A stretch of 64,000 bases of DNA from a virus: IMG/VR virus record IMGVR_UViG_3300021964_007043. One strand, given 5' to 3'. The position numbers were made by a program, and so were the translations under genes. Shown in pieces: positions 1 to 64,000 of the stretch. Numbering within the stretch: position 1 is the stretch's first letter; every line of letters starts with the position of its first letter. Under the pieces are notes generated by a model, which worked only from the letters and a program-made list of their open reading frames with translations, made no database searches and was not told the origin of the DNA.

Positions 1-483
1 ATTTTTAAAATAGTAAAAAATCCGGATTTAGTAACTAATAATAACGAACTTAAAGCAGACATTATTAGTGCGATTGATAGATTCTTTGCACTTGAAAACT
101 GGGACTTTGGAGAAACTTTCTACTTCCAAGAACTTAGTACATATGTTTTATCACAACTAAGTCCAAAACTTGTTAGTTTCTTAATGATACCGAAACAAGA
201 AACACAAAGTTTTGGTAGTTTATTCCAGATTAAATCAGAACAAGATGAAATACTTATAAGTGGAGCTACTGTAGACGATGTTGAAATTATTGACGAGATA
301 ACAGCAGCATCATTACAAGCAAGCGGCGCAGTTATACAAAGTTCTGATAATACAAACTATACAGCAATACAAAGTAGTTCTAGTTCTAGAACTACGTATT
401 CATCAAACACAACTTCTAGTTCATCTAGTTCTAGTTCATCTAGTTCTAGTTCATCTTCAACAGGCGGAGGCTATAGTTACTAA
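1..483 (+). CDS. C-terminal part of T4 gp6-like baseplate wedge protein (5'-truncated by window edge)
   Basis: Frame 1 is open from base 1 (IFKIVKNPDL...RFFALENWDFGETFYFQELSTYV...), so the 99-aa ORF at 184 is only its tail. The WDFGETFYF-type motif and the position before the giant wedge gene fit a gp6-like C-terminus. Ends in poly-Ser then GGGYSY. Confidence 0.65.
   Translation: MFKIVKNPDLVTNNNELKADIISAIDRFFALENWDFGETFYFQELSTYVLSQLSPKLVSFLMIPKQETQSFGSLFQIKSEQDEILISGATVDDVEIIDEITAASLQASGAVIQSSDNTNYTAIQSSSSSRTTYSSNTTSSSSSSSSSSSSSSSTGGGYSY
415..456 (+). repeat. 15-bp tandem repeat TCTAGTTCATCTAGT (about 2.8 copies) encoding poly-Ser
   Basis: Units at 415-429 and 430-444, partial unit at 445-456, read directly from the sequence. 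Confidence 0.9.
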
Positions 484-3400
484 TGGCTTTTAATGACGAT
501 AACGAAACAAATCAGTCTAACTCAAAAATAACAAGTTCAGACTTTTTGCCAAAGTTTTTTAGAACTAATGCTAATAAAAAGTTTTTACAAGCAACATTAG
601 ACCAACTTATACAACCTGGCGAAGCTGAAAAAATAGAAGGTTATTTTGGCAGAACCAATGCTAAAGCATTTAAGGCTACAGATAACTATATTGAAGATTT
701 TTCAGACGAAAGAAAAAACTATCAGCTGGAACCTGCGTTAGTTTCGAAAGACGAGTTTGATAATGTTACTTTTTATAAAGATTATAATGATTACGTAAAT
801 CAACTTAAAGTGTTTGGCGCAGACACTAGAAACCACAGCATTCTTAATAGTCAAGAAACTTATCCTTGGAATCCTAATATTGATTGGGATAAGTTTGTAA
901 ACTTTAGAGAATATTATTGGTTGCCAAATGGTCCTCAAACTGTTAATGTTAGAGGACAAGCAAAAGAAGTTGTTAGTACATATACCGTAACTACAGTTGA
1001 TGACGACGATAACACATCATATGTTTTTAATGATGGTTTAACAAGGAACCCTACACTTACTCTTTACAGAGGTCAAACGTACCGATTTGAAGTAGATGTT
1101 CCAGGAAACCCTATTGCTTTTGCAATCAGTAGGACTTTTACTCCTGGTGCAGCAATACTTGTTGCTGGCACAGAAGGTATAAGAGCAAATGGTCTATATG
1201 ACGGAACTCTTTACGACGAAGAAGATGCAAACTATGATTTAGGCGAGTTTATTGTTTTACCAAGTGGCGGCAGTGTTACCTTTGAAGAAGATGAAAACGT
1301 AAGCACAATTTATCCAGACGGTATTAGAAAGTTTGGAGAAGAAGGTGAAGAAGTAGCAACAGTATACCTAGAAAAAGGAACAATAGAGCTTACTATTCCG
1401 GAAAATGCTCCAGAAAGATTGTTTTATGTTAGTAAAAATAATATTGATACTAGTGGATATGTAAAAATAGCCGACATTGAAGAAAACACTTTCTTGAATG
1501 TTACAAGTGATATTTTAGGTAAAAAAACATATACTAGTGCCAATGGTATAGAGTTTACTAACGGACTTAAAATAAGATTTCAAGGCGATGTAACTCCAGA
1601 TATATATGAAACTGATAACTGGTATGTAGAAGGTGTCGGATCGAATATTAAACTAATCAATGAAAAAGACTTGATTATTCCAGCAGCATATGCTGAAGAC
1701 AACTTTGTTCCTTTTGATAGAGAAAGTTTTGATACATTACCTTTTAGTAGAGCAAATAGTTATACTGGAACAAAAGATTATCTAGTTATTAACCGTGCAA
1801 GTCAAGATAGAAATGCGTGGAGTAGATATAATAAATGGTTCCACAAAGATGTTATATTAAAAAGTGTAGAATATAACGGAACAGAGAATACAACAGACGA
1901 AAGTTTTAGAGCAAAACGTCCTATTATTGAGTTTGAAGCAGGACTTAAACTTAACAACTATGGAGTCTATGCAAAACAAGATGTTGATTTAATCGATACT
2001 GTAACAACTGATGTGTTTTCAAATATTGAAGGCCAGGTTGGATATAGAGTAGACGGTGTAAGTCTTGCTGATAATATGAGAGTTCTTTTTGTTGCTGATC
2101 CTGATATCTTAGTAAACGGAAAAATTTATATTGTTAAGTTTATAAGAATAGGCAACAAACGTCAAATCAATCTTATAGAAGCAACTGATGCAACACCACA
2201 ATCTTTAGAAACTGTATTAGTTACCAGTGGTAATAAAAACGCAGGTAAAAGTTATTTTTACAATGGATCATCTTGGCAACTTTGCCAAGAAAAAATTGAA
2301 ACTAACCAAGAACCTCTTTTTGATGTATTTGACATTGACAAAAATAGTTTTAGTGATACCCAGACGTATAACTCTTCTACTTTTGTAGGAACTAAACTGT
2401 TTTCTTACAAAAGAGGAACTGGTAGTAATGATACAGAACTAGGATTTCCTTTAAGTTATAGGAATATTAATAATAGTGGAGATATTGTATTTGACTTTAA
2501 TCTTATGTTGGATACATTTACATATGAACAGGATACAGATTTTTTTCAAAAATCTATAAATCCGGGATTTTTGAAAAAGTATAAAAATCTTACTGACTTT
2601 GAATGGGTAAATGGATTATCTAAAACTCCTCAAAAAAGTATCCAAAAAGTTATACGCCAATACGTAGTAGATGAATTTGAAAATCAATCATTTGAAATAG
2701 ATGTGTATAATAATGCGGCCACACTATCTGATCTTGTAGTTAATGTACTTGTTAATAATAAGCTAAGAAAAGATTATATTATTGATCGTACAAATAATAG
2801 TGCATATGTTGTTTTTAACGAAGAACTTTCCGATGGTGATAATGTTATTATAAAAACAAGAAGTTCAGCTAAAAAGAATATAAATGGGTATTATGATTTT
2901 CCAATAAACTTAGAAAGAAATCCGCAAAACGAAGATTTTACAGAGTTTACATTAGGCGAAGTTATTGATCATGTTGATACAATGATCGAAGATTTACGTA
3001 GTTTTGAAGGTGTATATCCTGGAACAAGTAATCTTAGAGATATCGGCGATATAGATGTATACGGAAAGAGATTTGTAAAACATGCAGGTCCTATTAACTT
3101 ATCTTCGTATCATGTAACTAATAAGAACTATAACTTAATTAAAGCTCTTAACTACAGTAGAAGAGAGTATGCTCGTTTTAAAAGAAACTTTATCGAAGTA
3201 TCTACTGGGTTAGGTATAGATACTAATACAAAGCAACATGTTGATTTAATACTTAAAGATCTTAACAAGGATAAGCTAAAAACTGAACCATTTTATTTTA
3301 GTGATACTCTTGCATATCAATCAGCAAACGTTATTGAATATACTATTTTAGATGTTAGAACTAGAAGCTATGCATTATCGCAAGAGTTTAATCTGTTAGA

Positions 3401-6400
3401 TCTTACGAATAAAAGTGTAAATGTTTACTTAAACGGCGAACAACTTATACACGGTGTTGATTATGATTTTAGTAATCCGGGGTTTGTTGATGTATTTGCA
3501 GATTTTTTACAAGAAGGCGATATATTAGAAATATATGAATATGACTCAACAGATGGCAGTTTTATACCTCCTACTCCTACAAAGTTAGGATTATATCCTA
3601 AGTATGCTCCTGCACTTACGTATGATGATACTTTTAGACCTGAAGCAGGCGAAAGACCTGAAGACAATATTGGTTATAAGATTTATGCCCAGTCAGAAGA
3701 AGGATATAATGCTGCTGGAAAAATTGGTTGGTTCTATCCTTTATATACAACTTTACAAGCAGCACAAGATAAAGATTTGTCATTAGGCGGCTCGGGATCT
3801 GCACACAAGCATATGTTTAAAGGCTCAAACATTATATTGTACATGCCTAATACAAATGCAGTTCATGCTGGAGTAGATACTAACGTTTATGATGCATATC
3901 CTGTAGGACAACCTATGGTGAAAGGGCACGACGGAAGTTATGTAAGATGCTTTTATGATTACAGAGACAATCTATTACTAGAACTAGAAAAAAGATTATT
4001 TAATAATATTAAAAATGATTATAATAAAGAAATCCTTAATGTACAGGATTTTATAGGCGGCGAGTTTAGAAATAGTGATTATACTAGAGAAGAAGTAAAC
4101 AGTGTATTGCTAAGAGACTTTGCAGATTGGCTAACAATAGTTAACAATGACTATTCAGATCATTATTTCTATTTGAGACAGGACGAGTTTACTTTTAACT
4201 ATTCTTCTATGAAGTCTTATAATGGAAATACAATGCCAGGATTTTGGAGAGGCATCTATCAACATATTTTTGATACAGATCGTCCTCATACACATCCTTG
4301 GGAAATGTTAGGATTTACAATTAAGCCAACATGGTGGAATGATGTTTATGGACCTGCTCCATATACAGCAGATAACTTAATACTTTGGGAAGATTTACAA
4401 GAAGGCAAAATAGCAGAACCTGGAAATATTAGATATGATAACAAATATACTAGAAAAGATTTGTTACTTCATATTCCAGTAAACTCAGACGGTAGTTTAA
4501 AAACTCCTCTAGAAGCAAATATTCCTGATAACTTTGTTTTAAGACCTACAACTAATAACTTTAGTTTTGGAGATTGGGCACCTGTAGAAAATGCATGGCG
4601 TAGAAGTTCTGAATATCCGTTTGCTGTACTTACTGCAATGGTACTTAATAAACCTGCTGAAACAATAGGCTTAGGTTTTGACATTAGCAGAATACAGCGT
4701 AACTTTGTAGGTCAATACATTTATAATCCTACCAGTAAAACAATTAAACTAGATGATATATTACTACCTAATACAGTACAATCTTCACAACGTGTTATGA
4801 CAGCTGGTCTTGCAAACTATATTTCAAATCTTATATCGAGTAATATCTTGAAAGTGTACGAAGACTACCAAACTGAACTGAAGTCTATAACAAACCAGTT
4901 AGGTCTAAAAATCGGCGGCTTTACTGATAAAAATAAGGTTAAGATTATTCTTGATAGCAGAAGTATTGTAGAAGATCAGAGTCAAAATGGCGTTTTTGTA
5001 CCTGAAGAAAACTACGATGTATTTTTAAACACTAGTTCTCCAACAGACTTGATTACTTACAGTGGATTGATTATAGAAAAAGTTTCAAACGGATTTAACA
5101 TTAGAGGATATAGTAAAGACAATCCTTATTTTGATTATTACTTGCCACTTACAGGAACTAGATCGGTTGATATTACTGTCGGCGGCATCGGCGAAGCTAC
5201 CACGGATTGGGCAAGTAGAAAGATTTTTGCTAAAGGCGAAGTAGCTGAAAACGGAGGAAAGTATTATAGAGTTACTGCTGATTTTACTTCTGGCGCAACA
5301 TTTGATACAGAAAATCTAGCATTATTACCTAAGTTACCTGTTGTAGGCGGAAAAACTGCAAACTTTAAGCGTAACTTTAGTAAACAAAGTATTGAAAGAA
5401 TACCTTACGGTCATAGATTTACAACTAGCCAACAAGTAGTTGATTTTATACTTGGATATGGAGAGCGTTTAAAAGACATTGGTTTTGATTTTAGCTACAC
5501 TATAAACGGACGTCAAATAGATGACTGGAATGACAGTGCTAAAGAGTTTTTATTCTGGACAACACAAGGATGGGCAAGTGGAACATTATTAACTATAAGT
5601 CCTGCTGCTAACCAACTTTATTTTGACAGAGACTATCATGTTGTTGACAGCCTAAGCGACCCATTTTACGGATATACTATATTTGATGAAAACGGCCAAC
5701 CATTAGATTTGAGATTTAATAGTATACTTAGAGATCAAAATAGTTTTGGTATCGAGGTAGTCAATACCGATCACGGATTATATCATGTTGCACTTCCTAT
5801 TGTTCAGAAAGAACATGTTGTATTATTTGATAACAAAACAGTGTTTAACGACATTATATACCAGCCGTCTACAGGCTATAGACAAGAACGTCTAAAAATA
5901 AATGCTTATAGAACTGACAACTGGCAAGGTGGGTTTAATGTTCCAGGATTTATTTTTGATGACGGACAGTACACTTCGTGGTCAGAATATAAAGATTATA
6001 AAATAGGCGACATGGTAAAATATCGCCAGTATTATTATATTGCTACACAAAATATACCTGGTACAAATATTTTTAATGACTCACAATGGTATAGATTAAA
6101 TGAAGAACCAGAAAAGAAACTATTAACAAACTTTGACTACCGAATCAATCAGTTTATGGACTTTTATGATTTAGACAATGCAGGGTTTGACGAAAGTCAA
6201 CAAGAGCTTGCACAGCACTTAGTCGGTTACCAAAAAAGACAGTACCTAGCAAATATTATAAACGATGATGTAAGTCAGTTTAAGTTCTATAATGGGTTCA
6301 TTCAAGATAAAGGTACAATGAATGCTGTAGTAAAACTATTTGACAGTTTATCTGATAACGAAGAAGATAAAGTAAAGCTATACGAAGAATGGGCAGTACA

Positions 6401-9400
6401 GCTTGGTAGATATGGTTCTATCGATAACGAAAAACAAATTGAGTACAAACTTACAGATGATAAGTTAGAAGAAGCCCCTCAAATATTTGAGATTGTAAAC
6501 TCTGATCCTAAAGTTATCGATAAGATTTATAGATTATTACCAGCAGATGTTAACGATAAGCCTGAAGGCTATATTCATGAGTCTGCAATGCCTGTTAAGG
6601 CTGTAAGAGAATATTTGAAAACAGGTGGCTATGTAAACCAGGATCATGTAACCTATATTGCTTATGACAAAGAAGAACTAGCAAATACTGATGTAAACTT
6701 AGTTAAGCTAGGAGATTATATCTGGTTAATAGAAACCGGCGCAGATGATTGGACTGTTTACCAAATAATAGATACAAAGATAAAAGCAATAGACCTAGAA
6801 CCTAACACTGGTGATTTTACAGAAGATAACGATCCGCTTATAGAAATAACACTAGATAAGTGGACAAAAAATAATATACAAGTAGGCGAAATATTTGGAG
6901 TATTAGGTGCTTCATCTTATGAGTTAGAAGGACTTTATGAAGTTCAAAAAGCAGAACTTAACAAAATAAAGTTTGTGTCTACAACTACTCCAACTAACTT
7001 TGAAAATCAAGAGTTAGCTTTAGTAAAACTTAGACCTGTAAGAGTTACAAAATCTTCTGAAATAAATGATGTTGTTAAAGAGTCATTATTAAACGATCAG
7101 CGTTTTTGGGTAGATGATTTTAATAATGGGTCGTGGGCAGTTGTTGAAAATAATCCGGTTTATAGCCAGCGTCAAGTAGTTGCTAATCCAAGTGATTGGG
7201 ATAGTACAGATCAAGAGTTTGGAAAAACTATGGCTGTTACCGCAAATAACAGAACTATGGTTATAGGTGCACCAGGTGACGAAAATGGTAAGATAACAGT
7301 ATATCAAAGACCTAGAGAAAATAGTAACTTTATTGTTAACCAGGAAATAACATTTACTGAAGAAGATAAGTTTGATGTTACTGATAGTAGATTTTCACAA
7401 TCTGTGGATATTTCACCCGACGGAGAATATATTGTTGTAGGTATACCTAATGCCTCTAATGTAAAGACAAAATATAAAGGAGAGTTTAATCCTACTTTGG
7501 GTTATGTTAAAGGAGATATTGTAAAATATAGAGAAAGTTTATGGCAAGCTCTCCGAGAAATACAACCGAAAACTGTTTCCCAAGATTTCTCAACTTTTGA
7601 TAACTATCAAAATATCATCCAAGATCCATCCGTCGATTCAACAAACTTAACATTACTTGTGTCCGGTGATCCGGGATTAGAAAATAACTATGTAGATCAC
7701 TTCTTAGTAAGAGCACCGCTTGATATGTACTTAGGTACAAAATCAAGAAACTTTGAAACAGACGAGTCGGGAGATTTTGTAAGCCTTATTTGGAATCAGC
7801 GCAGTTTTGCATATCCAACACTTGATAACTATCAACCGTTTAACGGAGCATTTCCAAATCTAAATGCTTCTTGGTTAACAAATACATTGCATGAGATTAT
7901 TCATAAAGTAGATGCTGTATTGCAAATACCGACATTTATTGCCCTTCCTGATGTCGGAGATTTTGTAACATCAAACACAGGTAGAGCAGAAGTTGTCTAT
8001 GTTTCTACAGCAGAAGACAGTGCAGTGATATATGTTAAAGAAATAAATGGTATATTTGAAATAACAGGAGAGCTTTTTGTTAACGAAACAGAGTTTATAG
8101 GACTTTATTCATTAGAAGAAACCTTTACTACTAGCGATTTGCTAGGCGGATATTGGGTATTCAAAACTTATAATTCAGATGCAGCACCTGTATCGGGTTG
8201 GGAAAGCGAAATAGTAGATGTTGACGGATTTACGTATAGAAACTTATCAAGTTTTTATGATGTTGGCCAGGGGTTGACAGTTTCAGATGTTATTATTGCT
8301 GCTGAAGAAGGAAGAGCAGTTAGAAGATACTATAATGTTCAAGACGATGTAGGAGAAATAGGTGAATATGTTAACTTAAAAAACAGAGTAAGTTTTATGA
8401 CACAACTGTCCTACACCGGTGATCCAACAGATGCAGACGGCCAAGATGGAACAGAACTAGTCCGTATTACAAATAAATGGGTAGTAAGAGTTGGAAAGCA
8501 ATTTTCAAATGATTTAAGTCCTGGAGATAGTTTTAATCTACAAATATATGATGTCGATGTAGACATTAATTATGATGGAACACTATTATCAGACTCGATA
8601 GTAAACACTGAACAAACTATCTCAGAAATTTGGGATGGATATATCGATTGTGAACTATCTAGGTTTGACGCTTCTGGATTCCCCTTCCAGCCACAAGGAA
8701 GATATTATCATGACGGAACCATTTTACAAACTAGAGATCGAGGCGATGTGATTATTGATGTACAAACAGCAAGTGACGGGTCTGGAGGACTTGCTGTTAG
8801 TGCATTGGCTCCTAATAGTGCTGCCGAAGTAATGTATGTGCAGCGTGATTTTAATAAACTAAGATTATACGTTCGATTACTTGATGAATACACAGAAGCA
8901 GATGGAACTGTTGTATCAGTAAGCGGAACTTTTGAAGAACTTAATAATATTGGAAGGTATGAACTAAAACGGTTAGCCAATGATGATATTAGAGGCAGCG
9001 GCGATGTTGACAGAGTATTTGGAGAAGTCGAGTCTTCTCAAAACGATATAGTTGTAGGAACAAGTGTTGTAGGAAAGTTACTAGTGTTTGAAGCAGATTC
9101 TGATTTTGTAAACTCTAGTAATTCTTGGACAGATACTCCTATATTATCAGACATAGAATATTATTTCTTTAGAGAAGGAATAAATCCTGGTATACCTCTT
9201 GATGAAAATCCGCCTTATAGTTTAAATAAGGATTACCGACAGTTGTTCAATATGCCTGTAGATGAGTTTGGTACTTCAAATGGCTTTGCTAACGAAGGAG
9301 TAATAGCAATATACAGGCGTAAAAATGATTCCACTTATGCTTTACAAAAAACCCTTGCAAGTTTATATTTTAAAGAAGATAGACAGTTTGGGTCTAAAGT

Positions 9401-12400
9401 TAGAATCGTACAAAATAACAAGTATTATACCTTATTAGTATCTGCAAGTGGATCAGGTACTAAAGAAAATGCAGGACAAATAGAAATATTTAGACACGGT
9501 ATTAGACCGACAGACGCCTTTAGCGGAGATTACCAAGTTAGAGATTATGAAATAGACGAAATAGTTTATTATAAAGATGAATATTATGAAGCTATTAGAT
9601 CTGTGCCTAGCATAGTTATTCCTACAGATCCAGTTTATTGGAGAAATATAAGTTGGAGATATGGTAAAGACGTTAACTACAGAGGCGAATGGAATAATGC
9701 TTACAGCTATGCAGAAGACAATATTGTACTCAAAGACAATACTCTTTATAAAGCAACTACTAATATAAGTCAAGATGTTCCTTTTACCACTAGTGATTGG
9801 ACTGAAGTTGATAGTAGAATAGACTATGTAGGGTATTTGCCTAATCTAACTGGACAAACGTTATACGATGAAGACATCTATGATCCAGCAACTGATGTTT
9901 TACAGTTTACACAAACATTTGATATAAGCGACGATGCTGAAGTATTAGTTGTAAAATCAGAACTTGCTGCTAGTGATAGTACTACTAAAAAGCGCATAGT
10001 TGTTTACCGTGCTATAGACAATAAGTTTGCTGTTGACCAGATTATAGAATCTCCTAATAATGATACAGAATGGGGCGAAAACATCAGTCTTAATCCGCAA
10101 GGTGACAAGTTTGCAGTAAGTGCGTCTAAAAATGATGAAGCTGGTACAGACAAAGGAATAGTTTATATTTACAAACTACAAAACGGACAGTTTGTATTAG
10201 ATCAAATGCTAACTAGTCAGCAAAACGAAGTAGCAGAAGAGTTTGGACATGCACTAGACTTTGGTAGTGAAAACTTATTGATTAGCAGTCTTAATGGCGA
10301 TCAAAAAATTCCAACTACATTTGACAGCGAAACAACATTCTTTGATAGTAGATTTACTAAGTTTGAAAATATTAAACTAGATAAAGGTGTGATTTATATC
10401 TACGAAGATTTAAACAACGAACTTGTTTATTCTGAAAACATAATATATCCGAGTGTACAAGCAACATTTGGCGAAAACTTATACAATGTTAAAAACCATA
10501 TCTATGTTGGTATCCCTCTACAAAGTTCTGGAACATGGGACGCAGAAAATGATACACTTGACGGATATAGAGGACAAGTAGTAAACTTTAGAAAAGATGT
10601 TGGTTCAACAGCATGGGAAAGATTAGACACACAAGTACTTCCTGTTGATGTTGATAAGATTTCTGGAATAACTTTGTATAACAAGAGAACTAATACTTTT
10701 ATATCAAGACTAGACTATATCGATCCCTTACAAGGAAAAATAGCAGGCCCTGCAGAACAAGAAATAGATTACAAAGCTGGGTTTGATCCTGCAAACTATA
10801 ATACAGGACTAGCAAGCGATTTCTTAGTAGACCCTGCAAGATATTGGGGGAAAGAGCATGTCGGTGAAACATGGTGGGCAACTAACGGCGCAAGATTTAC
10901 ATATCCATACCGTGGCTCTATTAATGATCAAAAACGTGATTGGAATAAACTTATTAGAGGTTCTAGTATAGATATTTTTGAATGGGTAGAAAGCGATTAC
11001 GTACCACAAGTTTGGGACGAACTTGCAGATACTGACAATGGATTAAAACTCGGAATAAGTGGACAAAGTGTTTACGGAAATACTCGTTACAGCACACAGT
11101 TAACATATGATAAAATATCTCAAAACTTTAGAGCAAAATACTATTTCTGGGTGCAAAATAAACGTACAATACCTACAGATTATAAACCTAAGAGAAAACT
11201 AAACTGTGTAGATATTTCAAACTTAATAGAAAATCCTAGATTGCAGGGTTATAAGTATGCAAGTCTTATAGGCGCAAATAGATTTATTCTTAATAACTGT
11301 AATGATCTTATACAAGGTGACGATGTTATACTTCAAATAAGATATAAAGAAGATACTGAAAATGTTATCAATAGACATAACGAATATCAAATCTTAAGTG
11401 AAGGTTTAGAAACTAGCTTTATTCACCCTGACATAGAAAGAAAATGGTGGGACAGTCTTATTGGGTTTGACACCAACTTAAGGCCTGTTCCGGATTTAGG
11501 CATCCCTGCTAACAAGAGATATGGTATACAGAATAGACCTAGGCAGAGTATGTTTAAAAATCGTTTCGAAGCACTGAAACAAACAATCGAGCGTGTAAAC
11601 TTAGCAGTAGAATCTCAACTACTTATTGATAGTTACGATTTATCAAGGTTGCTAGAAAAAGAGGCACAACCTCTAGAAACAACAGGGCAATATGATACTA
11701 AGATTACAAACTATAGTGATATCCGATTTGTTAGTACAAATAAAGTACAACAAGCTGAGATTGACTTAGTTATTAGTAATGGGCGTATTGTAAGTGCAAA
11801 TATTATTAATGCCGGACGTGGTTACAAAGTTGCTCCGTCGTTTGATATAGAAGGACCAGGATCTGGTGTTATTATTGATTTTACAATCAATAATCTAGGA
11901 CAAATAACTGCGGTGAATATCTCAAATAGCGGCTCAGGATATCTTGATACTACTAGACTGATAGTAAGACCATTTAGTGTTCTTGTAGAAACAAATGAAA
12001 ACCTATATGGTAAGTGGACCATTTACAGTTGGAATGGTAGTTCTTGGTATGTTAGAAGTATACAAGATTATGATGTTTCTAACTATTGGGAATATCAAGA
12101 TTGGTATGCTGAAGGATTTAACCAGTTCTCAACTATCAACTATTCAGTAAAAGGAACATACTTATTACCTAGTCTAACTGATCAGTTAGGAGACATTGTA
12201 AAAGTTGAGTCTACTGGTTCAGGCGGCTGGATACTTTTACAAAAAGTTGCTTCTGGTTATACTGAGGATTATACTGAAAACTACAATGTTGTTGGTAGAG
12301 AAAAAGGAACTATATATTTTAAAGAATCTTTATACGACTATAGTGTAAATGCTGTAGGATTTGATAATAGATCTTTCGACAGTTTCTTTTACGATAATAA

Positions 12401-15400
12401 TCCAGTAAAAGAGTTGCGTATTATATTAGAAACACTTAGAGATGATATATTTGTTAATGATCTAGCAGCAGAATATAATAACTTATTCTTTGTTTCGGTA
12501 AGATATGCTCTTGCAGAGCAGCCTGGTTTAGATTGGATATTTAAAACTAGTTTCGTAAAAGCAAAATATAATGTTAGCGAACTTAGAAATGATTTAACGT
12601 TTAACAGCGATAATCTTAAGAGTTTTGAAGATTATTTGAAAGAAGTAAAACCTTATAAAACAAAAATAAGAGAATACGTTGACGTTTATGATAAAGTAGA
12701 TCCTACAAATACTAGTGTTACAGATTTTGATCTACCACCATTTTATAGTGTTTCAGACGGTACTATTGTACCAAATAGAAGTGTAGTAAAGAACAGCAAT
12801 ATTGATACTGTAAACACTACTGAGTTTGACGAATATCCGAGAAAACATTTTATTGAAAATGTAGGCTACACCGTTACCGAAATAAAAATAAAAGACGGAG
12901 GAAGCGGTTATACATTTACTCCTAAGATTAACATTATCGGAGAAAGCACAAGACAAGCTAAAGCAGTTGCATATATTGGTTACGGAAAGATTACAAATGT
13001 AAAAATAACAGACCCTGGTAGTGGATATATCACAAGTCCTATTGTTGAAATACAAGGAGCCCAAACAGATGACGGCACTCCTGCAAGACTTAGTGTAATA
13101 TTAGGCGATAGTCCGATAAGAACAGCACACCTGCGTATTAAGTTTGATAGACATTCTGGAACAGTGTTTATTGAAGAACTCCAAGAAGTTGAAACATTTA
13201 CTGGGAATAATGTGCAAGCACAGTTTGAACTAGAATGGCCAATGGATGTTGATCGTAAGAAAGTTTCAATCACAATAGATGGTAAAGAACTTTTAAACAG
13301 TGCATATACATACGAAAACGTAGAAAATACAGATAAGACTTATACAAGACAAAATGGTAAGATTACGTTTGCTACACCTCCTTTACAAGGAGAACAGATT
13401 GTAGTTAGTTATTATAAGCCTATTGATATGTTAGCAGCACAAGATAGAATACATCATTTTTACGAACCAATGACAGGAATGCTAGGCAAAGATTTTTCAC
13501 AGTTAATGAAAGGTATTGATTACGGTGGAGTAGAAGTTAAGTCAATTGATTTTGCAGGACCAAGTGGTTGGGATACAGCAGGATGGTATACTGACACTTG
13601 GGATACATTTGATAATACTTATGAAGATGAAGTATTTGTTGCAGATGGATCTACTATATTTGTAGAACTAAGTAAGCCATTGGAAAGTGGTATTATTTAT
13701 AATGTTTACAAAGGTGAATCAGGATCAGTTAATCTTGTAAGACTTGATGACCCTAACTTTGGAACTGAACAGCAAGTAAATGAAGATGCTATTATAGAAA
13801 GTATTACTGGTGACAGCACAACTACAGTTATTGATCTTGATACATTGGGTATTAGCTTTAATGACGGCGAAACACTTGTTGTAAGAAAAGTTTCAAGTGA
13901 TGGTTCGATTACACCTGATCCTACAAGCTATGACACACAAATAAGCGGTGGCGATTTACCATATGCAACGGCAAAAGGTGTAAATGCTGAAGAAATAGTT
14001 GTTGATGGCGACGGATTTATTAATCCTGTAACACATGCAGGCCCTGAAGAACTTATTCCTGGATTAGTTACAGATGCACTTGATATTAAAGTATACACTA
14101 GAGATCAAGACGGCAACGGAGTTATTCATAGTCAAAGTTATACAACTGATGGAATAAGAACTAAGTTTAGTTTAGGAACAATACCTTCTACAAAATATGC
14201 AGTATTTGTAAAAATAAATGATATCTTAGTTGTAGATACAGAGTATACAATAGATTGGACTAATAATATTTTAACACTTAACAGTGTTCCAGCAGCAAAT
14301 CAGGAACTTAATATTATTGCTCAGTCTTTGGGTACTAATAGCTTGCTAGATTATGGAAAACATATTACAGACGGGTCGACTTCTGAAATCATAACAACTG
14401 TTGATTGGGTTGACGGAGCAAGTGTAAGTGCATCAGTTGATGGCGAGCCTATAGATATTATTGTATTCAATAGCAAGGATGAAGGATACGATTTACCTAA
14501 TCCTAAAGTTGGAATTAGGTTTGAGGAAATCTTGTTAGAAGACAGGGTTGTACACTATGCAGTATTTTCTTCAAACGATATTACAAACTACAGTAGAGTT
14601 ATTGTTAGTAACTTTATCGGAGACGGATCAAGAACGGCGTTTACACTAGATGACGTTCCATTTACAGCAGTACCATTAGAACATAAAATAATTGTAAAAG
14701 TTGGAAACAAGATTTTAAATCCGGGATACAATATTAAGTTTACAATACCTGAAAATAATCAAAGAACTTATGCATTTGAATCATTCCAACAAGCAATAGG
14801 AACACTAGATGTTGAAGAATTAAAAGTATTCTTAAATGGCGAAGAAATATTTTCTCCTATAGATTGGAGATATGATGTTGCAAATGCTACTATTTTATTG
14901 ACAGATAATACCGGACAACCAGGAGATACATTGGAAATATTTGCTATTGCAGACGGTGAATATGCGTTTGGATATTTAAACGGTTCGGATGTGTGGATTG
15001 ATACTCCAGGAACCTTACATCTAGACACACCACCATTGTTAGGTGAAGAACTTGAAGTATATCAGTTCAGTAATCATGATTTCTTGGGCATTGAACGCAT
15101 AAATTATGATGTAGTTGATAGAGGTTCTAGATCTATTGCAAGCGAGGTTACAACTTACAGATTATTAAAATCTGGAACTATTAGACTACGCGAGCCTGCA
15201 GTTGATGCACAGTATGTTTGGGTAAGCAAAAATAACGAGCTGCTTACTCCGAGTGTGGATTATTATATAAACGATGATAAGACTGAAGTGAAACTAGTTC
15301 AAACTCCTGCTGATGATGATGTTATAGATATATTACACTTTACAGCACCAGTTGGTGCAGCTAAGTTTGCATATCGTCAGTTTAAAGATATGCTTAATAG

Positions 15401-16055
15401 AACACATTATAAGCGTTTAGATAAAGCAGAGGTTACACTACGCCAGCCATTAAACTATTATGATCAGCGAATCGAAGTTAGAAAAGGCAATCTATTAGCA
15501 GAACCAAATAAAGGTAAAAACTTACCAGGCATTATTTGGATTAATGGAGAGCGTATAGAGTACTTTGTTAAAGAAGAAAACACTCTACGTCAGCTTCGTA
15601 GAGGTACATTAGGTACAGGTATTAAAAATATTCATGAGGAAGGTTCTGAGGTTTATGACCAAAATGTTAGTAAAACTGTTCCTTATCAGGATATTACAGT
15701 GAGCAAAGCATTTATAGCAGATGGCGTAACAACAGATTTTGAACCAGGATTTGAAATATCTAATATAAACGAAGTAGAAGTATTTGCAGGCGGAACAAGA
15801 TTGCGCAAAGCATCTATAGAAGTATTTGATCCTACAGTTGCCCAAGACAGTCCAGAAGGTGACAGTACTGAATCTGCAGAGTTTAGTGTAGAAAACAATA
15901 TTGTTAGTATTGTAAATATACCAGCAGATGAAACACAAGTTATGATAGTTAAAAAGACAGGTTCTTTATGGAGCCCCGAAGGTGAACAGTTAGCACAGAC
16001 AGAAAATAACATTGCAAGATTCTTACGTGCAGGCACAAGTGAGTTACCAGAATAA
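483..16055 (+). CDS. Giant (5190 aa) virion baseplate protein, gp7 wedge-initiator-like, multidomain
   Basis: Uninterrupted ORF right after the gp6-like gene (TAATG overlap). Contains FG-GAP-like propeller blades, five short aromatic CBM5/12-like repeats, four IxxxGxGYxxxP repeats typical of T4-like baseplate/VrlC-like proteins, and C-terminal FxGDG-type repeats. Confidence 0.7.
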   Translation: MAFNDDNETNQSNSKITSSDFLPKFFRTNANKKFLQATLDQLIQPGEAEKIEGYFGRTNAKAFKATDNYIEDFSDERKNYQLEPALVSKDEFDNVTFYKDYNDYVNQLKVFGADTRNHSILNSQETYPWNPNIDWDKFVNFREYYWLPNGPQTVNVRGQAKEVVSTYTVTTVDDDDNTSYVFNDGLTRNPTLTLYRGQTYRFEVDVPGNPIAFAISRTFTPGAAILVAGTEGIRANGLYDGTLYDEEDANYDLGEFIVLPSGGSVTFEEDENVSTIYPDGIRKFGEEGEEVATVYLEKGTIELTIPENAPERLFYVSKNNIDTSGYVKIADIEENTFLNVTSDILGKKTYTSANGIEFTNGLKIRFQGDVTPDIYETDNWYVEGVGSNIKLINEKDLIIPAAYAEDNFVPFDRESFDTLPFSRANSYTGTKDYLVINRASQDRNAWSRYNKWFHKDVILKSVEYNGTENTTDESFRAKRPIIEFEAGLKLNNYGVYAKQDVDLIDTVTTDVFSNIEGQVGYRVDGVSLADNMRVLFVADPDILVNGKIYIVKFIRIGNKRQINLIEATDATPQSLETVLVTSGNKNAGKSYFYNGSSWQLCQEKIETNQEPLFDVFDIDKNSFSDTQTYNSSTFVGTKLFSYKRGTGSNDTELGFPLSYRNINNSGDIVFDFNLMLDTFTYEQDTDFFQKSINPGFLKKYKNLTDFEWVNGLSKTPQKSIQKVIRQYVVDEFENQSFEIDVYNNAATLSDLVVNVLVNNKLRKDYIIDRTNNSAYVVFNEELSDGDNVIIKTRSSAKKNINGYYDFPINLERNPQNEDFTEFTLGEVIDHVDTMIEDLRSFEGVYPGTSNLRDIGDIDVYGKRFVKHAGPINLSSYHVTNKNYNLIKALNYSRREYARFKRNFIEVSTGLGIDTNTKQHVDLILKDLNKDKLKTEPFYFSDTLAYQSANVIEYTILDVRTRSYALSQEFNLLDLTNKSVNVYLNGEQLIHGVDYDFSNPGFVDVFADFLQEGDILEIYEYDSTDGSFIPPTPTKLGLYPKYAPALTYDDTFRPEAGERPEDNIGYKIYAQSEEGYNAAGKIGWFYPLYTTLQAAQDKDLSLGGSGSAHKHMFKGSNIILYMPNTNAVHAGVDTNVYDAYPVGQPMVKGHDGSYVRCFYDYRDNLLLELEKRLFNNIKNDYNKEILNVQDFIGGEFRNSDYTREEVNSVLLRDFADWLTIVNNDYSDHYFYLRQDEFTFNYSSMKSYNGNTMPGFWRGIYQHIFDTDRPHTHPWEMLGFTIKPTWWNDVYGPAPYTADNLILWEDLQEGKIAEPGNIRYDNKYTRKDLLLHIPVNSDGSLKTPLEANIPDNFVLRPTTNNFSFGDWAPVENAWRRSSEYPFAVLTAMVLNKPAETIGLGFDISRIQRNFVGQYIYNPTSKTIKLDDILLPNTVQSSQRVMTAGLANYISNLISSNILKVYEDYQTELKSITNQLGLKIGGFTDKNKVKIILDSRSIVEDQSQNGVFVPEENYDVFLNTSSPTDLITYSGLIIEKVSNGFNIRGYSKDNPYFDYYLPLTGTRSVDITVGGIGEATTDWASRKIFAKGEVAENGGKYYRVTADFTSGATFDTENLALLPKLPVVGGKTANFKRNFSKQSIERIPYGHRFTTSQQVVDFILGYGERLKDIGFDFSYTINGRQIDDWNDSAKEFLFWTTQGWASGTLLTISPAANQLYFDRDYHVVDSLSDPFYGYTIFDENGQPLDLRFNSILRDQNSFGIEVVNTDHGLYHVALPIVQKEHVVLFDNKTVFNDIIYQPSTGYRQERLKINAYRTDNWQGGFNVPGFIFDDGQYTSWSEYKDYKIGDMVKYRQYYYIATQNIPGTNIFNDSQWYRLNEEPEKKLLTNFDYRINQFMDFYDLDNAGFDESQQELAQHLVGYQKRQYLANIINDDVSQFKFYNGFIQDKGTMNAVVKLFDSLSDNEEDKVKLYEEWAVQLGRYGSIDNEKQIEYKLTDDKLEEAPQIFEIVNSDPKVIDKIYRLLPADVNDKPEGYIHESAMPVKAVREYLKTGGYVNQDHVTYIAYDKEELANTDVNLVKLGDYIWLIETGADDWTVYQIIDTKIKAIDLEPNTGDFTEDNDPLIEITLDKWTKNNIQVGEIFGVLGASSYELEGLYEVQKAELNKIKFVSTTTPTNFENQELALVKLRPVRVTKSSEINDVVKESLLNDQRFWVDDFNNGSWAVVENNPVYSQRQVVANPSDWDSTDQEFGKTMAVTANNRTMVIGAPGDENGKITVYQRPRENSNFIVNQEITFTEEDKFDVTDSRFSQSVDISPDGEYIVVGIPNASNVKTKYKGEFNPTLGYVKGDIVKYRESLWQALREIQPKTVSQDFSTFDNYQNIIQDPSVDSTNLTLLVSGDPGLENNYVDHFLVRAPLDMYLGTKSRNFETDESGDFVSLIWNQRSFAYPTLDNYQPFNGAFPNLNASWLTNTLHEIIHKVDAVLQIPTFIALPDVGDFVTSNTGRAEVVYVSTAEDSAVIYVKEINGIFEITGELFVNETEFIGLYSLEETFTTSDLLGGYWVFKTYNSDAAPVSGWESEIVDVDGFTYRNLSSFYDVGQGLTVSDVIIAAEEGRAVRRYYNVQDDVGEIGEYVNLKNRVSFMTQLSYTGDPTDADGQDGTELVRITNKWVVRVGKQFSNDLSPGDSFNLQIYDVDVDINYDGTLLSDSIVNTEQTISEIWDGYIDCELSRFDASGFPFQPQGRYYHDGTILQTRDRGDVIIDVQTASDGSGGLAVSALAPNSAAEVMYVQRDFNKLRLYVRLLDEYTEADGTVVSVSGTFEELNNIGRYELKRLANDDIRGSGDVDRVFGEVESSQNDIVVGTSVVGKLLVFEADSDFVNSSNSWTDTPILSDIEYYFFREGINPGIPLDENPPYSLNKDYRQLFNMPVDEFGTSNGFANEGVIAIYRRKNDSTYALQKTLASLYFKEDRQFGSKVRIVQNNKYYTLLVSASGSGTKENAGQIEIFRHGIRPTDAFSGDYQVRDYEIDEIVYYKDEYYEAIRSVPSIVIPTDPVYWRNISWRYGKDVNYRGEWNNAYSYAEDNIVLKDNTLYKATTNISQDVPFTTSDWTEVDSRIDYVGYLPNLTGQTLYDEDIYDPATDVLQFTQTFDISDDAEVLVVKSELAASDSTTKKRIVVYRAIDNKFAVDQIIESPNNDTEWGENISLNPQGDKFAVSASKNDEAGTDKGIVYIYKLQNGQFVLDQMLTSQQNEVAEEFGHALDFGSENLLISSLNGDQKIPTTFDSETTFFDSRFTKFENIKLDKGVIYIYEDLNNELVYSENIIYPSVQATFGENLYNVKNHIYVGIPLQSSGTWDAENDTLDGYRGQVVNFRKDVGSTAWERLDTQVLPVDVDKISGITLYNKRTNTFISRLDYIDPLQGKIAGPAEQEIDYKAGFDPANYNTGLASDFLVDPARYWGKEHVGETWWATNGARFTYPYRGSINDQKRDWNKLIRGSSIDIFEWVESDYVPQVWDELADTDNGLKLGISGQSVYGNTRYSTQLTYDKISQNFRAKYYFWVQNKRTIPTDYKPKRKLNCVDISNLIENPRLQGYKYASLIGANRFILNNCNDLIQGDDVILQIRYKEDTENVINRHNEYQILSEGLETSFIHPDIERKWWDSLIGFDTNLRPVPDLGIPANKRYGIQNRPRQSMFKNRFEALKQTIERVNLAVESQLLIDSYDLSRLLEKEAQPLETTGQYDTKITNYSDIRFVSTNKVQQAEIDLVISNGRIVSANIINAGRGYKVAPSFDIEGPGSGVIIDFTINNLGQITAVNISNSGSGYLDTTRLIVRPFSVLVETNENLYGKWTIYSWNGSSWYVRSIQDYDVSNYWEYQDWYAEGFNQFSTINYSVKGTYLLPSLTDQLGDIVKVESTGSGGWILLQKVASGYTEDYTENYNVVGREKGTIYFKESLYDYSVNAVGFDNRSFDSFFYDNNPVKELRIILETLRDDIFVNDLAAEYNNLFFVSVRYALAEQPGLDWIFKTSFVKAKYNVSELRNDLTFNSDNLKSFEDYLKEVKPYKTKIREYVDVYDKVDPTNTSVTDFDLPPFYSVSDGTIVPNRSVVKNSNIDTVNTTEFDEYPRKHFIENVGYTVTEIKIKDGGSGYTFTPKINIIGESTRQAKAVAYIGYGKITNVKITDPGSGYITSPIVEIQGAQTDDGTPARLSVILGDSPIRTAHLRIKFDRHSGTVFIEELQEVETFTGNNVQAQFELEWPMDVDRKKVSITIDGKELLNSAYTYENVENTDKTYTRQNGKITFATPPLQGEQIVVSYYKPIDMLAAQDRIHHFYEPMTGMLGKDFSQLMKGIDYGGVEVKSIDFAGPSGWDTAGWYTDTWDTFDNTYEDEVFVADGSTIFVELSKPLESGIIYNVYKGESGSVNLVRLDDPNFGTEQQVNEDAIIESITGDSTTTVIDLDTLGISFNDGETLVVRKVSSDGSITPDPTSYDTQISGGDLPYATAKGVNAEEIVVDGDGFINPVTHAGPEELIPGLVTDALDIKVYTRDQDGNGVIHSQSYTTDGIRTKFSLGTIPSTKYAVFVKINDILVVDTEYTIDWTNNILTLNSVPAANQELNIIAQSLGTNSLLDYGKHITDGSTSEIITTVDWVDGASVSASVDGEPIDIIVFNSKDEGYDLPNPKVGIRFEEILLEDRVVHYAVFSSNDITNYSRVIVSNFIGDGSRTAFTLDDVPFTAVPLEHKIIVKVGNKILNPGYNIKFTIPENNQRTYAFESFQQAIGTLDVEELKVFLNGEEIFSPIDWRYDVANATILLTDNTGQPGDTLEIFAIADGEYAFGYLNGSDVWIDTPGTLHLDTPPLLGEELEVYQFSNHDFLGIERINYDVVDRGSRSIASEVTTYRLLKSGTIRLREPAVDAQYVWVSKNNELLTPSVDYYINDDKTEVKLVQTPADDDVIDILHFTAPVGAAKFAYRQFKDMLNRTHYKRLDKAEVTLRQPLNYYDQRIEVRKGNLLAEPNKGKNLPGIIWINGERIEYFVKEENTLRQLRRGTLGTGIKNIHEEGSEVYDQNVSKTVPYQDITVSKAFIADGVTTDFEPGFEISNINEVEVFAGGTRLRKASIEVFDPTVAQDSPEGDSTESAEFSVENNIVSIVNIPADETQVMIVKKTGSLWSPEGEQLAQTENNIARFLRAGTSELPE

Positions 16056-16058
16056 ATA
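16052..16058 (+). promoter_or_regulatory. T4-late-like promoter box ATAAATA
   Basis: Overlaps the stop codon of the giant gene. Followed by AGGA and the ATG at 16075. Confidence 0.5.
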
Positions 16059-16074
16059 CAGTATAGGAAAAGTG

Positions 16075-16674
16075 ATGAGTAACATGCAAGACACAAACAA
16101 TTTTTTGGTTCAAGGACATATTAAAATCTTTGATCCTCAAACACAAGAGATTCTAGTAAACAAGCGTAATGCAATACATTATGAAAATATGAGTATTGCA
16201 ATGGCAGAAAGTCTAGGAAACGAAGGACAAGGATATATTTCAACCATGGCACTAGGCAATGGCGGAACAAGTGTTGATCCTACAGGTATTATTACATACC
16301 TTACACCAAACAGTACAGGTGCAAATGCAAGTTTGTATAACGAAACATATACTAAGATTGTAGATGATAGAAATGTTAATAACACTGATCCAGCACGTAA
16401 TAAAATAGAAATAAGACACTTGAGCGGTACTTCCTATACTGATATTGTTGTAAGCTGTTTATTAGATTACGGTGAGCCAGACGGACAGCAAGCGTTCGAT
16501 ACTGCAACAGGATCTGATAATGCTTATGTCTTTGATGAACTAGGATTAAAAAGTTACTCTGCAACAGGCGAAGGAAGATTACTAACACATGTTATTTTCC
16601 ATCCTGTACAAAAGTCATTAAACAGACTTATACAGATAGATTATACAGTGCGTGTACAGAGTTTAACAGGGTAA
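16075..16674 (+). CDS. Conserved-type virion protein (baseplate/fibre attachment-like)
   Basis: Start moved from 16012 to the ATG at 16075 (SD AGGA upstream, avoids overlap with the giant ORF). Motifs MALGNGG...FDELGL...LLTHVIF...IDYTVRV resemble fibre N-terminal/baseplate-docking domains. Lies between wedge and fibre genes. Confidence 0.5.
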   Translation: MSNMQDTNNFLVQGHIKIFDPQTQEILVNKRNAIHYENMSIAMAESLGNEGQGYISTMALGNGGTSVDPTGIITYLTPNSTGANASLYNETYTKIVDDRNVNNTDPARNKIEIRHLSGTSYTDIVVSCLLDYGEPDGQQAFDTATGSDNAYVFDELGLKSYSATGEGRLLTHVIFHPVQKSLNRLIQIDYTVRVQSLTG

Positions 16675-16684
16675 GGAATAAAAT

Positions 16685-18772
16685 ATGGCATATGAAATAA
16701 ACTATACTGACTCTGTTAACAAAGGTACTATTGTTATAGAAGACGGCACCCTTAACCAGGATACTAGTTTACAGTTTCCTGGAAGACAGAGAACTGATTA
16801 TGGTTCGGCTATTAACACAAACTTTTTACATTTATTAGAAAACTTTGCAAATAGTTCGGCTCCTGCTAGTCCTGTAGAAGGACAGTTATGGTATGATAAT
16901 ACAGACGGTATTGACCAGTTAAAGATTTATGACGGTACACAGTGGGTAACTGCTGGCGGACTTAAAAAAGCAGGAAGTGCTCCGGAAGTAGCAAACTCTA
17001 ACCCAGGCGATTTATGGGCTAATACAGCTACACAGCAGTTATACTTGTTTACAGGATCAAACTGGATATTAGTTGGTCCTGAGTTTAGTGACGGATTGCT
17101 TACAGGTACAGCAGCAGAAAATATTCTTGGTGACGACGATGTTGCATACAATATACTAACAGTAAAGATTGAAGACGAAGTTGCTGCAATTTTTAGTGCG
17201 CAAGAGTTTGTTCCAAAAGTTACAATACCAGGATTTAGATCAGGGGTTAAGGCAGGTTTAAATCTTAGTGACGAAGCACTAGTTGGTACAGAAACATTAA
17301 AATATTATGGAACAGCTGAAAAAGCAGAAGCACTTGTAATAGGCGGAGAATCAGTACCTGCAAGTAACTTCTTAAGAAGTAACTCAAGTTCAACTACTAA
17401 CTTTGATTTAAAAGTTAAAAATAATGAAGGTATTCAAATTGGAACAGGTGGACAACTTGGTCTTTTAGTAAGCGGACAAGCAGGCGTTATTCAACATAAC
17501 ACTTCAGGTTCAAATATTGACTTTCGTTTACGTAACGGAGATTTAATACCTACGGTAATGCGCTTAGATTCTGCAGGAAATGTAGGTATTAATACAGGTG
17601 CTCCAGAACAGAAACTTGAAGTTTCTGGAAATATAAAAGTTAACCCAGAATCGGGTGTTCCGGATAGCGGATTTATACAAGTAGAAAGTACAGTCCAATC
17701 TTCGAACATTAGTACAGGTTCTATTAGAACTAAAGGCGGACTAGGTGTAGCTAGAGATACGTTCATAGGCGGAAATCTTACAGTTGAAGGAGCAACAACA
17801 ACTGCTAATATTGCTCCAGATAACCCTGCTTCAAGGAATATAGGTACTGCAAACAATAAGTTTGATCAAGTTTATGCAAATAACTTTATAGGAAATTTGC
17901 AAGGTAACGTTAGTGGTACAGTTTCGGGCAGAGCTGGATCTGCTGATAAACTTGCTAGTGCTACTACATTTTCTGCAACAGGTGATGTTGACAATGTAAG
18001 TTTTGAGTTTGACGGACAATCTGGCGGCAGCACTAAAACATTTAACTTAAGAGTTTCAAACAGTTTTATTAGTAATAAAAACGTTACTTATGATGCTGGA
18101 AATGCAGACGAGTTATTACTTAATGTTAAAACAGGAACAACTGGGGTATATAGAATTACTAAACGTAACTTCTTAAAAACAATACCTTTAAATCCACCAG
18201 GTATTATATTACCATTTGGTGGAGAAGAATCACCAGACGGGTGGTTATTATGCGATGGTAGTGAAGTTAAGATTTCAGACTATACTGCGCTGTTTAATGT
18301 AATCAGGTATAACTTTAAAGATGCAAGTTTGCTTGCTGACGAAGGTGTGAATAGTTTTGCATTGCCTGATATGAGAGGACGTTTTCCATTAGGCCTGGAT
18401 AACATGGGCGGGCCTAGTATAAACAGAGTTACAGATATTGCTGCTGACTCAATAGGTGGTAATGCTGGTGACGAAGGTGCAACTATTGAACTTGAAAACT
18501 TACCAGAACATGAACACGACATGGAAGGCGATTCAGGTACACAGTACTATGCAACACGAGTTGGCTCCGGAGCAGTTCTAGACGATGAAGCAGTTTCATT
18601 GACTATTGAACCAGGAGCAGGAGGCACACAAGGGTATGCATCAAGTGGCGGTGTTAAACAACCAAATACAGTAACAGATTCACTGGGTAACATTGTTCCT
18701 CGACTAGGCGAAGAACTTAATGTTATGAATCCTTACTTAGCATTAAATTATATTATCTATACTGGAGAATAA
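16685..18772 (+). CDS. Tail fibre protein with C-terminal phage tail collar domain
   Basis: PPGIILPFGG..PDGWLLCDG...FALPDMRGRFPLG...HEH...NPYLALNYII is the tail collar (gp12/MdpB-like) signature. N-terminal domain shared with the next two genes. Confidence 0.8.
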   Translation: MAYEINYTDSVNKGTIVIEDGTLNQDTSLQFPGRQRTDYGSAINTNFLHLLENFANSSAPASPVEGQLWYDNTDGIDQLKIYDGTQWVTAGGLKKAGSAPEVANSNPGDLWANTATQQLYLFTGSNWILVGPEFSDGLLTGTAAENILGDDDVAYNILTVKIEDEVAAIFSAQEFVPKVTIPGFRSGVKAGLNLSDEALVGTETLKYYGTAEKAEALVIGGESVPASNFLRSNSSSTTNFDLKVKNNEGIQIGTGGQLGLLVSGQAGVIQHNTSGSNIDFRLRNGDLIPTVMRLDSAGNVGINTGAPEQKLEVSGNIKVNPESGVPDSGFIQVESTVQSSNISTGSIRTKGGLGVARDTFIGGNLTVEGATTTANIAPDNPASRNIGTANNKFDQVYANNFIGNLQGNVSGTVSGRAGSADKLASATTFSATGDVDNVSFEFDGQSGGSTKTFNLRVSNSFISNKNVTYDAGNADELLLNVKTGTTGVYRITKRNFLKTIPLNPPGIILPFGGEESPDGWLLCDGSEVKISDYTALFNVIRYNFKDASLLADEGVNSFALPDMRGRFPLGLDNMGGPSINRVTDIAADSIGGNAGDEGATIELENLPEHEHDMEGDSGTQYYATRVGSGAVLDDEAVSLTIEPGAGGTQGYASSGGVKQPNTVTDSLGNIVPRLGEELNVMNPYLALNYIIYTGE

Positions 18773-18773
18773 A

Positions 18774-20681
18774 GTGAGTTATCAGTTAAACAAAACAAAT
18801 GGAGATTTATTAACAGACCTAGTAGACGGACAAATAGATAATAGTTCTACAAACTTAGTACTAGTAGGACGCAACTATAGCGGATATGGTGAATATTTTA
18901 ACGAAAACTTTATCAAGCTATTAGAAAATTTTGCAAACACAGCAGCTCCTAGTAATCCTTTACAAGGTCAAACTTGGTGGGATAATACTGAACAACGGTT
19001 AAAAGTTTATGATGGCACACAGTGGAAAGCCTCCGGCGGCCCTTTTGTTCAAGACGATCAACCCCAAATGGTTGCAGGTGATTTATGGATTGATAATCTA
19101 AAAAATCAAATGTATGCATTTGACGGAACAGATTTATTTTTAGTAGGTCCTCAATATACAACAGCACAAGGCAAAAGTGGATTTGAAATAGGAAGTTTGC
19201 TAGATGAACAAAGTAGATCTAGAACAGTAGTTTATCTTTATGCAGCAAATACATTATTAGCAGTTATTAGTTATCTTGACTTTACACCTATTTACAGTCA
19301 AAGAATATTAGGACTAGTTACAGATGCTAATCCGGACGGTAGAATATTTACTGGATTTAATATTATTGATAAAGACAATTTTAAATACAGAGGTATTGCA
19401 GAGTCAGCAAACGCACTTGTAACAGGTGCCGGAGTTGTAAGAACTGCTGATTCATTCTTACCATCAAATGCTAATGGTGAGACAGTTGGTACATTGAAGA
19501 TACTTAACAATGGTGGTCTAACTATTGGTGCTTCACAAGCAAACGTACAAAAAGTAGTTGGTCCTAGATTTTATATTGAAAACCAGCTTAATGACGATGA
19601 TATAAGTCTACGTGTTAGTTCATCTAGTTATGGTAGTATTACCGTTGATGCACTTTATATTGATGCTAGTGAAGGGCGTGTAGGTATATTTACTACTGAA
19701 AGATTGCCTGAATATACACTTGATGTTGAAGGCGATTTAAGAGTTACAGGAAACTTGCTAGTAGAAGGTGAAACAACTAGTATAGATGTTTCTACACTTC
19801 GTGTTGAAGATAAAAACATTGAAATAGCTAAGACTAGTGACGGAGATATATTAGATGCAGTTGACGCTGACGGCGCCGGATTGACACTAGAAACAAATGA
19901 TGATGGATCTAAGACATGGACATGGATTAATGTACAAGATTCTTGGACATCAAATGTACATATTAATTTAAGTGACGATACAAAAACTTATAAAATAGGC
20001 GGTCAGCCAAAACTTACAGATACAAGTTTAACAAATATTACAGATGCAACAGATCTTGTAAGAATAAGTTCAACATTAGAATATTTAAATATTGACGATA
20101 TAAACATAAATGGCGCTACTATTACAAATAGTGCAATAGCACTAAGTCCGTTAACATTTACATCTTCAACAGGTTTAAATATTACAGCTGGCGGTGACAT
20201 TGCGATACAAGATAGTCAGAAGATTACAGGACTTGCAGACCCCACTGATAATCAGGATGCTGCTACAAAGTTTTATGTAGATGATCAGATCGCAACAGAA
20301 ACTATTGTATTTTCTCTAGACATTACAGGCTTATTAGATCCAAATCCGATTGGAACATCGGATGGTCCTATTAACGATGTTGCAGCAATATTACAATCAT
20401 TATATCCTGCACAAGGTCAAAATAATGGTAAGATTGCAAGGATACATGCAACATCGTATGCAGGTGCAAGTGCAACATTGGCAGCAGCAGATATTAACGC
20501 TGCAATCAACTATAGTAGAATAGATGTTGATTCAAACGGCACACAAAATGAATCTGTTGTACAAGACTTTACATTTAGTAACATTGACGGTGATGTTACA
20601 CTAATACCTTCAAGGTATACACTAATATTTGAATCAAACGGTTCATCATGGTCACATGTGTCAACAGCGGCATATACATAA
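18774..20681 (+). CDS. Tail fibre-like virion protein (paralogous N-terminus)
   Basis: GTG start with GGAG SD. N-terminal GRNYSGYGEYFNENFIKLLENFAN..P.NPL.GQTWWD aligns with 16685 and 20719. Gly/Thr-rich beta-repeat body. Confidence 0.7.
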   Translation: MSYQLNKTNGDLLTDLVDGQIDNSSTNLVLVGRNYSGYGEYFNENFIKLLENFANTAAPSNPLQGQTWWDNTEQRLKVYDGTQWKASGGPFVQDDQPQMVAGDLWIDNLKNQMYAFDGTDLFLVGPQYTTAQGKSGFEIGSLLDEQSRSRTVVYLYAANTLLAVISYLDFTPIYSQRILGLVTDANPDGRIFTGFNIIDKDNFKYRGIAESANALVTGAGVVRTADSFLPSNANGETVGTLKILNNGGLTIGASQANVQKVVGPRFYIENQLNDDDISLRVSSSSYGSITVDALYIDASEGRVGIFTTERLPEYTLDVEGDLRVTGNLLVEGETTSIDVSTLRVEDKNIEIAKTSDGDILDAVDADGAGLTLETNDDGSKTWTWINVQDSWTSNVHINLSDDTKTYKIGGQPKLTDTSLTNITDATDLVRISSTLEYLNIDDININGATITNSAIALSPLTFTSSTGLNITAGGDIAIQDSQKITGLADPTDNQDAATKFYVDDQIATETIVFSLDITGLLDPNPIGTSDGPINDVAAILQSLYPAQGQNNGKIARIHATSYAGASATLAAADINAAINYSRIDVDSNGTQNESVVQDFTFSNIDGDVTLIPSRYTLIFESNGSSWSHVSTAAYT

Positions 20682-20685
20682 ATGG

Positions 20686-20692
20686 ATAAATA
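20686..20692 (+). promoter_or_regulatory. T4-late-like promoter box ATAAATA
   Basis: In the 37-bp gap before the ATG at 20719, followed by an AGGGG SD. Confidence 0.5.
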
Positions 20693-20718
20693 ATATTATA
20701 ACACTAGGGGTTACATAA

Positions 20719-22212
20719 ATGGCGTATCAAATTGATAGATATAATAATACACTGTTAACAAGTGTAGAAGACGGCACAATAGATCAAACTACTGACCTTA
20801 AGTTCATTGGTAAGAACTATGCTGGTTACGGTGAAATACAAAACGAAAACTTTTTGTTCTTGCTAGAAAACTTTAGCGGAGCAAATCAACCTTCAAGACC
20901 AATAAGCGGTCAAAACTGGTTTGATAGTGGTGCAAGTAAAATGAAGTTTTACGATGGCACACAATGGAGAACTTCGGGTGGTGCTGAAGTAAGTGCAACT
21001 GAACCTTCAGGATTAGCAGAAGGTGATTTTTGGTGGGATAACCAAAACGAACAACTATATGCACAAGGTTCAAGCGGATTTGTACTAGTAGGACCGCAAA
21101 CAGCAGGCGAAGGTGTAACCCAAATGCAAAGCCTGTCGGTGCAAGATTTAAGCGGCACCGCTAAAATTATTATTGCTGCTACTATTGAAGATACTATAGT
21201 ATACGTTATTAGTCCAGATGAGTTTACACTAAACGCAGTAACGCCATTAGAAGGTTTTGATAGAATCAAAAAAGGTTTGACCCTAAAGTGGACAAAAGCA
21301 GCTGACAATGGTGTTACAAATAGTGCATCAGTAAGCGGCCAAGATTTTTATTATTGGGGTACTGCTTCAAACTCTGAAAAGTTAGGCGGATTACCAGCAA
21401 GCAGTTTTGTACAAGTTTCGTCAGGATCAAACACTGTTTTTAACGAAGCAGTTGAGTTTCCAGATAGCGGTGTACTTGTTGGTGACAGCCAAGATTTTCA
21501 GCTTATAGTTGAAAACGGAGACGAAGGTGTCATCCAAAATATTTCCGGAACAAATAGTATTGTAAAAGTAAAAGTTACAGACGGTACTGGCTCATTAACT
21601 CATATGGCTACATTTAATATTAATGGCCTTATTCCAGCAGCAGACAATACTTTTGATATTGGTAGCTCAAGTTTAGCATGGAAAAACATACATGCATATA
21701 GTTTTGTAGGTGAAGCAACTAAAGCAACATCGGTGCGTGTCGGAACAGACTTCCGTACAGCAAGCGTAAGTGCATCAAATAATACTGTAGCAGTACGTGA
21801 TGCAACTGGCAACTTAGCAGCAAATCTATTCCAAGGTACTGCTACACAAGCACGTTACGCTGACTTAGCAGAAAAATATACAACAGAATCAGAGTATGCA
21901 GTAGGTACTGTAGTAGCAGTTTGTGCTCATGAAGAACATGAGATGGCACTTGCTACTCCAGCAAGCATTGTTTCAGGTGTTATTTCCGACAAGCCTGCTT
22001 ACTTAATGAATGCAGAAGCAGAAGGACAAGCTATTGCACTAGTCGGAAGAGTTCCTGTGAGAGTAACTGGTCCGGTAAATAAAGGTGATGCAGTAAAAGT
22101 TTTTGCTGATGGTATTGCTTCTGTTGATGGATTAGGAGATATGGTCGGCGTTGCGTTAGAGTCTAACAGCGACGAGGCCGAAAAACTAGTAGAGTGCATA
22201 TTAAAAGTTTAA
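20719..22212 (+). CDS. Tail fibre/spike with C-terminal intramolecular-chaperone (peptidase G2-like) domain
   Basis: Same N-terminal domain as the two preceding genes. C-terminal ARYADLAEKY...VGTVV...PAYLMN...IALVGRVPVRVTGPVNKGD is typical of G2-type autocleaving chaperones. Confidence 0.7.
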   Translation: MAYQIDRYNNTLLTSVEDGTIDQTTDLKFIGKNYAGYGEIQNENFLFLLENFSGANQPSRPISGQNWFDSGASKMKFYDGTQWRTSGGAEVSATEPSGLAEGDFWWDNQNEQLYAQGSSGFVLVGPQTAGEGVTQMQSLSVQDLSGTAKIIIAATIEDTIVYVISPDEFTLNAVTPLEGFDRIKKGLTLKWTKAADNGVTNSASVSGQDFYYWGTASNSEKLGGLPASSFVQVSSGSNTVFNEAVEFPDSGVLVGDSQDFQLIVENGDEGVIQNISGTNSIVKVKVTDGTGSLTHMATFNINGLIPAADNTFDIGSSSLAWKNIHAYSFVGEATKATSVRVGTDFRTASVSASNNTVAVRDATGNLAANLFQGTATQARYADLAEKYTTESEYAVGTVVAVCAHEEHEMALATPASIVSGVISDKPAYLMNAEAEGQAIALVGRVPVRVTGPVNKGDAVKVFADGIASVDGLGDMVGVALESNSDEAEKLVECILKV

Positions 22213-22223
22213 GGATATTATAG

Positions 22224-23156
22224 ATGGCTATTATTGACTCCGCCCGATTTAACAACTTACAATCAAGAATCGAACTTATTTTCGGAAATGGTGCAGGACA
22301 AAACGGATACGGACAAACACTATCCAGTGCAAACGTTACTGCTGACGGAAGTGATGTAGTTGAAGCCACAGATATCAATAAAATATATGCAGATATGCTT
22401 AAAGCAAGAGTACACCAAGTTGGACCCGGAGATATAAGCATAGCTCAAATGACACAAAACTTAAATGTTGTTGCAGAAGATGAAAGTTTTTTTGTAGATG
22501 ACGCCGGAGCAACAACAGCAGATCCAGACGGTGCTAAAAAAGGTTTAACAGACTTTGAAGATCTTATGACAACTATTGAAACTGACAAGTTTCTAGTACA
22601 CTCTAGCCAAGCTGATTTAGACTCAGCTATCAGCAGTGTAAGAACTACAGCATGGAATGGTTTAATATATCACGAAATCGTTGTAACATTTGATGATGCA
22701 GATCATCGTAGACATTTTTTCAATACAGGCGGCCAAATAAGATTTAGTGCAAACAATACTTTAGCAGCCCAAGCTAAAGGCCTAGATTGGGCAGAGCTTT
22801 GTTCAGAGATTGGTACAGTTGTGTTTAACTATGATGCAACAACTTCTACAGGTGACGGCTCAGAATCGTCTATAGGAAACTATGATTTAACAGGCGCTGA
22901 CCAAGTAATATATCAAAAAGTGGGTGCAGGAACCTATAGCGGTATATACGCTGGAAACTTGTATACTATTAAAGCAAGAACAGACGGAGATAACAGAATA
23001 GTTTTCCGTATCGAGTTCAATGACGTTGTCACTGACCCTGCAATCGATAACAATGTAGACGGAAGACTAGAAAGTGTTGTTCAATACTATAGAGCTTACG
23101 GTTCTTATGTGGATGTTGCAGCACCTAGTTTTTATAACAATAATACACTGGCTTAA
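22224..23156 (+). CDS. Virion structural protein (paralog of C-terminal part of 23226-24878)
   Basis: VTFDDADHRRHFFNTGGQIRFSA aligns with VTFNNAQQRRQFFNAGGQVRFSA in the next gene. Lies in the tail block. Confidence 0.6.
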   Translation: MAIIDSARFNNLQSRIELIFGNGAGQNGYGQTLSSANVTADGSDVVEATDINKIYADMLKARVHQVGPGDISIAQMTQNLNVVAEDESFFVDDAGATTADPDGAKKGLTDFEDLMTTIETDKFLVHSSQADLDSAISSVRTTAWNGLIYHEIVVTFDDADHRRHFFNTGGQIRFSANNTLAAQAKGLDWAELCSEIGTVVFNYDATTSTGDGSESSIGNYDLTGADQVIYQKVGAGTYSGIYAGNLYTIKARTDGDNRIVFRIEFNDVVTDPAIDNNVDGRLESVVQYYRAYGSYVDVAAPSFYNNNTLA

Positions 23157-23192
23157 AAAGAACTTGTTCTTTTTAAGGGGTTGTGTTATAGT
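23152..23192 (+). promoter_or_regulatory. Perfect 12-bp inverted repeat overlapping the -35 of a putative extended -10 promoter
   Basis: CTTAAAAAGAAC-TT-GTTCTTTTTAAG at 23152-23177. TTGTTC (23164-69), 17 bp, TATAGT (23187-92) preceded by TGn. GTAAATA follows at 23199-23205. Confidence 0.45.
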
Positions 23193-23225
23193 AAGAAAGT
23201 AAATACTATGGTGGAGACATAATAA

Positions 23226-24878
23226 ATGGCAGTCGCAGCAAGTCCTATATTATATTTAGATCGTGCATTAGGCACTACAGATCAGGCCGGCAACTACACC
23301 ATTACCTATACTAATACAGATATCTATACAGATAATAGTGCATATTTTAACTTTGATGCTGAAGAACAAGTAGCATTCACAGCAACCCCTGATAGTACAT
23401 TCATTACGTTAAGTAGAAACGCAAGTTCTTTCAGTGTTTGGTTTAAAACTAATACAGATTATTCTAATAAAGGTAACTACACAGGTAGAGGAACTATTTT
23501 AGGTGTCGGCGGCGCCTCATGGCCTTTATACTCTCTTTGGGTACAAAACAGTCCTCCGTATAGAATATTCGGAGAAACAACTACAAACAACGAAGAATAT
23601 ATAGATATTGCTGGAGCTATTCCTGGAGATACATGGACAAACGTAACTGTAGTATGCGACAGTGGTGTAGCAACAGCATATATAAACAATATTGAGCGCG
23701 GTCAGAAAACTATTACAGGGGACTTGCGGTTTTCTACTTTAAGTGCAATTATTCCGGGTAGTATCGGCTTTGATGTAGACTATAGAGGTAACATAGGTCC
23801 TGTTCAGTTTTGGGACAGAACACTTACAAGAGCAGAAGTAAGAGACAACTATAACCACTATGCTCCGACATTTGGCAGAGTTCTTACAAGTATCGATACA
23901 ACAAGATACAATACATTAAGAGATGAATGTAACTTAGTTTTAGGTAACTCTAACACTCCAACTCCAACATTCGGTTATGGTGAATCTACAGGAACAACTG
24001 CGGTAACAGGAGATTATGACACTAACTTATCTGCTACTGACAAAATTACTGCACAGCAATATGCTGATCTATACATTGATCTGATTAGAGCTAGAGCACA
24101 CCAAGTTGGAACAACAGCTCTTTCAATCGCCCCGTATTTAATCGGTGATTATGAAACTAACTTGGTAGATACAGATAAGGTAGAACTTACACACATAGAA
24201 GCATTAGAAAATCTAGGTGCAAATATTACTACTGATAGATTTGAAATAGACGCTACTGGACAAGCACAAGTAATAAATCTTGAAACGACCAGCAGCGTAC
24301 CTATTGTTAGTACACGACTTAATGCAGGCAGCGGAGCATGGAATGGTACTATTAGCCATATCTTTACTGTAACTTTCAATAATGCTCAACAAAGACGACA
24401 GTTCTTTAATGCAGGAGGCCAAGTAAGATTTAGTGCTAGAGTAGATTATTCTGGCTCTCAAGCAAAAACAGTAGATTGGCAAACAGAAATGTCAGATATG
24501 GGTGTAACTAGTTTTAGAGCAACCAACACTATCAACAACAACGGCGAAGGCACTGGTTCTAATATAGGAAACTTTGATTTAACATCTACTTACCAAGTTT
24601 GCTACAGCAAATCAGGCGGCGCAAGTTATGTTCGTAACGATTACAGAGTGTTAGCACAAAATGTAAATGATACTGTAATACGGTTTAAAGCTGAGTTTAG
24701 AGACAATCAACCAAACGATCTTACCTGGGGTATTGACGAACCGGTATACGGAGATTTCAACAGTATTATTGAACTTCTCCAACCTATTGGAACAGTAACT
24801 ATCAATGGCACTATATATGATACAGTTGAAATACCGGATAACGAACTGCCTTCAGGTGCTACTACTTCAAATCTTTGA
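23226..24878 (+). CDS. Virion structural protein with N-terminal LamG/concanavalin A-like module
   Basis: SFSVWFKT...WTNVTVVCDSGVATAYIN...IGPVQFWDRTLTRAEV is a LamG-3 signature. The rest of the protein is homologous to 22224-23156. GGAG SD. Confidence 0.65.
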   Translation: MAVAASPILYLDRALGTTDQAGNYTITYTNTDIYTDNSAYFNFDAEEQVAFTATPDSTFITLSRNASSFSVWFKTNTDYSNKGNYTGRGTILGVGGASWPLYSLWVQNSPPYRIFGETTTNNEEYIDIAGAIPGDTWTNVTVVCDSGVATAYINNIERGQKTITGDLRFSTLSAIIPGSIGFDVDYRGNIGPVQFWDRTLTRAEVRDNYNHYAPTFGRVLTSIDTTRYNTLRDECNLVLGNSNTPTPTFGYGESTGTTAVTGDYDTNLSATDKITAQQYADLYIDLIRARAHQVGTTALSIAPYLIGDYETNLVDTDKVELTHIEALENLGANITTDRFEIDATGQAQVINLETTSSVPIVSTRLNAGSGAWNGTISHIFTVTFNNAQQRRQFFNAGGQVRFSARVDYSGSQAKTVDWQTEMSDMGVTSFRATNTINNNGEGTGSNIGNFDLTSTYQVCYSKSGGASYVRNDYRVLAQNVNDTVIRFKAEFRDNQPNDLTWGIDEPVYGDFNSIIELLQPIGTVTINGTIYDTVEIPDNELPSGATTSNL

Positions 24879-24907
24879 TTGACAAATCTTACAAAACCAT
24901 ATATACT
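24879..24907 (+). promoter_or_regulatory. Sigma70-type promoter TTGACA-17-TATACT
   Basis: -35 at 24879-84, -10 at 24902-07, then SD AGGAG and the ATG at 24928. Confidence 0.8.
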
Positions 24908-24927
24908 TAACAGTATAGGAGTATTAT

Positions 24928-25275
24928 ATGGACGAAAAACTTTCCAAAGCACTAGACTTTGCAAACTATACCAGAACATTTGAAGATCAAAAAACTCAAA
25001 TCAAAGAAAAGTACTTTGATAGTTTAGTGTATTTTTATAATGGCGGCCAGTTTACTGTTGATAAAACACTAGTAACTTTTGTTAGTTTACTTAGTAGTAA
25101 ACAAGAGTCTGCTATACTAATCGATGACAATGACAATCCTCTTAAAATAGACAACCTACAAGATTTTCTTGATTCTATTTTAGATTTGTATTTCCAATCT
25201 TCTAATGCATATTTTACAAAACTTACTGAACTTAAAACTAAACGGTCTATAGAAAAACTAGTAGAATATGACTAA
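24928..25275 (+). CDS. Hypothetical protein (115 aa), first gene of the glycosyltransferase module
   Basis: Intact ORF with promoter and SD. No catalytic motif recognised. Confidence 0.7.
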   Translation: MDEKLSKALDFANYTRTFEDQKTQIKEKYFDSLVYFYNGGQFTVDKTLVTFVSLLSSKQESAILIDDNDNPLKIDNLQDFLDSILDLYFQSSNAYFTKLTELKTKRSIEKLVEYD

Positions 25276-26104
25276 GGGATATTTGCTTATTGCACAAAAC
25301 AACAGTGCAAATAACTATGTAAAACAAGCAGTATATTGTGCAAAGCGAATAAAGAAGTTTTGTAACAATGCTTCTGTATCTATTGTGACTAAAGATACAG
25401 ACTATTTAGAAAAAAACTTTGACAGTTCAATATTTGATTATGTCATTGACGGTACTGTTCTACCTTCAAGAACTAACAACAGAATAATATTTGATGGTGC
25501 GTTGTCTAACAAAACAGTTCAGTGGAAAAATGTTGGAAGAGATATGGCGTACGATCTTACGCCATACGATGAAACTATTCTATTAGACACTGATTACATA
25601 TTTTCTAACAACTTATTAGATCAATGTTTTGGTAGCGTTAACGATATTATGATGTATAAAAAGTCAGAATATTTAGGATATATAAAAACAGACGAGTTTA
25701 AAAGATGTAGCGATCAAAGTATTGATTTTTATTGGGCAACGGTAATTTATTTTAAAAAGAATAATAACACAAAAATATTTTTTGATCTAGTATCTCATCT
25801 ACGAGAAAACTGGTCTTACTATAACTCACTTTACCAGATAAGTAGTCCTAACTTTAGAAATGACTTTGCATTTAGTATGGCTATACACATAATGAATGAT
25901 ATGAAGTCAGGATCTTTTATGTCTGAGTTACCTGGTAAGATGTATTATATAAAAGATCAAGATTTTTTACATAATATTAAATCCGATAAGATGACATTTT
26001 TGTTAGGTAAAAAAGATCACCTAGGAGAATATACACTTTGTTCCACGCAAGGATTAAATGTCCATGTTCTAAATAAAGCAAGTTTGGAGAGAGAAATTGG
26101 ATAA
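25268..26104 (+). CDS. GT-A fold nucleotide-diphospho-sugar transferase-like protein
   Basis: PYDETILLDTDYIF carries the DxD motif in GT8-like context. Paralog of the next gene. Confidence 0.65.
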   Translation: MTKGYLLIAQNNSANNYVKQAVYCAKRIKKFCNNASVSIVTKDTDYLEKNFDSSIFDYVIDGTVLPSRTNNRIIFDGALSNKTVQWKNVGRDMAYDLTPYDETILLDTDYIFSNNLLDQCFGSVNDIMMYKKSEYLGYIKTDEFKRCSDQSIDFYWATVIYFKKNNNTKIFFDLVSHLRENWSYYNSLYQISSPNFRNDFAFSMAIHIMNDMKSGSFMSELPGKMYYIKDQDFLHNIKSDKMTFLLGKKDHLGEYTLCSTQGLNVHVLNKASLEREIG

Positions 26105-26930
26105 AGGTATTTTATTAGTTGCACAAAATAATAAAGATGACAACTATGTAGAGCAAGCATCTGCACTAGCAATGAGTTTAAAAAAGTTTAACAACGTATC
26201 AGTATCCTTAGTTACTGACGACGATGTTTCTTCGGTCGAAAAATATTTTGATAATATCTATCCTATTGCTTGGGGAGATATGGCAAGCGAAAGCGACTGG
26301 AAAGTAGAAAATAGATGGAAGGTTTTTCATCAAACACCATACAAAGAAACAATAGTTATGGATACGGACATGCTAGTTTTTCAAAATATTGATAACTTAT
26401 GGAACTTCTATTCTAACTATGATTTGTTCTTTACTACTTCACCTGTTACATATAGAAATGAAGCAGTAGATTCTAACTATTATAGAAAAATGTTTGTTGA
26501 AAATAATCTTCCTAATATCTATTGTGCATTGTACTACTTTAAGAAAACAGAGTTTACGCACAACTTTTTTGCATACTTAGAACTAGTAATAAAAAACTTT
26601 AAAGATTTTCAAAAAGAACTTTGCCCAAAACTAATACAAGAGCATGTAAGTATGGATGTTGCTATAGCAATGACAGTTAAGTTGATGGGAATAGAAAATC
26701 AAGTTACGAATAAAAAGAATATGTTGTCTAAGTTTGTACATATGAAACCTTATGTACAGAACTGGCACAAGCATAGAAATAGCTGGCAAAAAACTGTTCC
26801 TTCTTTTTTAACAAAAAATATAGAACTTTTTGTAGGCGGTTATAAACAAGATGGTATTTTTCATTATACCGAAAAAGATTTTTTACATAATGTCGGTGCC
26901 TTAACAAAACTAGGAGACACATATGTCTGA
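26097..26930 (+). CDS. GT-A fold nucleotide-diphospho-sugar transferase-like protein (paralog)
   Basis: PYKETIVMDTDMLVF DxD motif, late FVHMK His. N-terminus KGILLVAQNN matches KGYLLIAQNN of 25268. Confidence 0.65.
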   Translation: MDKGILLVAQNNKDDNYVEQASALAMSLKKFNNVSVSLVTDDDVSSVEKYFDNIYPIAWGDMASESDWKVENRWKVFHQTPYKETIVMDTDMLVFQNIDNLWNFYSNYDLFFTTSPVTYRNEAVDSNYYRKMFVENNLPNIYCALYYFKKTEFTHNFFAYLELVIKNFKDFQKELCPKLIQEHVSMDVAIAMTVKLMGIENQVTNKKNMLSKFVHMKPYVQNWHKHRNSWQKTVPSFLTKNIELFVGGYKQDGIFHYTEKDFLHNVGALTKLGDTYV

Positions 26931-27510
26931 TAGTATTTTAGATTTGCTTTCAAAGTTGAAAGTTGAGAATACACAAAAACAACAACATTATGTTTATTAC
27001 AACTCTGATACAATGGCTATAACAAAAATATCTCCAGTAAAAAAAGATTCGGAATATAAAGTTTTTGCTATAGATTCAGAAAGAGTTGAATCTATATTAT
27101 TAGGAACATCTAAACTTGACGATTACATAGTATTTTTTGATTACAATACTAAAGACTATAATATCAAAAAGAAAAAATCCCAAAACATAGACACTATTCC
27201 TTTAATTGAAGTAGGAGAAAAGTTATCTAACTTTGATTTAGAAGTCGTGTTAACATTAACTAATATTGCTTTTGTAGTTAACCGAGATCTTATCGAACAT
27301 ATTAAAGATGATACAGGAACAATGATGTTTGTGTTTACAGAACAAAATAATCCTTACAAAATGTATTCAAATATTGAAATACAAACAAAAGATCTACTCG
27401 ACAACAATGCTTATGAGCATCACTTAACACCGCAGCAAATAGAAAATGGTGTAAGTATATACACAAATAAAATATTTGAAAAATATAGCCTTGAGGTAAC
27501 TAATGACTAA
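26923..27510 (+). CDS. Hypothetical protein (195 aa)
   Basis: Intact ORF, GGAG SD, 8-nt overlaps with both neighbours. No motif recognised. Confidence 0.7.
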   Translation: MSDSILDLLSKLKVENTQKQQHYVYYNSDTMAITKISPVKKDSEYKVFAIDSERVESILLGTSKLDDYIVFFDYNTKDYNIKKKKSQNIDTIPLIEVGEKLSNFDLEVVLTLTNIAFVVNRDLIEHIKDDTGTMMFVFTEQNNPYKMYSNIEIQTKDLLDNNAYEHHLTPQQIENGVSIYTNKIFEKYSLEVTND

Positions 27511-28444
27511 AAAATTCCGTCCAGTAGAATACGACATCATATATCTTTCTTATGATGAACCTAATGCAGAAGAAAACTATGCGGACTTGTGTAGTAAAGT
27601 ACCTTGGGCAAAACGTGTACACGGAGTAGAAGGATCAGATGCCGCACACAAAGCCTGTGCAGAACTAAGTGAGACTGACCGTTTTATCACAATCGATGGT
27701 GATAATAAAATCCGTGATGGGTTTTTAGACCAAGAAATTGATATTGAAGATTTTCAAGTTTTAGAAAGCAGTGTTATTAGTTGGTGCGGACAGAATGTAA
27801 TCAATAATCTTATGTACGGCAACGGCGGTATCAAATGCTGGCCCAAAGAATATGTGCTTAAAATGCGTACACACGAAAACGCAGACCCAAATAACAAACA
27901 AGCACAAGTAGATTTTTGCTGGGACGTAAACTACATTCAGCAAAATAGTTGTTTTTCAGATGTATATAATAATGCTACTGCACAACAAGCATGGAGAGCA
28001 GGTTTTCGTGAAGGTGTAAAAATGGCATTAGATAGAGGTATTAAAGTTGAAAGTGCAGAAGCTCTACGCAACAGCCATTGGAAAAACTTACATAGATTGT
28101 ATATCTGGACAATGTTAGGTGCAGACGTTGAAAACGGCTTGTGGGCAGTATACGGCGCTAGAGAAGGCCTGTACAAAACTATGTGTACAGATTGGGATTA
28201 TGTAAATGTACGTGATTTTAAATATTTGAATAATCTATGGGATACCAAATACAGTAAAATTACAGAAGAAAGTTTACGTTATGAAATAATGGGTCTAGGC
28301 GAAACACTAAAGTATGAACTTGACATTCCTATTGCAACAGATCCTCTTGATCCTGAACAGAGCAAGTTTTTTAAGACAGTTTATATTAATCCTTCACGCA
28401 ACTCTAATAAGCTCATTGATGTAGAAGATGGTGCAAATGGATGA
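27503..28444 (+). CDS. GT-A-like glycosyltransferase
   Basis: YDIIYLSYDEP...RVHGVEGSDAAHKAC...FITIDGDN (DxD). Paralog of 32887-33561. Confidence 0.55.
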   Translation: MTKKFRPVEYDIIYLSYDEPNAEENYADLCSKVPWAKRVHGVEGSDAAHKACAELSETDRFITIDGDNKIRDGFLDQEIDIEDFQVLESSVISWCGQNVINNLMYGNGGIKCWPKEYVLKMRTHENADPNNKQAQVDFCWDVNYIQQNSCFSDVYNNATAQQAWRAGFREGVKMALDRGIKVESAEALRNSHWKNLHRLYIWTMLGADVENGLWAVYGAREGLYKTMCTDWDYVNVRDFKYLNNLWDTKYSKITEESLRYEIMGLGETLKYELDIPIATDPLDPEQSKFFKTVYINPSRNSNKLIDVEDGANG

Positions 28445-29598
28445 GCGAAAGTTCAAGACCCTATAGTAAACTATCTGATGGTAGGACTGTAGATCCTTTG
28501 TTTGGACCTGTATGGATCAAAGAAACAAAGGGAATGGAATCATCAAAAAAAGATCTATCCGGAAAGTATTGTAATAAACTTTATACATGGTTAGAGTTTG
28601 ATATGTTTGGCAAAGCATGGATGTGTTGTCCAAGTTGGTTACCTTATCCTATAGGTAATGTGCTAACACAAACATTAGACGAAATATGGAACGGCAAAAG
28701 AGCTCAAGAACTACGAAATCAAATATTTACAGGAGATTGGAAGTATTGCCAACACGAGTTTTGTCCTCTTATTGCAGGTGATAATCTACCTAATCTTAAT
28801 ACTATAGATAATCCTCCAACAAGTACAGTTGCAGATCTTCCGACTATGTTTAACTTTTCAAATGACGAAAGTTGCAATCTTCGCTGTCCGAGTTGTAGAG
28901 TTGATAAACTTCTTTATACTGAAGGTCCATTGTACGACAGACGAAAAGAAGTAAATGACAAAATATTTAATATGTTATTTAAAGAGCCAACTGATAGGCA
29001 TTTTAGTATACATGTAACCGGAAGCGGCGATCCTTTTGCAAGCAAAATATATAGAGATATGTTACAAAAAATAGATGGGGACCTTTTTCCTAACCTAGAA
29101 GTTAACTTACAAACTAATGGTACAATGTTTACTCCTACAAATTGGAGACGTATATCTAAAATACATAAAAATCTAAGAAGGTGTGCTATTAGTTTTGATG
29201 CTGGAACAAAAGAAACATATGAAAATAAAACTCGTCTAGGAGGCGATTGGGATCTACTAATAGAAAATTGTAAATATTTAGATAATAAGGTGTTAGAATA
29301 TCCTAACTTTAAAATAGCATATGACTTTGTTGTACAATCAGATAACTATACTGAAATGAGACGGTATATACGTTTAATAGAGAATCAACTTCCTAATGCA
29401 GAAAGTATTAACTTTAGTCTTGTAACCGACTGGGGCACTTGGCCTAAAGAAGTGTACGAAGAAAAATGTATATGGAAGGATAGTCATCCAGAGCATAGTA
29501 AACTATTAACAGTTTTACAAGATAACATATTCAAAAATCCTAAAGTTCGTTTAGGAAATCTTAAGCCTATTTGGAAAAAAGCAAATGGACTTCGATAA
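28441..29598 (+). CDS. Radical SAM protein with N-terminal SPASM/Twitch-type Cys cluster
   Basis: CNLRCPSC (CxxxCxxC), GSGDPF, LQTNG. N-terminal CNKLY...GKAWMCC...C...C. Confidence 0.85.
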   Translation: MSESSRPYSKLSDGRTVDPLFGPVWIKETKGMESSKKDLSGKYCNKLYTWLEFDMFGKAWMCCPSWLPYPIGNVLTQTLDEIWNGKRAQELRNQIFTGDWKYCQHEFCPLIAGDNLPNLNTIDNPPTSTVADLPTMFNFSNDESCNLRCPSCRVDKLLYTEGPLYDRRKEVNDKIFNMLFKEPTDRHFSIHVTGSGDPFASKIYRDMLQKIDGDLFPNLEVNLQTNGTMFTPTNWRRISKIHKNLRRCAISFDAGTKETYENKTRLGGDWDLLIENCKYLDNKVLEYPNFKIAYDFVVQSDNYTEMRRYIRLIENQLPNAESINFSLVTDWGTWPKEVYEEKCIWKDSHPEHSKLLTVLQDNIFKNPKVRLGNLKPIWKKANGLR

Positions 29599-30862
29599 AA
29601 CACCAAAAGAAATATATAAAGCTACAAAGCATTATTGCCCGTTGCTATGGAATCATTTGCATATAAACACCGAAGGTGATGTACAGCCTTGTTGTATGGC
29701 ACCTTTTGGTACAAGTTTAGGAAATATAAACGAAAAACCTTTAGATGAAATTTGGAATGGTCGTGCTATGAAAAAAGCACGTAGACGCTTGCTAAAAGAT
29801 ATGCCGTTAAGCACATGTACCGGTTGCTATGAAAAAGAACGCAGTAGTGATTGGAGTTTGAGAAAAGCAAGTATAATGAAATATCACGACAGCGTCAAAC
29901 CTTTATTAGAAACTACATTTGAAGATGGTGCAAGTTTAGATAGTAAACCTACATATTGGGATATACGTTTTTCAAATATATGCAATATGCGTTGCAGAAT
30001 GTGCGGACATTTTAGCAGTAGCAAGTGGTTTGCTGATGCAAAAAAACTAGCAGAAGAATATGATAATCCGGGTTACCTAGGAAATAAAGACAGAGCTATT
30101 ATTCATGCTGTAGAAGATACAGAAGGATTGCTTTCAAGATTAGATGAGTATCTGCCGCATATACAAGAAATATATTTTGCAGGCGGCGAACCTATGATAA
30201 TGGAAGAACATTATCGTATACTTAAAAGATTATCTAAACTAAAACTTTACAATACTTTTATTAGATACAATACAAACTTTTTGCAGTTATATTACAAAGA
30301 CAAAGATATTTTAGAGTTATGGAAAGACTTTAATAATGTACATTGTACAATAAGTGTTGATACTTACGGAGAGAGAGCTGAGATACTAAGGCATGATACT
30401 GTATGGTCCACAATAGAAGATAATGTAAAACGTGTAAAAGCAGAAGCGCCGCACATTAGATTTAATATCGCACCAACTATACAGATACTTAATGTTTTAA
30501 CTATTCCAGAACTACACAAGCAATGGTGCCAAAAAGGATGGCTAAAGCCAAATGATTTATTTTTAAACATTTTACATGATCCTAGTTTTTATAATATAAA
30601 AGCATTACCGCAGCATCTAAAAGAACAAGCAAAACAAAAGTTTGAAGAACACATTGATTGGTTATCAAAAACCTATACAGATAACTTGTATAGTGTAAAA
30701 AATACAATAAATAACTCTATAAACTATATGATGAGTGAACAACTAGAAGAAGAAAGACTGTACGAAATGTGCAAACAAACTAAACAGTTAGATATAATAA
30801 GAAACCAAAATACACCTGCTACATTTCCTGAACTTGAATACATATGGAGTAACTATGCTTAA
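29585..30862 (+). CDS. Radical SAM protein with N-terminal Twitch domain
   Basis: CPLLWNHLHINTEGDVQPCC...CTGC, then NICNMRCRMC, YFAGGEP, RYNTN. Confidence 0.9.
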   Translation: MDFDKTPKEIYKATKHYCPLLWNHLHINTEGDVQPCCMAPFGTSLGNINEKPLDEIWNGRAMKKARRRLLKDMPLSTCTGCYEKERSSDWSLRKASIMKYHDSVKPLLETTFEDGASLDSKPTYWDIRFSNICNMRCRMCGHFSSSKWFADAKKLAEEYDNPGYLGNKDRAIIHAVEDTEGLLSRLDEYLPHIQEIYFAGGEPMIMEEHYRILKRLSKLKLYNTFIRYNTNFLQLYYKDKDILELWKDFNNVHCTISVDTYGERAEILRHDTVWSTIEDNVKRVKAEAPHIRFNIAPTIQILNVLTIPELHKQWCQKGWLKPNDLFLNILHDPSFYNIKALPQHLKEQAKQKFEEHIDWLSKTYTDNLYSVKNTINNSINYMMSEQLEEERLYEMCKQTKQLDIIRNQNTPATFPELEYIWSNYA

Positions 30863-31391
30863 ACCGATTAAACTTGATTATGATTTTAGCATCTTCTTAG
30901 ATGCAGATTATAGCGTACACGAAGGTAGCTGTATAGCACACCAAGTTCATGAGTTAACAGACATACATGAAGAATATGGTGGTTTTCCAGATAGCTATGA
31001 AAGTGAGAATACGAAAATAAGACAGTTGTGGTGGAACGAATCACAAGTAGACTTTGAAAAGATAGGTCAGCAACTTGATATGCAAGTTGTAACAGTTAGT
31101 TCAATATTGCAACCTCCAGGAAATACTATTCCTATTCATAGAGATACTTTTTTTCAGATTAACAAACGATATCCTGATGATACTAGATTAAAAGTAAGAG
31201 CTAATATGTATCTTGAAGATTGGAAAGTAGGACATTTTCTACAGTATCAGGATGCAGATAAAGAATGGTATAACAGCACTCATTGGAAACAAGGTGAAGG
31301 TTGGATGTGGGATAGTAAACACTTGCATCTTAGTTCTAACGCAGGAATGAAACCAAAGTATACTTTACAAGTAAGTGGATTTTTAAATTAG
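30855..31391 (+). CDS. Fe(II)/2OG-type oxygenase (AspH/cupin-like)
   Basis: PPGNTIPIHRD (HxD)...HLSSNAG...KYTLQV. Start moved to the ATG at 30855 (GGAG SD). Confidence 0.7.
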   Translation: MLKPIKLDYDFSIFLDADYSVHEGSCIAHQVHELTDIHEEYGGFPDSYESENTKIRQLWWNESQVDFEKIGQQLDMQVVTVSSILQPPGNTIPIHRDTFFQINKRYPDDTRLKVRANMYLEDWKVGHFLQYQDADKEWYNSTHWKQGEGWMWDSKHLHLSSNAGMKPKYTLQVSGFLN

Positions 31392-32810
31392 TTTTTTGCC
31401 TCTTACTTTTTTAAGTTCTGTAATCCAAAATCTAGGTGCCCGATTTGCATAATATAGATATAACTCTTGATTGTAGTCAAGTGTATCTTGCATTTCTTCC
31501 CACATAGTATCACACTCTTGTATAGACATATTGTCTATACGCCTAATAACACGCATGATTTTTTCAATATGTATTTTAACATCACCTTCTTCTGCAAAAT
31601 CTTCGTTCCACCAACGATCGAAAGTTTTGAATCCTAGTCGATGTAACTCGTCATATAACCCGGGATTAGCACTTGTAATAAACGGACGTCTAGCAAGTAT
31701 AGGTTTACATATTTTTTCTGTTATAAACAAATCGTTATGATATGGGCCTTCTCTTTCGTTATATGTTTCACAACTTATATCTATAAACGCTCTAGAATAA
31801 TGTGTTGGATTTGGCAACCAAAACCATTTTAAATGATGATAGTCGATATTTCCTTCTTGTATTTCTTTTGGAAATGTATTAATAGGAAGTTTATGGTATA
31901 ACTCTATCATATTTTCGATATCAGTTCTGTGATAGTGCGACCTTTTGAACAATCTTTGCTGATATGCTTGGTGATATTGCATTATTTCTTTTATTTCTAC
32001 TTCAGGATCAACCATATCAGTGGGTTTTGATATTTTCATCCACAAGTGTTCAGGTTGTACTATTTTTTGTAGTTTTGACAGGTAAGTATATCTAGCAGGA
32101 CGAAATCTTCCTGAATAACACAAAAATCTTCCTTTTTTAAACAAGGGCTTTCTTTTAGATAATCTTATTATTTCGTTTATATGCTTTTTAGTCATTGTAT
32201 AAGATACAAACTGCATCCAATGACTGCACGAAAGAAATACTAACCAATCTGGAATATTATATACTGAGTTTTCGTATATTGATTTTGTGTTTGCATGAGA
32301 ATCTAAGAACACAAATCTGTTTTCTAGTTTGAATTCTTTACGTTTTACTATTAAACTTGGTATTGTAACAAAGTCTCTGCTACTTACTGCTTTTGCTTCG
32401 TGAGCATCATGAAAAACTATAGCACAATCTTTATGTTTCTGCAACCATTCTATTGTTTCGTTGGGCAAGTTTCCAAAAGGACAAAGGTTTTTGTAAGTAA
32501 AAACTTGGTCATCGTTTGCAACCAATCTAATAGGAAATATGTTTATATCTTTAGGATCATAGTTTCTAAAATCTTTGTTGATAAATCTTACTTCAGTTTG
32601 TGTATAAAAGTCTACCCAACTATGCCATTCAGGATCTGATCTAAAACTATATCTACCAATCTCGTCTTCGCTTTTGTTATCATCCATTTCTCGTATAGTC
32701 TGTAGCACACTCATAGTTTGGAGTTTTTTCCACGGGAAATAGTTTGACAAATGTTTGTCAATATGGGGATTAGGTATATCGGATACGTACCATTGAATAA
32801 CTTTACTCAT
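31383..32810 (-). CDS. Glycosyltransferase-like protein (GT-B / GT10-exostosin-like C-terminus)
   Basis: AFIDISCETY...FITEKICKPILARRPFI...LHRLGFKTFD resembles the TEK motif of GT10-like proteins. Start moved from 32840 to the ATG at 32810, downstream of CATAAATA. Confidence 0.45.
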   Translation of the reverse strand: MSKVIQWYVSDIPNPHIDKHLSNYFPWKKLQTMSVLQTIREMDDNKSEDEIGRYSFRSDPEWHSWVDFYTQTEVRFINKDFRNYDPKDINIFPIRLVANDDQVFTYKNLCPFGNLPNETIEWLQKHKDCAIVFHDAHEAKAVSSRDFVTIPSLIVKRKEFKLENRFVFLDSHANTKSIYENSVYNIPDWLVFLSCSHWMQFVSYTMTKKHINEIIRLSKRKPLFKKGRFLCYSGRFRPARYTYLSKLQKIVQPEHLWMKISKPTDMVDPEVEIKEIMQYHQAYQQRLFKRSHYHRTDIENMIELYHKLPINTFPKEIQEGNIDYHHLKWFWLPNPTHYSRAFIDISCETYNEREGPYHNDLFITEKICKPILARRPFITSANPGLYDELHRLGFKTFDRWWNEDFAEEGDVKIHIEKIMRVIRRIDNMSIQECDTMWEEMQDTLDYNQELYLYYANRAPRFWITELKKVRGKKLI

Positions 32811-32817
32811 GCTTAGA

Positions 32818-32825
32818 TATTTATG
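32818..32825 (-). promoter_or_regulatory. T4-late-like box CATAAATA, 7 nt before ATG
   Basis: Minus strand reads CATAAATA-TCTAAGC-ATG. No SD. Confidence 0.5.
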
Positions 32826-32852
32826 TGCGTATATAACCATGAATGTTTGCTA

Positions 32853-32881
32853 TTGACAAAACCACCAATAAGTAGTATAAT
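32853..32881 (+). promoter_or_regulatory. Perfect sigma70 promoter TTGACA-17-TATAAT, leaderless
   Basis: -35 at 32853-58, -10 at 32876-81. The ATG at 32887 is only 5 nt downstream. Confidence 0.9.
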
Positions 32882-32886
32882 AAGTT

Positions 32887-33561
32887 ATGTTTGATATTGT
32901 CTTTATTTCATACCAAGAACCTAATGCTGACGAGAACTGGAACCGTCTTATTAAACGTTTCCCTACAGCAAAACGTATACACGGTGTAAAAGGTATACAC
33001 CAAGCACACATTGCAGGTGCTAAACAGTGCTGGACTAAAATGTTCTGGATTGTAGATGGTGATGCACATATAGTTGATGATTTTGATTTTAGTTTTAAGC
33101 CACACAAATGGAACTTAGATACTGTTCATGTATGGCGTAGTCGTAATCCGATTAACGATATGGAATATGGTTACGGAGGTGTAAAACTATTTCCTACACA
33201 ACTTACTATTGACATGGATACTAGCAAGCCTGATATGACAACTAGCATTAGCGACAAGTTTTGTGCAATGCACGATGTAAGTAATATTACAGCATTTAAT
33301 ACTGCACCTTTTGAAACTTGGAAAAGTGCGTTTAGAGAATGTTGTAAACTGTCTAGCAAAATCATAGACAGACAAAAAGATAATGAAACACAAGAACGGT
33401 TACATACTTGGTGTACAGTTGGCGAAGATAGACCTTTCGGCGATTATGCTATTAAAGGAGCCAAAGCAGGCGCAGCATATGGTGCAAGAAATAAAGAAAA
33501 TATAGACAAGCTAAGAGAAATAAACGATTTTGACTGGCTAATGGAGAAGTTTAATGAATAA
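32887..33561 (+). CDS. GT-A-like glycosyltransferase
   Basis: FDIVFISYQEP...RIHGVKGIHQAH...FWIVDGDA (DxD). Paralog of 27503. Confidence 0.55.
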   Translation: MFDIVFISYQEPNADENWNRLIKRFPTAKRIHGVKGIHQAHIAGAKQCWTKMFWIVDGDAHIVDDFDFSFKPHKWNLDTVHVWRSRNPINDMEYGYGGVKLFPTQLTIDMDTSKPDMTTSISDKFCAMHDVSNITAFNTAPFETWKSAFRECCKLSSKIIDRQKDNETQERLHTWCTVGEDRPFGDYAIKGAKAGAAYGARNKENIDKLREINDFDWLMEKFNE

Positions 33562-34405
33562 AGAAAATACACTAAACTGGGTTCGAGGACTGTCTTCATT
33601 TTTAGAGTTTGACAACGACTTAGAATCTAAAAAGTTTATCGATTTTTTAGAGAAGTCCATGTATTCCGAAAACAATATTATTGATACAACTAATCAAGCA
33701 GGCATGGTTGAGTTTATTAGTGTGCTTCGTAAGTTTGCTCCTAATCCTATATTCGATATATTCCACAAATATTATAGATCAGGTCAAGATCCAGCAGCAT
33801 TACAAGATGCATTCAGTAGAGGACAAGTATTAAGTAAAATATGGCTTTCGCAAGAGTTAGCTAAAATTGACCAAAAAGATTTTCATACTATTTTTATACT
33901 TGCCGGCTGGTTTGGTCAAACAGTAAAGTATCTTGATAAATCTGGTATATCATATAGTTGTATAAGAAACTTTGATATTGATCCAACTGCTTGTTGGGTT
34001 AGTGATAAGATTTTTAACATAGACAAGATTGAAGGGTTCACTGTAAAAAGTTCCGAAATGGACATCAATGATCTAACTACTCTTCATCAAAATGGATTGG
34101 AGTTTTCTTTAAAAAACTATACTTCCGGAAAAGTTATCGTAGAAAAAAGATTTCCAAGTTTGATTATTAATACTAGTGCAGAGCATTTTAAAGAAGATTG
34201 GTATAACAAGTTTGTAACTAGGACGACAGAAAGTGATCCATTATATATTATTCAGTCAAACAATCTTTTTACTATCAAAGAACATATAAACTGTGTACAT
34301 AGCCTTGATGAAATGTTAAAAAAGTTTCCAATGAGTAGACTATATTATTCCGGAGAAAAAGAACTATACGGATATAAAAGATTTATGTTAATAGGAAGAC
34401 CATGA
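33554..34405 (+). CDS. Class I SAM-dependent methyltransferase-like protein
   Basis: IFILAGWFG (motif I), RNFDIDP (acidic motif II), IINTSAEH. Confidence 0.6.
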   Translation: MNKENTLNWVRGLSSFLEFDNDLESKKFIDFLEKSMYSENNIIDTTNQAGMVEFISVLRKFAPNPIFDIFHKYYRSGQDPAALQDAFSRGQVLSKIWLSQELAKIDQKDFHTIFILAGWFGQTVKYLDKSGISYSCIRNFDIDPTACWVSDKIFNIDKIEGFTVKSSEMDINDLTTLHQNGLEFSLKNYTSGKVIVEKRFPSLIINTSAEHFKEDWYNKFVTRTTESDPLYIIQSNNLFTIKEHINCVHSLDEMLKKFPMSRLYYSGEKELYGYKRFMLIGRP

Positions 34406-34629
34406 ACATCGACGATCTAACTCTTAGAGAGCTTCAAAAAGAAAGTGCCAGAGCACTGAGTACAATGGAAGCAACAAATAATAACATTTATCAGTTTAAT
34501 AAACTAGCACACCATAACAGTCAAAACTGGTATAAGGCTGTTATAGAATGGTATGTAGAGCAGTATGGAGATTTGCCAAGTCGTATTGGACCTGCTAAAG
34601 ATATAAAACTAGTCTTTGACGAGGAATAG
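34402..34629 (+). CDS. Small hypothetical protein (75 aa)
   Basis: ATGA overlap with the upstream gene, GGAAG SD, ordinary globular composition. Confidence 0.7.
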   Translation: MNIDDLTLRELQKESARALSTMEATNNNIYQFNKLAHHNSQNWYKAVIEWYVEQYGDLPSRIGPAKDIKLVFDEE

Positions 34630-34633
34630 ATAG

Positions 34634-35368
34634 TTGAAAAACGTTTTAATACTCGGGTGCAGTCACTCTAGAGGAAGTTATAGTTTAAGTAATACTATAC
34701 GAGATAAAGGTGAAGAATACACTGCCTTTAATCTTGGAGGATGGTGGGCACATTGTGACTATATTAAAGATATGAACAAACGCATATACGCTGGAGGAGG
34801 AGTAGGTTGGTTTTGGTATGCTGAAGTTATATTATCGATATTAGAATCTCAAACTTTAAAATACTATGACATGTGTATAATACAAGAAACTATTGAACCA
34901 AGATTTCATATTTCTAATCAAACTGAATGCACCAAAGAAAAATATAAAGACTTTAATGCTGAGTTAATAGATTTTAACGTAAGTGTAAACTCTTTCTTTA
35001 GTAATCAATTTCAAAATATGGATTATATAATAAAAAGTCAGTTTCCTAAAACACACATTAGTAAAGATTTTTATGTAGCTATATCTGGAGAATCAAATAC
35101 ATATAAAACTGCAACTTATCTTTCTAAACTTTTTGTTTCTAATCTTATGCAAGAATATCAAATACCTACATATACATTTCAAATGGGAGACAAGGTAGGA
35201 ACTAGCGATTATTTTATAGATCTTGAACTTACAAATATGTACGAAAAGTCTACAATAAAAGAAAGAACATCGGATGCTCACGGCGCCCACTTAAATATAC
35301 ACGGAAATAAAATATTAGGAAATAAAATAAGCAACGCACTGAGAAAAAAGCAAAATGTACGAATATAA
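34634..35368 (+). CDS. SGNH hydrolase/acyltransferase-like protein
   Basis: TTG start with GAGGA SD. VLILGCSHSRG (block I Ser) and C-terminal DAHGAHLN. Confidence 0.5.
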   Translation: MKNVLILGCSHSRGSYSLSNTIRDKGEEYTAFNLGGWWAHCDYIKDMNKRIYAGGGVGWFWYAEVILSILESQTLKYYDMCIIQETIEPRFHISNQTECTKEKYKDFNAELIDFNVSVNSFFSNQFQNMDYIIKSQFPKTHISKDFYVAISGESNTYKTATYLSKLFVSNLMQEYQIPTYTFQMGDKVGTSDYFIDLELTNMYEKSTIKERTSDAHGAHLNIHGNKILGNKISNALRKKQNVRI

Positions 35369-36431
35369 AAATATAAAAACAATTCATTTAGAAGTAACAC
35401 AAAACTGTCAAGCCAGTTGTCCTATGTGTGATCGAAATATGAACGGCGAAGGCGTTAATCCGCATATTAATCTTGATGAGCTTACACTTGAAGATTGCAA
35501 ACGTATTTTTGAACCTGATTTTATTGCTCAACTTAATACAATGTATATGTGCGGTAACTTAGGAGATCCTATTGTTGCACGAGATACATTAGAAATATTC
35601 CGTTACTTTAGAGAACATAACCCTAATATGTGGTTAAGCATGAATACAAATGGAGGAGCAAAAGATGAAGCGTGGTGGAGTGAACTGGCCAAAGTCTTTG
35701 GCAGGATGGGTGCTGTTATTTTCAGTGTGGACGGTCTTAGGGACACTAATCATATATACAGGCAGGGTGTTGTCTGGGACAATGTAGAACGCAACATGAA
35801 AACTTTTATCAATGCCGGCGGTAGAGCCCGTTGGGACTTTTTAATATTTGAACATAATCAACACCAAGTTGAAGAAGCAGAAGCTCTTGCCAACGAGTGG
35901 GGTGTTGAAAAGTTTATGAAAAAGAAGACTGGAAGATTTATTGACACAAAATCAAACAAAAAAGAAAAGCATCAAGCCAAAGACCGTAAAGGCAAAGATA
36001 CAGCAGAGCTTAAAAAGCCAGAAGAAAAATACCAGAATAAAGCTCTTACCAAGCAAGAAACAATACTCAAGAAATACGGCAGTATGGACGCATATTATGA
36101 TGCAGCTCCTATCATTTGTAAAGTTAAAAAAGAAAACAGTTTGTTCATCACAGCAGAAGGACTAGCATTGCCTTGTTGCTGGACTGCTGGACGTATGTAT
36201 AAATGGTGGAATGAAAATCCTTACCAAGAACAAATATGGAGATTCATTGATTTATCGGGTGGTAAAGAAAAACTTGATGCACGTAAAGGATTAAAAAATG
36301 TATTCGGTACTGGAATTTTTAATCGAATAGAAAAAAGTTGGAATATAAATAGTTGTAGTTCAGGTAAACTAAAAGTATGTGCTATGAAGTGTGGTGCCGA
36401 GTTTGACCCCTTTGCAGAGCAGTTTAAATAA
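35355..36431 (+). CDS. Radical SAM protein with C-terminal Twitch-type cluster
   Basis: CQASCPMC, CGNLGDP, MNTNG. C-terminal CKV...ITAEGLALPCCW...C...C...C. Confidence 0.9.
   Translation: MYEYKNIKTIHLEVTQNCQASCPMCDRNMNGEGVNPHINLDELTLEDCKRIFEPDFIAQLNTMYMCGNLGDPIVARDTLEIFRYFREHNPNMWLSMNTNGGAKDEAWWSELAKVFGRMGAVIFSVDGLRDTNHIYRQGVVWDNVERNMKTFINAGGRARWDFLIFEHNQHQVEEAEALANEWGVEKFMKKKTGRFIDTKSNKKEKHQAKDRKGKDTAELKKPEEKYQNKALTKQETILKKYGSMDAYYDAAPIICKVKKENSLFITAEGLALPCCWTAGRMYKWWNENPYQEQIWRFIDLSGGKEKLDARKGLKNVFGTGIFNRIEKSWNINSCSSGKLKVCAMKCGAEFDPFAEQFK
36424..36430 (+). promoter_or_regulatory. T4-late-like box TTAAATA, 8 nt before ATG
   Basis: TTAAATA-AGTACAGT-ATG(36439). No SD. Confidence 0.45.
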
Positions 36432-36438
36432 GTACAGT

Positions 36439-37842
36439 ATGACTAAGAATATATCCCCAACATTTTGTGCTCTACCTTGGATGCATTTAAGTAGTAGACC
36501 AGACGGTAAAATGCGTACCTGCTGTACGTCAAATGCAAGTTCAGTACAAGATCCAGATAGCAACAAAAAAATAGGTGGCGGCGAAGTCGGCATTGTAAAA
36601 AATGATGACGGTATCCCCGCTAACTTTAACCATACAACATTAGAAGATGCATGGAATAGTTCATATATGCGTAATGTGCGTAAAATGATGTTGCGCGGCG
36701 AAAAACCTGCAAGTTGCTTAAAGTGCTATAAAGAAGAAGAAGCAGGACACCTTAGTAAAAGAAACTGGGAAACAGAATACTGGGGTCATAGATATGACTT
36801 ACAGCAACTAGTTGATGAAACTAAGGAAGATGGCAGTATTCCTCCTAAGATACGCTACATAGACCTTAGAATGGGTACAAAGTGCCAACTAGCATGTGTT
36901 ATGTGTAGCCCGCACGATAGTTCAGGATGGATTAAAGAATGGCAAGACATCTATCCACAGATGCAAAATGAAAAACTTAAAAATACAAGTGCATGGGAAA
37001 ATAAAGGACGTAATCACGGCGCAAGTTATAACTGGCACAAAAATAATCCAAGATTTTGGAAGGAACTTATGGAACAAGTTCCACATATGTATCAGCTATA
37101 TTTTGCTGGTGGAGAAAGTTTAATCATTGATGAACATTACGATTTACTAGAAGAATGTATTCGTCAAGGATACGCAAAGAACATTGAACTACGTTATAAC
37201 TCAAATGCAGTCGAATGGAGAGATGATTTGTTTGACCTTTGGGCAGAGTTTAAGAGAGTACGGTTTCATTATAGTATAGATGCGTTTGGCGAACAAAATG
37301 ATTATATTCGTTATCCTAGTAAATGGGATCATCAAGTTGAGCAAATGTGGAAGCTAGACGCCACAGGTGACAACGTCGAACTAACTTCAGCAACTACTAT
37401 TATGGCACTTAATGTTGCTTACATTCCTGAGTTTGTAAAATGGAAAACACAAGCAGGATTTAAAAAATGGAATAAATGGCCTTTAGGAGCAGGAGGCATT
37501 AACATGCATTTTGCATATTGGCCTCCGCAACTTAACTTGAAAGTTTTACCACAAAATGTGAAGCAAAAGATTACAGAAAAATATGAAAAAGAGTTTTATC
37601 CTTGGATAGAAGAAAATTGGGATCAGTTTACCGGAGTAAAGGAAGCAGGAATCGACAAAGAAACATTCCTAACTGCTAACTATGGATTAAAAAGATTTAA
37701 AGGTATTATTAACTTTATGAATGCTGAAGACTGGAGCGCAAGGCTTCCAGAAACTAAAGAATATTTAACCCTTGTAAATAAACAAAGAAACTGGGAAAAT
37801 AAATTTTTAGAAGTATTTCCGATATTTGAGGACATTATGTAA
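36439..37842 (+). CDS. Radical SAM protein with N-terminal Twitch domain
   Basis: FCALPWMHLSSRPDGKMRTCC...CLKC, then KCQLACVMC, YFAGGES. Start moved from 36391 to the ATG at 36439. Confidence 0.9.
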   Translation: MTKNISPTFCALPWMHLSSRPDGKMRTCCTSNASSVQDPDSNKKIGGGEVGIVKNDDGIPANFNHTTLEDAWNSSYMRNVRKMMLRGEKPASCLKCYKEEEAGHLSKRNWETEYWGHRYDLQQLVDETKEDGSIPPKIRYIDLRMGTKCQLACVMCSPHDSSGWIKEWQDIYPQMQNEKLKNTSAWENKGRNHGASYNWHKNNPRFWKELMEQVPHMYQLYFAGGESLIIDEHYDLLEECIRQGYAKNIELRYNSNAVEWRDDLFDLWAEFKRVRFHYSIDAFGEQNDYIRYPSKWDHQVEQMWKLDATGDNVELTSATTIMALNVAYIPEFVKWKTQAGFKKWNKWPLGAGGINMHFAYWPPQLNLKVLPQNVKQKITEKYEKEFYPWIEENWDQFTGVKEAGIDKETFLTANYGLKRFKGIINFMNAEDWSARLPETKEYLTLVNKQRNWENKFLEVFPIFEDIM

Positions 37843-38813
37843 TGGAAAAAATAAATCAGATTGATTATTTAGACAATCGATTAAAAAACCATCTTTTATT
37901 TGATATAAATTTAGGAAATCTATGTGTTTGGGCTTGTAGCTATTGTCCTGCTGGTTCACATGACGGAACAATGCCTTGGATCCCAGCAGATGATTTAACC
38001 AAGTTTCTTAAAAAAGCAATGAGGTTTTATACTGAATCTCTAGGTAAAGATGTTTTTATTTTTAACTTTTTAGGAGGAGAAACATCTTTATATAAAGACT
38101 TTAGTACTATATGTGCAGCAATAAAAGAAGAAGCTGAAATATTAAATGTTAATACACAAGTTGAGTTTATAACAAATGCATATAGAAAGATAGACTATTG
38201 GAAGAAAAATGCTCCATATTTTGATGTGGTAAAAGTTACTCATCATGCTGAAAATGCTAAAGCAGAGCATAGTACCGAAGTTTGCGATACATTAATCGAA
38301 CATGGTTGCCATGCTAATATATCTATTCCTATGATACCTGACTTATGGGATAAATGCATAAGTGATATTGAAATAATGAAACAAAGTCGGAATAACTTCC
38401 ATATAGAAGCTAAAGTTTTGCTTAAAGATTTTGATACAGATCCTTATGACTATACTCCTGAGCAGTTAACTATATTTCAAAAACCTGTTAGAGCAGGAAG
38501 TGCTAATCCTAAAGATAGATATTATAGGATTTCGAGTATTAATAACGAAACTAAAAAAACTGCTCCTGGAACTATTATGTCAAACGGATTAAACTATTTT
38601 AAAGGTTTCGAATGTTGGGCTGGTGTTGATATTTTAAAAATTAATAATAATGGATCTTTAGCATTAGGGGGTAAATGTCCTGTAAAAACTAAAGGATTAA
38701 CAGACAAAACAATATACGACGAGGATATTAGTTTTTTGACTCAGCCGATAGTTTGTACGGTTGATAGATGTACATGTCTTCCTGATATCAATACAAGGAA
38801 GCGTCGGTTATGA
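37842..38813 (+). CDS. Radical SAM protein with C-terminal Cys cluster
   Basis: LCVWACSYC, FLGGE, FITN. C-terminal CWAG...C...C..C.C. Paralog of 45093. Confidence 0.85.
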   Translation: MEKINQIDYLDNRLKNHLLFDINLGNLCVWACSYCPAGSHDGTMPWIPADDLTKFLKKAMRFYTESLGKDVFIFNFLGGETSLYKDFSTICAAIKEEAEILNVNTQVEFITNAYRKIDYWKKNAPYFDVVKVTHHAENAKAEHSTEVCDTLIEHGCHANISIPMIPDLWDKCISDIEIMKQSRNNFHIEAKVLLKDFDTDPYDYTPEQLTIFQKPVRAGSANPKDRYYRISSINNETKKTAPGTIMSNGLNYFKGFECWAGVDILKINNNGSLALGGKCPVKTKGLTDKTIYDEDISFLTQPIVCTVDRCTCLPDINTRKRRL

Positions 38814-40096
38814 CTAAAAAACATGTAGAACAAGCAAAAAATAGCAAAACATTTTGTCTTCTACCATTTACACACATGGCAACTAAAACAGATGGCGATT
38901 TAAAGTTATGTTGTAGAAGTTGGCCTATTGGAAATATTAAAGATATTTCGATTAAAGAGTTATGGAATAGTGAAAAATATAAAGAAGTTAGGGAAAAGTT
39001 ATTAAAAGGAGAAAAACCTCAGGAATGTCATGCATGCTGGCGCCACGAAGAAATTGGTGTTCGAAGTATGCGACAAAGATATAATAAAACCCGAACAGAA
39101 AGATTTATTAATAATCTAGAAAGTTTAGATGACGAATACAATATGCCATTTAAAATTCCTGTTATTGAAGCAAAGTTAAGTAACTTTTGTAATTTAAAAT
39201 GTAGAATGTGTCATCCTTTAGATTCTACTAGTTGGAGTAAGGATTGGAAAAGTATTGAACATTTGATGGAAAATGCAAATGGTAGTACATACAGAAAAGT
39301 TAAAGAATATGATCTAACTTCTAAACCTTATATAAGTGCATTTGATGATAATAAGGGATTCTGGGAAGAGTTTGAACTATTAGCACCTTTTATAGAAAGA
39401 ATCGAATTTGCAGGCGGCGAACCTTTAATAGATCCTATACACTATAAGATTCTTCATATTTTAAAACCTTACGGAGAGAATATAGGTATAAAATACAGCA
39501 CAAACTTAACTAAACTAAACTATAAAAAAGATAGTATTGAAGAACTTTGGAATCATTTTCAGTCTGTAAATGTTATGATTAGTATCGACGGCACATACGA
39601 TGTATACGATTATATTAGACAACTTGGTGATTATTCTGAAGTTAAAAAAAATATTATAAAGATTGGAAATCATCCTAAGATTACATTTTTAGGAGCAGCA
39701 TGTACGTTACAGATTTACAATAGTTTTCATATACCTGAAATATTTGACGAGTTTACTGAAGAACTTAATATCGAAATACACACACATCGTGTAAACTATC
39801 CTATGTTCTTAGATAGCAGAGTAATACCTTCTAATCTTAGAAAAAATATAGTAAAAGATTTAGAAAAATACTTAGAATCTATTCCTACTAAAACCCATAA
39901 AAACTGGACTCATAATAGAAAGCGTAATGCAATGCAACACATGCAAGATGCTATAAACATGTTAAATGGCGGTGATATGAGCGACCAAATTCCTTATTTT
40001 ATAGAATATAGTGATAAACTAGATCAGGTACAAAATGTTAAAAAAACTTGGAGAGAGTTACTTCCGGAGTTAGCAAAAGAGGTAGATAATGTCTAA
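38810..40096 (+). CDS. Radical SAM protein with N-terminal Twitch domain
   Basis: FCLLPFTHMATKTDGDLKLCC...CHAC, then FCNLKCRMC, FAGGEP. Confidence 0.9.
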   Translation: MTKKHVEQAKNSKTFCLLPFTHMATKTDGDLKLCCRSWPIGNIKDISIKELWNSEKYKEVREKLLKGEKPQECHACWRHEEIGVRSMRQRYNKTRTERFINNLESLDDEYNMPFKIPVIEAKLSNFCNLKCRMCHPLDSTSWSKDWKSIEHLMENANGSTYRKVKEYDLTSKPYISAFDDNKGFWEEFELLAPFIERIEFAGGEPLIDPIHYKILHILKPYGENIGIKYSTNLTKLNYKKDSIEELWNHFQSVNVMISIDGTYDVYDYIRQLGDYSEVKKNIIKIGNHPKITFLGAACTLQIYNSFHIPEIFDEFTEELNIEIHTHRVNYPMFLDSRVIPSNLRKNIVKDLEKYLESIPTKTHKNWTHNRKRNAMQHMQDAINMLNGGDMSDQIPYFIEYSDKLDQVQNVKKTWRELLPELAKEVDNV

Positions 40097-41309
40097 TACT
40101 TATTGCCCTTTACCTTGGATGCATATGTCTGCAAAAACAAATGGCGTTGCAAGAGCATGCTGTTTAGCAAAATCGCTACAAAAAGAAGACGGATCTAACT
40201 ACCGCTTTGGCACAGATAGTTTAGAAAGTATTTACAACTCTCCGCATATGAAAAAAATAAGAAAAGAAATGCTTTCAAATAAAAAACCTGATGCATGCTC
40301 TTTGTGTTGGAAAAATGAAGAAGAAGCTAAAGTAAGTAGACGGACTAAAATACTTAACGATATACAAAATCCTTTACTTGATATAAAAACAGCTATGTCC
40401 TATACTGAAGAAGACGGAACATCAAAGTTTAAACCTACTTTTTTTGATTTAAGATTTGGAAATGTTTGCAATCTAAAATGTACTATGTGTCATCCGTCTA
40501 GTAGTAACTTTTGGTATTCTGATTATGTTCAGTTAAATAACCGGATGTCATATTTTGATGAAGGCGTTGAGATTAAACTTAAAAAGCAAGGTAAAAAATA
40601 TATAGATACTACAAACTCATACAAGTGGTATGAGGATGAAGGGTTTTGGAAAGATTTAGAATCTTATTCGGCTAATATAGATACATTGTATTTTGTAGGC
40701 GGCGAACCAATGCTTATTGAAAGACATTTTAAATATTTAGAATATTTTGTAGAAAAGGGATTAAGCCATAATATTACAATACAATATGATACAAATCTAA
40801 CAATGCTTTACGAAAAATACATTAATATCTGGAAAAACTTTAAAAAAGTAGAACTTACTGCAAGTATAGATAGTTTAGAAGACAGAAATAACTACATAAG
40901 ATTTCCTAGCGACTGGAATAAAATTGTTAAAAATATTTCAAAAGTAAAACAAATAGAAAATATACGTGTAGCTATTTCTTATACTTGGCAAATACTAAAT
41001 GCTTATAATGTTATAGATATGCTTGACTGGGCAACTGAACAAAAAGTTAAAGTTAGTTTTAGAATACTCAGAGTACCCGAAATGTATGAAGTAAAAATAC
41101 TTCCTATTAAGAATAAAAAAGAGTTAGTAAAAATGTATAGTTCAAGTGTTTATAAACAAAAACTTTTACATTTGATAAACTATTTAGAATCAAATATGGA
41201 TTATGAAAACAAAGAATCTTTAGATTTGTGTTTTGAAACTTTATCTAAACTTGATAATATCCGTAACACTGATTATAAAAAAACCTTTCCTGAACTTAAA
41301 GGACTATAA
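40089..41309 (+). CDS. Radical SAM protein with N-terminal Twitch domain
   Basis: YCPLPWMHMSAKTNGVARACC...CSLC, then VCNLKCTMC, YFVGGEP. Confidence 0.9.
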   Translation: MSNTYCPLPWMHMSAKTNGVARACCLAKSLQKEDGSNYRFGTDSLESIYNSPHMKKIRKEMLSNKKPDACSLCWKNEEEAKVSRRTKILNDIQNPLLDIKTAMSYTEEDGTSKFKPTFFDLRFGNVCNLKCTMCHPSSSNFWYSDYVQLNNRMSYFDEGVEIKLKKQGKKYIDTTNSYKWYEDEGFWKDLESYSANIDTLYFVGGEPMLIERHFKYLEYFVEKGLSHNITIQYDTNLTMLYEKYINIWKNFKKVELTASIDSLEDRNNYIRFPSDWNKIVKNISKVKQIENIRVAISYTWQILNAYNVIDMLDWATEQKVKVSFRILRVPEMYEVKILPIKNKKELVKMYSSSVYKQKLLHLINYLESNMDYENKESLDLCFETLSKLDNIRNTDYKKTFPELKGL

Positions 41310-42479
41310 ATGGCTGACACATTTTGTATATTACCCTGGATGCATCTTGCTACAAATGCTGGAGGAACTCTTCGTGTTTGTTGTAATAGCACTCCTGGTA
41401 AAAACTTTATTGCAAAATCAGATGGCAAACCTTATAAACTACAAAGAGATGACTTAGTAGAAGCATGGAACAGTGAAACATATAAAAAAATAAGAACACA
41501 AATGCTTAACGGCGAGCGTCCTGAAATGTGTACACGGTGTTTTCGCGAGGAAGATGTAGGTATTAAAAGTTCTAGGCAAGCATGGAATGAAAAATGGAAA
41601 GAGGATATTAAGTATACAGTAGATGCACCTTTTGACATTAAATATGTGGACTTACGTTTAGGTAACTTGTGTAATCTAAAATGTCGTATGTGCAATCCTT
41701 ATTCGAGTAATCAATGGGTTAAAGAATGGCACCTAGTTGAAGAAAAGTTAAACAACGAAGAAGTAAAATGGTTGTCGAATATGGAATGGCCAGAACATCC
41801 AAAGACATGGGAAAATCTTTTTAGCATTGCTGATACTGTTGAAGAAATCTATTTAACAGGCGGCGAGCCTACTATTATTAAAGAACAACATAAACTTCTA
41901 GACTATTTTATAGATAACGATTCTGCAAAAAATATAAAGTTAAAATACAATACAAATCTTACTAATATTCCTAGACACTTATTAGACAAATGGAAAAAGT
42001 TTAAATCTATCCAACTAAACTGTAGTATAGATGCCATCGGCGAGTTAGATAGATATATACGATATCCAAGTGATTGGAAAACGATAGAGAAAAACTTTGA
42101 AATCATTAGAAGTTTAGATAATGCAAATATAGAAATACACTGTACAGTTCAGATGTATAATATATTAAGATTGCATGAGTTAATAGAATGGGCTAAACCA
42201 TATAACCATAGGATTTATTTTAATATTTTAAATCATCCTGAATATTTAAATATTAGATGTTTGCCTGATAGATTAAAAAAACAAGCAAAGGAAAAACTAA
42301 ACTCATATTTAGAAATTCCTAAAGTGCAAGGAATAATAGATTACATGTTTGCTGAAGATTGGTCTAGTAAGTTAAAAGATTTTGTGCATTACACTACTGA
42401 ACTAGATAAAAGTAGATCTCAATCAATATTAAATATTATTCCAGAGTTTGAAGATACTATAAAAGGAGAATCAACATGA
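41310..42479 (+). CDS. Radical SAM protein with N-terminal Twitch domain
   Basis: FCILPWMHLATNAGGTLRVCC...CTRC, then LCNLKCRMC, YLTGGEP. Confidence 0.9.
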   Translation: MADTFCILPWMHLATNAGGTLRVCCNSTPGKNFIAKSDGKPYKLQRDDLVEAWNSETYKKIRTQMLNGERPEMCTRCFREEDVGIKSSRQAWNEKWKEDIKYTVDAPFDIKYVDLRLGNLCNLKCRMCNPYSSNQWVKEWHLVEEKLNNEEVKWLSNMEWPEHPKTWENLFSIADTVEEIYLTGGEPTIIKEQHKLLDYFIDNDSAKNIKLKYNTNLTNIPRHLLDKWKKFKSIQLNCSIDAIGELDRYIRYPSDWKTIEKNFEIIRSLDNANIEIHCTVQMYNILRLHELIEWAKPYNHRIYFNILNHPEYLNIRCLPDRLKKQAKEKLNSYLEIPKVQGIIDYMFAEDWSSKLKDFVHYTTELDKSRSQSILNIIPEFEDTIKGEST

Positions 42480-44383
42480 AACTAGGTGTTGCTGTCTGGA
42501 ACACAAAAAGTTTAAAAAACCTAAATAGTTTAAGTGATGACATGTTTAGAGTTACTCACTTAGCAGCTTCTCATATTACTAGCGAAATTTATAAAACAAC
42601 TAATACACGATCTGAGTTACTTGAAAGCACTAATATAAATGATATGATATCAGACGTTGTAAAGTTAAACTTAGATTATGTTGTAGTATTTGCAAGTGGC
42701 ACAATAGTAAAAAGTGCACCAGAGATTGCTAGAGAAATTGTTAAGTATTGCAAATCTGTTAAAATAGATGTTGCTGGACATATTGTAGATATTGGTAGGA
42801 AAAATAAAGACATAATAGATCTTCAAAACTTATATGGCTTGCACGAACAGTTTTTTATTTTAGGACGCCATTTTTGCATGAATGCTTATCGAAGATTTAA
42901 AGTAAAAGAATCTTTCAAATACCAATCAAACAGATTTCCTGTTTGTGCAAGAAGTTCTGAAGATATACATGACGATTATACTCCTCTTTGGATTAAAAAA
43001 GGTAAAAAAAGAAAAAGAACTATAGTTAAAAAAGATTTTAATTTTTGTGTATTACATGACTTAATACAGTTTGCAGTTAACGAACAGTGTGTTATAAGGA
43101 ATATTCCAAAAGAAATAAGAAATCAAAAGTTTTACTCTTATCATTTAGAAGATAGTGAAAACAGTTTCCAAGAAAAGTTAAGAGGTAATAAAGATAGTTG
43201 TCATGCTGGACAACTAGACTTTTTTGAAAACTTTTCTCTTATGAGTAAGAGACAAGTATACATTTGTAATACAGAGCACATAGATACTTTACCAACAGGA
43301 AAAGATTTAATAGTTTCAGTTGCAAGTGGACAGTTGCCCTTAGAACTAATATACGAAAATCGAAAAACCTTAAAAAAATATATTTTTGTAGATATTAATA
43401 ATGAATCAGTAAACTTCTATAAACATATTATAAAAAATTGTAAAGATTATAACAGTTGGAAAGACTTAGTTGAAGATTTTTCTGACGAAGTTAAAAAAAG
43501 TAAAATTAGTGTTATAACAGATGAACATAATCTCATTCTCCAAAAAATAAAAGAAGTTGATTTATCTAAAATACAGTTTTCGTATTATAATGAGAATATT
43601 ATTTACTTAAACAAAACTATTAAAAAAGAACTAACAAACAGTAAAAATCCTTATGTTTGGTTTTCTAATGTTTTTTCCTATTTGCCTGAGTATAAACAAC
43701 TAAACGATATTGATAATCAAATATGTAATCTTTTAACAGAAATATTAAAATCAAACTATTCGACAGATTGGTTTGGATCAGGACCGCGGGGCCATATTGA
43801 TAGTTTACAAAATATACCAAAAGACGGATATAACTATTTTAGTGAAAATCCTTGGAGATTTCCTGTTGAAGTATTTCTAGAAGAAATAAAAAACTTAGAA
43901 GAACGTAATCTGTTCACACCTCATAGGGATAGCGAAAGCCATAAAGGTTGGAGTAGTTTTGTATTACACGGAATAGGTTACAATAAAACTTTAAGCTATG
44001 ATCAATATGGGTATGCTAATGATGCTGAAACACCTTATAAATGGACAGATGAAGCTATCGAAAATGTTCCTTCTATTGTTAGGTATTTTAAAGAAAGAAA
44101 AATAAAGAAAAAGTATTTTCGTGTTAGAATAATGAAACTAGATCCTGGAGGATTTATTGGTGTTCATTGTGACAATAAAAAATCTGATGTTTGGGCAACT
44201 AATATAAGTATTAATAATCCAAAAGGGTGTGAAATGCACTTTTGGACAAAGAACTTTGCTTACGCTGGCAAAGTTCCTTGGAAAGATAATATAAGTTATA
44301 ACATACGCATAGGTGATTATCATTGTGTATTTAATAATAGTGATCAAGTAAGATATCACATGATAGTTCATGGGGAAGATTAA
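42476..44383 (+). CDS. Multidomain protein with C-terminal AspH-like Fe(II)/2OG oxygenase domain
   Basis: C-terminal RIMKLDPGGFIGVHCD...YHCVFN...RYHMIV. The N-terminal ~440 aa are unassigned. Confidence 0.6.
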   Translation: MKLGVAVWNTKSLKNLNSLSDDMFRVTHLAASHITSEIYKTTNTRSELLESTNINDMISDVVKLNLDYVVVFASGTIVKSAPEIAREIVKYCKSVKIDVAGHIVDIGRKNKDIIDLQNLYGLHEQFFILGRHFCMNAYRRFKVKESFKYQSNRFPVCARSSEDIHDDYTPLWIKKGKKRKRTIVKKDFNFCVLHDLIQFAVNEQCVIRNIPKEIRNQKFYSYHLEDSENSFQEKLRGNKDSCHAGQLDFFENFSLMSKRQVYICNTEHIDTLPTGKDLIVSVASGQLPLELIYENRKTLKKYIFVDINNESVNFYKHIIKNCKDYNSWKDLVEDFSDEVKKSKISVITDEHNLILQKIKEVDLSKIQFSYYNENIIYLNKTIKKELTNSKNPYVWFSNVFSYLPEYKQLNDIDNQICNLLTEILKSNYSTDWFGSGPRGHIDSLQNIPKDGYNYFSENPWRFPVEVFLEEIKNLEERNLFTPHRDSESHKGWSSFVLHGIGYNKTLSYDQYGYANDAETPYKWTDEAIENVPSIVRYFKERKIKKKYFRVRIMKLDPGGFIGVHCDNKKSDVWATNISINNPKGCEMHFWTKNFAYAGKVPWKDNISYNIRIGDYHCVFNNSDQVRYHMIVHGED

Positions 44384-45081
44384 TGGGTTTAGTAGGAAAA
44401 AATATTGATTATGATTATGATATAGATTTTTTAAATGATTCTATACTAACTTTTGGTTGTAGTTTCACATCGGGACCGTTTTTGTGTGCCACTGAAAATA
44501 TACCGTGTTGGCCATTACATTTATCAAATATGGTAGATTGTAATGTAATAAACTTTGCTCAAGGCGGATCTTGTTTACTATACTCTATTCAACAACTTGA
44601 ATGGGTTCTGAACTCTGGTATAAAACCTAAGTTTGTCTTTTTTCAAATGACAAAATCACCTCGGGTGTCAATTATTCCTAAGCCAGAGCCACATTGCATA
44701 ATAAAAAAGTTTCCTAACTATTATCAAACAGGGACAGCTGATTTACTAACTAGTAATCCTAGTACTCTTAGAGATGGCCATTTTAAAGAATACTGGAAGC
44801 ATTTTATTATAAACAACACTCCTTTGTATGAAACAAATCTTAGAGCACAAGTAAGCTATTTAAAACAGCTAATGTCAAAAGTTAATGGTTTAATATTTTC
44901 TCAGATTCCTGATGATTTTTATAAAGGGGTTGCGGAGTTTGACGTGCAAAATAGAATATTTAAAGGCAAACCCGCATATCAATCACACTGCATCGATGAT
45001 GGAGGTCATTTGTCGTCGGGTGGGTTATTAAAGCAAGCTCGATTCTTAAAAATGAAACTTGACAAAAGAATAAAGTTGTAG
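44383..45081 (+). CDS. SGNH hydrolase/acyltransferase-like protein
   Basis: LTFGCSFTSG (block I), NFAQGGS (block II), DDGGHLS (DxxH). Confidence 0.6.
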   Translation: MGLVGKNIDYDYDIDFLNDSILTFGCSFTSGPFLCATENIPCWPLHLSNMVDCNVINFAQGGSCLLYSIQQLEWVLNSGIKPKFVFFQMTKSPRVSIIPKPEPHCIIKKFPNYYQTGTADLLTSNPSTLRDGHFKEYWKHFIINNTPLYETNLRAQVSYLKQLMSKVNGLIFSQIPDDFYKGVAEFDVQNRIFKGKPAYQSHCIDDGGHLSSGGLLKQARFLKMKLDKRIKL

Positions 45082-45087
45082 TACAAT
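45059..45087 (+). promoter_or_regulatory. Sigma70 promoter TTGACA-17-TACAAT, leaderless
   Basis: -35 at 45059-64, -10 at 45082-87. The ATG at 45093 is 5 nt downstream, no SD. Confidence 0.85.
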
Positions 45088-45092
45088 ATATT

Positions 45093-46208
45093 ATGAATGA
45101 AGATTTAAAATGGTCAAACTATGACTTTACCGAAATACCTTTTGACGACATTGTTCAAGTTGGACAACGTACTCTTCTTTATAGAGATTTGTTTACTGTT
45201 AGTTGGCTACTTGGTAGGTTTTGCAATTATCGTTGCAGCTATTGTTGGCCATACGCCCGTTCAGACAAAAAAGATCACAGACCAACAGAGCTTTGTTTAC
45301 GAACGATTGATGAAATAAAAAGACAAGCTCGTGATAATGGATTTAACAGTTTTCACTTTAGTCTTAGTGGCGGCGAACCTACTTTCCATCCAGGCTACTT
45401 AGATATTTTACAATACCTTGCCGAAGACGTACCAAATACTAACTATACTAGTGTTCATATGACATCAAACTGCTCACGCCCAATGAAGTGGTTTGAGCAA
45501 TATGTAGAAAGTGTAAAACCATTTCATAGAGCAAGTATTACAGCAAGTCTGCACACAGAACACTTAAATACTAGTGATAAGTTACAAGACTTTGCAGACA
45601 AACTAATACTATGTCAGGAGCATGATGTACAGGTTACAATTAATCAAGTTATGGTTCCAGAATGGTTTGAGCGTGATTGGGAAAACGCTCTTTTCTTCCA
45701 TGAGCAAGGAATCAATGTCACTCTCAAGCCTCAATCGGATCCGACTGCGTCAAGAGTGGTTGATGGATACACTGGGGATATGCTTGAGCGACTCTGGAAC
45801 GGTATGCCACAAAGAGCATACACGGAAAGTAAACGAAAATGGCAGGACCGCCCTAAGCCGAGCTTCCAAGTACCTAAAGGAATAATGGGTAAAAACGATG
45901 CTAGTGTCCCGTGGCACATGCAAGTTGAACTAAAAGACTCTAAAGGTAAAAGCTGGTATATGGACCAAGCAGAACGCTTTAATGCCTTTAATTTCAACAA
46001 TTTCGAAGGCTGGCGGTGTAACGCCGGTTTTAGCGGAATAATAATACGGGAGCCTGACGGTTCGGTAAAAAGGAGTTATTCTTGCCATGATGCACCCCTT
46101 GGTAACATCGAAACAGGGTTTACCTTGTTTAAAGAGCCAAAAACGTGTATTACAAAAAGTTGTGTAAGTTCAGCAGATTCAAAAATACCTAAAAGGAAAG
46201 TTATTTAA
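45093..46208 (+). CDS. Radical SAM protein with C-terminal Cys cluster
   Basis: FCNYRCSYC, LSGGEP, MTSN. C-terminal CNAG...SYSC...C....CVS. Confidence 0.9.
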   Translation: MNEDLKWSNYDFTEIPFDDIVQVGQRTLLYRDLFTVSWLLGRFCNYRCSYCWPYARSDKKDHRPTELCLRTIDEIKRQARDNGFNSFHFSLSGGEPTFHPGYLDILQYLAEDVPNTNYTSVHMTSNCSRPMKWFEQYVESVKPFHRASITASLHTEHLNTSDKLQDFADKLILCQEHDVQVTINQVMVPEWFERDWENALFFHEQGINVTLKPQSDPTASRVVDGYTGDMLERLWNGMPQRAYTESKRKWQDRPKPSFQVPKGIMGKNDASVPWHMQVELKDSKGKSWYMDQAERFNAFNFNNFEGWRCNAGFSGIIIREPDGSVKRSYSCHDAPLGNIETGFTLFKEPKTCITKSCVSSADSKIPKRKVI

Positions 46209-46218
46209 AGAGAAAGTA

Positions 46219-46938
46219 ATGGATTTATTAAGCAAATATGAACTAAGTTTTTTTGATAATCAAAAATGGTATAATAACTATAACAAGATTATAAACAAGC
46301 AGTTAGATGAAGTCTTTTCAGAATACACATATACAGATTGTTTAATACTTCGCGAAGTTTTTAATATTAATGTTAACCCTACAGTAGATAAAACAAAACA
46401 GGACGAAGATTTTGAAATACATTTTGATTATATAAAGCGTAGCATTAAAGAAAATACAAATACATACACATTTATAAAAAACTACAGTTTAGATTTATCT
46501 AAAGATACAGAAAAAGCATTAGAATATATTGATATTGAACTAGATAAAAATAGACACCAAGATGCATTTATAAGTGATACGTTATATATTCAAAGTACAA
46601 GAACAACTAAAAACTTAGACTTGAAAGATTTCCCTACATTCGCTGAAATAGTTGACGATTTAAAAATACAAGAAGCTAAAGTAAGATTCATGGTCCAGCC
46701 TCCCGGACATTTAGTTCCTACACACATTGATAACTTAAATCATAAAACTAATCATAAACGATTCGGAATAGCATGTAATGATTGGGAATACGGACAGTTT
46801 TGGCATTTTGGAAATACTATATGGGCAAACTGGAAATCTGGAGACTGTATTCAATGGCACAATCTTACACCACACGGAACAGGTAATGTAGGTCATAGTG
46901 ACAGATATACGTTACAGATTACCGGAGTTCCTTCTTAG
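46219..46938 (+). CDS. Fe(II)/2OG-type oxygenase (cupin) with N-terminal extension
   Basis: QPPGHLVPTHID...PHGTGN...RYTLQITG. Paralogous to 30855. Confidence 0.7.
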   Translation: MDLLSKYELSFFDNQKWYNNYNKIINKQLDEVFSEYTYTDCLILREVFNINVNPTVDKTKQDEDFEIHFDYIKRSIKENTNTYTFIKNYSLDLSKDTEKALEYIDIELDKNRHQDAFISDTLYIQSTRTTKNLDLKDFPTFAEIVDDLKIQEAKVRFMVQPPGHLVPTHIDNLNHKTNHKRFGIACNDWEYGQFWHFGNTIWANWKSGDCIQWHNLTPHGTGNVGHSDRYTLQITGVPS

Positions 46939-48947
46939 TCTACTATATCGAGTTTATAGTTCATTAACTTTCTATTTTTTCCATAAACAAGACACATTGC
47001 ATAATAATATCTATCCATTTTAACATTTAACTTTTTAAAATGTCGAATGTATGTGTTATTAAACTTTATTGTGTATTTTTTTGGTTTTGCAGAAATATAG
47101 TTTTTATCTTTTATTAACTTTTTCCAGTTATAGTTATATGTTTTTTGGAAATCTTCTACAGTGTCATATCCAACAATGTAATCCATGCTGAACTCAAAAA
47201 GTTCAGGTATCATATCAAAATAGCCGAACTCGTCTTGTATTATTTTCGGCCATTTTTTTGATATATGTTCTTTATGTTCTGCTATCCAGCTTTGTATTAC
47301 AACACTCATATCAAACCCTATAGTATCGTTGTATCCTGTTATAGTCACTTCAGCATATTCTTTTTCTTTCATGCTAAACTTTAAAGTTTGATTAAAAATA
47401 TCGTGATATATTTCTGCAAAAAGTGGATCTTTTTCTACTAAAAGTTCAAGAAATCTGTGTATGAATGTTTTATATGAAACACCGTTTTCATTATAAAAAT
47501 CGCTTAAAAACTTAAAAATACCTAGCTCAACTAATCCATTAAATATGTTTAACCAACTAAACATATTTGCCCATTCTCTTTCATCAAAACTATACGAACC
47601 TATAACCAGTTCGCTTTTGTCTTCCGTTTCACTCCATAAAGTATCAGCATATGCACTTTGATCATCGTGATCCATACCGTTGCAGGTAGCTAGATCGTAG
47701 CCGTTATAGCCTTGACCTGTTGTAATGTCTCTGCATATAACACCACTATATGCAGATGTAGTTTTAAACTGCATTTCTTTTCTGTATTTTGGATCTGCTG
47801 CTGGTGCATTTGGAAATAAACCTAAAATAAAGTTTTCAACCTCATAGCTAACTCCCATTTCATAAAGGTAAGTTACACTATCTTTTAATGTTTTTATAGT
47901 GTCGCCTGGCAATCCTATAATAAGTTGACTTTTTACAGGAACACCTCTTTCATGTAACATCTCTGCAATCTTTTTTTGGCGTTCTGCTGGTAAGTTACTT
48001 CTTTTAACATTAGCAAGCACAGTTTCATCTGTGCTTTGCATACTCATCATATGTCCACTGCTAACTGTTCCTTTATAAAAAATATCAGCAATTTCTACGA
48101 TCTGTTCTGTTTGATTTTTAGCAGTCTGATATAACACTCCTCTAGGATATCCGTATTCCTTTTTAGTATCGACAATAATCTTTGCTACTTCTATATCTCT
48201 TTTAAGTATTCCAAAGTTTGCGTCAGTAATAAAATATTTCCAGATTTTATTTTGACCAGACCATTCAATCTCTTTTTGTAAAATATCTACAGGACGTTGC
48301 CTGATTTTTGTATGTATACCTCCGCCCCAGTCGCAATATGTACAGCTATAAGGACAGCCTCTAGTAGTTTCAAACTGAAGTAGTGTTTTTAATCCTAACG
48401 ATGCGTTTTCTTCTACTACTTCAGACATATATTCTTTGTGGTCTAATAAAGGACTGTATTCCCAATCTCTGATCCACGGCAACGGAGGAGTTTTTATAAC
48501 TTTATCCTTGCCACGGTACACTATACCTCCAACGTCTCTCCAATCTTGATTTTTTACAAATCTATCTAATAACGCACTGAATGTTGCTTCCCCTTCTATC
48601 GGAACATATAAGTCAATAAGTTTTCCAAAGTTCTTTTTATTAGTTGTGTCAAACTCAGGACCGCCACATATTACAAAACAGTTAGGATTTCTTTTTTTAA
48701 TTTCTTCTGTAAGATATGTATTAATCTTACTATTCCACATATAGTTGCTTAAACCTAAAACATCAACTTTTACGTTTGACTTTAAAAAGTTTTCAATATC
48801 TACACTGTTTTTTAAAGGAGGTAACCAGTTTATTTTTTCTGGATATTTTCCTTTATGATCATGATAACTTTTAAGACAAGCCCACACTAAAGGTAAGTAC
48901 CTCATTCCACTTAAAGGAAAGGTAGGAACACTAATAAGAACATTCAT
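46935..48947 (-). CDS. B12-binding-domain radical SAM protein (class B-like)
   Basis: N-terminal Rossmann-like VLGLSNYMWN...VICGGPE, then FETTRGCPYSCTYCDWG and ITDANFG. Confidence 0.85.
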   Translation of the reverse strand: MNVLISVPTFPLSGMRYLPLVWACLKSYHDHKGKYPEKINWLPPLKNSVDIENFLKSNVKVDVLGLSNYMWNSKINTYLTEEIKKRNPNCFVICGGPEFDTTNKKNFGKLIDLYVPIEGEATFSALLDRFVKNQDWRDVGGIVYRGKDKVIKTPPLPWIRDWEYSPLLDHKEYMSEVVEENASLGLKTLLQFETTRGCPYSCTYCDWGGGIHTKIRQRPVDILQKEIEWSGQNKIWKYFITDANFGILKRDIEVAKIIVDTKKEYGYPRGVLYQTAKNQTEQIVEIADIFYKGTVSSGHMMSMQSTDETVLANVKRSNLPAERQKKIAEMLHERGVPVKSQLIIGLPGDTIKTLKDSVTYLYEMGVSYEVENFILGLFPNAPAADPKYRKEMQFKTTSAYSGVICRDITTGQGYNGYDLATCNGMDHDDQSAYADTLWSETEDKSELVIGSYSFDEREWANMFSWLNIFNGLVELGIFKFLSDFYNENGVSYKTFIHRFLELLVEKDPLFAEIYHDIFNQTLKFSMKEKEYAEVTITGYNDTIGFDMSVVIQSWIAEHKEHISKKWPKIIQDEFGYFDMIPELFEFSMDYIVGYDTVEDFQKTYNYNWKKLIKDKNYISAKPKKYTIKFNNTYIRHFKKLNVKMDRYYYAMCLVYGKNRKLMNYKLDIVD

Positions 48948-48952
48948 GTTTG

Positions 48953-48981
48953 TATTTATTGATACAAAAACTATGTAAATA
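48953..48981. promoter_or_regulatory. Back-to-back T4-late-like boxes (ATAAATA on -, GTAAATA on +), each 5 nt before an ATG
   Basis: Minus: ATAAATA(48959-53)-CAAAC-ATG(48947). Plus: GTAAATA(48975-81)-TAACT-ATG(48987). 39-bp intergenic region with no SD on either side. Confidence 0.65.
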
Positions 48982-48986
48982 TAACT

Positions 48987-51056
48987 ATGAGCGTAAATGT
49001 ATTGATCTCCCAGCCAAACCTTTATGACTCAAAAGTGTTTATGCCTTTGGTATTCCTCTGCCTTAAAACATATACTGATCTACAAGATGATATTGAACCG
49101 GTAAACTGGTTAGATCCTTTATTCCGGAATACTGATGTAGATACTATGTTAAATGGAGTAGACATTGAGTCGATAGATGTGCTAGGACTAAGTTGTTATG
49201 ATTGGAACTGGAGTCTTAACTTACAAATAGCAAAAAGGGTAAAGGATGCTAACCCTGGATGTTTAGTTGTAGCTGGAGGACCTCATCCCGATTGGAAAGA
49301 TCAAAGTATATTTTTAAAGCATCCTCAAATAGATGCTATTGTTTATAATGACGGCGAAAAACCGTTTGCAGATGTAATAAGATGTGTACAACAAGGAAAG
49401 TCATTAGATACTGTAAATAATTTAATACTGCCTCATACAAAAACTCCTGCGAGTTCTTTATTTAAAGATTTTGAAGTTAGTCCTTGGCTACAAAATAAAG
49501 AATGGATCTTAAAGTTTAAAGAAAAATACATAGACAATGGCCTTAACAAACAGTTTACATTATTATGGGAAACTGATAGGGGATGTCCTTTTAAATGTAG
49601 TTTTTGTGATTGGGGGAGTGCTACTAACAGTAAAGTAAGAAGATTTCCAGATGATAGAATAGCACAAGAAATAGATTTTTTTACAAACGATCTTAACGTC
49701 GATGTGTTGTATCACGTCGGAGCAAATCTAGGAATACTTCCTAGAGATTTAGATTTTGTTAGACATATATGTGAAAAGAAAAAAGAAACAGGGTATCCAA
49801 AAAGTTTTCAGTATAGTACAAGTAAAAATACACCCGAACGTACAGTTGAAATAGCAAAGTTACTATATGACGCAAAACTTTTAAAGAAGCATGTAGTTAG
49901 TTTACAGCATACAGTACAAGATGTTTTAGATTGTATTGATCGTTATAATATCCCAGTTAAAAGACAGATACCGATGATACAAGAACTAAACAAAAATAAA
50001 ATGCCTTGTATTAGTCAAATGATAATGGGAATGCCTGGCGATAGATATGAACTATGGATTAAAGCTCTTACAGATACTTTAGAATGGGGAATACATTATG
50101 AATGTAGGATATATGATTTTCAGTTGTTACCTAACTCTCCAGCAGCACAACCTGATTATATGGAAAAATGGAATATAGGAACTAGAACCAGATACCATTT
50201 TATAAATGGATATCATAAAATGCTTGAACAATCGCATGCATTAGATCCCCATTCGACAGAGTTTATAGTTAGCACAAGTACATATACATTAGATGACTGG
50301 CTGGAAATGAAAGTCTTTGGAAAAATTTTTATGGCTTTACATGGAGGAAGCATTTCGAAATGGGCAAGTATGTTTTGTAGAAATACCCTTGGAGTTTCTT
50401 ACTACGATTTTTATAAAGATATTTATGAAAACTTTTTTAAAAATAAAAAATACAAGTGTGCCTATTCTATTTTTGAAGAAGGATATTTACATTTTAAAAA
50501 CTTTCTACACGATGACAGTGCAACAGATGAAATAAAAATACCTGCATTAAAGAATGGAAGATATTATCAACTAGAAGAATATGTTTTATGGAATTGTTTA
50601 TACAACGAGGAATATAACTTGAATCAAGATTTTTGGAATGAGTTTGAAACATATATTTTAGAAACATATGAAGATCCGTTGTTAAAAGATTTAATAAACT
50701 TTAACAAAAATATGTTGCTTACATTAGACTATAACCATAGAAAAGGAAAAGAAATACTTTGCACTCACGATTGGTTTGAGTATTTAGAATATTGTACATG
50801 GAACTGTGCAGATAATACTGAAGAAGATTTTAATATTGAAGAAACACTAATACCAAAACCAAAAGAGTTTGATAGTCCTAAAGTCTGGCTTACAAAAGAT
50901 TGTAAACTAGGTGCATTTCCAATGGGCCCAAATCAGGACACTACATGGTCAAATAAAGAAGGCGAAGAAAAAATAACAATGTTTGTAAACAGCATATTGG
51001 CACCAACATATATGAGAGGAACAAGAACAGTGTTTAACAGGGGAAGCTATGTTTAA
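48987..51056 (+). CDS. B12-binding-domain radical SAM protein (class B-like), paralog of 46935
   Basis: VLGLSCYDWN...VVAGGPH, then WETDRGCPFKCSFCDWG. Confidence 0.85.
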   Translation: MSVNVLISQPNLYDSKVFMPLVFLCLKTYTDLQDDIEPVNWLDPLFRNTDVDTMLNGVDIESIDVLGLSCYDWNWSLNLQIAKRVKDANPGCLVVAGGPHPDWKDQSIFLKHPQIDAIVYNDGEKPFADVIRCVQQGKSLDTVNNLILPHTKTPASSLFKDFEVSPWLQNKEWILKFKEKYIDNGLNKQFTLLWETDRGCPFKCSFCDWGSATNSKVRRFPDDRIAQEIDFFTNDLNVDVLYHVGANLGILPRDLDFVRHICEKKKETGYPKSFQYSTSKNTPERTVEIAKLLYDAKLLKKHVVSLQHTVQDVLDCIDRYNIPVKRQIPMIQELNKNKMPCISQMIMGMPGDRYELWIKALTDTLEWGIHYECRIYDFQLLPNSPAAQPDYMEKWNIGTRTRYHFINGYHKMLEQSHALDPHSTEFIVSTSTYTLDDWLEMKVFGKIFMALHGGSISKWASMFCRNTLGVSYYDFYKDIYENFFKNKKYKCAYSIFEEGYLHFKNFLHDDSATDEIKIPALKNGRYYQLEEYVLWNCLYNEEYNLNQDFWNEFETYILETYEDPLLKDLINFNKNMLLTLDYNHRKGKEILCTHDWFEYLEYCTWNCADNTEEDFNIEETLIPKPKEFDSPKVWLTKDCKLGAFPMGPNQDTTWSNKEGEEKITMFVNSILAPTYMRGTRTVFNRGSYV

Positions 51057-51705
51057 TTGGAACAACTGCATTTTTTATAAAGAACCATTTAACTACATTG
51101 TCTGTGATAACTTTTTACAAGATTATTCAGATGACTTGTTTCCTAATACAAAATGGACAGAAAAATACCTTAGTAAAAGAGAAAATGAAGTTACTAAAGG
51201 TATAAGTGCTATACACAGTCTAGACATTATAGAAGGAAAAACAAAAGATCTTCTAGAGTCTATTTTAAGTCAACAGTTTTTTGATCAAGTTTGCAAACTT
51301 TTAAAAATACCTTTATTAGGAGAAACTACAAATGTAAGAAGATCAAACGGTGAATATAGAATAGCAAGAGAAGCAATGTTTGTCGAAAACTACAAAACTA
51401 ACGAAAATATCTTAGAACCTCACTACGATAGCGAAGTCACTATATGGACAGGATTGTTATATTTCGTAGATAGCCAATATGGAACCTTTAATATACACGA
51501 TAGTAATAAAGACATTGTAAAAACTATAAATGTCAAACGTAACAGATTAATATTAACGGAAAATAGTAATAAGTCTTGGCACAGTGTAAGCCAATGGTTA
51601 GAAAACTATCCTAGAAGAAGTATATATACTACAGCAGAATTTAAAAACTTTGGTAGAGACAAGGATAGAAAGCCTATAGGAGCAACAGAAACATGGATAA
51701 AGTAG
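51049..51705 (+). CDS. Fe(II)/2OG oxygenase (prolyl-hydroxylase-like)
   Basis: LEPHYD...WTGLLYF...SWHSV...RRSIY. Confidence 0.75.
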   Translation: MFNWNNCIFYKEPFNYIVCDNFLQDYSDDLFPNTKWTEKYLSKRENEVTKGISAIHSLDIIEGKTKDLLESILSQQFFDQVCKLLKIPLLGETTNVRRSNGEYRIAREAMFVENYKTNENILEPHYDSEVTIWTGLLYFVDSQYGTFNIHDSNKDIVKTINVKRNRLILTENSNKSWHSVSQWLENYPRRSIYTTAEFKNFGRDKDRKPIGATETWIK

Positions 51706-52397
51706 CAGAATACGGACTTTACGATTATGAAAAATATTCATTTGACGATTTAATACAAAAATACGATATTGGTATTGATTGTCAAAGAATGGTAAAAGAC
51801 TTTAATATGTTACTACCTGAAATGGATAAGATGGGTTGGTGGTCTGTAGGCAAGCAAAAGCATCAAGCACAGTTTGCAATACAATGTAGACCATATTCTG
51901 ATAATCCTTACTATGAAAGTTGCGGGCCTCAACCAGATCTTGCAAAAGACCATTTAGGAAACCCTTTGACTGAAGGAAGTTATAATCAAATAAATGAACT
52001 TTTCAAAGGATCTTATTTTGAAGAAATAATAAAAATGTTTCCATTTGAGGTAACACGAGTAAGATTTGTGCGTCTTAGCTCTAAAGCATGTTATAGATTT
52101 CATAGAGATATGACGTTTAAGTTTCATATACCTATTCTCACAAATCCTAGTAATATAATGATCTGGCCAGAACAAAGTCATAGATTGATTGTACATATGC
52201 CTGCTGATGGACACATATATTTTACTGAAACAGCAATACCACATACAGCATTAAATGGAGGCGCTGATTATAGATATCATATTGTGTTAAGTTCTATAGT
52301 TGATAGGACTTCTCTTTTTAACAGTTTATCAAATTATAAAAAAGATTTTGATTCTAGTAACTTTCCTAGTCTAGATCCGGAGGGTAAATGGAAGTAG
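51693..52397 (+). CDS. AspH-like Fe(II)/2OG oxygenase
   Basis: RVRFVRL..KACYRFHRD...FHIPI.TN...PHTALNGG..YRYHIV. Confidence 0.75.
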   Translation: MDKVAEYGLYDYEKYSFDDLIQKYDIGIDCQRMVKDFNMLLPEMDKMGWWSVGKQKHQAQFAIQCRPYSDNPYYESCGPQPDLAKDHLGNPLTEGSYNQINELFKGSYFEEIIKMFPFEVTRVRFVRLSSKACYRFHRDMTFKFHIPILTNPSNIMIWPEQSHRLIVHMPADGHIYFTETAIPHTALNGGADYRYHIVLSSIVDRTSLFNSLSNYKKDFDSSNFPSLDPEGKWK

Positions 52398-53857
52398 TTA
52401 TACTTTCTGATGTCTATGCTGAAGGTTGGATTAGAGCAGCAGGAGCATACAGACTTGCCACTGAGCTTAGAAAGCACGGTTATTCTACACAAGTGATCGA
52501 TTTTTGTAGCAGATTAACTGAAAATGAAGCACGAAAAGTTTTTGACAAGTTTATTACTAGCGAAACAAAACTAGTAGGTGTAAGTAATACATTTATGCAC
52601 AATGAAGGACACAAGATATTTGACCAAGATTGGATGTTTAGTCTTTTACAAGAGTACAAAGACAAGTACAATGTAAAGTTTGCTATAGGAGGTAATAGAG
52701 GCGGTATTGGACATTATAGCAAAGCAGCAAAATCATTGTTTGATATTTTAGTTGCTGGATTTGCTGACAAAGCAATCATAGAAATAGCTGAAGCGTGTCG
52801 TAAAGATGATTTAACTTTGTTGAAATCAAAAAAGTTTAACGATAAACAGATACTAGTAGATTGCAAGTTTGAATATGTATACGATGATTTTCAAAACAGT
52901 CAAATTATTTGGGAAAAACAAGATTGTATTTTTCCAGGCGAAGCATTACCAATAGAAACTGCAAGAGGATGTATTTTTAGATGTAGCTTTTGTTTCTTTC
53001 CTGGTAATGGAAAACGTGGCACAAACGATTACATGAAAAATAAAGATATACTCCGGCAAGAACTTCTGCGTAACTATGAAATGTTTGGAACTACAGTCTA
53101 CGATATAATGGATGATTTGTTAAATGATAGTCCAGAAAAATGTGAGTTTGTTCATGATGTTTTTACAAGTCTTCCTTTCAAAATAAAATACGGAGCGTAT
53201 GCAAGAGCAGATCTTTTAATAAGCCAGCCACAAACTTTGTCGTTACTAGAAGAAAGTGGTTGTATTGGAATGCAGTTTGGTATAGAAACATTAAACAAAC
53301 AATCAGGCGCAGCAATCGGAAAGGGTATGGGCCGACAGAAAACTATTGAAGGTTTACATTGGGTTAAAGAAAATGCAGATATAAGTTTGGGAAGCGGATT
53401 TATTATGGGACTGCCTTTTGAAAGTTTAGAAAGCATGAGAGAAACAATTGAATGGTTAGATAGCCCTACATGTCCATTAGATAATAAAGAAGTATATGCA
53501 CTAAGTATTCCTAGTTTGAAAAGTCATTTTGATCACAGTAAACTAATGGTAGATCCGGTTAAATATGGATACAAGGATTTAGAACCTGATAATGAACATA
53601 AAATGATTTGGGATAACGGATATATAAACTGGTATCAAGCTGAAGAACTTAAAAAAGAATGTTTAGAAAGATTTAGAAAACACAATCATTTTAATGCACA
53701 TCAGTTAGCACGGGTTTACAATACTGGATCAAGTATGGATTATATTTTAAAAACTCCGGCTGCAATGTTTAGAAAAGAAAATCCTAGTATTAAACCAGGA
53801 AGTGATAAACTTAAAAGTTTAAAAGAAAAATATTTAGAGATGCTATATGAGTTATAA
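52388..53857 (+). CDS. B12-binding-domain radical SAM protein
   Basis: RAAGAYRLATELRK...FAIGGN, then IETARGCIFRCSFC, MDDLLN, FGIETL. Confidence 0.85.
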   Translation: MEVVILSDVYAEGWIRAAGAYRLATELRKHGYSTQVIDFCSRLTENEARKVFDKFITSETKLVGVSNTFMHNEGHKIFDQDWMFSLLQEYKDKYNVKFAIGGNRGGIGHYSKAAKSLFDILVAGFADKAIIEIAEACRKDDLTLLKSKKFNDKQILVDCKFEYVYDDFQNSQIIWEKQDCIFPGEALPIETARGCIFRCSFCFFPGNGKRGTNDYMKNKDILRQELLRNYEMFGTTVYDIMDDLLNDSPEKCEFVHDVFTSLPFKIKYGAYARADLLISQPQTLSLLEESGCIGMQFGIETLNKQSGAAIGKGMGRQKTIEGLHWVKENADISLGSGFIMGLPFESLESMRETIEWLDSPTCPLDNKEVYALSIPSLKSHFDHSKLMVDPVKYGYKDLEPDNEHKMIWDNGYINWYQAEELKKECLERFRKHNHFNAHQLARVYNTGSSMDYILKTPAAMFRKENPSIKPGSDKLKSLKEKYLEMLYEL

Positions 53858-55412
53858 AGTTACACATATACCTAAAAATCAAGATATAGTAATAGCTACT
53901 GTTCCTAGCATTGAGTTACGACCTCCTATTGGACCTGCACGTATAAAAGCATATCTTAATACAGTAAACTTAAAATGTTATAATATTGACCTAAACCTCG
54001 ACTTGTGGCACAGGCTTCAAAAAGACAAAGAGTTTTTTCAAAGTGACGAAGACCGATTTTGGGAAGGCAGCGACAAATGGCAGTTATGGCAAGATAAAAT
54101 GATGTTTGATGATTTTTATGAAGTTACTCTTGGTAATATTGTAGAAGAATGGACTGATATTATTGTTGAAGCAAACCCAAAGTTTTTTGGTATTAGTGTA
54201 CACTTTTTACGAAGCCAGATGACAGCAAAAAGATTACTAGAAAGTTTGAAACGTAAAGCTCCTCATATACAAACTGTATTAGGTGGTAGCGCCGCAGAAC
54301 ATTTTGGCCTTGAACTTGGTTGGGATATTTTAGATTGGATTATTGTTGGAGAAGGCGAACGTGGCGTAGAAATGCTTATAAACAATGATATTAATCTTAT
54401 ACCTAACGGAGTATATAATAAACATACATATGACCCTAACTGGCAACTAGAAGCCCCCCGCACACCTAAAGTAGATATTACGGCAGTACCTTATCCAGAC
54501 TATAGCGATTTTATTTTTAATGCTTATCCTAAAGATGCATATGAAGTAGCAGAAGATACAATGGGAGTTGCTAGTTTGTTTATTGAAGGAACACGTAGTT
54601 GTGTTTTTGATTGTAAGTTTTGTAATGTAAGAGGTGAGTTTGGTGTATATAGAGCAAGAGACGGAAAAGCTATTGCTACAGAAATGATATATTATTATGA
54701 ACAATACGGTGTATTAGATTTTGTATTTGTTGATAATATATTAAATGGTGTATTAAAAAATCTAAATGAAATGGTAGATGTATTACTAGAATACCAAAAT
54801 ATCCATAATATAAAGTTTGCATGGACTGCTTATTTTGCTATTAGAGCTAAAAAACAAATGCCGCCGGAGATGTGGGATAAACTTAGAGCCAGCGGTTTAC
54901 ATCATATTAAACTAGGTATCGAAAGTGGTAGTACTGCTACGCTAAAAGAAATGGATAAAAAATATACCAAAGAAGATTTGTTGTATTGTATGGAGCAATG
55001 TCATAGAGTTGGTATTACTACAAGAAGTATGTATTTTGTAGGCTATCCTACAGAAAGCGAAGAAGAGTTTCAAGATACATTAGATACTATTGAAAAACTA
55101 AAACCTTATGATGATATTTTAAAGCCGTTATATATAGGTGTATTGATGCGTGTTAAGCCTAATACAAGAGCCAAAGATGAATATGTTTCAAAAGGATATC
55201 TTAAAAAGGATCAAAGATTCCCCAAAGGTTGGCCTTTTAGAATGTATTGGATTTATGATGATGGTAAAGTTTATAATGATTTAGAAGTTCGTGTAAGAAG
55301 ACACAAGCAACTTGCTTCGAGATGTAAAGAGTTAGGTTTTAAGTATTTCGACGATCCTATGCAGTTTGAACTACCAAAACTAGAAAAAGAAATAAAAACT
55401 TATATAAAATGA
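53847..55412 (+). CDS. B12-binding-domain radical SAM protein
   Basis: PPIGPARIKAYL...VLGGS...IVGEGE, then GTRSCVFDCKFC, FVDNILN, LGIESGS. Confidence 0.85.
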   Translation: MSYKVTHIPKNQDIVIATVPSIELRPPIGPARIKAYLNTVNLKCYNIDLNLDLWHRLQKDKEFFQSDEDRFWEGSDKWQLWQDKMMFDDFYEVTLGNIVEEWTDIIVEANPKFFGISVHFLRSQMTAKRLLESLKRKAPHIQTVLGGSAAEHFGLELGWDILDWIIVGEGERGVEMLINNDINLIPNGVYNKHTYDPNWQLEAPRTPKVDITAVPYPDYSDFIFNAYPKDAYEVAEDTMGVASLFIEGTRSCVFDCKFCNVRGEFGVYRARDGKAIATEMIYYYEQYGVLDFVFVDNILNGVLKNLNEMVDVLLEYQNIHNIKFAWTAYFAIRAKKQMPPEMWDKLRASGLHHIKLGIESGSTATLKEMDKKYTKEDLLYCMEQCHRVGITTRSMYFVGYPTESEEEFQDTLDTIEKLKPYDDILKPLYIGVLMRVKPNTRAKDEYVSKGYLKKDQRFPKGWPFRMYWIYDDGKVYNDLEVRVRRHKQLASRCKELGFKYFDDPMQFELPKLEKEIKTYIK

Positions 55413-55948
55413 TCTTTAAAGATTTCTAAAGCTCTGTCCCATTCTAATCTTTTATCTTTTCCTTTTTCTTTCATAAAGAATGCAAAAGTGTGTCGATCTG
55501 CAGGACTATATACACTATGGATTATTCCAGTGTTAACAAGAACACCACTTTTTACATGTGCATGATCTATTACTCTAACTTTGTCTTTATTATATGAACG
55601 AACAGTTTCATTATTTTCGCTTACATAAAAATCAAAGTTATCCGGATCATTAGGATCTTTTAACTCGTACCAGGACATAATACTTCCAACGCCGTCAAAA
55701 ATAAAGTTTAATCTGACATAGTTATTAGGATAATCCATAACATCTATATGTAACGGCAGTTCAAATCCTTTAGGTATGTAAAAATAACGAGAATATTTTA
55801 TTTCTAGATTAAACTGTTCAAGCCACTTTTTTAAATCTTCGTTATGTAGCTCTTTCGGAACCTTAAGTTCTCGGTAGGTGCTTCCGGTAAATCTTTCCCA
55901 AGGAGGCTCAAAGTTAAAAGGTATTCTCAGTTGCTTGTAAGTTTTCAT
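55400..55948 (-). CDS. Cupin / Fe(II)-2OG-like oxygenase
   Basis: LPLHID...VRLNF...GVLVNTGIIHSV...RHTF. Paralog of 55960. Confidence 0.6.
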   Translation of the reverse strand: MKTYKQLRIPFNFEPPWERFTGSTYRELKVPKELHNEDLKKWLEQFNLEIKYSRYFYIPKGFELPLHIDVMDYPNNYVRLNFIFDGVGSIMSWYELKDPNDPDNFDFYVSENNETVRSYNKDKVRVIDHAHVKSGVLVNTGIIHSVYSPADRHTFAFFMKEKGKDKRLEWDRALEIFKDHFI

Positions 55949-55956
55949 TGTAAAAA

Positions 55957-55964
55957 TATTTATA
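55957..55964 (-). promoter_or_regulatory. Exact T4 late promoter consensus TATAAATA, 8 nt before ATG
   Basis: Minus strand reads TATAAATA-TTTTTACA-ATG(55948). Confidence 0.65.
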
Positions 55965-56577
55965 AAAAGTACGGGTTAAAATAACTAGTTACATCGTTCC
56001 AATCGAGGAACTTTAAGTCAAATCTAAAACTTAAACTCAATCTAAAGTTATCTTTCATAAAAACAGTATGAGGAATATCAGTTCTTACCAATGTAGGTGT
56101 AGTTCCTATGGTACATCTTTCTCCTGCTTCGGTTAAAGTTTCAATAGGCCATTCGGCATATGCACTGCCAATCATACTATATTCAACTTGTTCTCTCCAA
56201 TTTTCTGGAAGATTATACCAAGTCATTTCACTTTTATCTTCAGGGTCAATAGTCCAGTTTACTGCATAAATTCTATCATTATCTCCTGTGCTGTCGTTCA
56301 AATCTATATGAGCACCCCAGTGTTGATAGTTTTCTTCTCGATAAAAAAATATTAAACTTCTAGGTTCTAACCCTATATCTTTCATGTATTGTAACCATTC
56401 TTTTGATATAAGATCATTTTCTTTTTTAAGGTTATAAGGATATAAAGTAGGCTCTATAAACTCTCGTGTTTTTATTTTATGTAAAAACGAATCAAAATCA
56501 AAACTATCTTTAAAACAGTTTGTATCTAAATTTAATCTATAAAAGTTTTTAATCAATGCATTAGTTCCTTCAACCAC
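55960..56577 (-). CDS. Cupin / Fe(II)-2OG-like oxygenase
   Basis: WGAHID...YAVNW...TLVRTDIPHTV...RLSLSF. Start uncertain (GTG 56577 or TTG 56556). Confidence 0.6.
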   Translation of the reverse strand: MVEGTNALIKNFYRLNLDTNCFKDSFDFDSFLHKIKTREFIEPTLYPYNLKKENDLISKEWLQYMKDIGLEPRSLIFFYREENYQHWGAHIDLNDSTGDNDRIYAVNWTIDPEDKSEMTWYNLPENWREQVEYSMIGSAYAEWPIETLTEAGERCTIGTTPTLVRTDIPHTVFMKDNFRLSLSFRFDLKFLDWNDVTSYFNPYFL

Positions 56578-56960
56578 TCAAATCTTCCATCTGTAGGTTT
56601 GCCGTTTTCAAATCTCCAGTTATGGTTATTTGACATTTTTCTTAGTTTGCCTTGATTAAACCAACAGCTTAAAAACGTTGCTAGACTTTCTTGATCCCAT
56701 CTAACAGTATAAGGTTTCGGGCTCCATGCCCTGTAAATAATATCATCCATGATAATATTTTCGCAGTCTTTTAGTTCTTTTACAAAACACCCAAAGAAAA
56801 CTACTTTATAGTCTCCTTTATATTCTTTTGCTTCCTTAGCAGTTAGTACAATACAATCTATATTGTGTTGATAAACACTATTTAAAAATGATTGTTTTGC
56901 GCTGTTACTTGCTACTACTACTAAGTTCTTAATGCTACACAGTTGGAATGCCAAGTCCAC
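56553..56960 (-). CDS. Hypothetical protein (up to 135 aa), start codon uncertain
   Basis: Fills the gap between co-oriented genes. No ATG near the 5' end (GTG 56960 or TTG 56954). Confidence 0.55.
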   Translation of the reverse strand: MDLAFQLCSIKNLVVVASNSAKQSFLNSVYQHNIDCIVLTAKEAKEYKGDYKVVFFGCFVKELKDCENIIMDDIIYRAWSPKPYTVRWDQESLATFLSCWFNQGKLRKMSNNHNWRFENGKPTDGRFEWLKELMH

Positions 56961-57921
56961 TTTTTGGATACCTCCATGGAATGTCTGTTAAGTCTTCGTA
57001 CATTTCTCTGTACAAGTTTTTCTTTCCTTTGTAGTGGCTGGGCATATTTGTGCAAGCCTCTATAAAGTTATTTTCTGCATAAGGATGCACCCATTTTAGA
57101 TCATCTTGTCCATAGTTAAATAATCTATATGCACCTTCATCTTGTAATCTACTAAACATAACTCTGTTTAAAATGTCTGGGTGTCTGTCCCATTGTGCAA
57201 ATCTTTTTTTAAAGTGTTCTACACATTCTAAATAAATCTTATTTTCACTTAATGGTTTAACACTGTTTATTCGTCTGTAACTTCCGCATACATTTACATG
57301 CCAGTAAGATAATGCTACTGGGTCGTACCCCATCATAGCAGTATATTGTAAAGACTGATTAACTTGCATTTCGCCTGTGCCTATTTCACCTGTAAATATA
57401 GTGTGGTCTTCTAGACCTAGTTCTTTTATTGCAAGTACTTTTGCTGTATATGGATTTTCAATCCAATACGGAAACTCTACTTTTGGTATAGTGTCTATTT
57501 TTACATATTCAACATCAAGTTTCATCTGATCTGCAATTTGTTTTACTATATTACTTTCAGTTGTTGTAGATATATCACTATATAAACTTACAGGTATAAA
57601 AGGAACATTATTTTTTATAAATGCATGTGCAAGTGCTGTACTATCTTTTCCTCCTGATAGAAATATAACGTTTTTATCAGTTGCGTATTTTTTAATGTTG
57701 TCTTCGAGTATTGCACGTAAAAAACTTGGGGCTATATCATATACTTTTTCTTTGGGTAATATTTTGTCTGAACTTTTTCTTTTAAGACCTGTTAAAGGAT
57801 GCCGATTGCTTACAGTCCAGCCGCCTAGAAACTTTCTTTCTTCGTAGAAGTCTTGATTTATCTTATTAGATTCACCAACTTCAAACTCGCAATAAAAATA
57901 GTCAATATTATTTAGGTTCAT
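56935..57921 (-). CDS. Stand-alone asparagine-synthetase C-terminal-like (AANH, ATP pyrophosphatase) protein
   Basis: VIFLSGGKDS PP-loop, IFTGEIGTGE, HPYAENNFIEACTNMP..YKGKKNLYR...RYPKSGLGIP. No N-terminal glutaminase domain. Confidence 0.8.
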   Translation of the reverse strand: MNLNNIDYFYCEFEVGESNKINQDFYEERKFLGGWTVSNRHPLTGLKRKSSDKILPKEKVYDIAPSFLRAILEDNIKKYATDKNVIFLSGGKDSTALAHAFIKNNVPFIPVSLYSDISTTTESNIVKQIADQMKLDVEYVKIDTIPKVEFPYWIENPYTAKVLAIKELGLEDHTIFTGEIGTGEMQVNQSLQYTAMMGYDPVALSYWHVNVCGSYRRINSVKPLSENKIYLECVEHFKKRFAQWDRHPDILNRVMFSRLQDEGAYRLFNYGQDDLKWVHPYAENNFIEACTNMPSHYKGKKNLYREMYEDLTDIPWRYPKSGLGIPTV

Positions 57922-58973
57922 AATTTGAAATCTTTAATGTCTAATACCTTTACAAAATCTTCAATCAGTATACGATATTTTTCTTGGAACTTAGATTGGA
58001 AATAAGGTTGCCAAAATCCCTCTTGTAGATGTGTTACATCATGTTGGACACGATAACATAAACGTTGTTTGGTATCTCCTAATCTTCGATGTAGTGTAAT
58101 ACTGTTATCAAAAAACAAAAAGTCTCCTTCATTCTGGTACCAATGATCGTAAACATATTTTTCAACAAAAAGATTTTTATTGATTTCTGCAAACACTTTG
58201 TCGCTATCTTCTTTACTCATACCCTTAATGCTATATACAGTGTTTACACTATAATGCAATCCTTTAATACCACCTGGACTTTGTATTACTAAAGGTATTT
58301 CAATATCATCTACAGGACACTGACTTGCTTTGCTTATTCTGTCCTGTTCTTCAATATATCCTGGATTAATGGCACCTTTAAGATATCTATGATGTATAAT
58401 CATGTCGTCTAGCTCAGATCTAAAACTTTCACTTACGTTTTCATAGTAATCTACAGTTTGAACAAATCCTGTACTTGTTCCTTTAACACCCTCTTTAGCA
58501 AAAAGTGCAATGCCGGGTGTAAAAGCTAATGTTCCTGCTTCGTTACTGTGCCATAATAAATCACCTTCTGCAAACATACCAGTAGGATTTCCGATTTCGT
58601 CTTTTTTACCGCTCACACGCATCATACTTCCTGATCGTGTAGGCTCTAGAACACGATCAATCGCTGCTAACAAATAATAATCATCTTCGCTAATATTAGG
58701 ATCTTTTTCTCTTACTTTTTTCCATAGTTCATCGTAGTTTAAGTTATAGCGTTTAGCCATATCATATCTAACAATATCTCTATTGCCGCCAAACTTTCTA
58801 ACCCATTTTTGTTGATCTTGATAATCTAAGTTAGTATTACGTATAATAACAACTAAGTTTTTTATATAAAGATCACCAATCTCCATCCATTCTTCATCTG
58901 TAATATGATTAAAATCTACACCGTCTACAAATACTCCATAACTTCCTAATCCTGGTATTTTACTTACTTTCAT
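57918..58973 (-). CDS. TauD/TfdA-family dioxygenase (HxN variant)
   Basis: GVFVDGVD...NLVVIIRN...LWHSNE...VYDHWYQNEGDFLFFDNSITLHRR. Start set at the ATG at 58973. Confidence 0.8.
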   Translation of the reverse strand: MKVSKIPGLGSYGVFVDGVDFNHITDEEWMEIGDLYIKNLVVIIRNTNLDYQDQQKWVRKFGGNRDIVRYDMAKRYNLNYDELWKKVREKDPNISEDDYYLLAAIDRVLEPTRSGSMMRVSGKKDEIGNPTGMFAEGDLLWHSNEAGTLAFTPGIALFAKEGVKGTSTGFVQTVDYYENVSESFRSELDDMIIHHRYLKGAINPGYIEEQDRISKASQCPVDDIEIPLVIQSPGGIKGLHYSVNTVYSIKGMSKEDSDKVFAEINKNLFVEKYVYDHWYQNEGDFLFFDNSITLHRRLGDTKQRLCYRVQHDVTHLQEGFWQPYFQSKFQEKYRILIEDFVKVLDIKDFKL

Positions 58974-59452
58974 ATGCATTCTTCCTTGTGATCTAAATCT
59001 TTATAAACATAACAGTTAGGCCCGAACTCCATTCCTTCGTCAAAAAACTCACTAGTTTTTTTAAATCCTACCTTTTCGTATGCCGGCAACGCTTCTTTTC
59101 TAGGTATACTCCAAATAGCTTTGCATTTTTCTTTTATTGCCTGACCGTGAAGTTCGCAGAACAAAACTCCGCTTACTCCTAGTTTTCTATATCGAGGATC
59201 TACCCAGATGCCTCTACTCCTGTACAAATCGTCTGTTGTTCTATGACCGCTATTTACACCTACTATTTCTCCGACTACATTATATACTGCAAAAAATGTA
59301 GGAGAATATTTTTTGTATATTTCCATATCAAATCCACCTTGATACATCATACTACTCATTGGTTTGATTTCACTGGTCCTATTAGGCCATAACTTTTCCT
59401 GCCAAAAAGGCAGTATAGTTTCAAAATCTACAACTCCGCTACGACCTTTCAT
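58970..59452 (-). CDS. GNAT-family acetyltransferase
   Basis: YRSRGIWVDPRYRKLGVSGVL (motif A R/QxxGxG/S), ALPAYEKVGF. Start at ATG 59452 with GGAGG SD and ATGA overlap. Confidence 0.8.
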   Translation of the reverse strand: MKGRSGVVDFETILPFWQEKLWPNRTSEIKPMSSMMYQGGFDMEIYKKYSPTFFAVYNVVGEIVGVNSGHRTTDDLYRSRGIWVDPRYRKLGVSGVLFCELHGQAIKEKCKAIWSIPRKEALPAYEKVGFKKTSEFFDEGMEFGPNCYVYKDLDHKEECI

Positions 59453-60105
59453 TTTGCCTCCAGGTGCTTTATTGTACACTTATAGTTATTCTCGGTTAAC
59501 GGTATGTTTAATACAAGTTGAACTGAATCGTCTACAAATGAAAACACACTATGTTCTTTTCTTGTGTTTATAAAGTAAGGTCTTCCAGGTTCTAAAGGAA
59601 TAACACGATCTTCGTATATAAACTTAAACTGGCCTTTATTGCAGTTATGACACATTGTAAGTATACGAAAACACGTTGCATTAAGTATTTTTCCGTCTCG
59701 ATGAGGCGGGAAAAAACCGCCCTTATTTAGGCGTATAAAGTGTGAACGTCCAAGAGTATCAAATATATCTAAAAGCGGCTGTATGACGCTTATATTGCTT
59801 GCAACAGGTGTTTTTACGTTGATATTAACTTCGTTTATGTTTGTATTATTCTGTTTGTTATACTCGAACAAGCTATCTAAATCTGGAATGCCGCTAAGAT
59901 TACCATCTAAACTTGTAACACTTAGTCCTTGTCTATTGTTAGGTTTTCTTGGGTTATATTGCTTCCAATCTTCAGAAAACTGGTTTAGTTCTTCTTTAAG
60001 TTTATTAACATTAAGACAAAAGTCTAGAGGAACAATGTCCCCTAGACTTGCTAAATGCAATAACAGATTTGAATCTGTATTAGTCAATAGTTTTACCTTC
60101 GACAT
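59449..60105 (-). CDS. AspH-like Fe(II)/2OG oxygenase
   Basis: RSHFIRLNKGGFFPPHRD...YFINTRKEHSVFSF...LVLN. Start moved from 60141 to the ATG at 60105. Confidence 0.75.
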   Translation of the reverse strand: MSKVKLLTNTDSNLLLHLASLGDIVPLDFCLNVNKLKEELNQFSEDWKQYNPRKPNNRQGLSVTSLDGNLSGIPDLDSLFEYNKQNNTNINEVNINVKTPVASNISVIQPLLDIFDTLGRSHFIRLNKGGFFPPHRDGKILNATCFRILTMCHNCNKGQFKFIYEDRVIPLEPGRPYFINTRKEHSVFSFVDDSVQLVLNIPLTENNYKCTIKHLEAK

Positions 60106-61105
60106 ATGTTGCAGTCGACCATTCCATGTTATTCTTAGCAAAATCTGTCAAATATGTTAAGCGTTCTTTAGTAACATATTTGTATAATGAATCCATAATG
60201 ATATTTGACTCGTCACCGAAGTACATAGGATAGTCACCTAGTTTGCTAACAAGATAAGCACGACTTTCGTCATTGGCCATCATGCGTTCAAAAGCATTAA
60301 TCACTTCTGCTGTATTAGCACCTGGATGCATAAACAAACCTTTTTGTAAACCATCTCTCCATACTGCTGCAAGAATATATGCTTCAAATACAGGACCCTT
60401 TGGCTCTTTACCAAACTCTTTAGTATATAGATCTACAGCCGTTGGAGTATCAGGCCAGTTGTAGTCTTGTACAAATCCATTGTCTGGTGTAAACATACCG
60501 TGATTGAATAAACGAACTGCTTCGCCTTCTTCTACCATTGGAGCAGTATTTTTAATATGTCTGCTTGCTGGCTCACGGATATATTTAAAGTCTCCACGCA
60601 ACCAAGCCTGTTGTGCTTCACCAGCACTCATTTTGCGAATAAAGTTAATGTTGTCCCAACCCTTTAGCATAGTCCATGCAAGTGTTTCTGGAACACAGCC
60701 AGAACAATCTGCTAGATTTAAAGTTTCGTTTTTCCAATCCCAATCTGATGCAACTGTTGTTGTGATATTGTATGGTTGTACAAGTACCGGCTCCCAATCT
60801 TTGAAACTCCAGTTTACATCTTCAATCAACCATGCATTGGCATTACCACCATGTGCAAGTAGAATAGTTTTTGGATCGTCTTTGTACTTTGTGTTAAAAG
60901 TTTCAAGTCCTACATTTCCTTTACCGCCTTTGATGTTTTCAACAATAACTCGTTCACCGAGATATTTTTCAAGTTCAGCGGCTACAACATCTCCCCATAT
61001 AGCGGTACCTGTGCCTTTAGGACTTGGTACTACGAGTCTGTAATCAGCCATTGCAGTCCCCACGGTTAAGAAAAGTGTCATAATTGCAGTTAGAATATAT
61101 TTCAT
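60080..61105 (-). CDS. tctC: Tripartite tricarboxylate transporter substrate-binding protein (TctC/Bug-like)
   Basis: Signal peptide (MKYILTAIMTLFLTVGTAMA), YRLVVPSPKGTGT...VIVENIKGGKGNVG. Adjacent to tctA. AGGAG SD. Confidence 0.7.
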   Translation of the reverse strand: MKYILTAIMTLFLTVGTAMADYRLVVPSPKGTGTAIWGDVVAAELEKYLGERVIVENIKGGKGNVGLETFNTKYKDDPKTILLAHGGNANAWLIEDVNWSFKDWEPVLVQPYNITTTVASDWDWKNETLNLADCSGCVPETLAWTMLKGWDNINFIRKMSAGEAQQAWLRGDFKYIREPASRHIKNTAPMVEEGEAVRLFNHGMFTPDNGFVQDYNWPDTPTAVDLYTKEFGKEPKGPVFEAYILAAVWRDGLQKGLFMHPGANTAEVINAFERMMANDESRAYLVSKLGDYPMYFGDESNIIMDSLYKYVTKERLTYLTDFAKNNMEWSTATYVEGKTID

Positions 61106-61122
61106 GTGTTTTTTTCTCCTTT

Positions 61123-62544
61123 TTATTTTCTAACATATTTTACTCCAGCGTAAGCTATTAAAAGTGTTAGGAGAAACAAACTTAAGAAAATTGGTCTCTC
61201 CATTAAACTAATAACATTATACAACGAAACCGTCTGTATTGTCAAGGCCTCAATCTTAGAAAATAAGATAAAAGCCAACAGCATCGCTGGTCTGTTTAGT
61301 TCAAATCGTTTGGAAAGTAGGCCAATCGTTGAACATACTGCCAATGTGGCAATATCATAGTATGTATGCGATACTTGATAACAAGCCCAACAAATAAGAA
61401 CAAGTATCAAAGGCGCATAAATTTTTGTAGGAATTTTTAGTAGCAGTATAATCGGTTTGCTTAATGCTACGCATAGTAAGCCTACTAGTACAGTGCCACC
61501 TAAAAATCCCGTTGCAAGATATTTATAAAAGTCGGTATCTGACTGTATAGAAACTGAGCCTAAATCAAAGTGTAGCAGATAAAAAATGCTTAGTATTACA
61601 GCCGCAAATGGTGTACCAGGAATACCAAACACAACAGTAGGTACAAAACTAGCCGCATGTACTGCATTGTTTGCACCCTCAGGACCAACTACTCCTGCAA
61701 TATTACCATATCCAAATTTTCTTTTTTGATAGGTAAATTTTGTTTGAGCATAACTTAACCAATCTGCAACTACACCATGCACTCCGGGAACTGCACCAAC
61801 TATTGCTCCTATTATGCCTCCCTGCAAACTTACACGCCAGTATTTTCTCCAAGCACCTATTCCTAGTTTTACTTGTTGCCAACTAGGATTAAGTTTTTGC
61901 ATTTTTGACTTTGAAAAGAACATATAAAAAAGTTCTGGCACTGCAAATATTCCACTTGCAAAAATAAGAACACTGATGCCATCTTTTAGATATTCTGTGC
62001 CAAAAGTTAATCTTGGAGCATTGTTTTCATCTATACCAACATAACCAAAAACAAATCCTATTAGGATACTCACAATACCTAAACCTATCTTTCCTTTTAC
62101 TAAAAAGATCACACAGGTAAGTGCAAGTATGTTAAGCATCAATAGTTCAGGTATGCCAAACACAAGAAGTAATTTGCTATACAATGGCATGAATAGGAAT
62201 ACTATACTACCAAACAACAAGCCACTAAATGTACTACTGGTAAAAGCTGCACTCAGAGCCATTGTAGCCTTGCCTTTTTGCGCCAGAGGATATCCGTCTA
62301 CAATAGTTGCGGCGCTTGAACTTGACCCAGGTATGCCGAGTAAGATACTACTCCATGTATCACCTGTGGTACAGGCTGCTATCATTGCTGTATAAAATGC
62401 AACACCTAGATAAGGATTGTCATAGAACAATGGAAAGAAAGCATATGATGTTAGAAGTGCTGTGGTAGGACCTGCTGTTGGAATCACACCAAAAACCAAT
62501 CCCCATAATACTCCTAGAACAATAATAAGTAGAACTTCTAACAT
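61123..62544 (-). CDS. tctA: Tripartite tricarboxylate transporter permease TctA
   Basis: Highly hydrophobic. GVIPTAGPT...ILLGIPGSSSSAATIVDGYPLAQKGKATMAL...GVVGPEGANNA...FVPTVVFGIPG are TctA signatures. Confidence 0.9.
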   Translation of the reverse strand: MLEVLLIIVLGVLWGLVFGVIPTAGPTTALLTSYAFFPLFYDNPYLGVAFYTAMIAACTTGDTWSSILLGIPGSSSSAATIVDGYPLAQKGKATMALSAAFTSSTFSGLLFGSIVFLFMPLYSKLLLVFGIPELLMLNILALTCVIFLVKGKIGLGIVSILIGFVFGYVGIDENNAPRLTFGTEYLKDGISVLIFASGIFAVPELFYMFFSKSKMQKLNPSWQQVKLGIGAWRKYWRVSLQGGIIGAIVGAVPGVHGVVADWLSYAQTKFTYQKRKFGYGNIAGVVGPEGANNAVHAASFVPTVVFGIPGTPFAAVILSIFYLLHFDLGSVSIQSDTDFYKYLATGFLGGTVLVGLLCVALSKPIILLLKIPTKIYAPLILVLICWACYQVSHTYYDIATLAVCSTIGLLSKRFELNRPAMLLAFILFSKIEALTIQTVSLYNVISLMERPIFLSLFLLTLLIAYAGVKYVRK

Positions 62545-62550
62545 ATTACT

Positions 62551-62579
62551 ATTATACTATAAAACTGAGGAAGTGTCAA
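62551..62579 (-). promoter_or_regulatory. Perfect sigma70 promoter TTGACA-17-TATAAT for tctA, leaderless
   Basis: Plus strand shows ATTATA at 62551-56 and TGTCAA at 62574-79 with a 17-bp spacer. The tctA ATG at 62544 is 6 nt downstream, no SD. Confidence 0.9.
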
Positions 62580-63510
62580 ATATTTTTGTGTAATTAACAA
62601 ATCCACAAAATCCATTCTTAACTAAACTAAACAACTCTCGAGGATAATGTTTATACATATTTTCCTCCATTTTATAATAAATTTCTAAATAAAAATCATC
62701 TGATGGATGAAAATGATCTGTTTTTGATTTGAATATAAGTTCAGGCCATTCGCTGTTTTTTAAAGCAATAGTATTACACACTCCTTTGTTTTGTTTACCA
62801 TAACTTAGCAAAGGGTGTGTTGCTTGACTTTTTATTAAAGGTAGGGTGCTATTAAAAAAAGTCCACATACCTTGTTTTCCTGTTTCTTCACCGTATAACC
62901 ACCAAATCATTTCTGTAGGAGGACACGGTATAACTACTTCTTTGTCCCAGTCTTCACCTATACAGTTTTCTATAGTTTTACGATATATCCAGCCATCTTT
63001 TTCAAGTTCGCCTAGTCCTCCTACAATAAACTGCTCATTTGGAATCTTATCAAACATACCCATGCTAATAAGGAACCCTCTACTCATATTACCTAGTTTT
63101 ACACTGTAATATTTCATTCGTTCTAAGCATTCGTCGTAGTCGGCTTCGAACCCAATCCAATCATAACCAAGATCATATGCTAGTTTCATACTTTTTTCTT
63201 TATAACTAGAATCAGCCCAAGGATAGTCTTCGTAATATATAGTAGCCTTTTTTCCGTTAGCATGAGCAGAACGTGCTACTATTTCACTATCACTTCCGCT
63301 TACAGGTATTGCTAGATGTAGATCTGGAAGAAGAGATGCAGCACTGATGCATTCTTCTCTAAAGGATTTAGATTCAATAGAAATATTATTTAATATTTGA
63401 TAATCAAACTTTTCTAGTTTTTCTGATTTATCTAAAAAACTCTTAAAGTTTGCATATGGAACATTATTAACAGACCACCATATGTGTTCTGGAAGATTTA
63501 CATATTTCAT
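62557..63510 (-). CDS. Second AANH / asparagine-synthetase-like protein with shortened PP-loop
   Basis: LAIPVSGSDSEIVARS (SGGxDS-like, one residue shorter), FIVGGLGE. No glutaminase domain. Confidence 0.5.
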   Translation of the reverse strand: MKYVNLPEHIWWSVNNVPYANFKSFLDKSEKLEKFDYQILNNISIESKSFREECISAASLLPDLHLAIPVSGSDSEIVARSAHANGKKATIYYEDYPWADSSYKEKSMKLAYDLGYDWIGFEADYDECLERMKYYSVKLGNMSRGFLISMGMFDKIPNEQFIVGGLGELEKDGWIYRKTIENCIGEDWDKEVVIPCPPTEMIWWLYGEETGKQGMWTFFNSTLPLIKSQATHPLLSYGKQNKGVCNTIALKNSEWPELIFKSKTDHFHPSDDFYLEIYYKMEENMYKHYPRELFSLVKNGFCGFVNYTKIFDTSSVL

Positions 63511-63519
63511 TAAAATACT

Positions 63520-63526
63520 TATTTAA
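63520..63526 (-). promoter_or_regulatory. T4-late-like box TTAAATA within a 7-bp inverted repeat, 9 nt before ATG
   Basis: Minus strand TTAAATA-AGTATTTTA-ATG(63510). AATACTT-ATTT-AAGTATT at 63514-63531. Confidence 0.45.
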
Positions 63527-63529
63527 GTA

Positions 63530-64000
63530 TTAGGACATTGCGTTCCAAGCTGAACCGTCGTAATAAACAACATAACTTCCGCCCGAACCTTTTGCAGCAG
63601 GATCCCAAGTTGCTCTATCAGCAACAGCAATCATTCCTTCTGCAACGTCTGTTGGTTCTGCATCTAAAGGAGTTAACATTAACTGTGAAGCAGACCATGT
63701 GCCGTATTTGTTACCTTCATATGTAATACCGGCAGTTGCTGTGGCGTTTGGAACTTGAAGTTGAACTTTAGCTGGTATTAAACTATTTGCTGCTGAACCA
63801 TCTGCAATAAATTTAATAAATCCGCCGTCTGAAATGGTTGAACCATCGTAGCCTGAAGCTACAAACTCTAGTAATCTGTCACCGTTTTGATATGTTGCAG
63901 GAGCACTAGTTGTTCCTCTATATTTAACACTTCTAAAATCAGCAACATTATCACTTTCGTGATATGTTTCTATACTAAAAGCAATGCCACTAGTTCCATT
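63530..64000 (-). CDS. C-terminal part of a virion/fibre-type protein (5'-truncated, absent from ORF track)
   Basis: Hand translation gives 157 open codons from 64000: NGTSGIAFSIETYH...KYRGTTSAPATYQNGDRL...EGMIAVADRATWDPAAKGSGGSYVVYYDGSAWNAMS*. Gly/Ser/Thr-rich with a YYDGSAW end like the fibre domains at 16685-22212. Confidence 0.7.
   Translation of the reverse strand, partial: NGTSGIAFSIETYHESDNVADFRSVKYRGTTSAPATYQNGDRLLEFVASGYDGSTISDGGFIKFIADGSAANSLIPAKVQLQVPNATATAGITYEGNKYGTWSASQLMLTPLDAEPTDVAEGMIAVADRATWDPAAKGSGGSYVVYYDGSAWNAMS

Follow-up and report, generated by a model that had tools for sequence, protein, structure and literature searches.

The window analyzed here, a 64,000-nucleotide stretch of the IMG/VR virus record IMGVR_UViG_3300021964_007043, comes from the genome (~343 kb) of an uncultured jumbo phage. 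Its left part encodes the C terminus of a baseplate wedge subunit (1 to 483, +; phrog_10646, E value of 1.3e-35) ending in a poly-Ser tail, which is missing from phages RsoM2USA and Atu_ph07; a 5190-aa virion structural protein (483 to 16055, +), an ORF positioned as are the giant structural proteins of RsoM2USA and Atu_ph07, the former of which was detected by virion mass spectrometry (PMC8504454); and five tail-fiber-type genes (16685 to 24878, +) with PHROG tail fiber/collar matches and the Pfam domains Collar, Laminin_G_3, and Big_2. Positions 24928 to 63510 (~39 kb) are an unbroken block of 39 genes, consisting of 38 ORFs of at least 80 aa (o01 to o38), with mostly overlapping or nearly abutting ends, and a conserved 75-aa ORF (34402 to 34629, +) that closes the sole apparent gap. 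The block encodes 13 radical SAM proteins, 5 glycosyltransferase (GT)-fold proteins, about nine putative iron oxygenases, a GNAT protein, a PP-loop ATPase, and a TctA/TctC importer. An earlier reading of the sequence (the preliminary description) reported a contiguous island of about 40 ORFs that starts right after tail-fiber genes and contains no replication or packaging genes, and it agrees with these results, as no replication or packaging family was matched inside 24928 to 63510. The island was also said to end against an inward-pointing fiber-like gene; the gene at this junction (63530 to 64000, -; C terminus) is kept there in relatives, with identities of 46% to 47% in the close relatives L107 and L108, but it has no match in any library, and the fiber label is thus tentative.

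The same cassette stands directly after tail-fiber genes, orthologous to those of the window, in nine IMG/VR contigs, two metagenome contigs, and the isolate RsoM2USA, with protein identities of 24% to 71%. RsoM2USA, a cultured Ralstonia jumbo phage, has a minimal version that contains a single radical SAM gene and occupies the corresponding site behind a fiber gene. Because both junctions recur in independent contigs and a minimal form is present in a cultured phage, the island is phage DNA and not a chimera. The proposed linkage to structural genes was found in every relative examined, so a cellular locus, a chimeric assembly, or unlinked families are not borne out, and the block is supported as phage borne and comparable in size to a biosynthetic cluster, as first described.

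Pfam Radical_SAM was matched in exactly 13 ORFs, the number given previously, and the CxxxCxxC motif is intact in all of them. Five are full-length members of NF033640 ("N_Twi_rSAM"; cutoff, 170 bits), namely, o07 (29585 to 30862, +; 375 bits), o14 (36391 to 37842, +; 414 bits), and o16, o17, and o18 (38810 to 42479, +; 337, 358, and 411 bits). Phylogenetic analysis placed these paralogues in separate clades, each with its own orthologues, and o16, o17, and o18 each fell into a different ancient subfamily. The divergent o06 (28441 to 29598, +) has an N-terminal SPASM/twitch-like domain (Pfam SPASM, 44 to 104; Radical_SAM, 145 to 281) and scores only 53.7 bits against NF033640. Together with o14, the radical SAM genes o13 (35355 to 36431, +; Pfam) and o21 (45093 to 46208, +; Pfam, 53.6 bits) belong to a core module, and the Bdellovibrionota orthologues of o13, o14, and o21 share identities of 43% to 50%, 55% to 58%, and 61% to 67%, respectively. 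Both o21 and o15 (37842 to 38813, +; Pfam, 37.6 bits) show weak similarity to viperin/MoaA, i.e., nucleotide-acting radical SAM enzymes. Four are B12 type by Pfam. The genes o23 (-) and o24 (+) (46935 to 51056) are a divergent, KedN5-like B12-binding pair, scoring 180 and 173 bits against NF033712, far under its cutoff of 700. The best NCBIfam models for o27 and o28 (52388 to 55412, +) were PhpK-like and RiPP C-methyltransferase, respectively, both under cutoff, and o28 also matched the MCR glutamine C-methyltransferase model; RiPP-model scores were all far under the cutoffs.

The five GT-fold proteins comprise two GT8-like, two GT-A (GT2-like), and one GT-B protein. None was matched by Pfam, and the count of five in the preliminary description is borne out by profile, fold, and paralogy. 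The paralogous o02 and o03 (25268 to 26930, +) are GT8-like (glycogenin-like) GT-A proteins with an invariant DxD, and when the PDB was searched with a profile of the two (25268 to 26104 and 26097 to 26930), glycogenin (GT8) was the sole match (best E value, 4.6e-5). The GT-A-fold (GT2-like) o05 (27503 to 28444, +; AF2 pLDDT, 83.6) is the most conserved cassette gene, with at least 8000 homologues at 64% to 91% identity. Its structure matches GT-A transferases (VIA Z scores, 9.5 to 8), including LH3, COLGALT1, polypeptide GalNAc-transferases, and the peptide S-glycosyltransferases SunS/ThuS. A BLAST paralogue of o05, the GT-A-fold o10 (32887 to 33561, +), lies in the module common to bacteria. 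The GT-B-fold o09 (31383 to 32840, -; AF2 pLDDT, 83.9) has a TEK-type motif that is found again in two to three proteins per cassette in relatives, and one phage protein cluster contains a fusion of an o09-like domain with an NDP-sugar epimerase/dehydratase. The top Foldseek/VIA matches of o09 are all GT-B proteins, and among the matches listed, every one is a glycosyltransferase; T4 beta-glucosyltransferase is the best (Z score, 12.4; next family, 11.1), and Helicobacter pylori FucT (Z score, 11.0), T4 alpha-glucosyltransferase, and GtfC enzymes that glycosylate adhesins are also present.

Nine oxygenases had been counted, which is plausible, and four are firm, with scores above Pfam gathering thresholds. 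These are the AspH-like C-terminal part of the 635-aa o19 (42476 to 44383, +), the AspH-like o22 (46219 to 46938, +; 28.6 bits, cutoff of 22.6), the P4H-type 2-oxoglutarate (2OG) oxygenase o25 (51049 to 51705, +; 27.3 bits), and the TauD/TfdA-family o33 (57918 to 58979, -; 64.8 bits). Weaker support was obtained for the AspH-like cupin o08 (30834 to 31391, +; Pfam E value, 0.022; BLAST paralogue of o22, E value, 7.6e-11), the AspH-like o26 (51693 to 52397, +; Pfam E value, 0.018), and the distant AspH-like o35 (59449 to 60141, -; profile E value, 1.8e-4). The calls for o29 (55400 to 55948, -) and o30 (55960 to 56577, -) come from an HxD...H motif; o31, which follows in the same stretch (55400 to 56960, -), has no assignment. 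Alignment to RdpA/TfdA showed that His-Ser-Asn replaces His-x-Asp in o33, and the Asn is kept in 12 of 12 homologous stretches from 11 IMG/VR contigs, on at least 4 of which the gene lies amid GT/radical SAM cassette genes. The N-terminal 440 aa of o19 may be GT-like, with Atlas structural leads to RgpF/GT25/GMA12 at TM scores of only 0.28 to 0.40.

Among the acyl- and methyltransferases listed earlier, the GNAT acyltransferase o34 is firm by Pfam (58970 to 60141, -, with o35), whereas the others have motif or subthreshold matches: o12 (34634 to 35368, +) is SGNH-like by a GCSHS motif, o20 (44383 to 45081, +) by a GCSFTSG motif and DUF1574 (E value of 6.9e-4, below cutoff), and o11 (33554 to 34405, +), which has invariant residues and orthologues in 20 bacterial loci, is Rossmann methyltransferase-like by motif and gave no match to PDB or Pfam. 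Likewise, one of the two suggested ligases stands, the PP-loop ATPase o32 (56935 to 57921, -) with an SGGKDS motif and weak QueC/NAD synthase/Asn synthase matches; the other, the last island gene o38 (62557 to 63510, -), has an SGSDS motif, no family match, and orthologues of 68% to 69% identity in the same place. The transporter is confirmed, consisting of a TctC-like binding protein (o36), which has a signal peptide, and a TctA permease (o37; Pfam, 310 bits) (60080 to 62579, -), with orthologues of 78% to 83% identity in L107 and L108. The small ORFs of the island are only helical-looking conserved proteins. The first core-cassette gene, o01 (115 aa; 24928 to 25275, +), has no family match and has positional orthologues (27% to 49% identity) in IMG/VR contigs and RsoM2USA. 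The fast-evolving o04 (195 aa; 26923 to 27510, +) gave no tblastn match at 1e-5, and its conserved slot holds ORFs of 185 to 199 aa in relatives. The 75-aa ORF always follows o11 in four relatives (62% to 75% identity) and is confined to the close lineage.

Four strong sigma-70-type matches precede island operons, and TAAATA-like motifs precede the fiber genes. They are TTGACA-17-TATACT in the 50-nt gap before o01 (24879 to 24907, +; consensus match only), a perfect TTGACA-17-TATAAT 6 nt upstream of o10 (32853 to 32881, +), TTGACA-17-TACAAT upstream of o21 (45059 to 45087), and a perfect consensus before o36/o37 (62579 to 62551, -). If these matches are real, part of the island would be expressed before the virion proteins.

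Comparison of relatives revealed a fixed small core of o01 to o05, o10, o11, o13, o14, and o21. L107 and L108 lack o29, o30, and o33, with the right half otherwise collinear, and TauD-like homologues occupy varied positions inside the cassette on other contigs. The panel outside the core thus gains and loses single genes, which would make the product differ among related phages. The module o10/o05-o11-o14-o13-o21 is found again in Bdellovibrionota (40% to 67% identity), where the neighbors of the closest orthologues, in a Bdellovibrionia locus, are uninformative. In Poseidonocella, two NF033640 members and two B12 radical SAM genes lie beside FdtA, NDP-hexose 2,3-dehydratase, EryCIII-like GT, and PKS genes, and in a Vicinamibacterales genome, the same families are found again, accompanied by two EryCIII-like GTs, a GT4, and a GFO/IDH/MocA oxidoreductase. 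The two bacteria are unrelated, and both place the radical SAM family next to deoxysugar genes and GTs of the macrolide type. The N_Twi members in these deoxysugar contexts are only 31% to 33% identical to those of the window. An array of ten radical SAM genes on a Bacteriovoracaceae chromosome adjoins GT2 and PMT_2 genes.

Gene content, folds, synteny, and bacterial contexts were observed, and from them we infer the acceptor and the chemistry of every step. Among substrate classes, sugars are the best supported, given the five GT folds and the bacterial contexts with deoxysugar genes. The leading reading, to which we give an even chance, is that the island encodes a cytoplasmic pathway that builds and then heavily edits a sugar-based decoration. 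Inside the infected cell, the GT-fold proteins would move sugars to an acceptor; radical SAM enzymes of the twitch and plain types would abstract hydrogen at sugar carbons, leading to oxidation, epimerization, dehydration, or C-C chemistry; and the four B12-type enzymes would C-methylate. Hydroxylation by the Fe/2OG enzymes, acylation by the SGNH-like and GNAT proteins, and conversion of carboxylate to amide by the PP-loop ATPase(s) may follow, with TctA/TctC possibly bringing in a carboxylate as a cosubstrate (e.g., 2-oxoglutarate) or building block. No nucleotide-sugar synthesis enzyme (nucleotidyltransferase, 4,6-dehydratase, aminotransferase, or SDR epimerase) was matched in the island, so the donors would come from the host or another part of the phage genome. 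The island has no export machinery, which points to a cytoplasmic acceptor. Within the sugar-decoration reading, the favored guess for the acceptor, given about half of the weight, is a virion protein of the fibers or baseplate, and other cytoplasmic acceptors divide the rest. The preliminary description had proposed a glycan or other adduct on virion proteins or, alternatively, on DNA or the host envelope; its sugar part is the better supported, virion proteins are a candidate site of attachment, and DNA and the envelope are less probable ones. Counted against sugar decoration are the missing nucleotide-sugar enzymes, the side-chain-type oxygenase families, the RiPP C-methyltransferase model of o28, the distant N_Twi contexts, the uninformative Bdellovibrionia neighbors, and the sigma-70-type promoters.

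The main rival, considerably less probable, is that the radical SAM, B12 radical SAM, and Fe/2OG enzymes mainly epimerize, C-methylate, and hydroxylate side chains of virion proteins (fibers, the giant protein, or the poly-Ser baseplate tail) and that the GTs then glycosylate the new hydroxyls, as in the collagen lysyl hydroxylase/glycosyltransferase LH3 or the proteusin (polytheonamide) pathway. Characterized AspH, P4H, and TauD-like NRPS hydroxylases act on protein or amino acid side chains, and peptides are common substrates of SPASM/twitch enzymes. The oxygenase families and the o28 model are explained equally well by side-chain and sugar editing. The fold matches of o05 to protein- and peptide-acting transferases, the similarity of o09 to GtfC, the MCR model match of o28, the adjoining fiber genes, and, weakly, the possible GT-like/AspH-like fusion in o19 also favor side-chain editing. 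However, no PqqD/RRE-type recognition domain or precursor-like small ORF was found in the island, the 5190-aa protein has no internal repeats, collagen-like or other repeats are absent from the fiber and giant proteins, the RiPP models score poorly, and the bacterial N_Twi contexts indicate deoxysugars.

A role in remodeling the envelope of the infected host, in which host-made lipopolysaccharide (LPS), capsule, or another surface glycan would be edited, is unlikely; such editing might block superinfection or prevent the trapping of progeny on cell debris. LPS core glycosyltransferases are found within GT8, and lipid A/Kdo hydroxylases are found within the AspH family. The promoters before o01, o10, o21, and tctA suggest early expression by the host polymerase, and the Bacteriovoracaceae array and the island's own periplasmic binding protein and permease also fit. 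However, TctA is the only protein with transmembrane segments among the 38 ORFs and flanks scanned, so the island has no Wzx/Wzy/phosphoglycosyl-transferase-like protein, and no flippase, polymerase, ligase, phosphoglycosyl transferase, or exporter was found in it. The post-fiber position is strictly kept in distant phages whose hosts (soil Ralstonia and aquatic) presumably differ, and the gene-by-gene variation among close relatives is more in keeping with a product that belongs to the phage than with a host-specific target.

Less probable still is a free metabolite resembling an aminoglycoside, nucleoside, or glycoside, for use inside the infected cell or for release. The enzyme mix and density resemble a biosynthetic cluster, glycosylated-polyketide clusters of two bacteria contain N_Twi and B12 radical SAM genes, and the viperin/MoaA-like similarity of o21 and o15 and the transporter are compatible with it. 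However, the island has no scaffold-forming enzyme (PKS, NRPS, or cyclitol synthase) and no exporter, TctA/TctC is an importer family, and the constant post-fiber position would be left without explanation. Hypermodification of phage DNA with an edited sugar is very improbable: DNA-glycosylating phage GTs are known, as cited in PMC12619734, and T4 beta- and alpha-glucosyltransferases are among the matches of o09, but the former match, at 8% to 9% identity, reflects the minimal GT-B fold, no hydroxymethylase or DNA-binding or base-flipping family was matched in the island, and the linkage is to fiber genes rather than replication or nucleotide genes.

No published description of such an island was found in the literature. 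The analysis adds that the transporter/TauD/GNAT suboperon is part of the island, that relatives differ by gain or loss of single genes, and that a His-x-Asn site is conserved in the TauD-like enzyme. No characterized NF033640 member was found, and the analogy to BtrN drawn in the preliminary description persists as a resemblance only, the twitch domain of the island N_Twi enzymes being N-terminal.

The window opens with the C terminus of a baseplate wedge subunit (plus strand; phrog_10646, E = 1.3e-35), which is directly followed by a giant ORF of 5190 aa (483-16055, plus strand). The order of baseplate wedge and giant structural protein is common to the window, the isolated Ralstonia phage RsoM2USA, and Atu_ph07, and the 5190-aa ORF is the positional counterpart of the giant virion proteins of these two phages (2541 aa and about 4450 aa, respectively), that of RsoM2USA having been detected in virions by mass spectrometry (PMC8504454). 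The 5190-aa ORF has CBM_5_12 and FG-GAP matches at sub-threshold level only, and neither internal repeats nor collagen-like Gly-x-y runs were found in the structural proteins of the window, including this one. The conserved gene that follows is nearest to those of the jumbo myoviruses Sinorhizobium phage Phosso and Agrobacterium phage Atu_ph07 (53% to 54% identity) and precedes five fiber-type genes (plus strand), which match PHROG tail-fiber and collar families and the Pfam families Collar, Laminin_G_3, and Big_2. A near-identity search of the fiber-region DNA against 50,697 phage records gave no match, and family searches gave no assignment for the last gene of the window (63530-64000, minus strand). 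The G+C content ranges from 28% to 39% across the window and does not change abruptly where the island begins and ends.

Behind the fiber genes, positions 24928-63510 contain 38 ORFs of at least 80 aa (o01 to o38), most of them overlapping or almost touching their neighbors, and the single apparent gap, between o11 and o12, is filled by a 75-aa ORF (34402-34629, plus strand). The gene-dense island of the preliminary description is thus borne out. The 75-aa ORF shares 62% to 75% identity with its counterparts in four relatives and was seen only in the closest lineage; within the same relative, it is 74% identical, compared with 50% for the neighboring o09. Pfam searches up to E <= 10 gave nothing for the glycosyltransferase (GT) candidates, o01, o04, o11, o29 to o31, o36, and o38, PHROGs gave nothing but one family of unknown function for o03, and searching the PDB by sequence or profile produced no match for o05, o09, o11, o13, o21, and o38. 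The assignments of GNAT and TctA are firm. Among the ligases and acyl- and methyltransferases proposed earlier, GNAT stands, o32 is read as a PP-loop ATPase from weak family matches and an SGGKDS motif, and the SGNH assignments, o11 as a methyltransferase, and o38 (62557-63510, minus strand) as a second ligase stay at the motif level.

Exactly 13 ORFs match Pfam Radical_SAM, the number claimed initially, and the CxxxCxxC motif is kept in all 13. Five of them are full-length members of the N_Twi_rSAM model NF033640 (curated cut-off, 170 bits), namely, o07 (375 bits), o14 (414 bits), o16 (337 bits), o17 (358 bits), and o18 (411 bits). Scores over the Pfam gathering threshold of PF04055 were obtained for 12 of the 13; o14 is under it (26.4 bits) yet is a strong NF033640 member. 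The protein o06 has the N_Twi domain order, but its NF033640 score of 53.7 bits is under the cut-off, so that it is not a member by score. In the N_Twi layout, a Cys-rich twitch/SPASM-like domain lies N-terminal to the core: a Pfam SPASM match at approximately residues 6 to 113 is followed by Radical_SAM from approximately residue 117, and the invariant residues are Cys 6, 24, 74, and 77 and then C121, C125, and C128. Four further proteins (o23, o24, o27, and o28) are putative B12-type radical SAMs, all scoring under every NCBIfam subfamily cut-off; the B12-binding domain PF02310 is over its cut-off only in o24 (37.2 bits), with o23 (28.5 bits) and o28 (29.8 bits) under it and no match in o27.

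The NF033640 family contains 7,550 clusters at 50% identity (E <= 1e-30), and the bacterial genomes with N_Twi proteins belong mostly to Bdellovibrionota. In a tree of 203 N_Twi proteins, whose bacterial sample was picked by similarity to the window proteins, the five window paralogues fell into five clades with their own phage or bacterial orthologues (supports of 0.95 to 0.99), and each window copy grouped with its orthologues before any two window copies met, which indicates that the paralogues are old subfamilies and not recent duplicates. Elsewhere (P0154 to P0303), many N_Twi proteins join two or three radical SAM units in tandem, with total lengths of 790 to 1466 aa, and others are preceded by a recurrent N-terminal domain of about 140 aa without a known family; the extra domains have no counterpart in the island. 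The C-terminal tail of one such protein, P0240, is GT2-like by motif, and this assignment was rejected because its best PDB match, ArnC, reached only E = 0.68. A full-text literature search found neither a characterized NF033640 member nor a paper on radical SAM enzymes with an N-terminal twitch domain.

The nine oxygenase domains claimed initially separate into three levels. Four proteins are over the Pfam threshold (the C-terminal part of o19, o22, o25, and o33), three have weaker matches (o08, o26, and o35), and o29 and o30 have the HxD...H motif only. The TauD/TfdA family match of o33 (57918-58979, minus strand) is firm at 64.8 bits. Its iron triad, however, departs from His-x-Asp...His, reading WHSNE where TfdA and RdpA have WH(S/T)D, with Asp replaced by Asn. 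This Asn is kept in all 12 homologous stretches on 11 IMG/VR contigs, and the His-x-Asn site could mean that metal is bound in an unusual way or that the protein is not an oxygenase.

Because the GT candidates have no Pfam match even at E <= 10, they were assessed by profile and structure, and the five GTs of the preliminary description are supported at the fold level. A profile of o02, o03, and six homologues (eight sequences in all) matched only glycogenin (GT8) in the PDB (E = 4.6e-5 to 4e-3), with the match spanning positions 13 to 116 in the N-terminal half and an invariant DxD (D107/D109). In the AlphaFold2 model of o05 (pLDDT 83.6), the N-terminal domain takes the GT-A fold (Z of 9.5 to 8 over residues 2 to 179), and its structural matches include STIV A197, B4GALNT1, SunS/ThuS, polypeptide GalNAc-transferases, LH3, COLGALT1, and Mimivirus R699. 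Nucleotidyltransferases that share the GT-A fold reach a Z of about 8, and the fold score does not separate the two activities. The protein o10 is a paralogue of o05, and D65 and D67 of their DxD are invariant. The model of o09 (pLDDT 83.9) has the two-Rossmann GT-B fold. Foldseek gave 50 matches at E <= 1e-3, those listed being GT-B enzymes, and in VIA all 50 rows were GT-B enzymes (Z of 12.4 to 8.6), led by T4 beta-glucosyltransferase (12.4), GtfC (11.1), and Helicobacter pylori alpha-1,3-fucosyltransferase (11.0). Identity to the last enzyme is 11% to 12%, the Atlas lead to GT10 scores 0.80, and o09 has a motif that we take to be of the TEK type; neither PF00852 (GT10) nor any other Pfam GT family matched in 16 members of the o09 family. 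A sixth GT may lie in the N-terminal part of o19, for which there are weak structural leads.

The linkage to tail genes recurs in relatives, with the fiber-first order found in nine IMG/VR contigs, two metagenome contigs, and RsoM2USA. The conserved order is a fiber gene, o01, o02, o03, a variable gene of the size of o04, o05 (o01 to o05 occupying 24928-28444 in the window), and N_Twi radical SAM genes, with protein identities of 24% to 71%. RsoM2USA carries a minimal cassette, in which ORF354 to ORF347 correspond to o01 to o05, one N_Twi radical SAM, o10, and o11; these ORFs are hypothetical proteins, without discussion, in the RsoM2USA paper (PMC8504454). The same genome contains a second N_Twi-like gene, ORF202 (126846-128228), far from the fiber-linked cassette and among hypothetical neighbors. 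Among the 50,697 phage records, o02 and o05 were found in RsoM2USA only, and the o05 family in metagenomes contains at least 8000 clusters at 64% to 91% identity, Tara Oceans samples included. On a related 113-kb contig, a stretch of 41 kb contains 14 radical SAM matches, which indicates that islands of such size are normal for the lineage. In addition, many bacterial genomes with N_Twi proteins contain a module of o11, o10/o05, o14, o13, and o21 with 40% to 67% identity to the phage genes, located on contigs as long as 0.9 Mb and on a complete 2.9-Mb chromosome. Two contigs labeled as bacterial, L068 (NZHE01000012.1, "Rickettsiales MAG MED657") and L073 ("Neisseriaceae MAG"), carry orthologues of o13, o14, and o10 (59% to 78% identity) together with the 75-aa ORF, and they look like phage contigs of the window's lineage binned into bacterial MAGs.

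The right half of the island and its right junction are reproduced in two further IMG/VR contigs (L107 and L108; 55% to 83% identity). These close relatives are without o29, o30, and o33, the block being collinear in all other respects, and o33 homologues on other contigs lie at varying positions among GT and radical SAM genes. Genes around the core are gained and lost singly, and this turnover, together with the shifting positions of o33, argues that the minus-strand sub-operon at 55400-63510 belongs to the same system. Within it lie o36 and o37 (60080-62579, minus strand). The TctA protein o37 matches its model over the full length (310 bits), and the TctC-like o36 has a Sec signal peptide and weak similarity to Bug/TctC structures (E = 0.008 to 0.09). 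The TctABC set is incomplete, since TctB is absent: no second membrane protein occurs among the scanned ORFs of at least 80 aa, and the gaps beside tctA are 13 and 18 nt. The pair is kept in L107 and L108 (78% to 83% identity), and no credible case of a comparable TctA in isolated phages was found among the 50,697 records.

Strong sigma-70-type matches (11 to 12 of 12 consensus positions) number 6 in the window, with 4.8 expected, a count not above chance. All six are inside the island, and four end within 25 nt of a same-strand start codon (before o01, o10, o21, and tctA), in the few short gaps; a perfect TTGACA-17-TATAAT lies upstream of the tctA/TctC-like pair. It is the placement of these matches, rather than their number, that is notable. 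TAAATA-like motifs are located ahead of two fiber genes, o23, o24, o29, and o38. The late promoter word of the T4 type, TATAAATA, shows no enrichment in the window, being rarer than chance (4, with 13.6 expected); a shorter, TAAATA-like word precedes several structural genes. Should these signals be genuine, the host polymerase would read part of the island earlier than the virion genes.

The decorated glycan proposed in the preliminary description combines a sugar pathway with a virion target, and the two parts fared differently. The sugar pathway is supported by GT folds and by bacterial contexts. In Poseidonocella sedimentorum (L088), two N_Twi and two B12 radical SAMs lie beside FdtA, an NDP-hexose 2,3-dehydratase, an EryCIII-like GT, and a PKS, and the same set recurs in a member of Vicinamibacterales (L109) along with a GFO/IDH/MocA oxidoreductase, a GT4, and two EryCIII-like GTs. 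Genes for GT2 and PMT_2 proteins border a set of ten radical SAM genes on the chromosome of a Bacteriovoracaceae member, and in one phage protein cluster an o09-like domain is fused to an NDP-sugar epimerase/dehydratase. Neighbors in two other contexts, in Bdellovibrionia (L090) and Gammaproteobacteria (L110), were uninformative. Taken together, the five GT folds, the bacterial sugar contexts, and the o09-epimerase fusion make a sugar-based product the best reading and a likely one. Direct editing of protein side chains by the island enzymes is kept as a serious rival, because the island has no nucleotide-sugar synthesis genes, known members of its oxygenase families hydroxylate protein or amino-acid side chains, and several of the GT-fold matches are protein- or peptide-glycosylating enzymes.

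The island does not fit an Und-P-linked surface polysaccharide locus of the Wzx/Wzy or ABC type, as no initiating transferase, flippase/polymerase, or ABC exporter was found in the island by Pfam. Since TctA is also the sole transmembrane protein among the ORFs scanned, the acceptor of the likely sugar-based product is probably cytoplasmic. The fixed position behind the fiber genes makes virion proteins the leading candidate, gene order being the only basis for this part of the proposal. Two features of the structural genes were rejected as linked to the cassette. The baseplate wedge subunit (300-483, plus strand) has a C-terminal extension of about 55 aa past the end of the PHROG profile, mostly a run of about 17 Ser, which could serve as an O-glycosylation site; the tail is missing from the cassette-bearing RsoM2USA and likewise from Atu_ph07, so that it does not track the cassette. 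The fiber domain of 22224-23156 also occurs in PA5oct-like phages without o02 and o05 and is therefore not specifically linked. A broader scheme, which we regard as tentative and rather unlikely in full, ascribes a self-contained "glycan editor" to the jumbo phages of this lineage and, in minimal form, to the culturable RsoM2USA. In it, a fixed gene core would place a sugar decoration on tail-fiber or baseplate proteins, and a fast-reshuffling panel of radical SAM, B12, and Fe/2OG enzymes would alter this decoration at one carbon after another into a virion surface chemically distinct in each phage, with NF033640 representing a new carbohydrate-editing class shared with predatory Bdellovibrio-like bacteria.

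Virus-encoded glycosylation is known in chloroviruses, giant viruses, and mycobacteriophages, none of which, to our knowledge, employs radical chemistry at the scale of the island, and a full-text literature search found no paper on arrays of radical SAM genes within phage glycosylation cassettes. The island would be a form of virus-encoded glycosylation centered on a radical SAM family of very large size, and the size of NF033640, together with the lack of a characterized member in the literature found, makes its function a biochemical problem for which many test cases are at hand. Should the product decorate fibers, it would be a new means to vary or shield the host-recognition organelles of phages, with a bearing on the host-range evolution of abundant uncultured aquatic phages. 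The minimal eight-gene form in the culturable Ralstonia phage RsoM2USA puts the question within laboratory reach.

Several known systems share parts of this enzyme repertoire. In aminoglycoside tailoring (BtrN, GenK, AprD4, and relatives), twitch- and B12-type radical SAMs act on sugar or cyclitol carbons. The twitch domain of BtrN is C-terminal, whereas that of the island N_Twi proteins is N-terminal; the AprD4 and PhpK/KedN5-type models have sub-threshold island matches with no NCBIfam cut-off reached, and cyclitol and aminotransferase genes are absent from the island. Proteusin/polytheonamide clusters combine a radical SAM epimerase, B12 C-methyltransferases, and an Fe/2OG hydroxylase, a comparable mix, but the island has five GT folds, and no precursor peptide or PqqD-type/RRE recognition domain was found in it. 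Its only small ORFs (115 aa and 75 aa) are both conserved, and neither is rich in Cys or Ser; an unrecognized precursor peptide may exist. Compared with TctABC, the island pair is phage-borne and without TctB. NF033640 itself is a catalogued sequence model only, matched over its whole length by the five island proteins. The Poseidonocella and Vicinamibacterales deoxysugar sub-clusters likewise pair N_Twi and B12 radical SAMs beside GTs, but the island has no FdtA, NDP-hexose 2,3-dehydratase, EryCIII-like GT-B, or PKS, and the N_Twi proteins of the sub-clusters are only 31% to 33% identical to those of the window. We know of no radical SAM arrays, B12-dependent methylases, or set of approximately nine Fe/2OG oxygenases in the virus-encoded systems that glycosylate the PBCV-1 capsid (A64R), the Mimivirus fibrils, and mycobacteriophage virions. 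For the phage of the window, virion glycosylation is a prediction. In mycobacteriophages, the C termini of capsid and tail-tube proteins are glycosylated, as cited in the "moraphage" paper, which concerns a different phage lineage (PMC12619734). Viral GT-A/GT-B genes near structural genes are a shared feature, and the o05 model matches PBCV-1 A64R, STIV A197, and Mimivirus R699.
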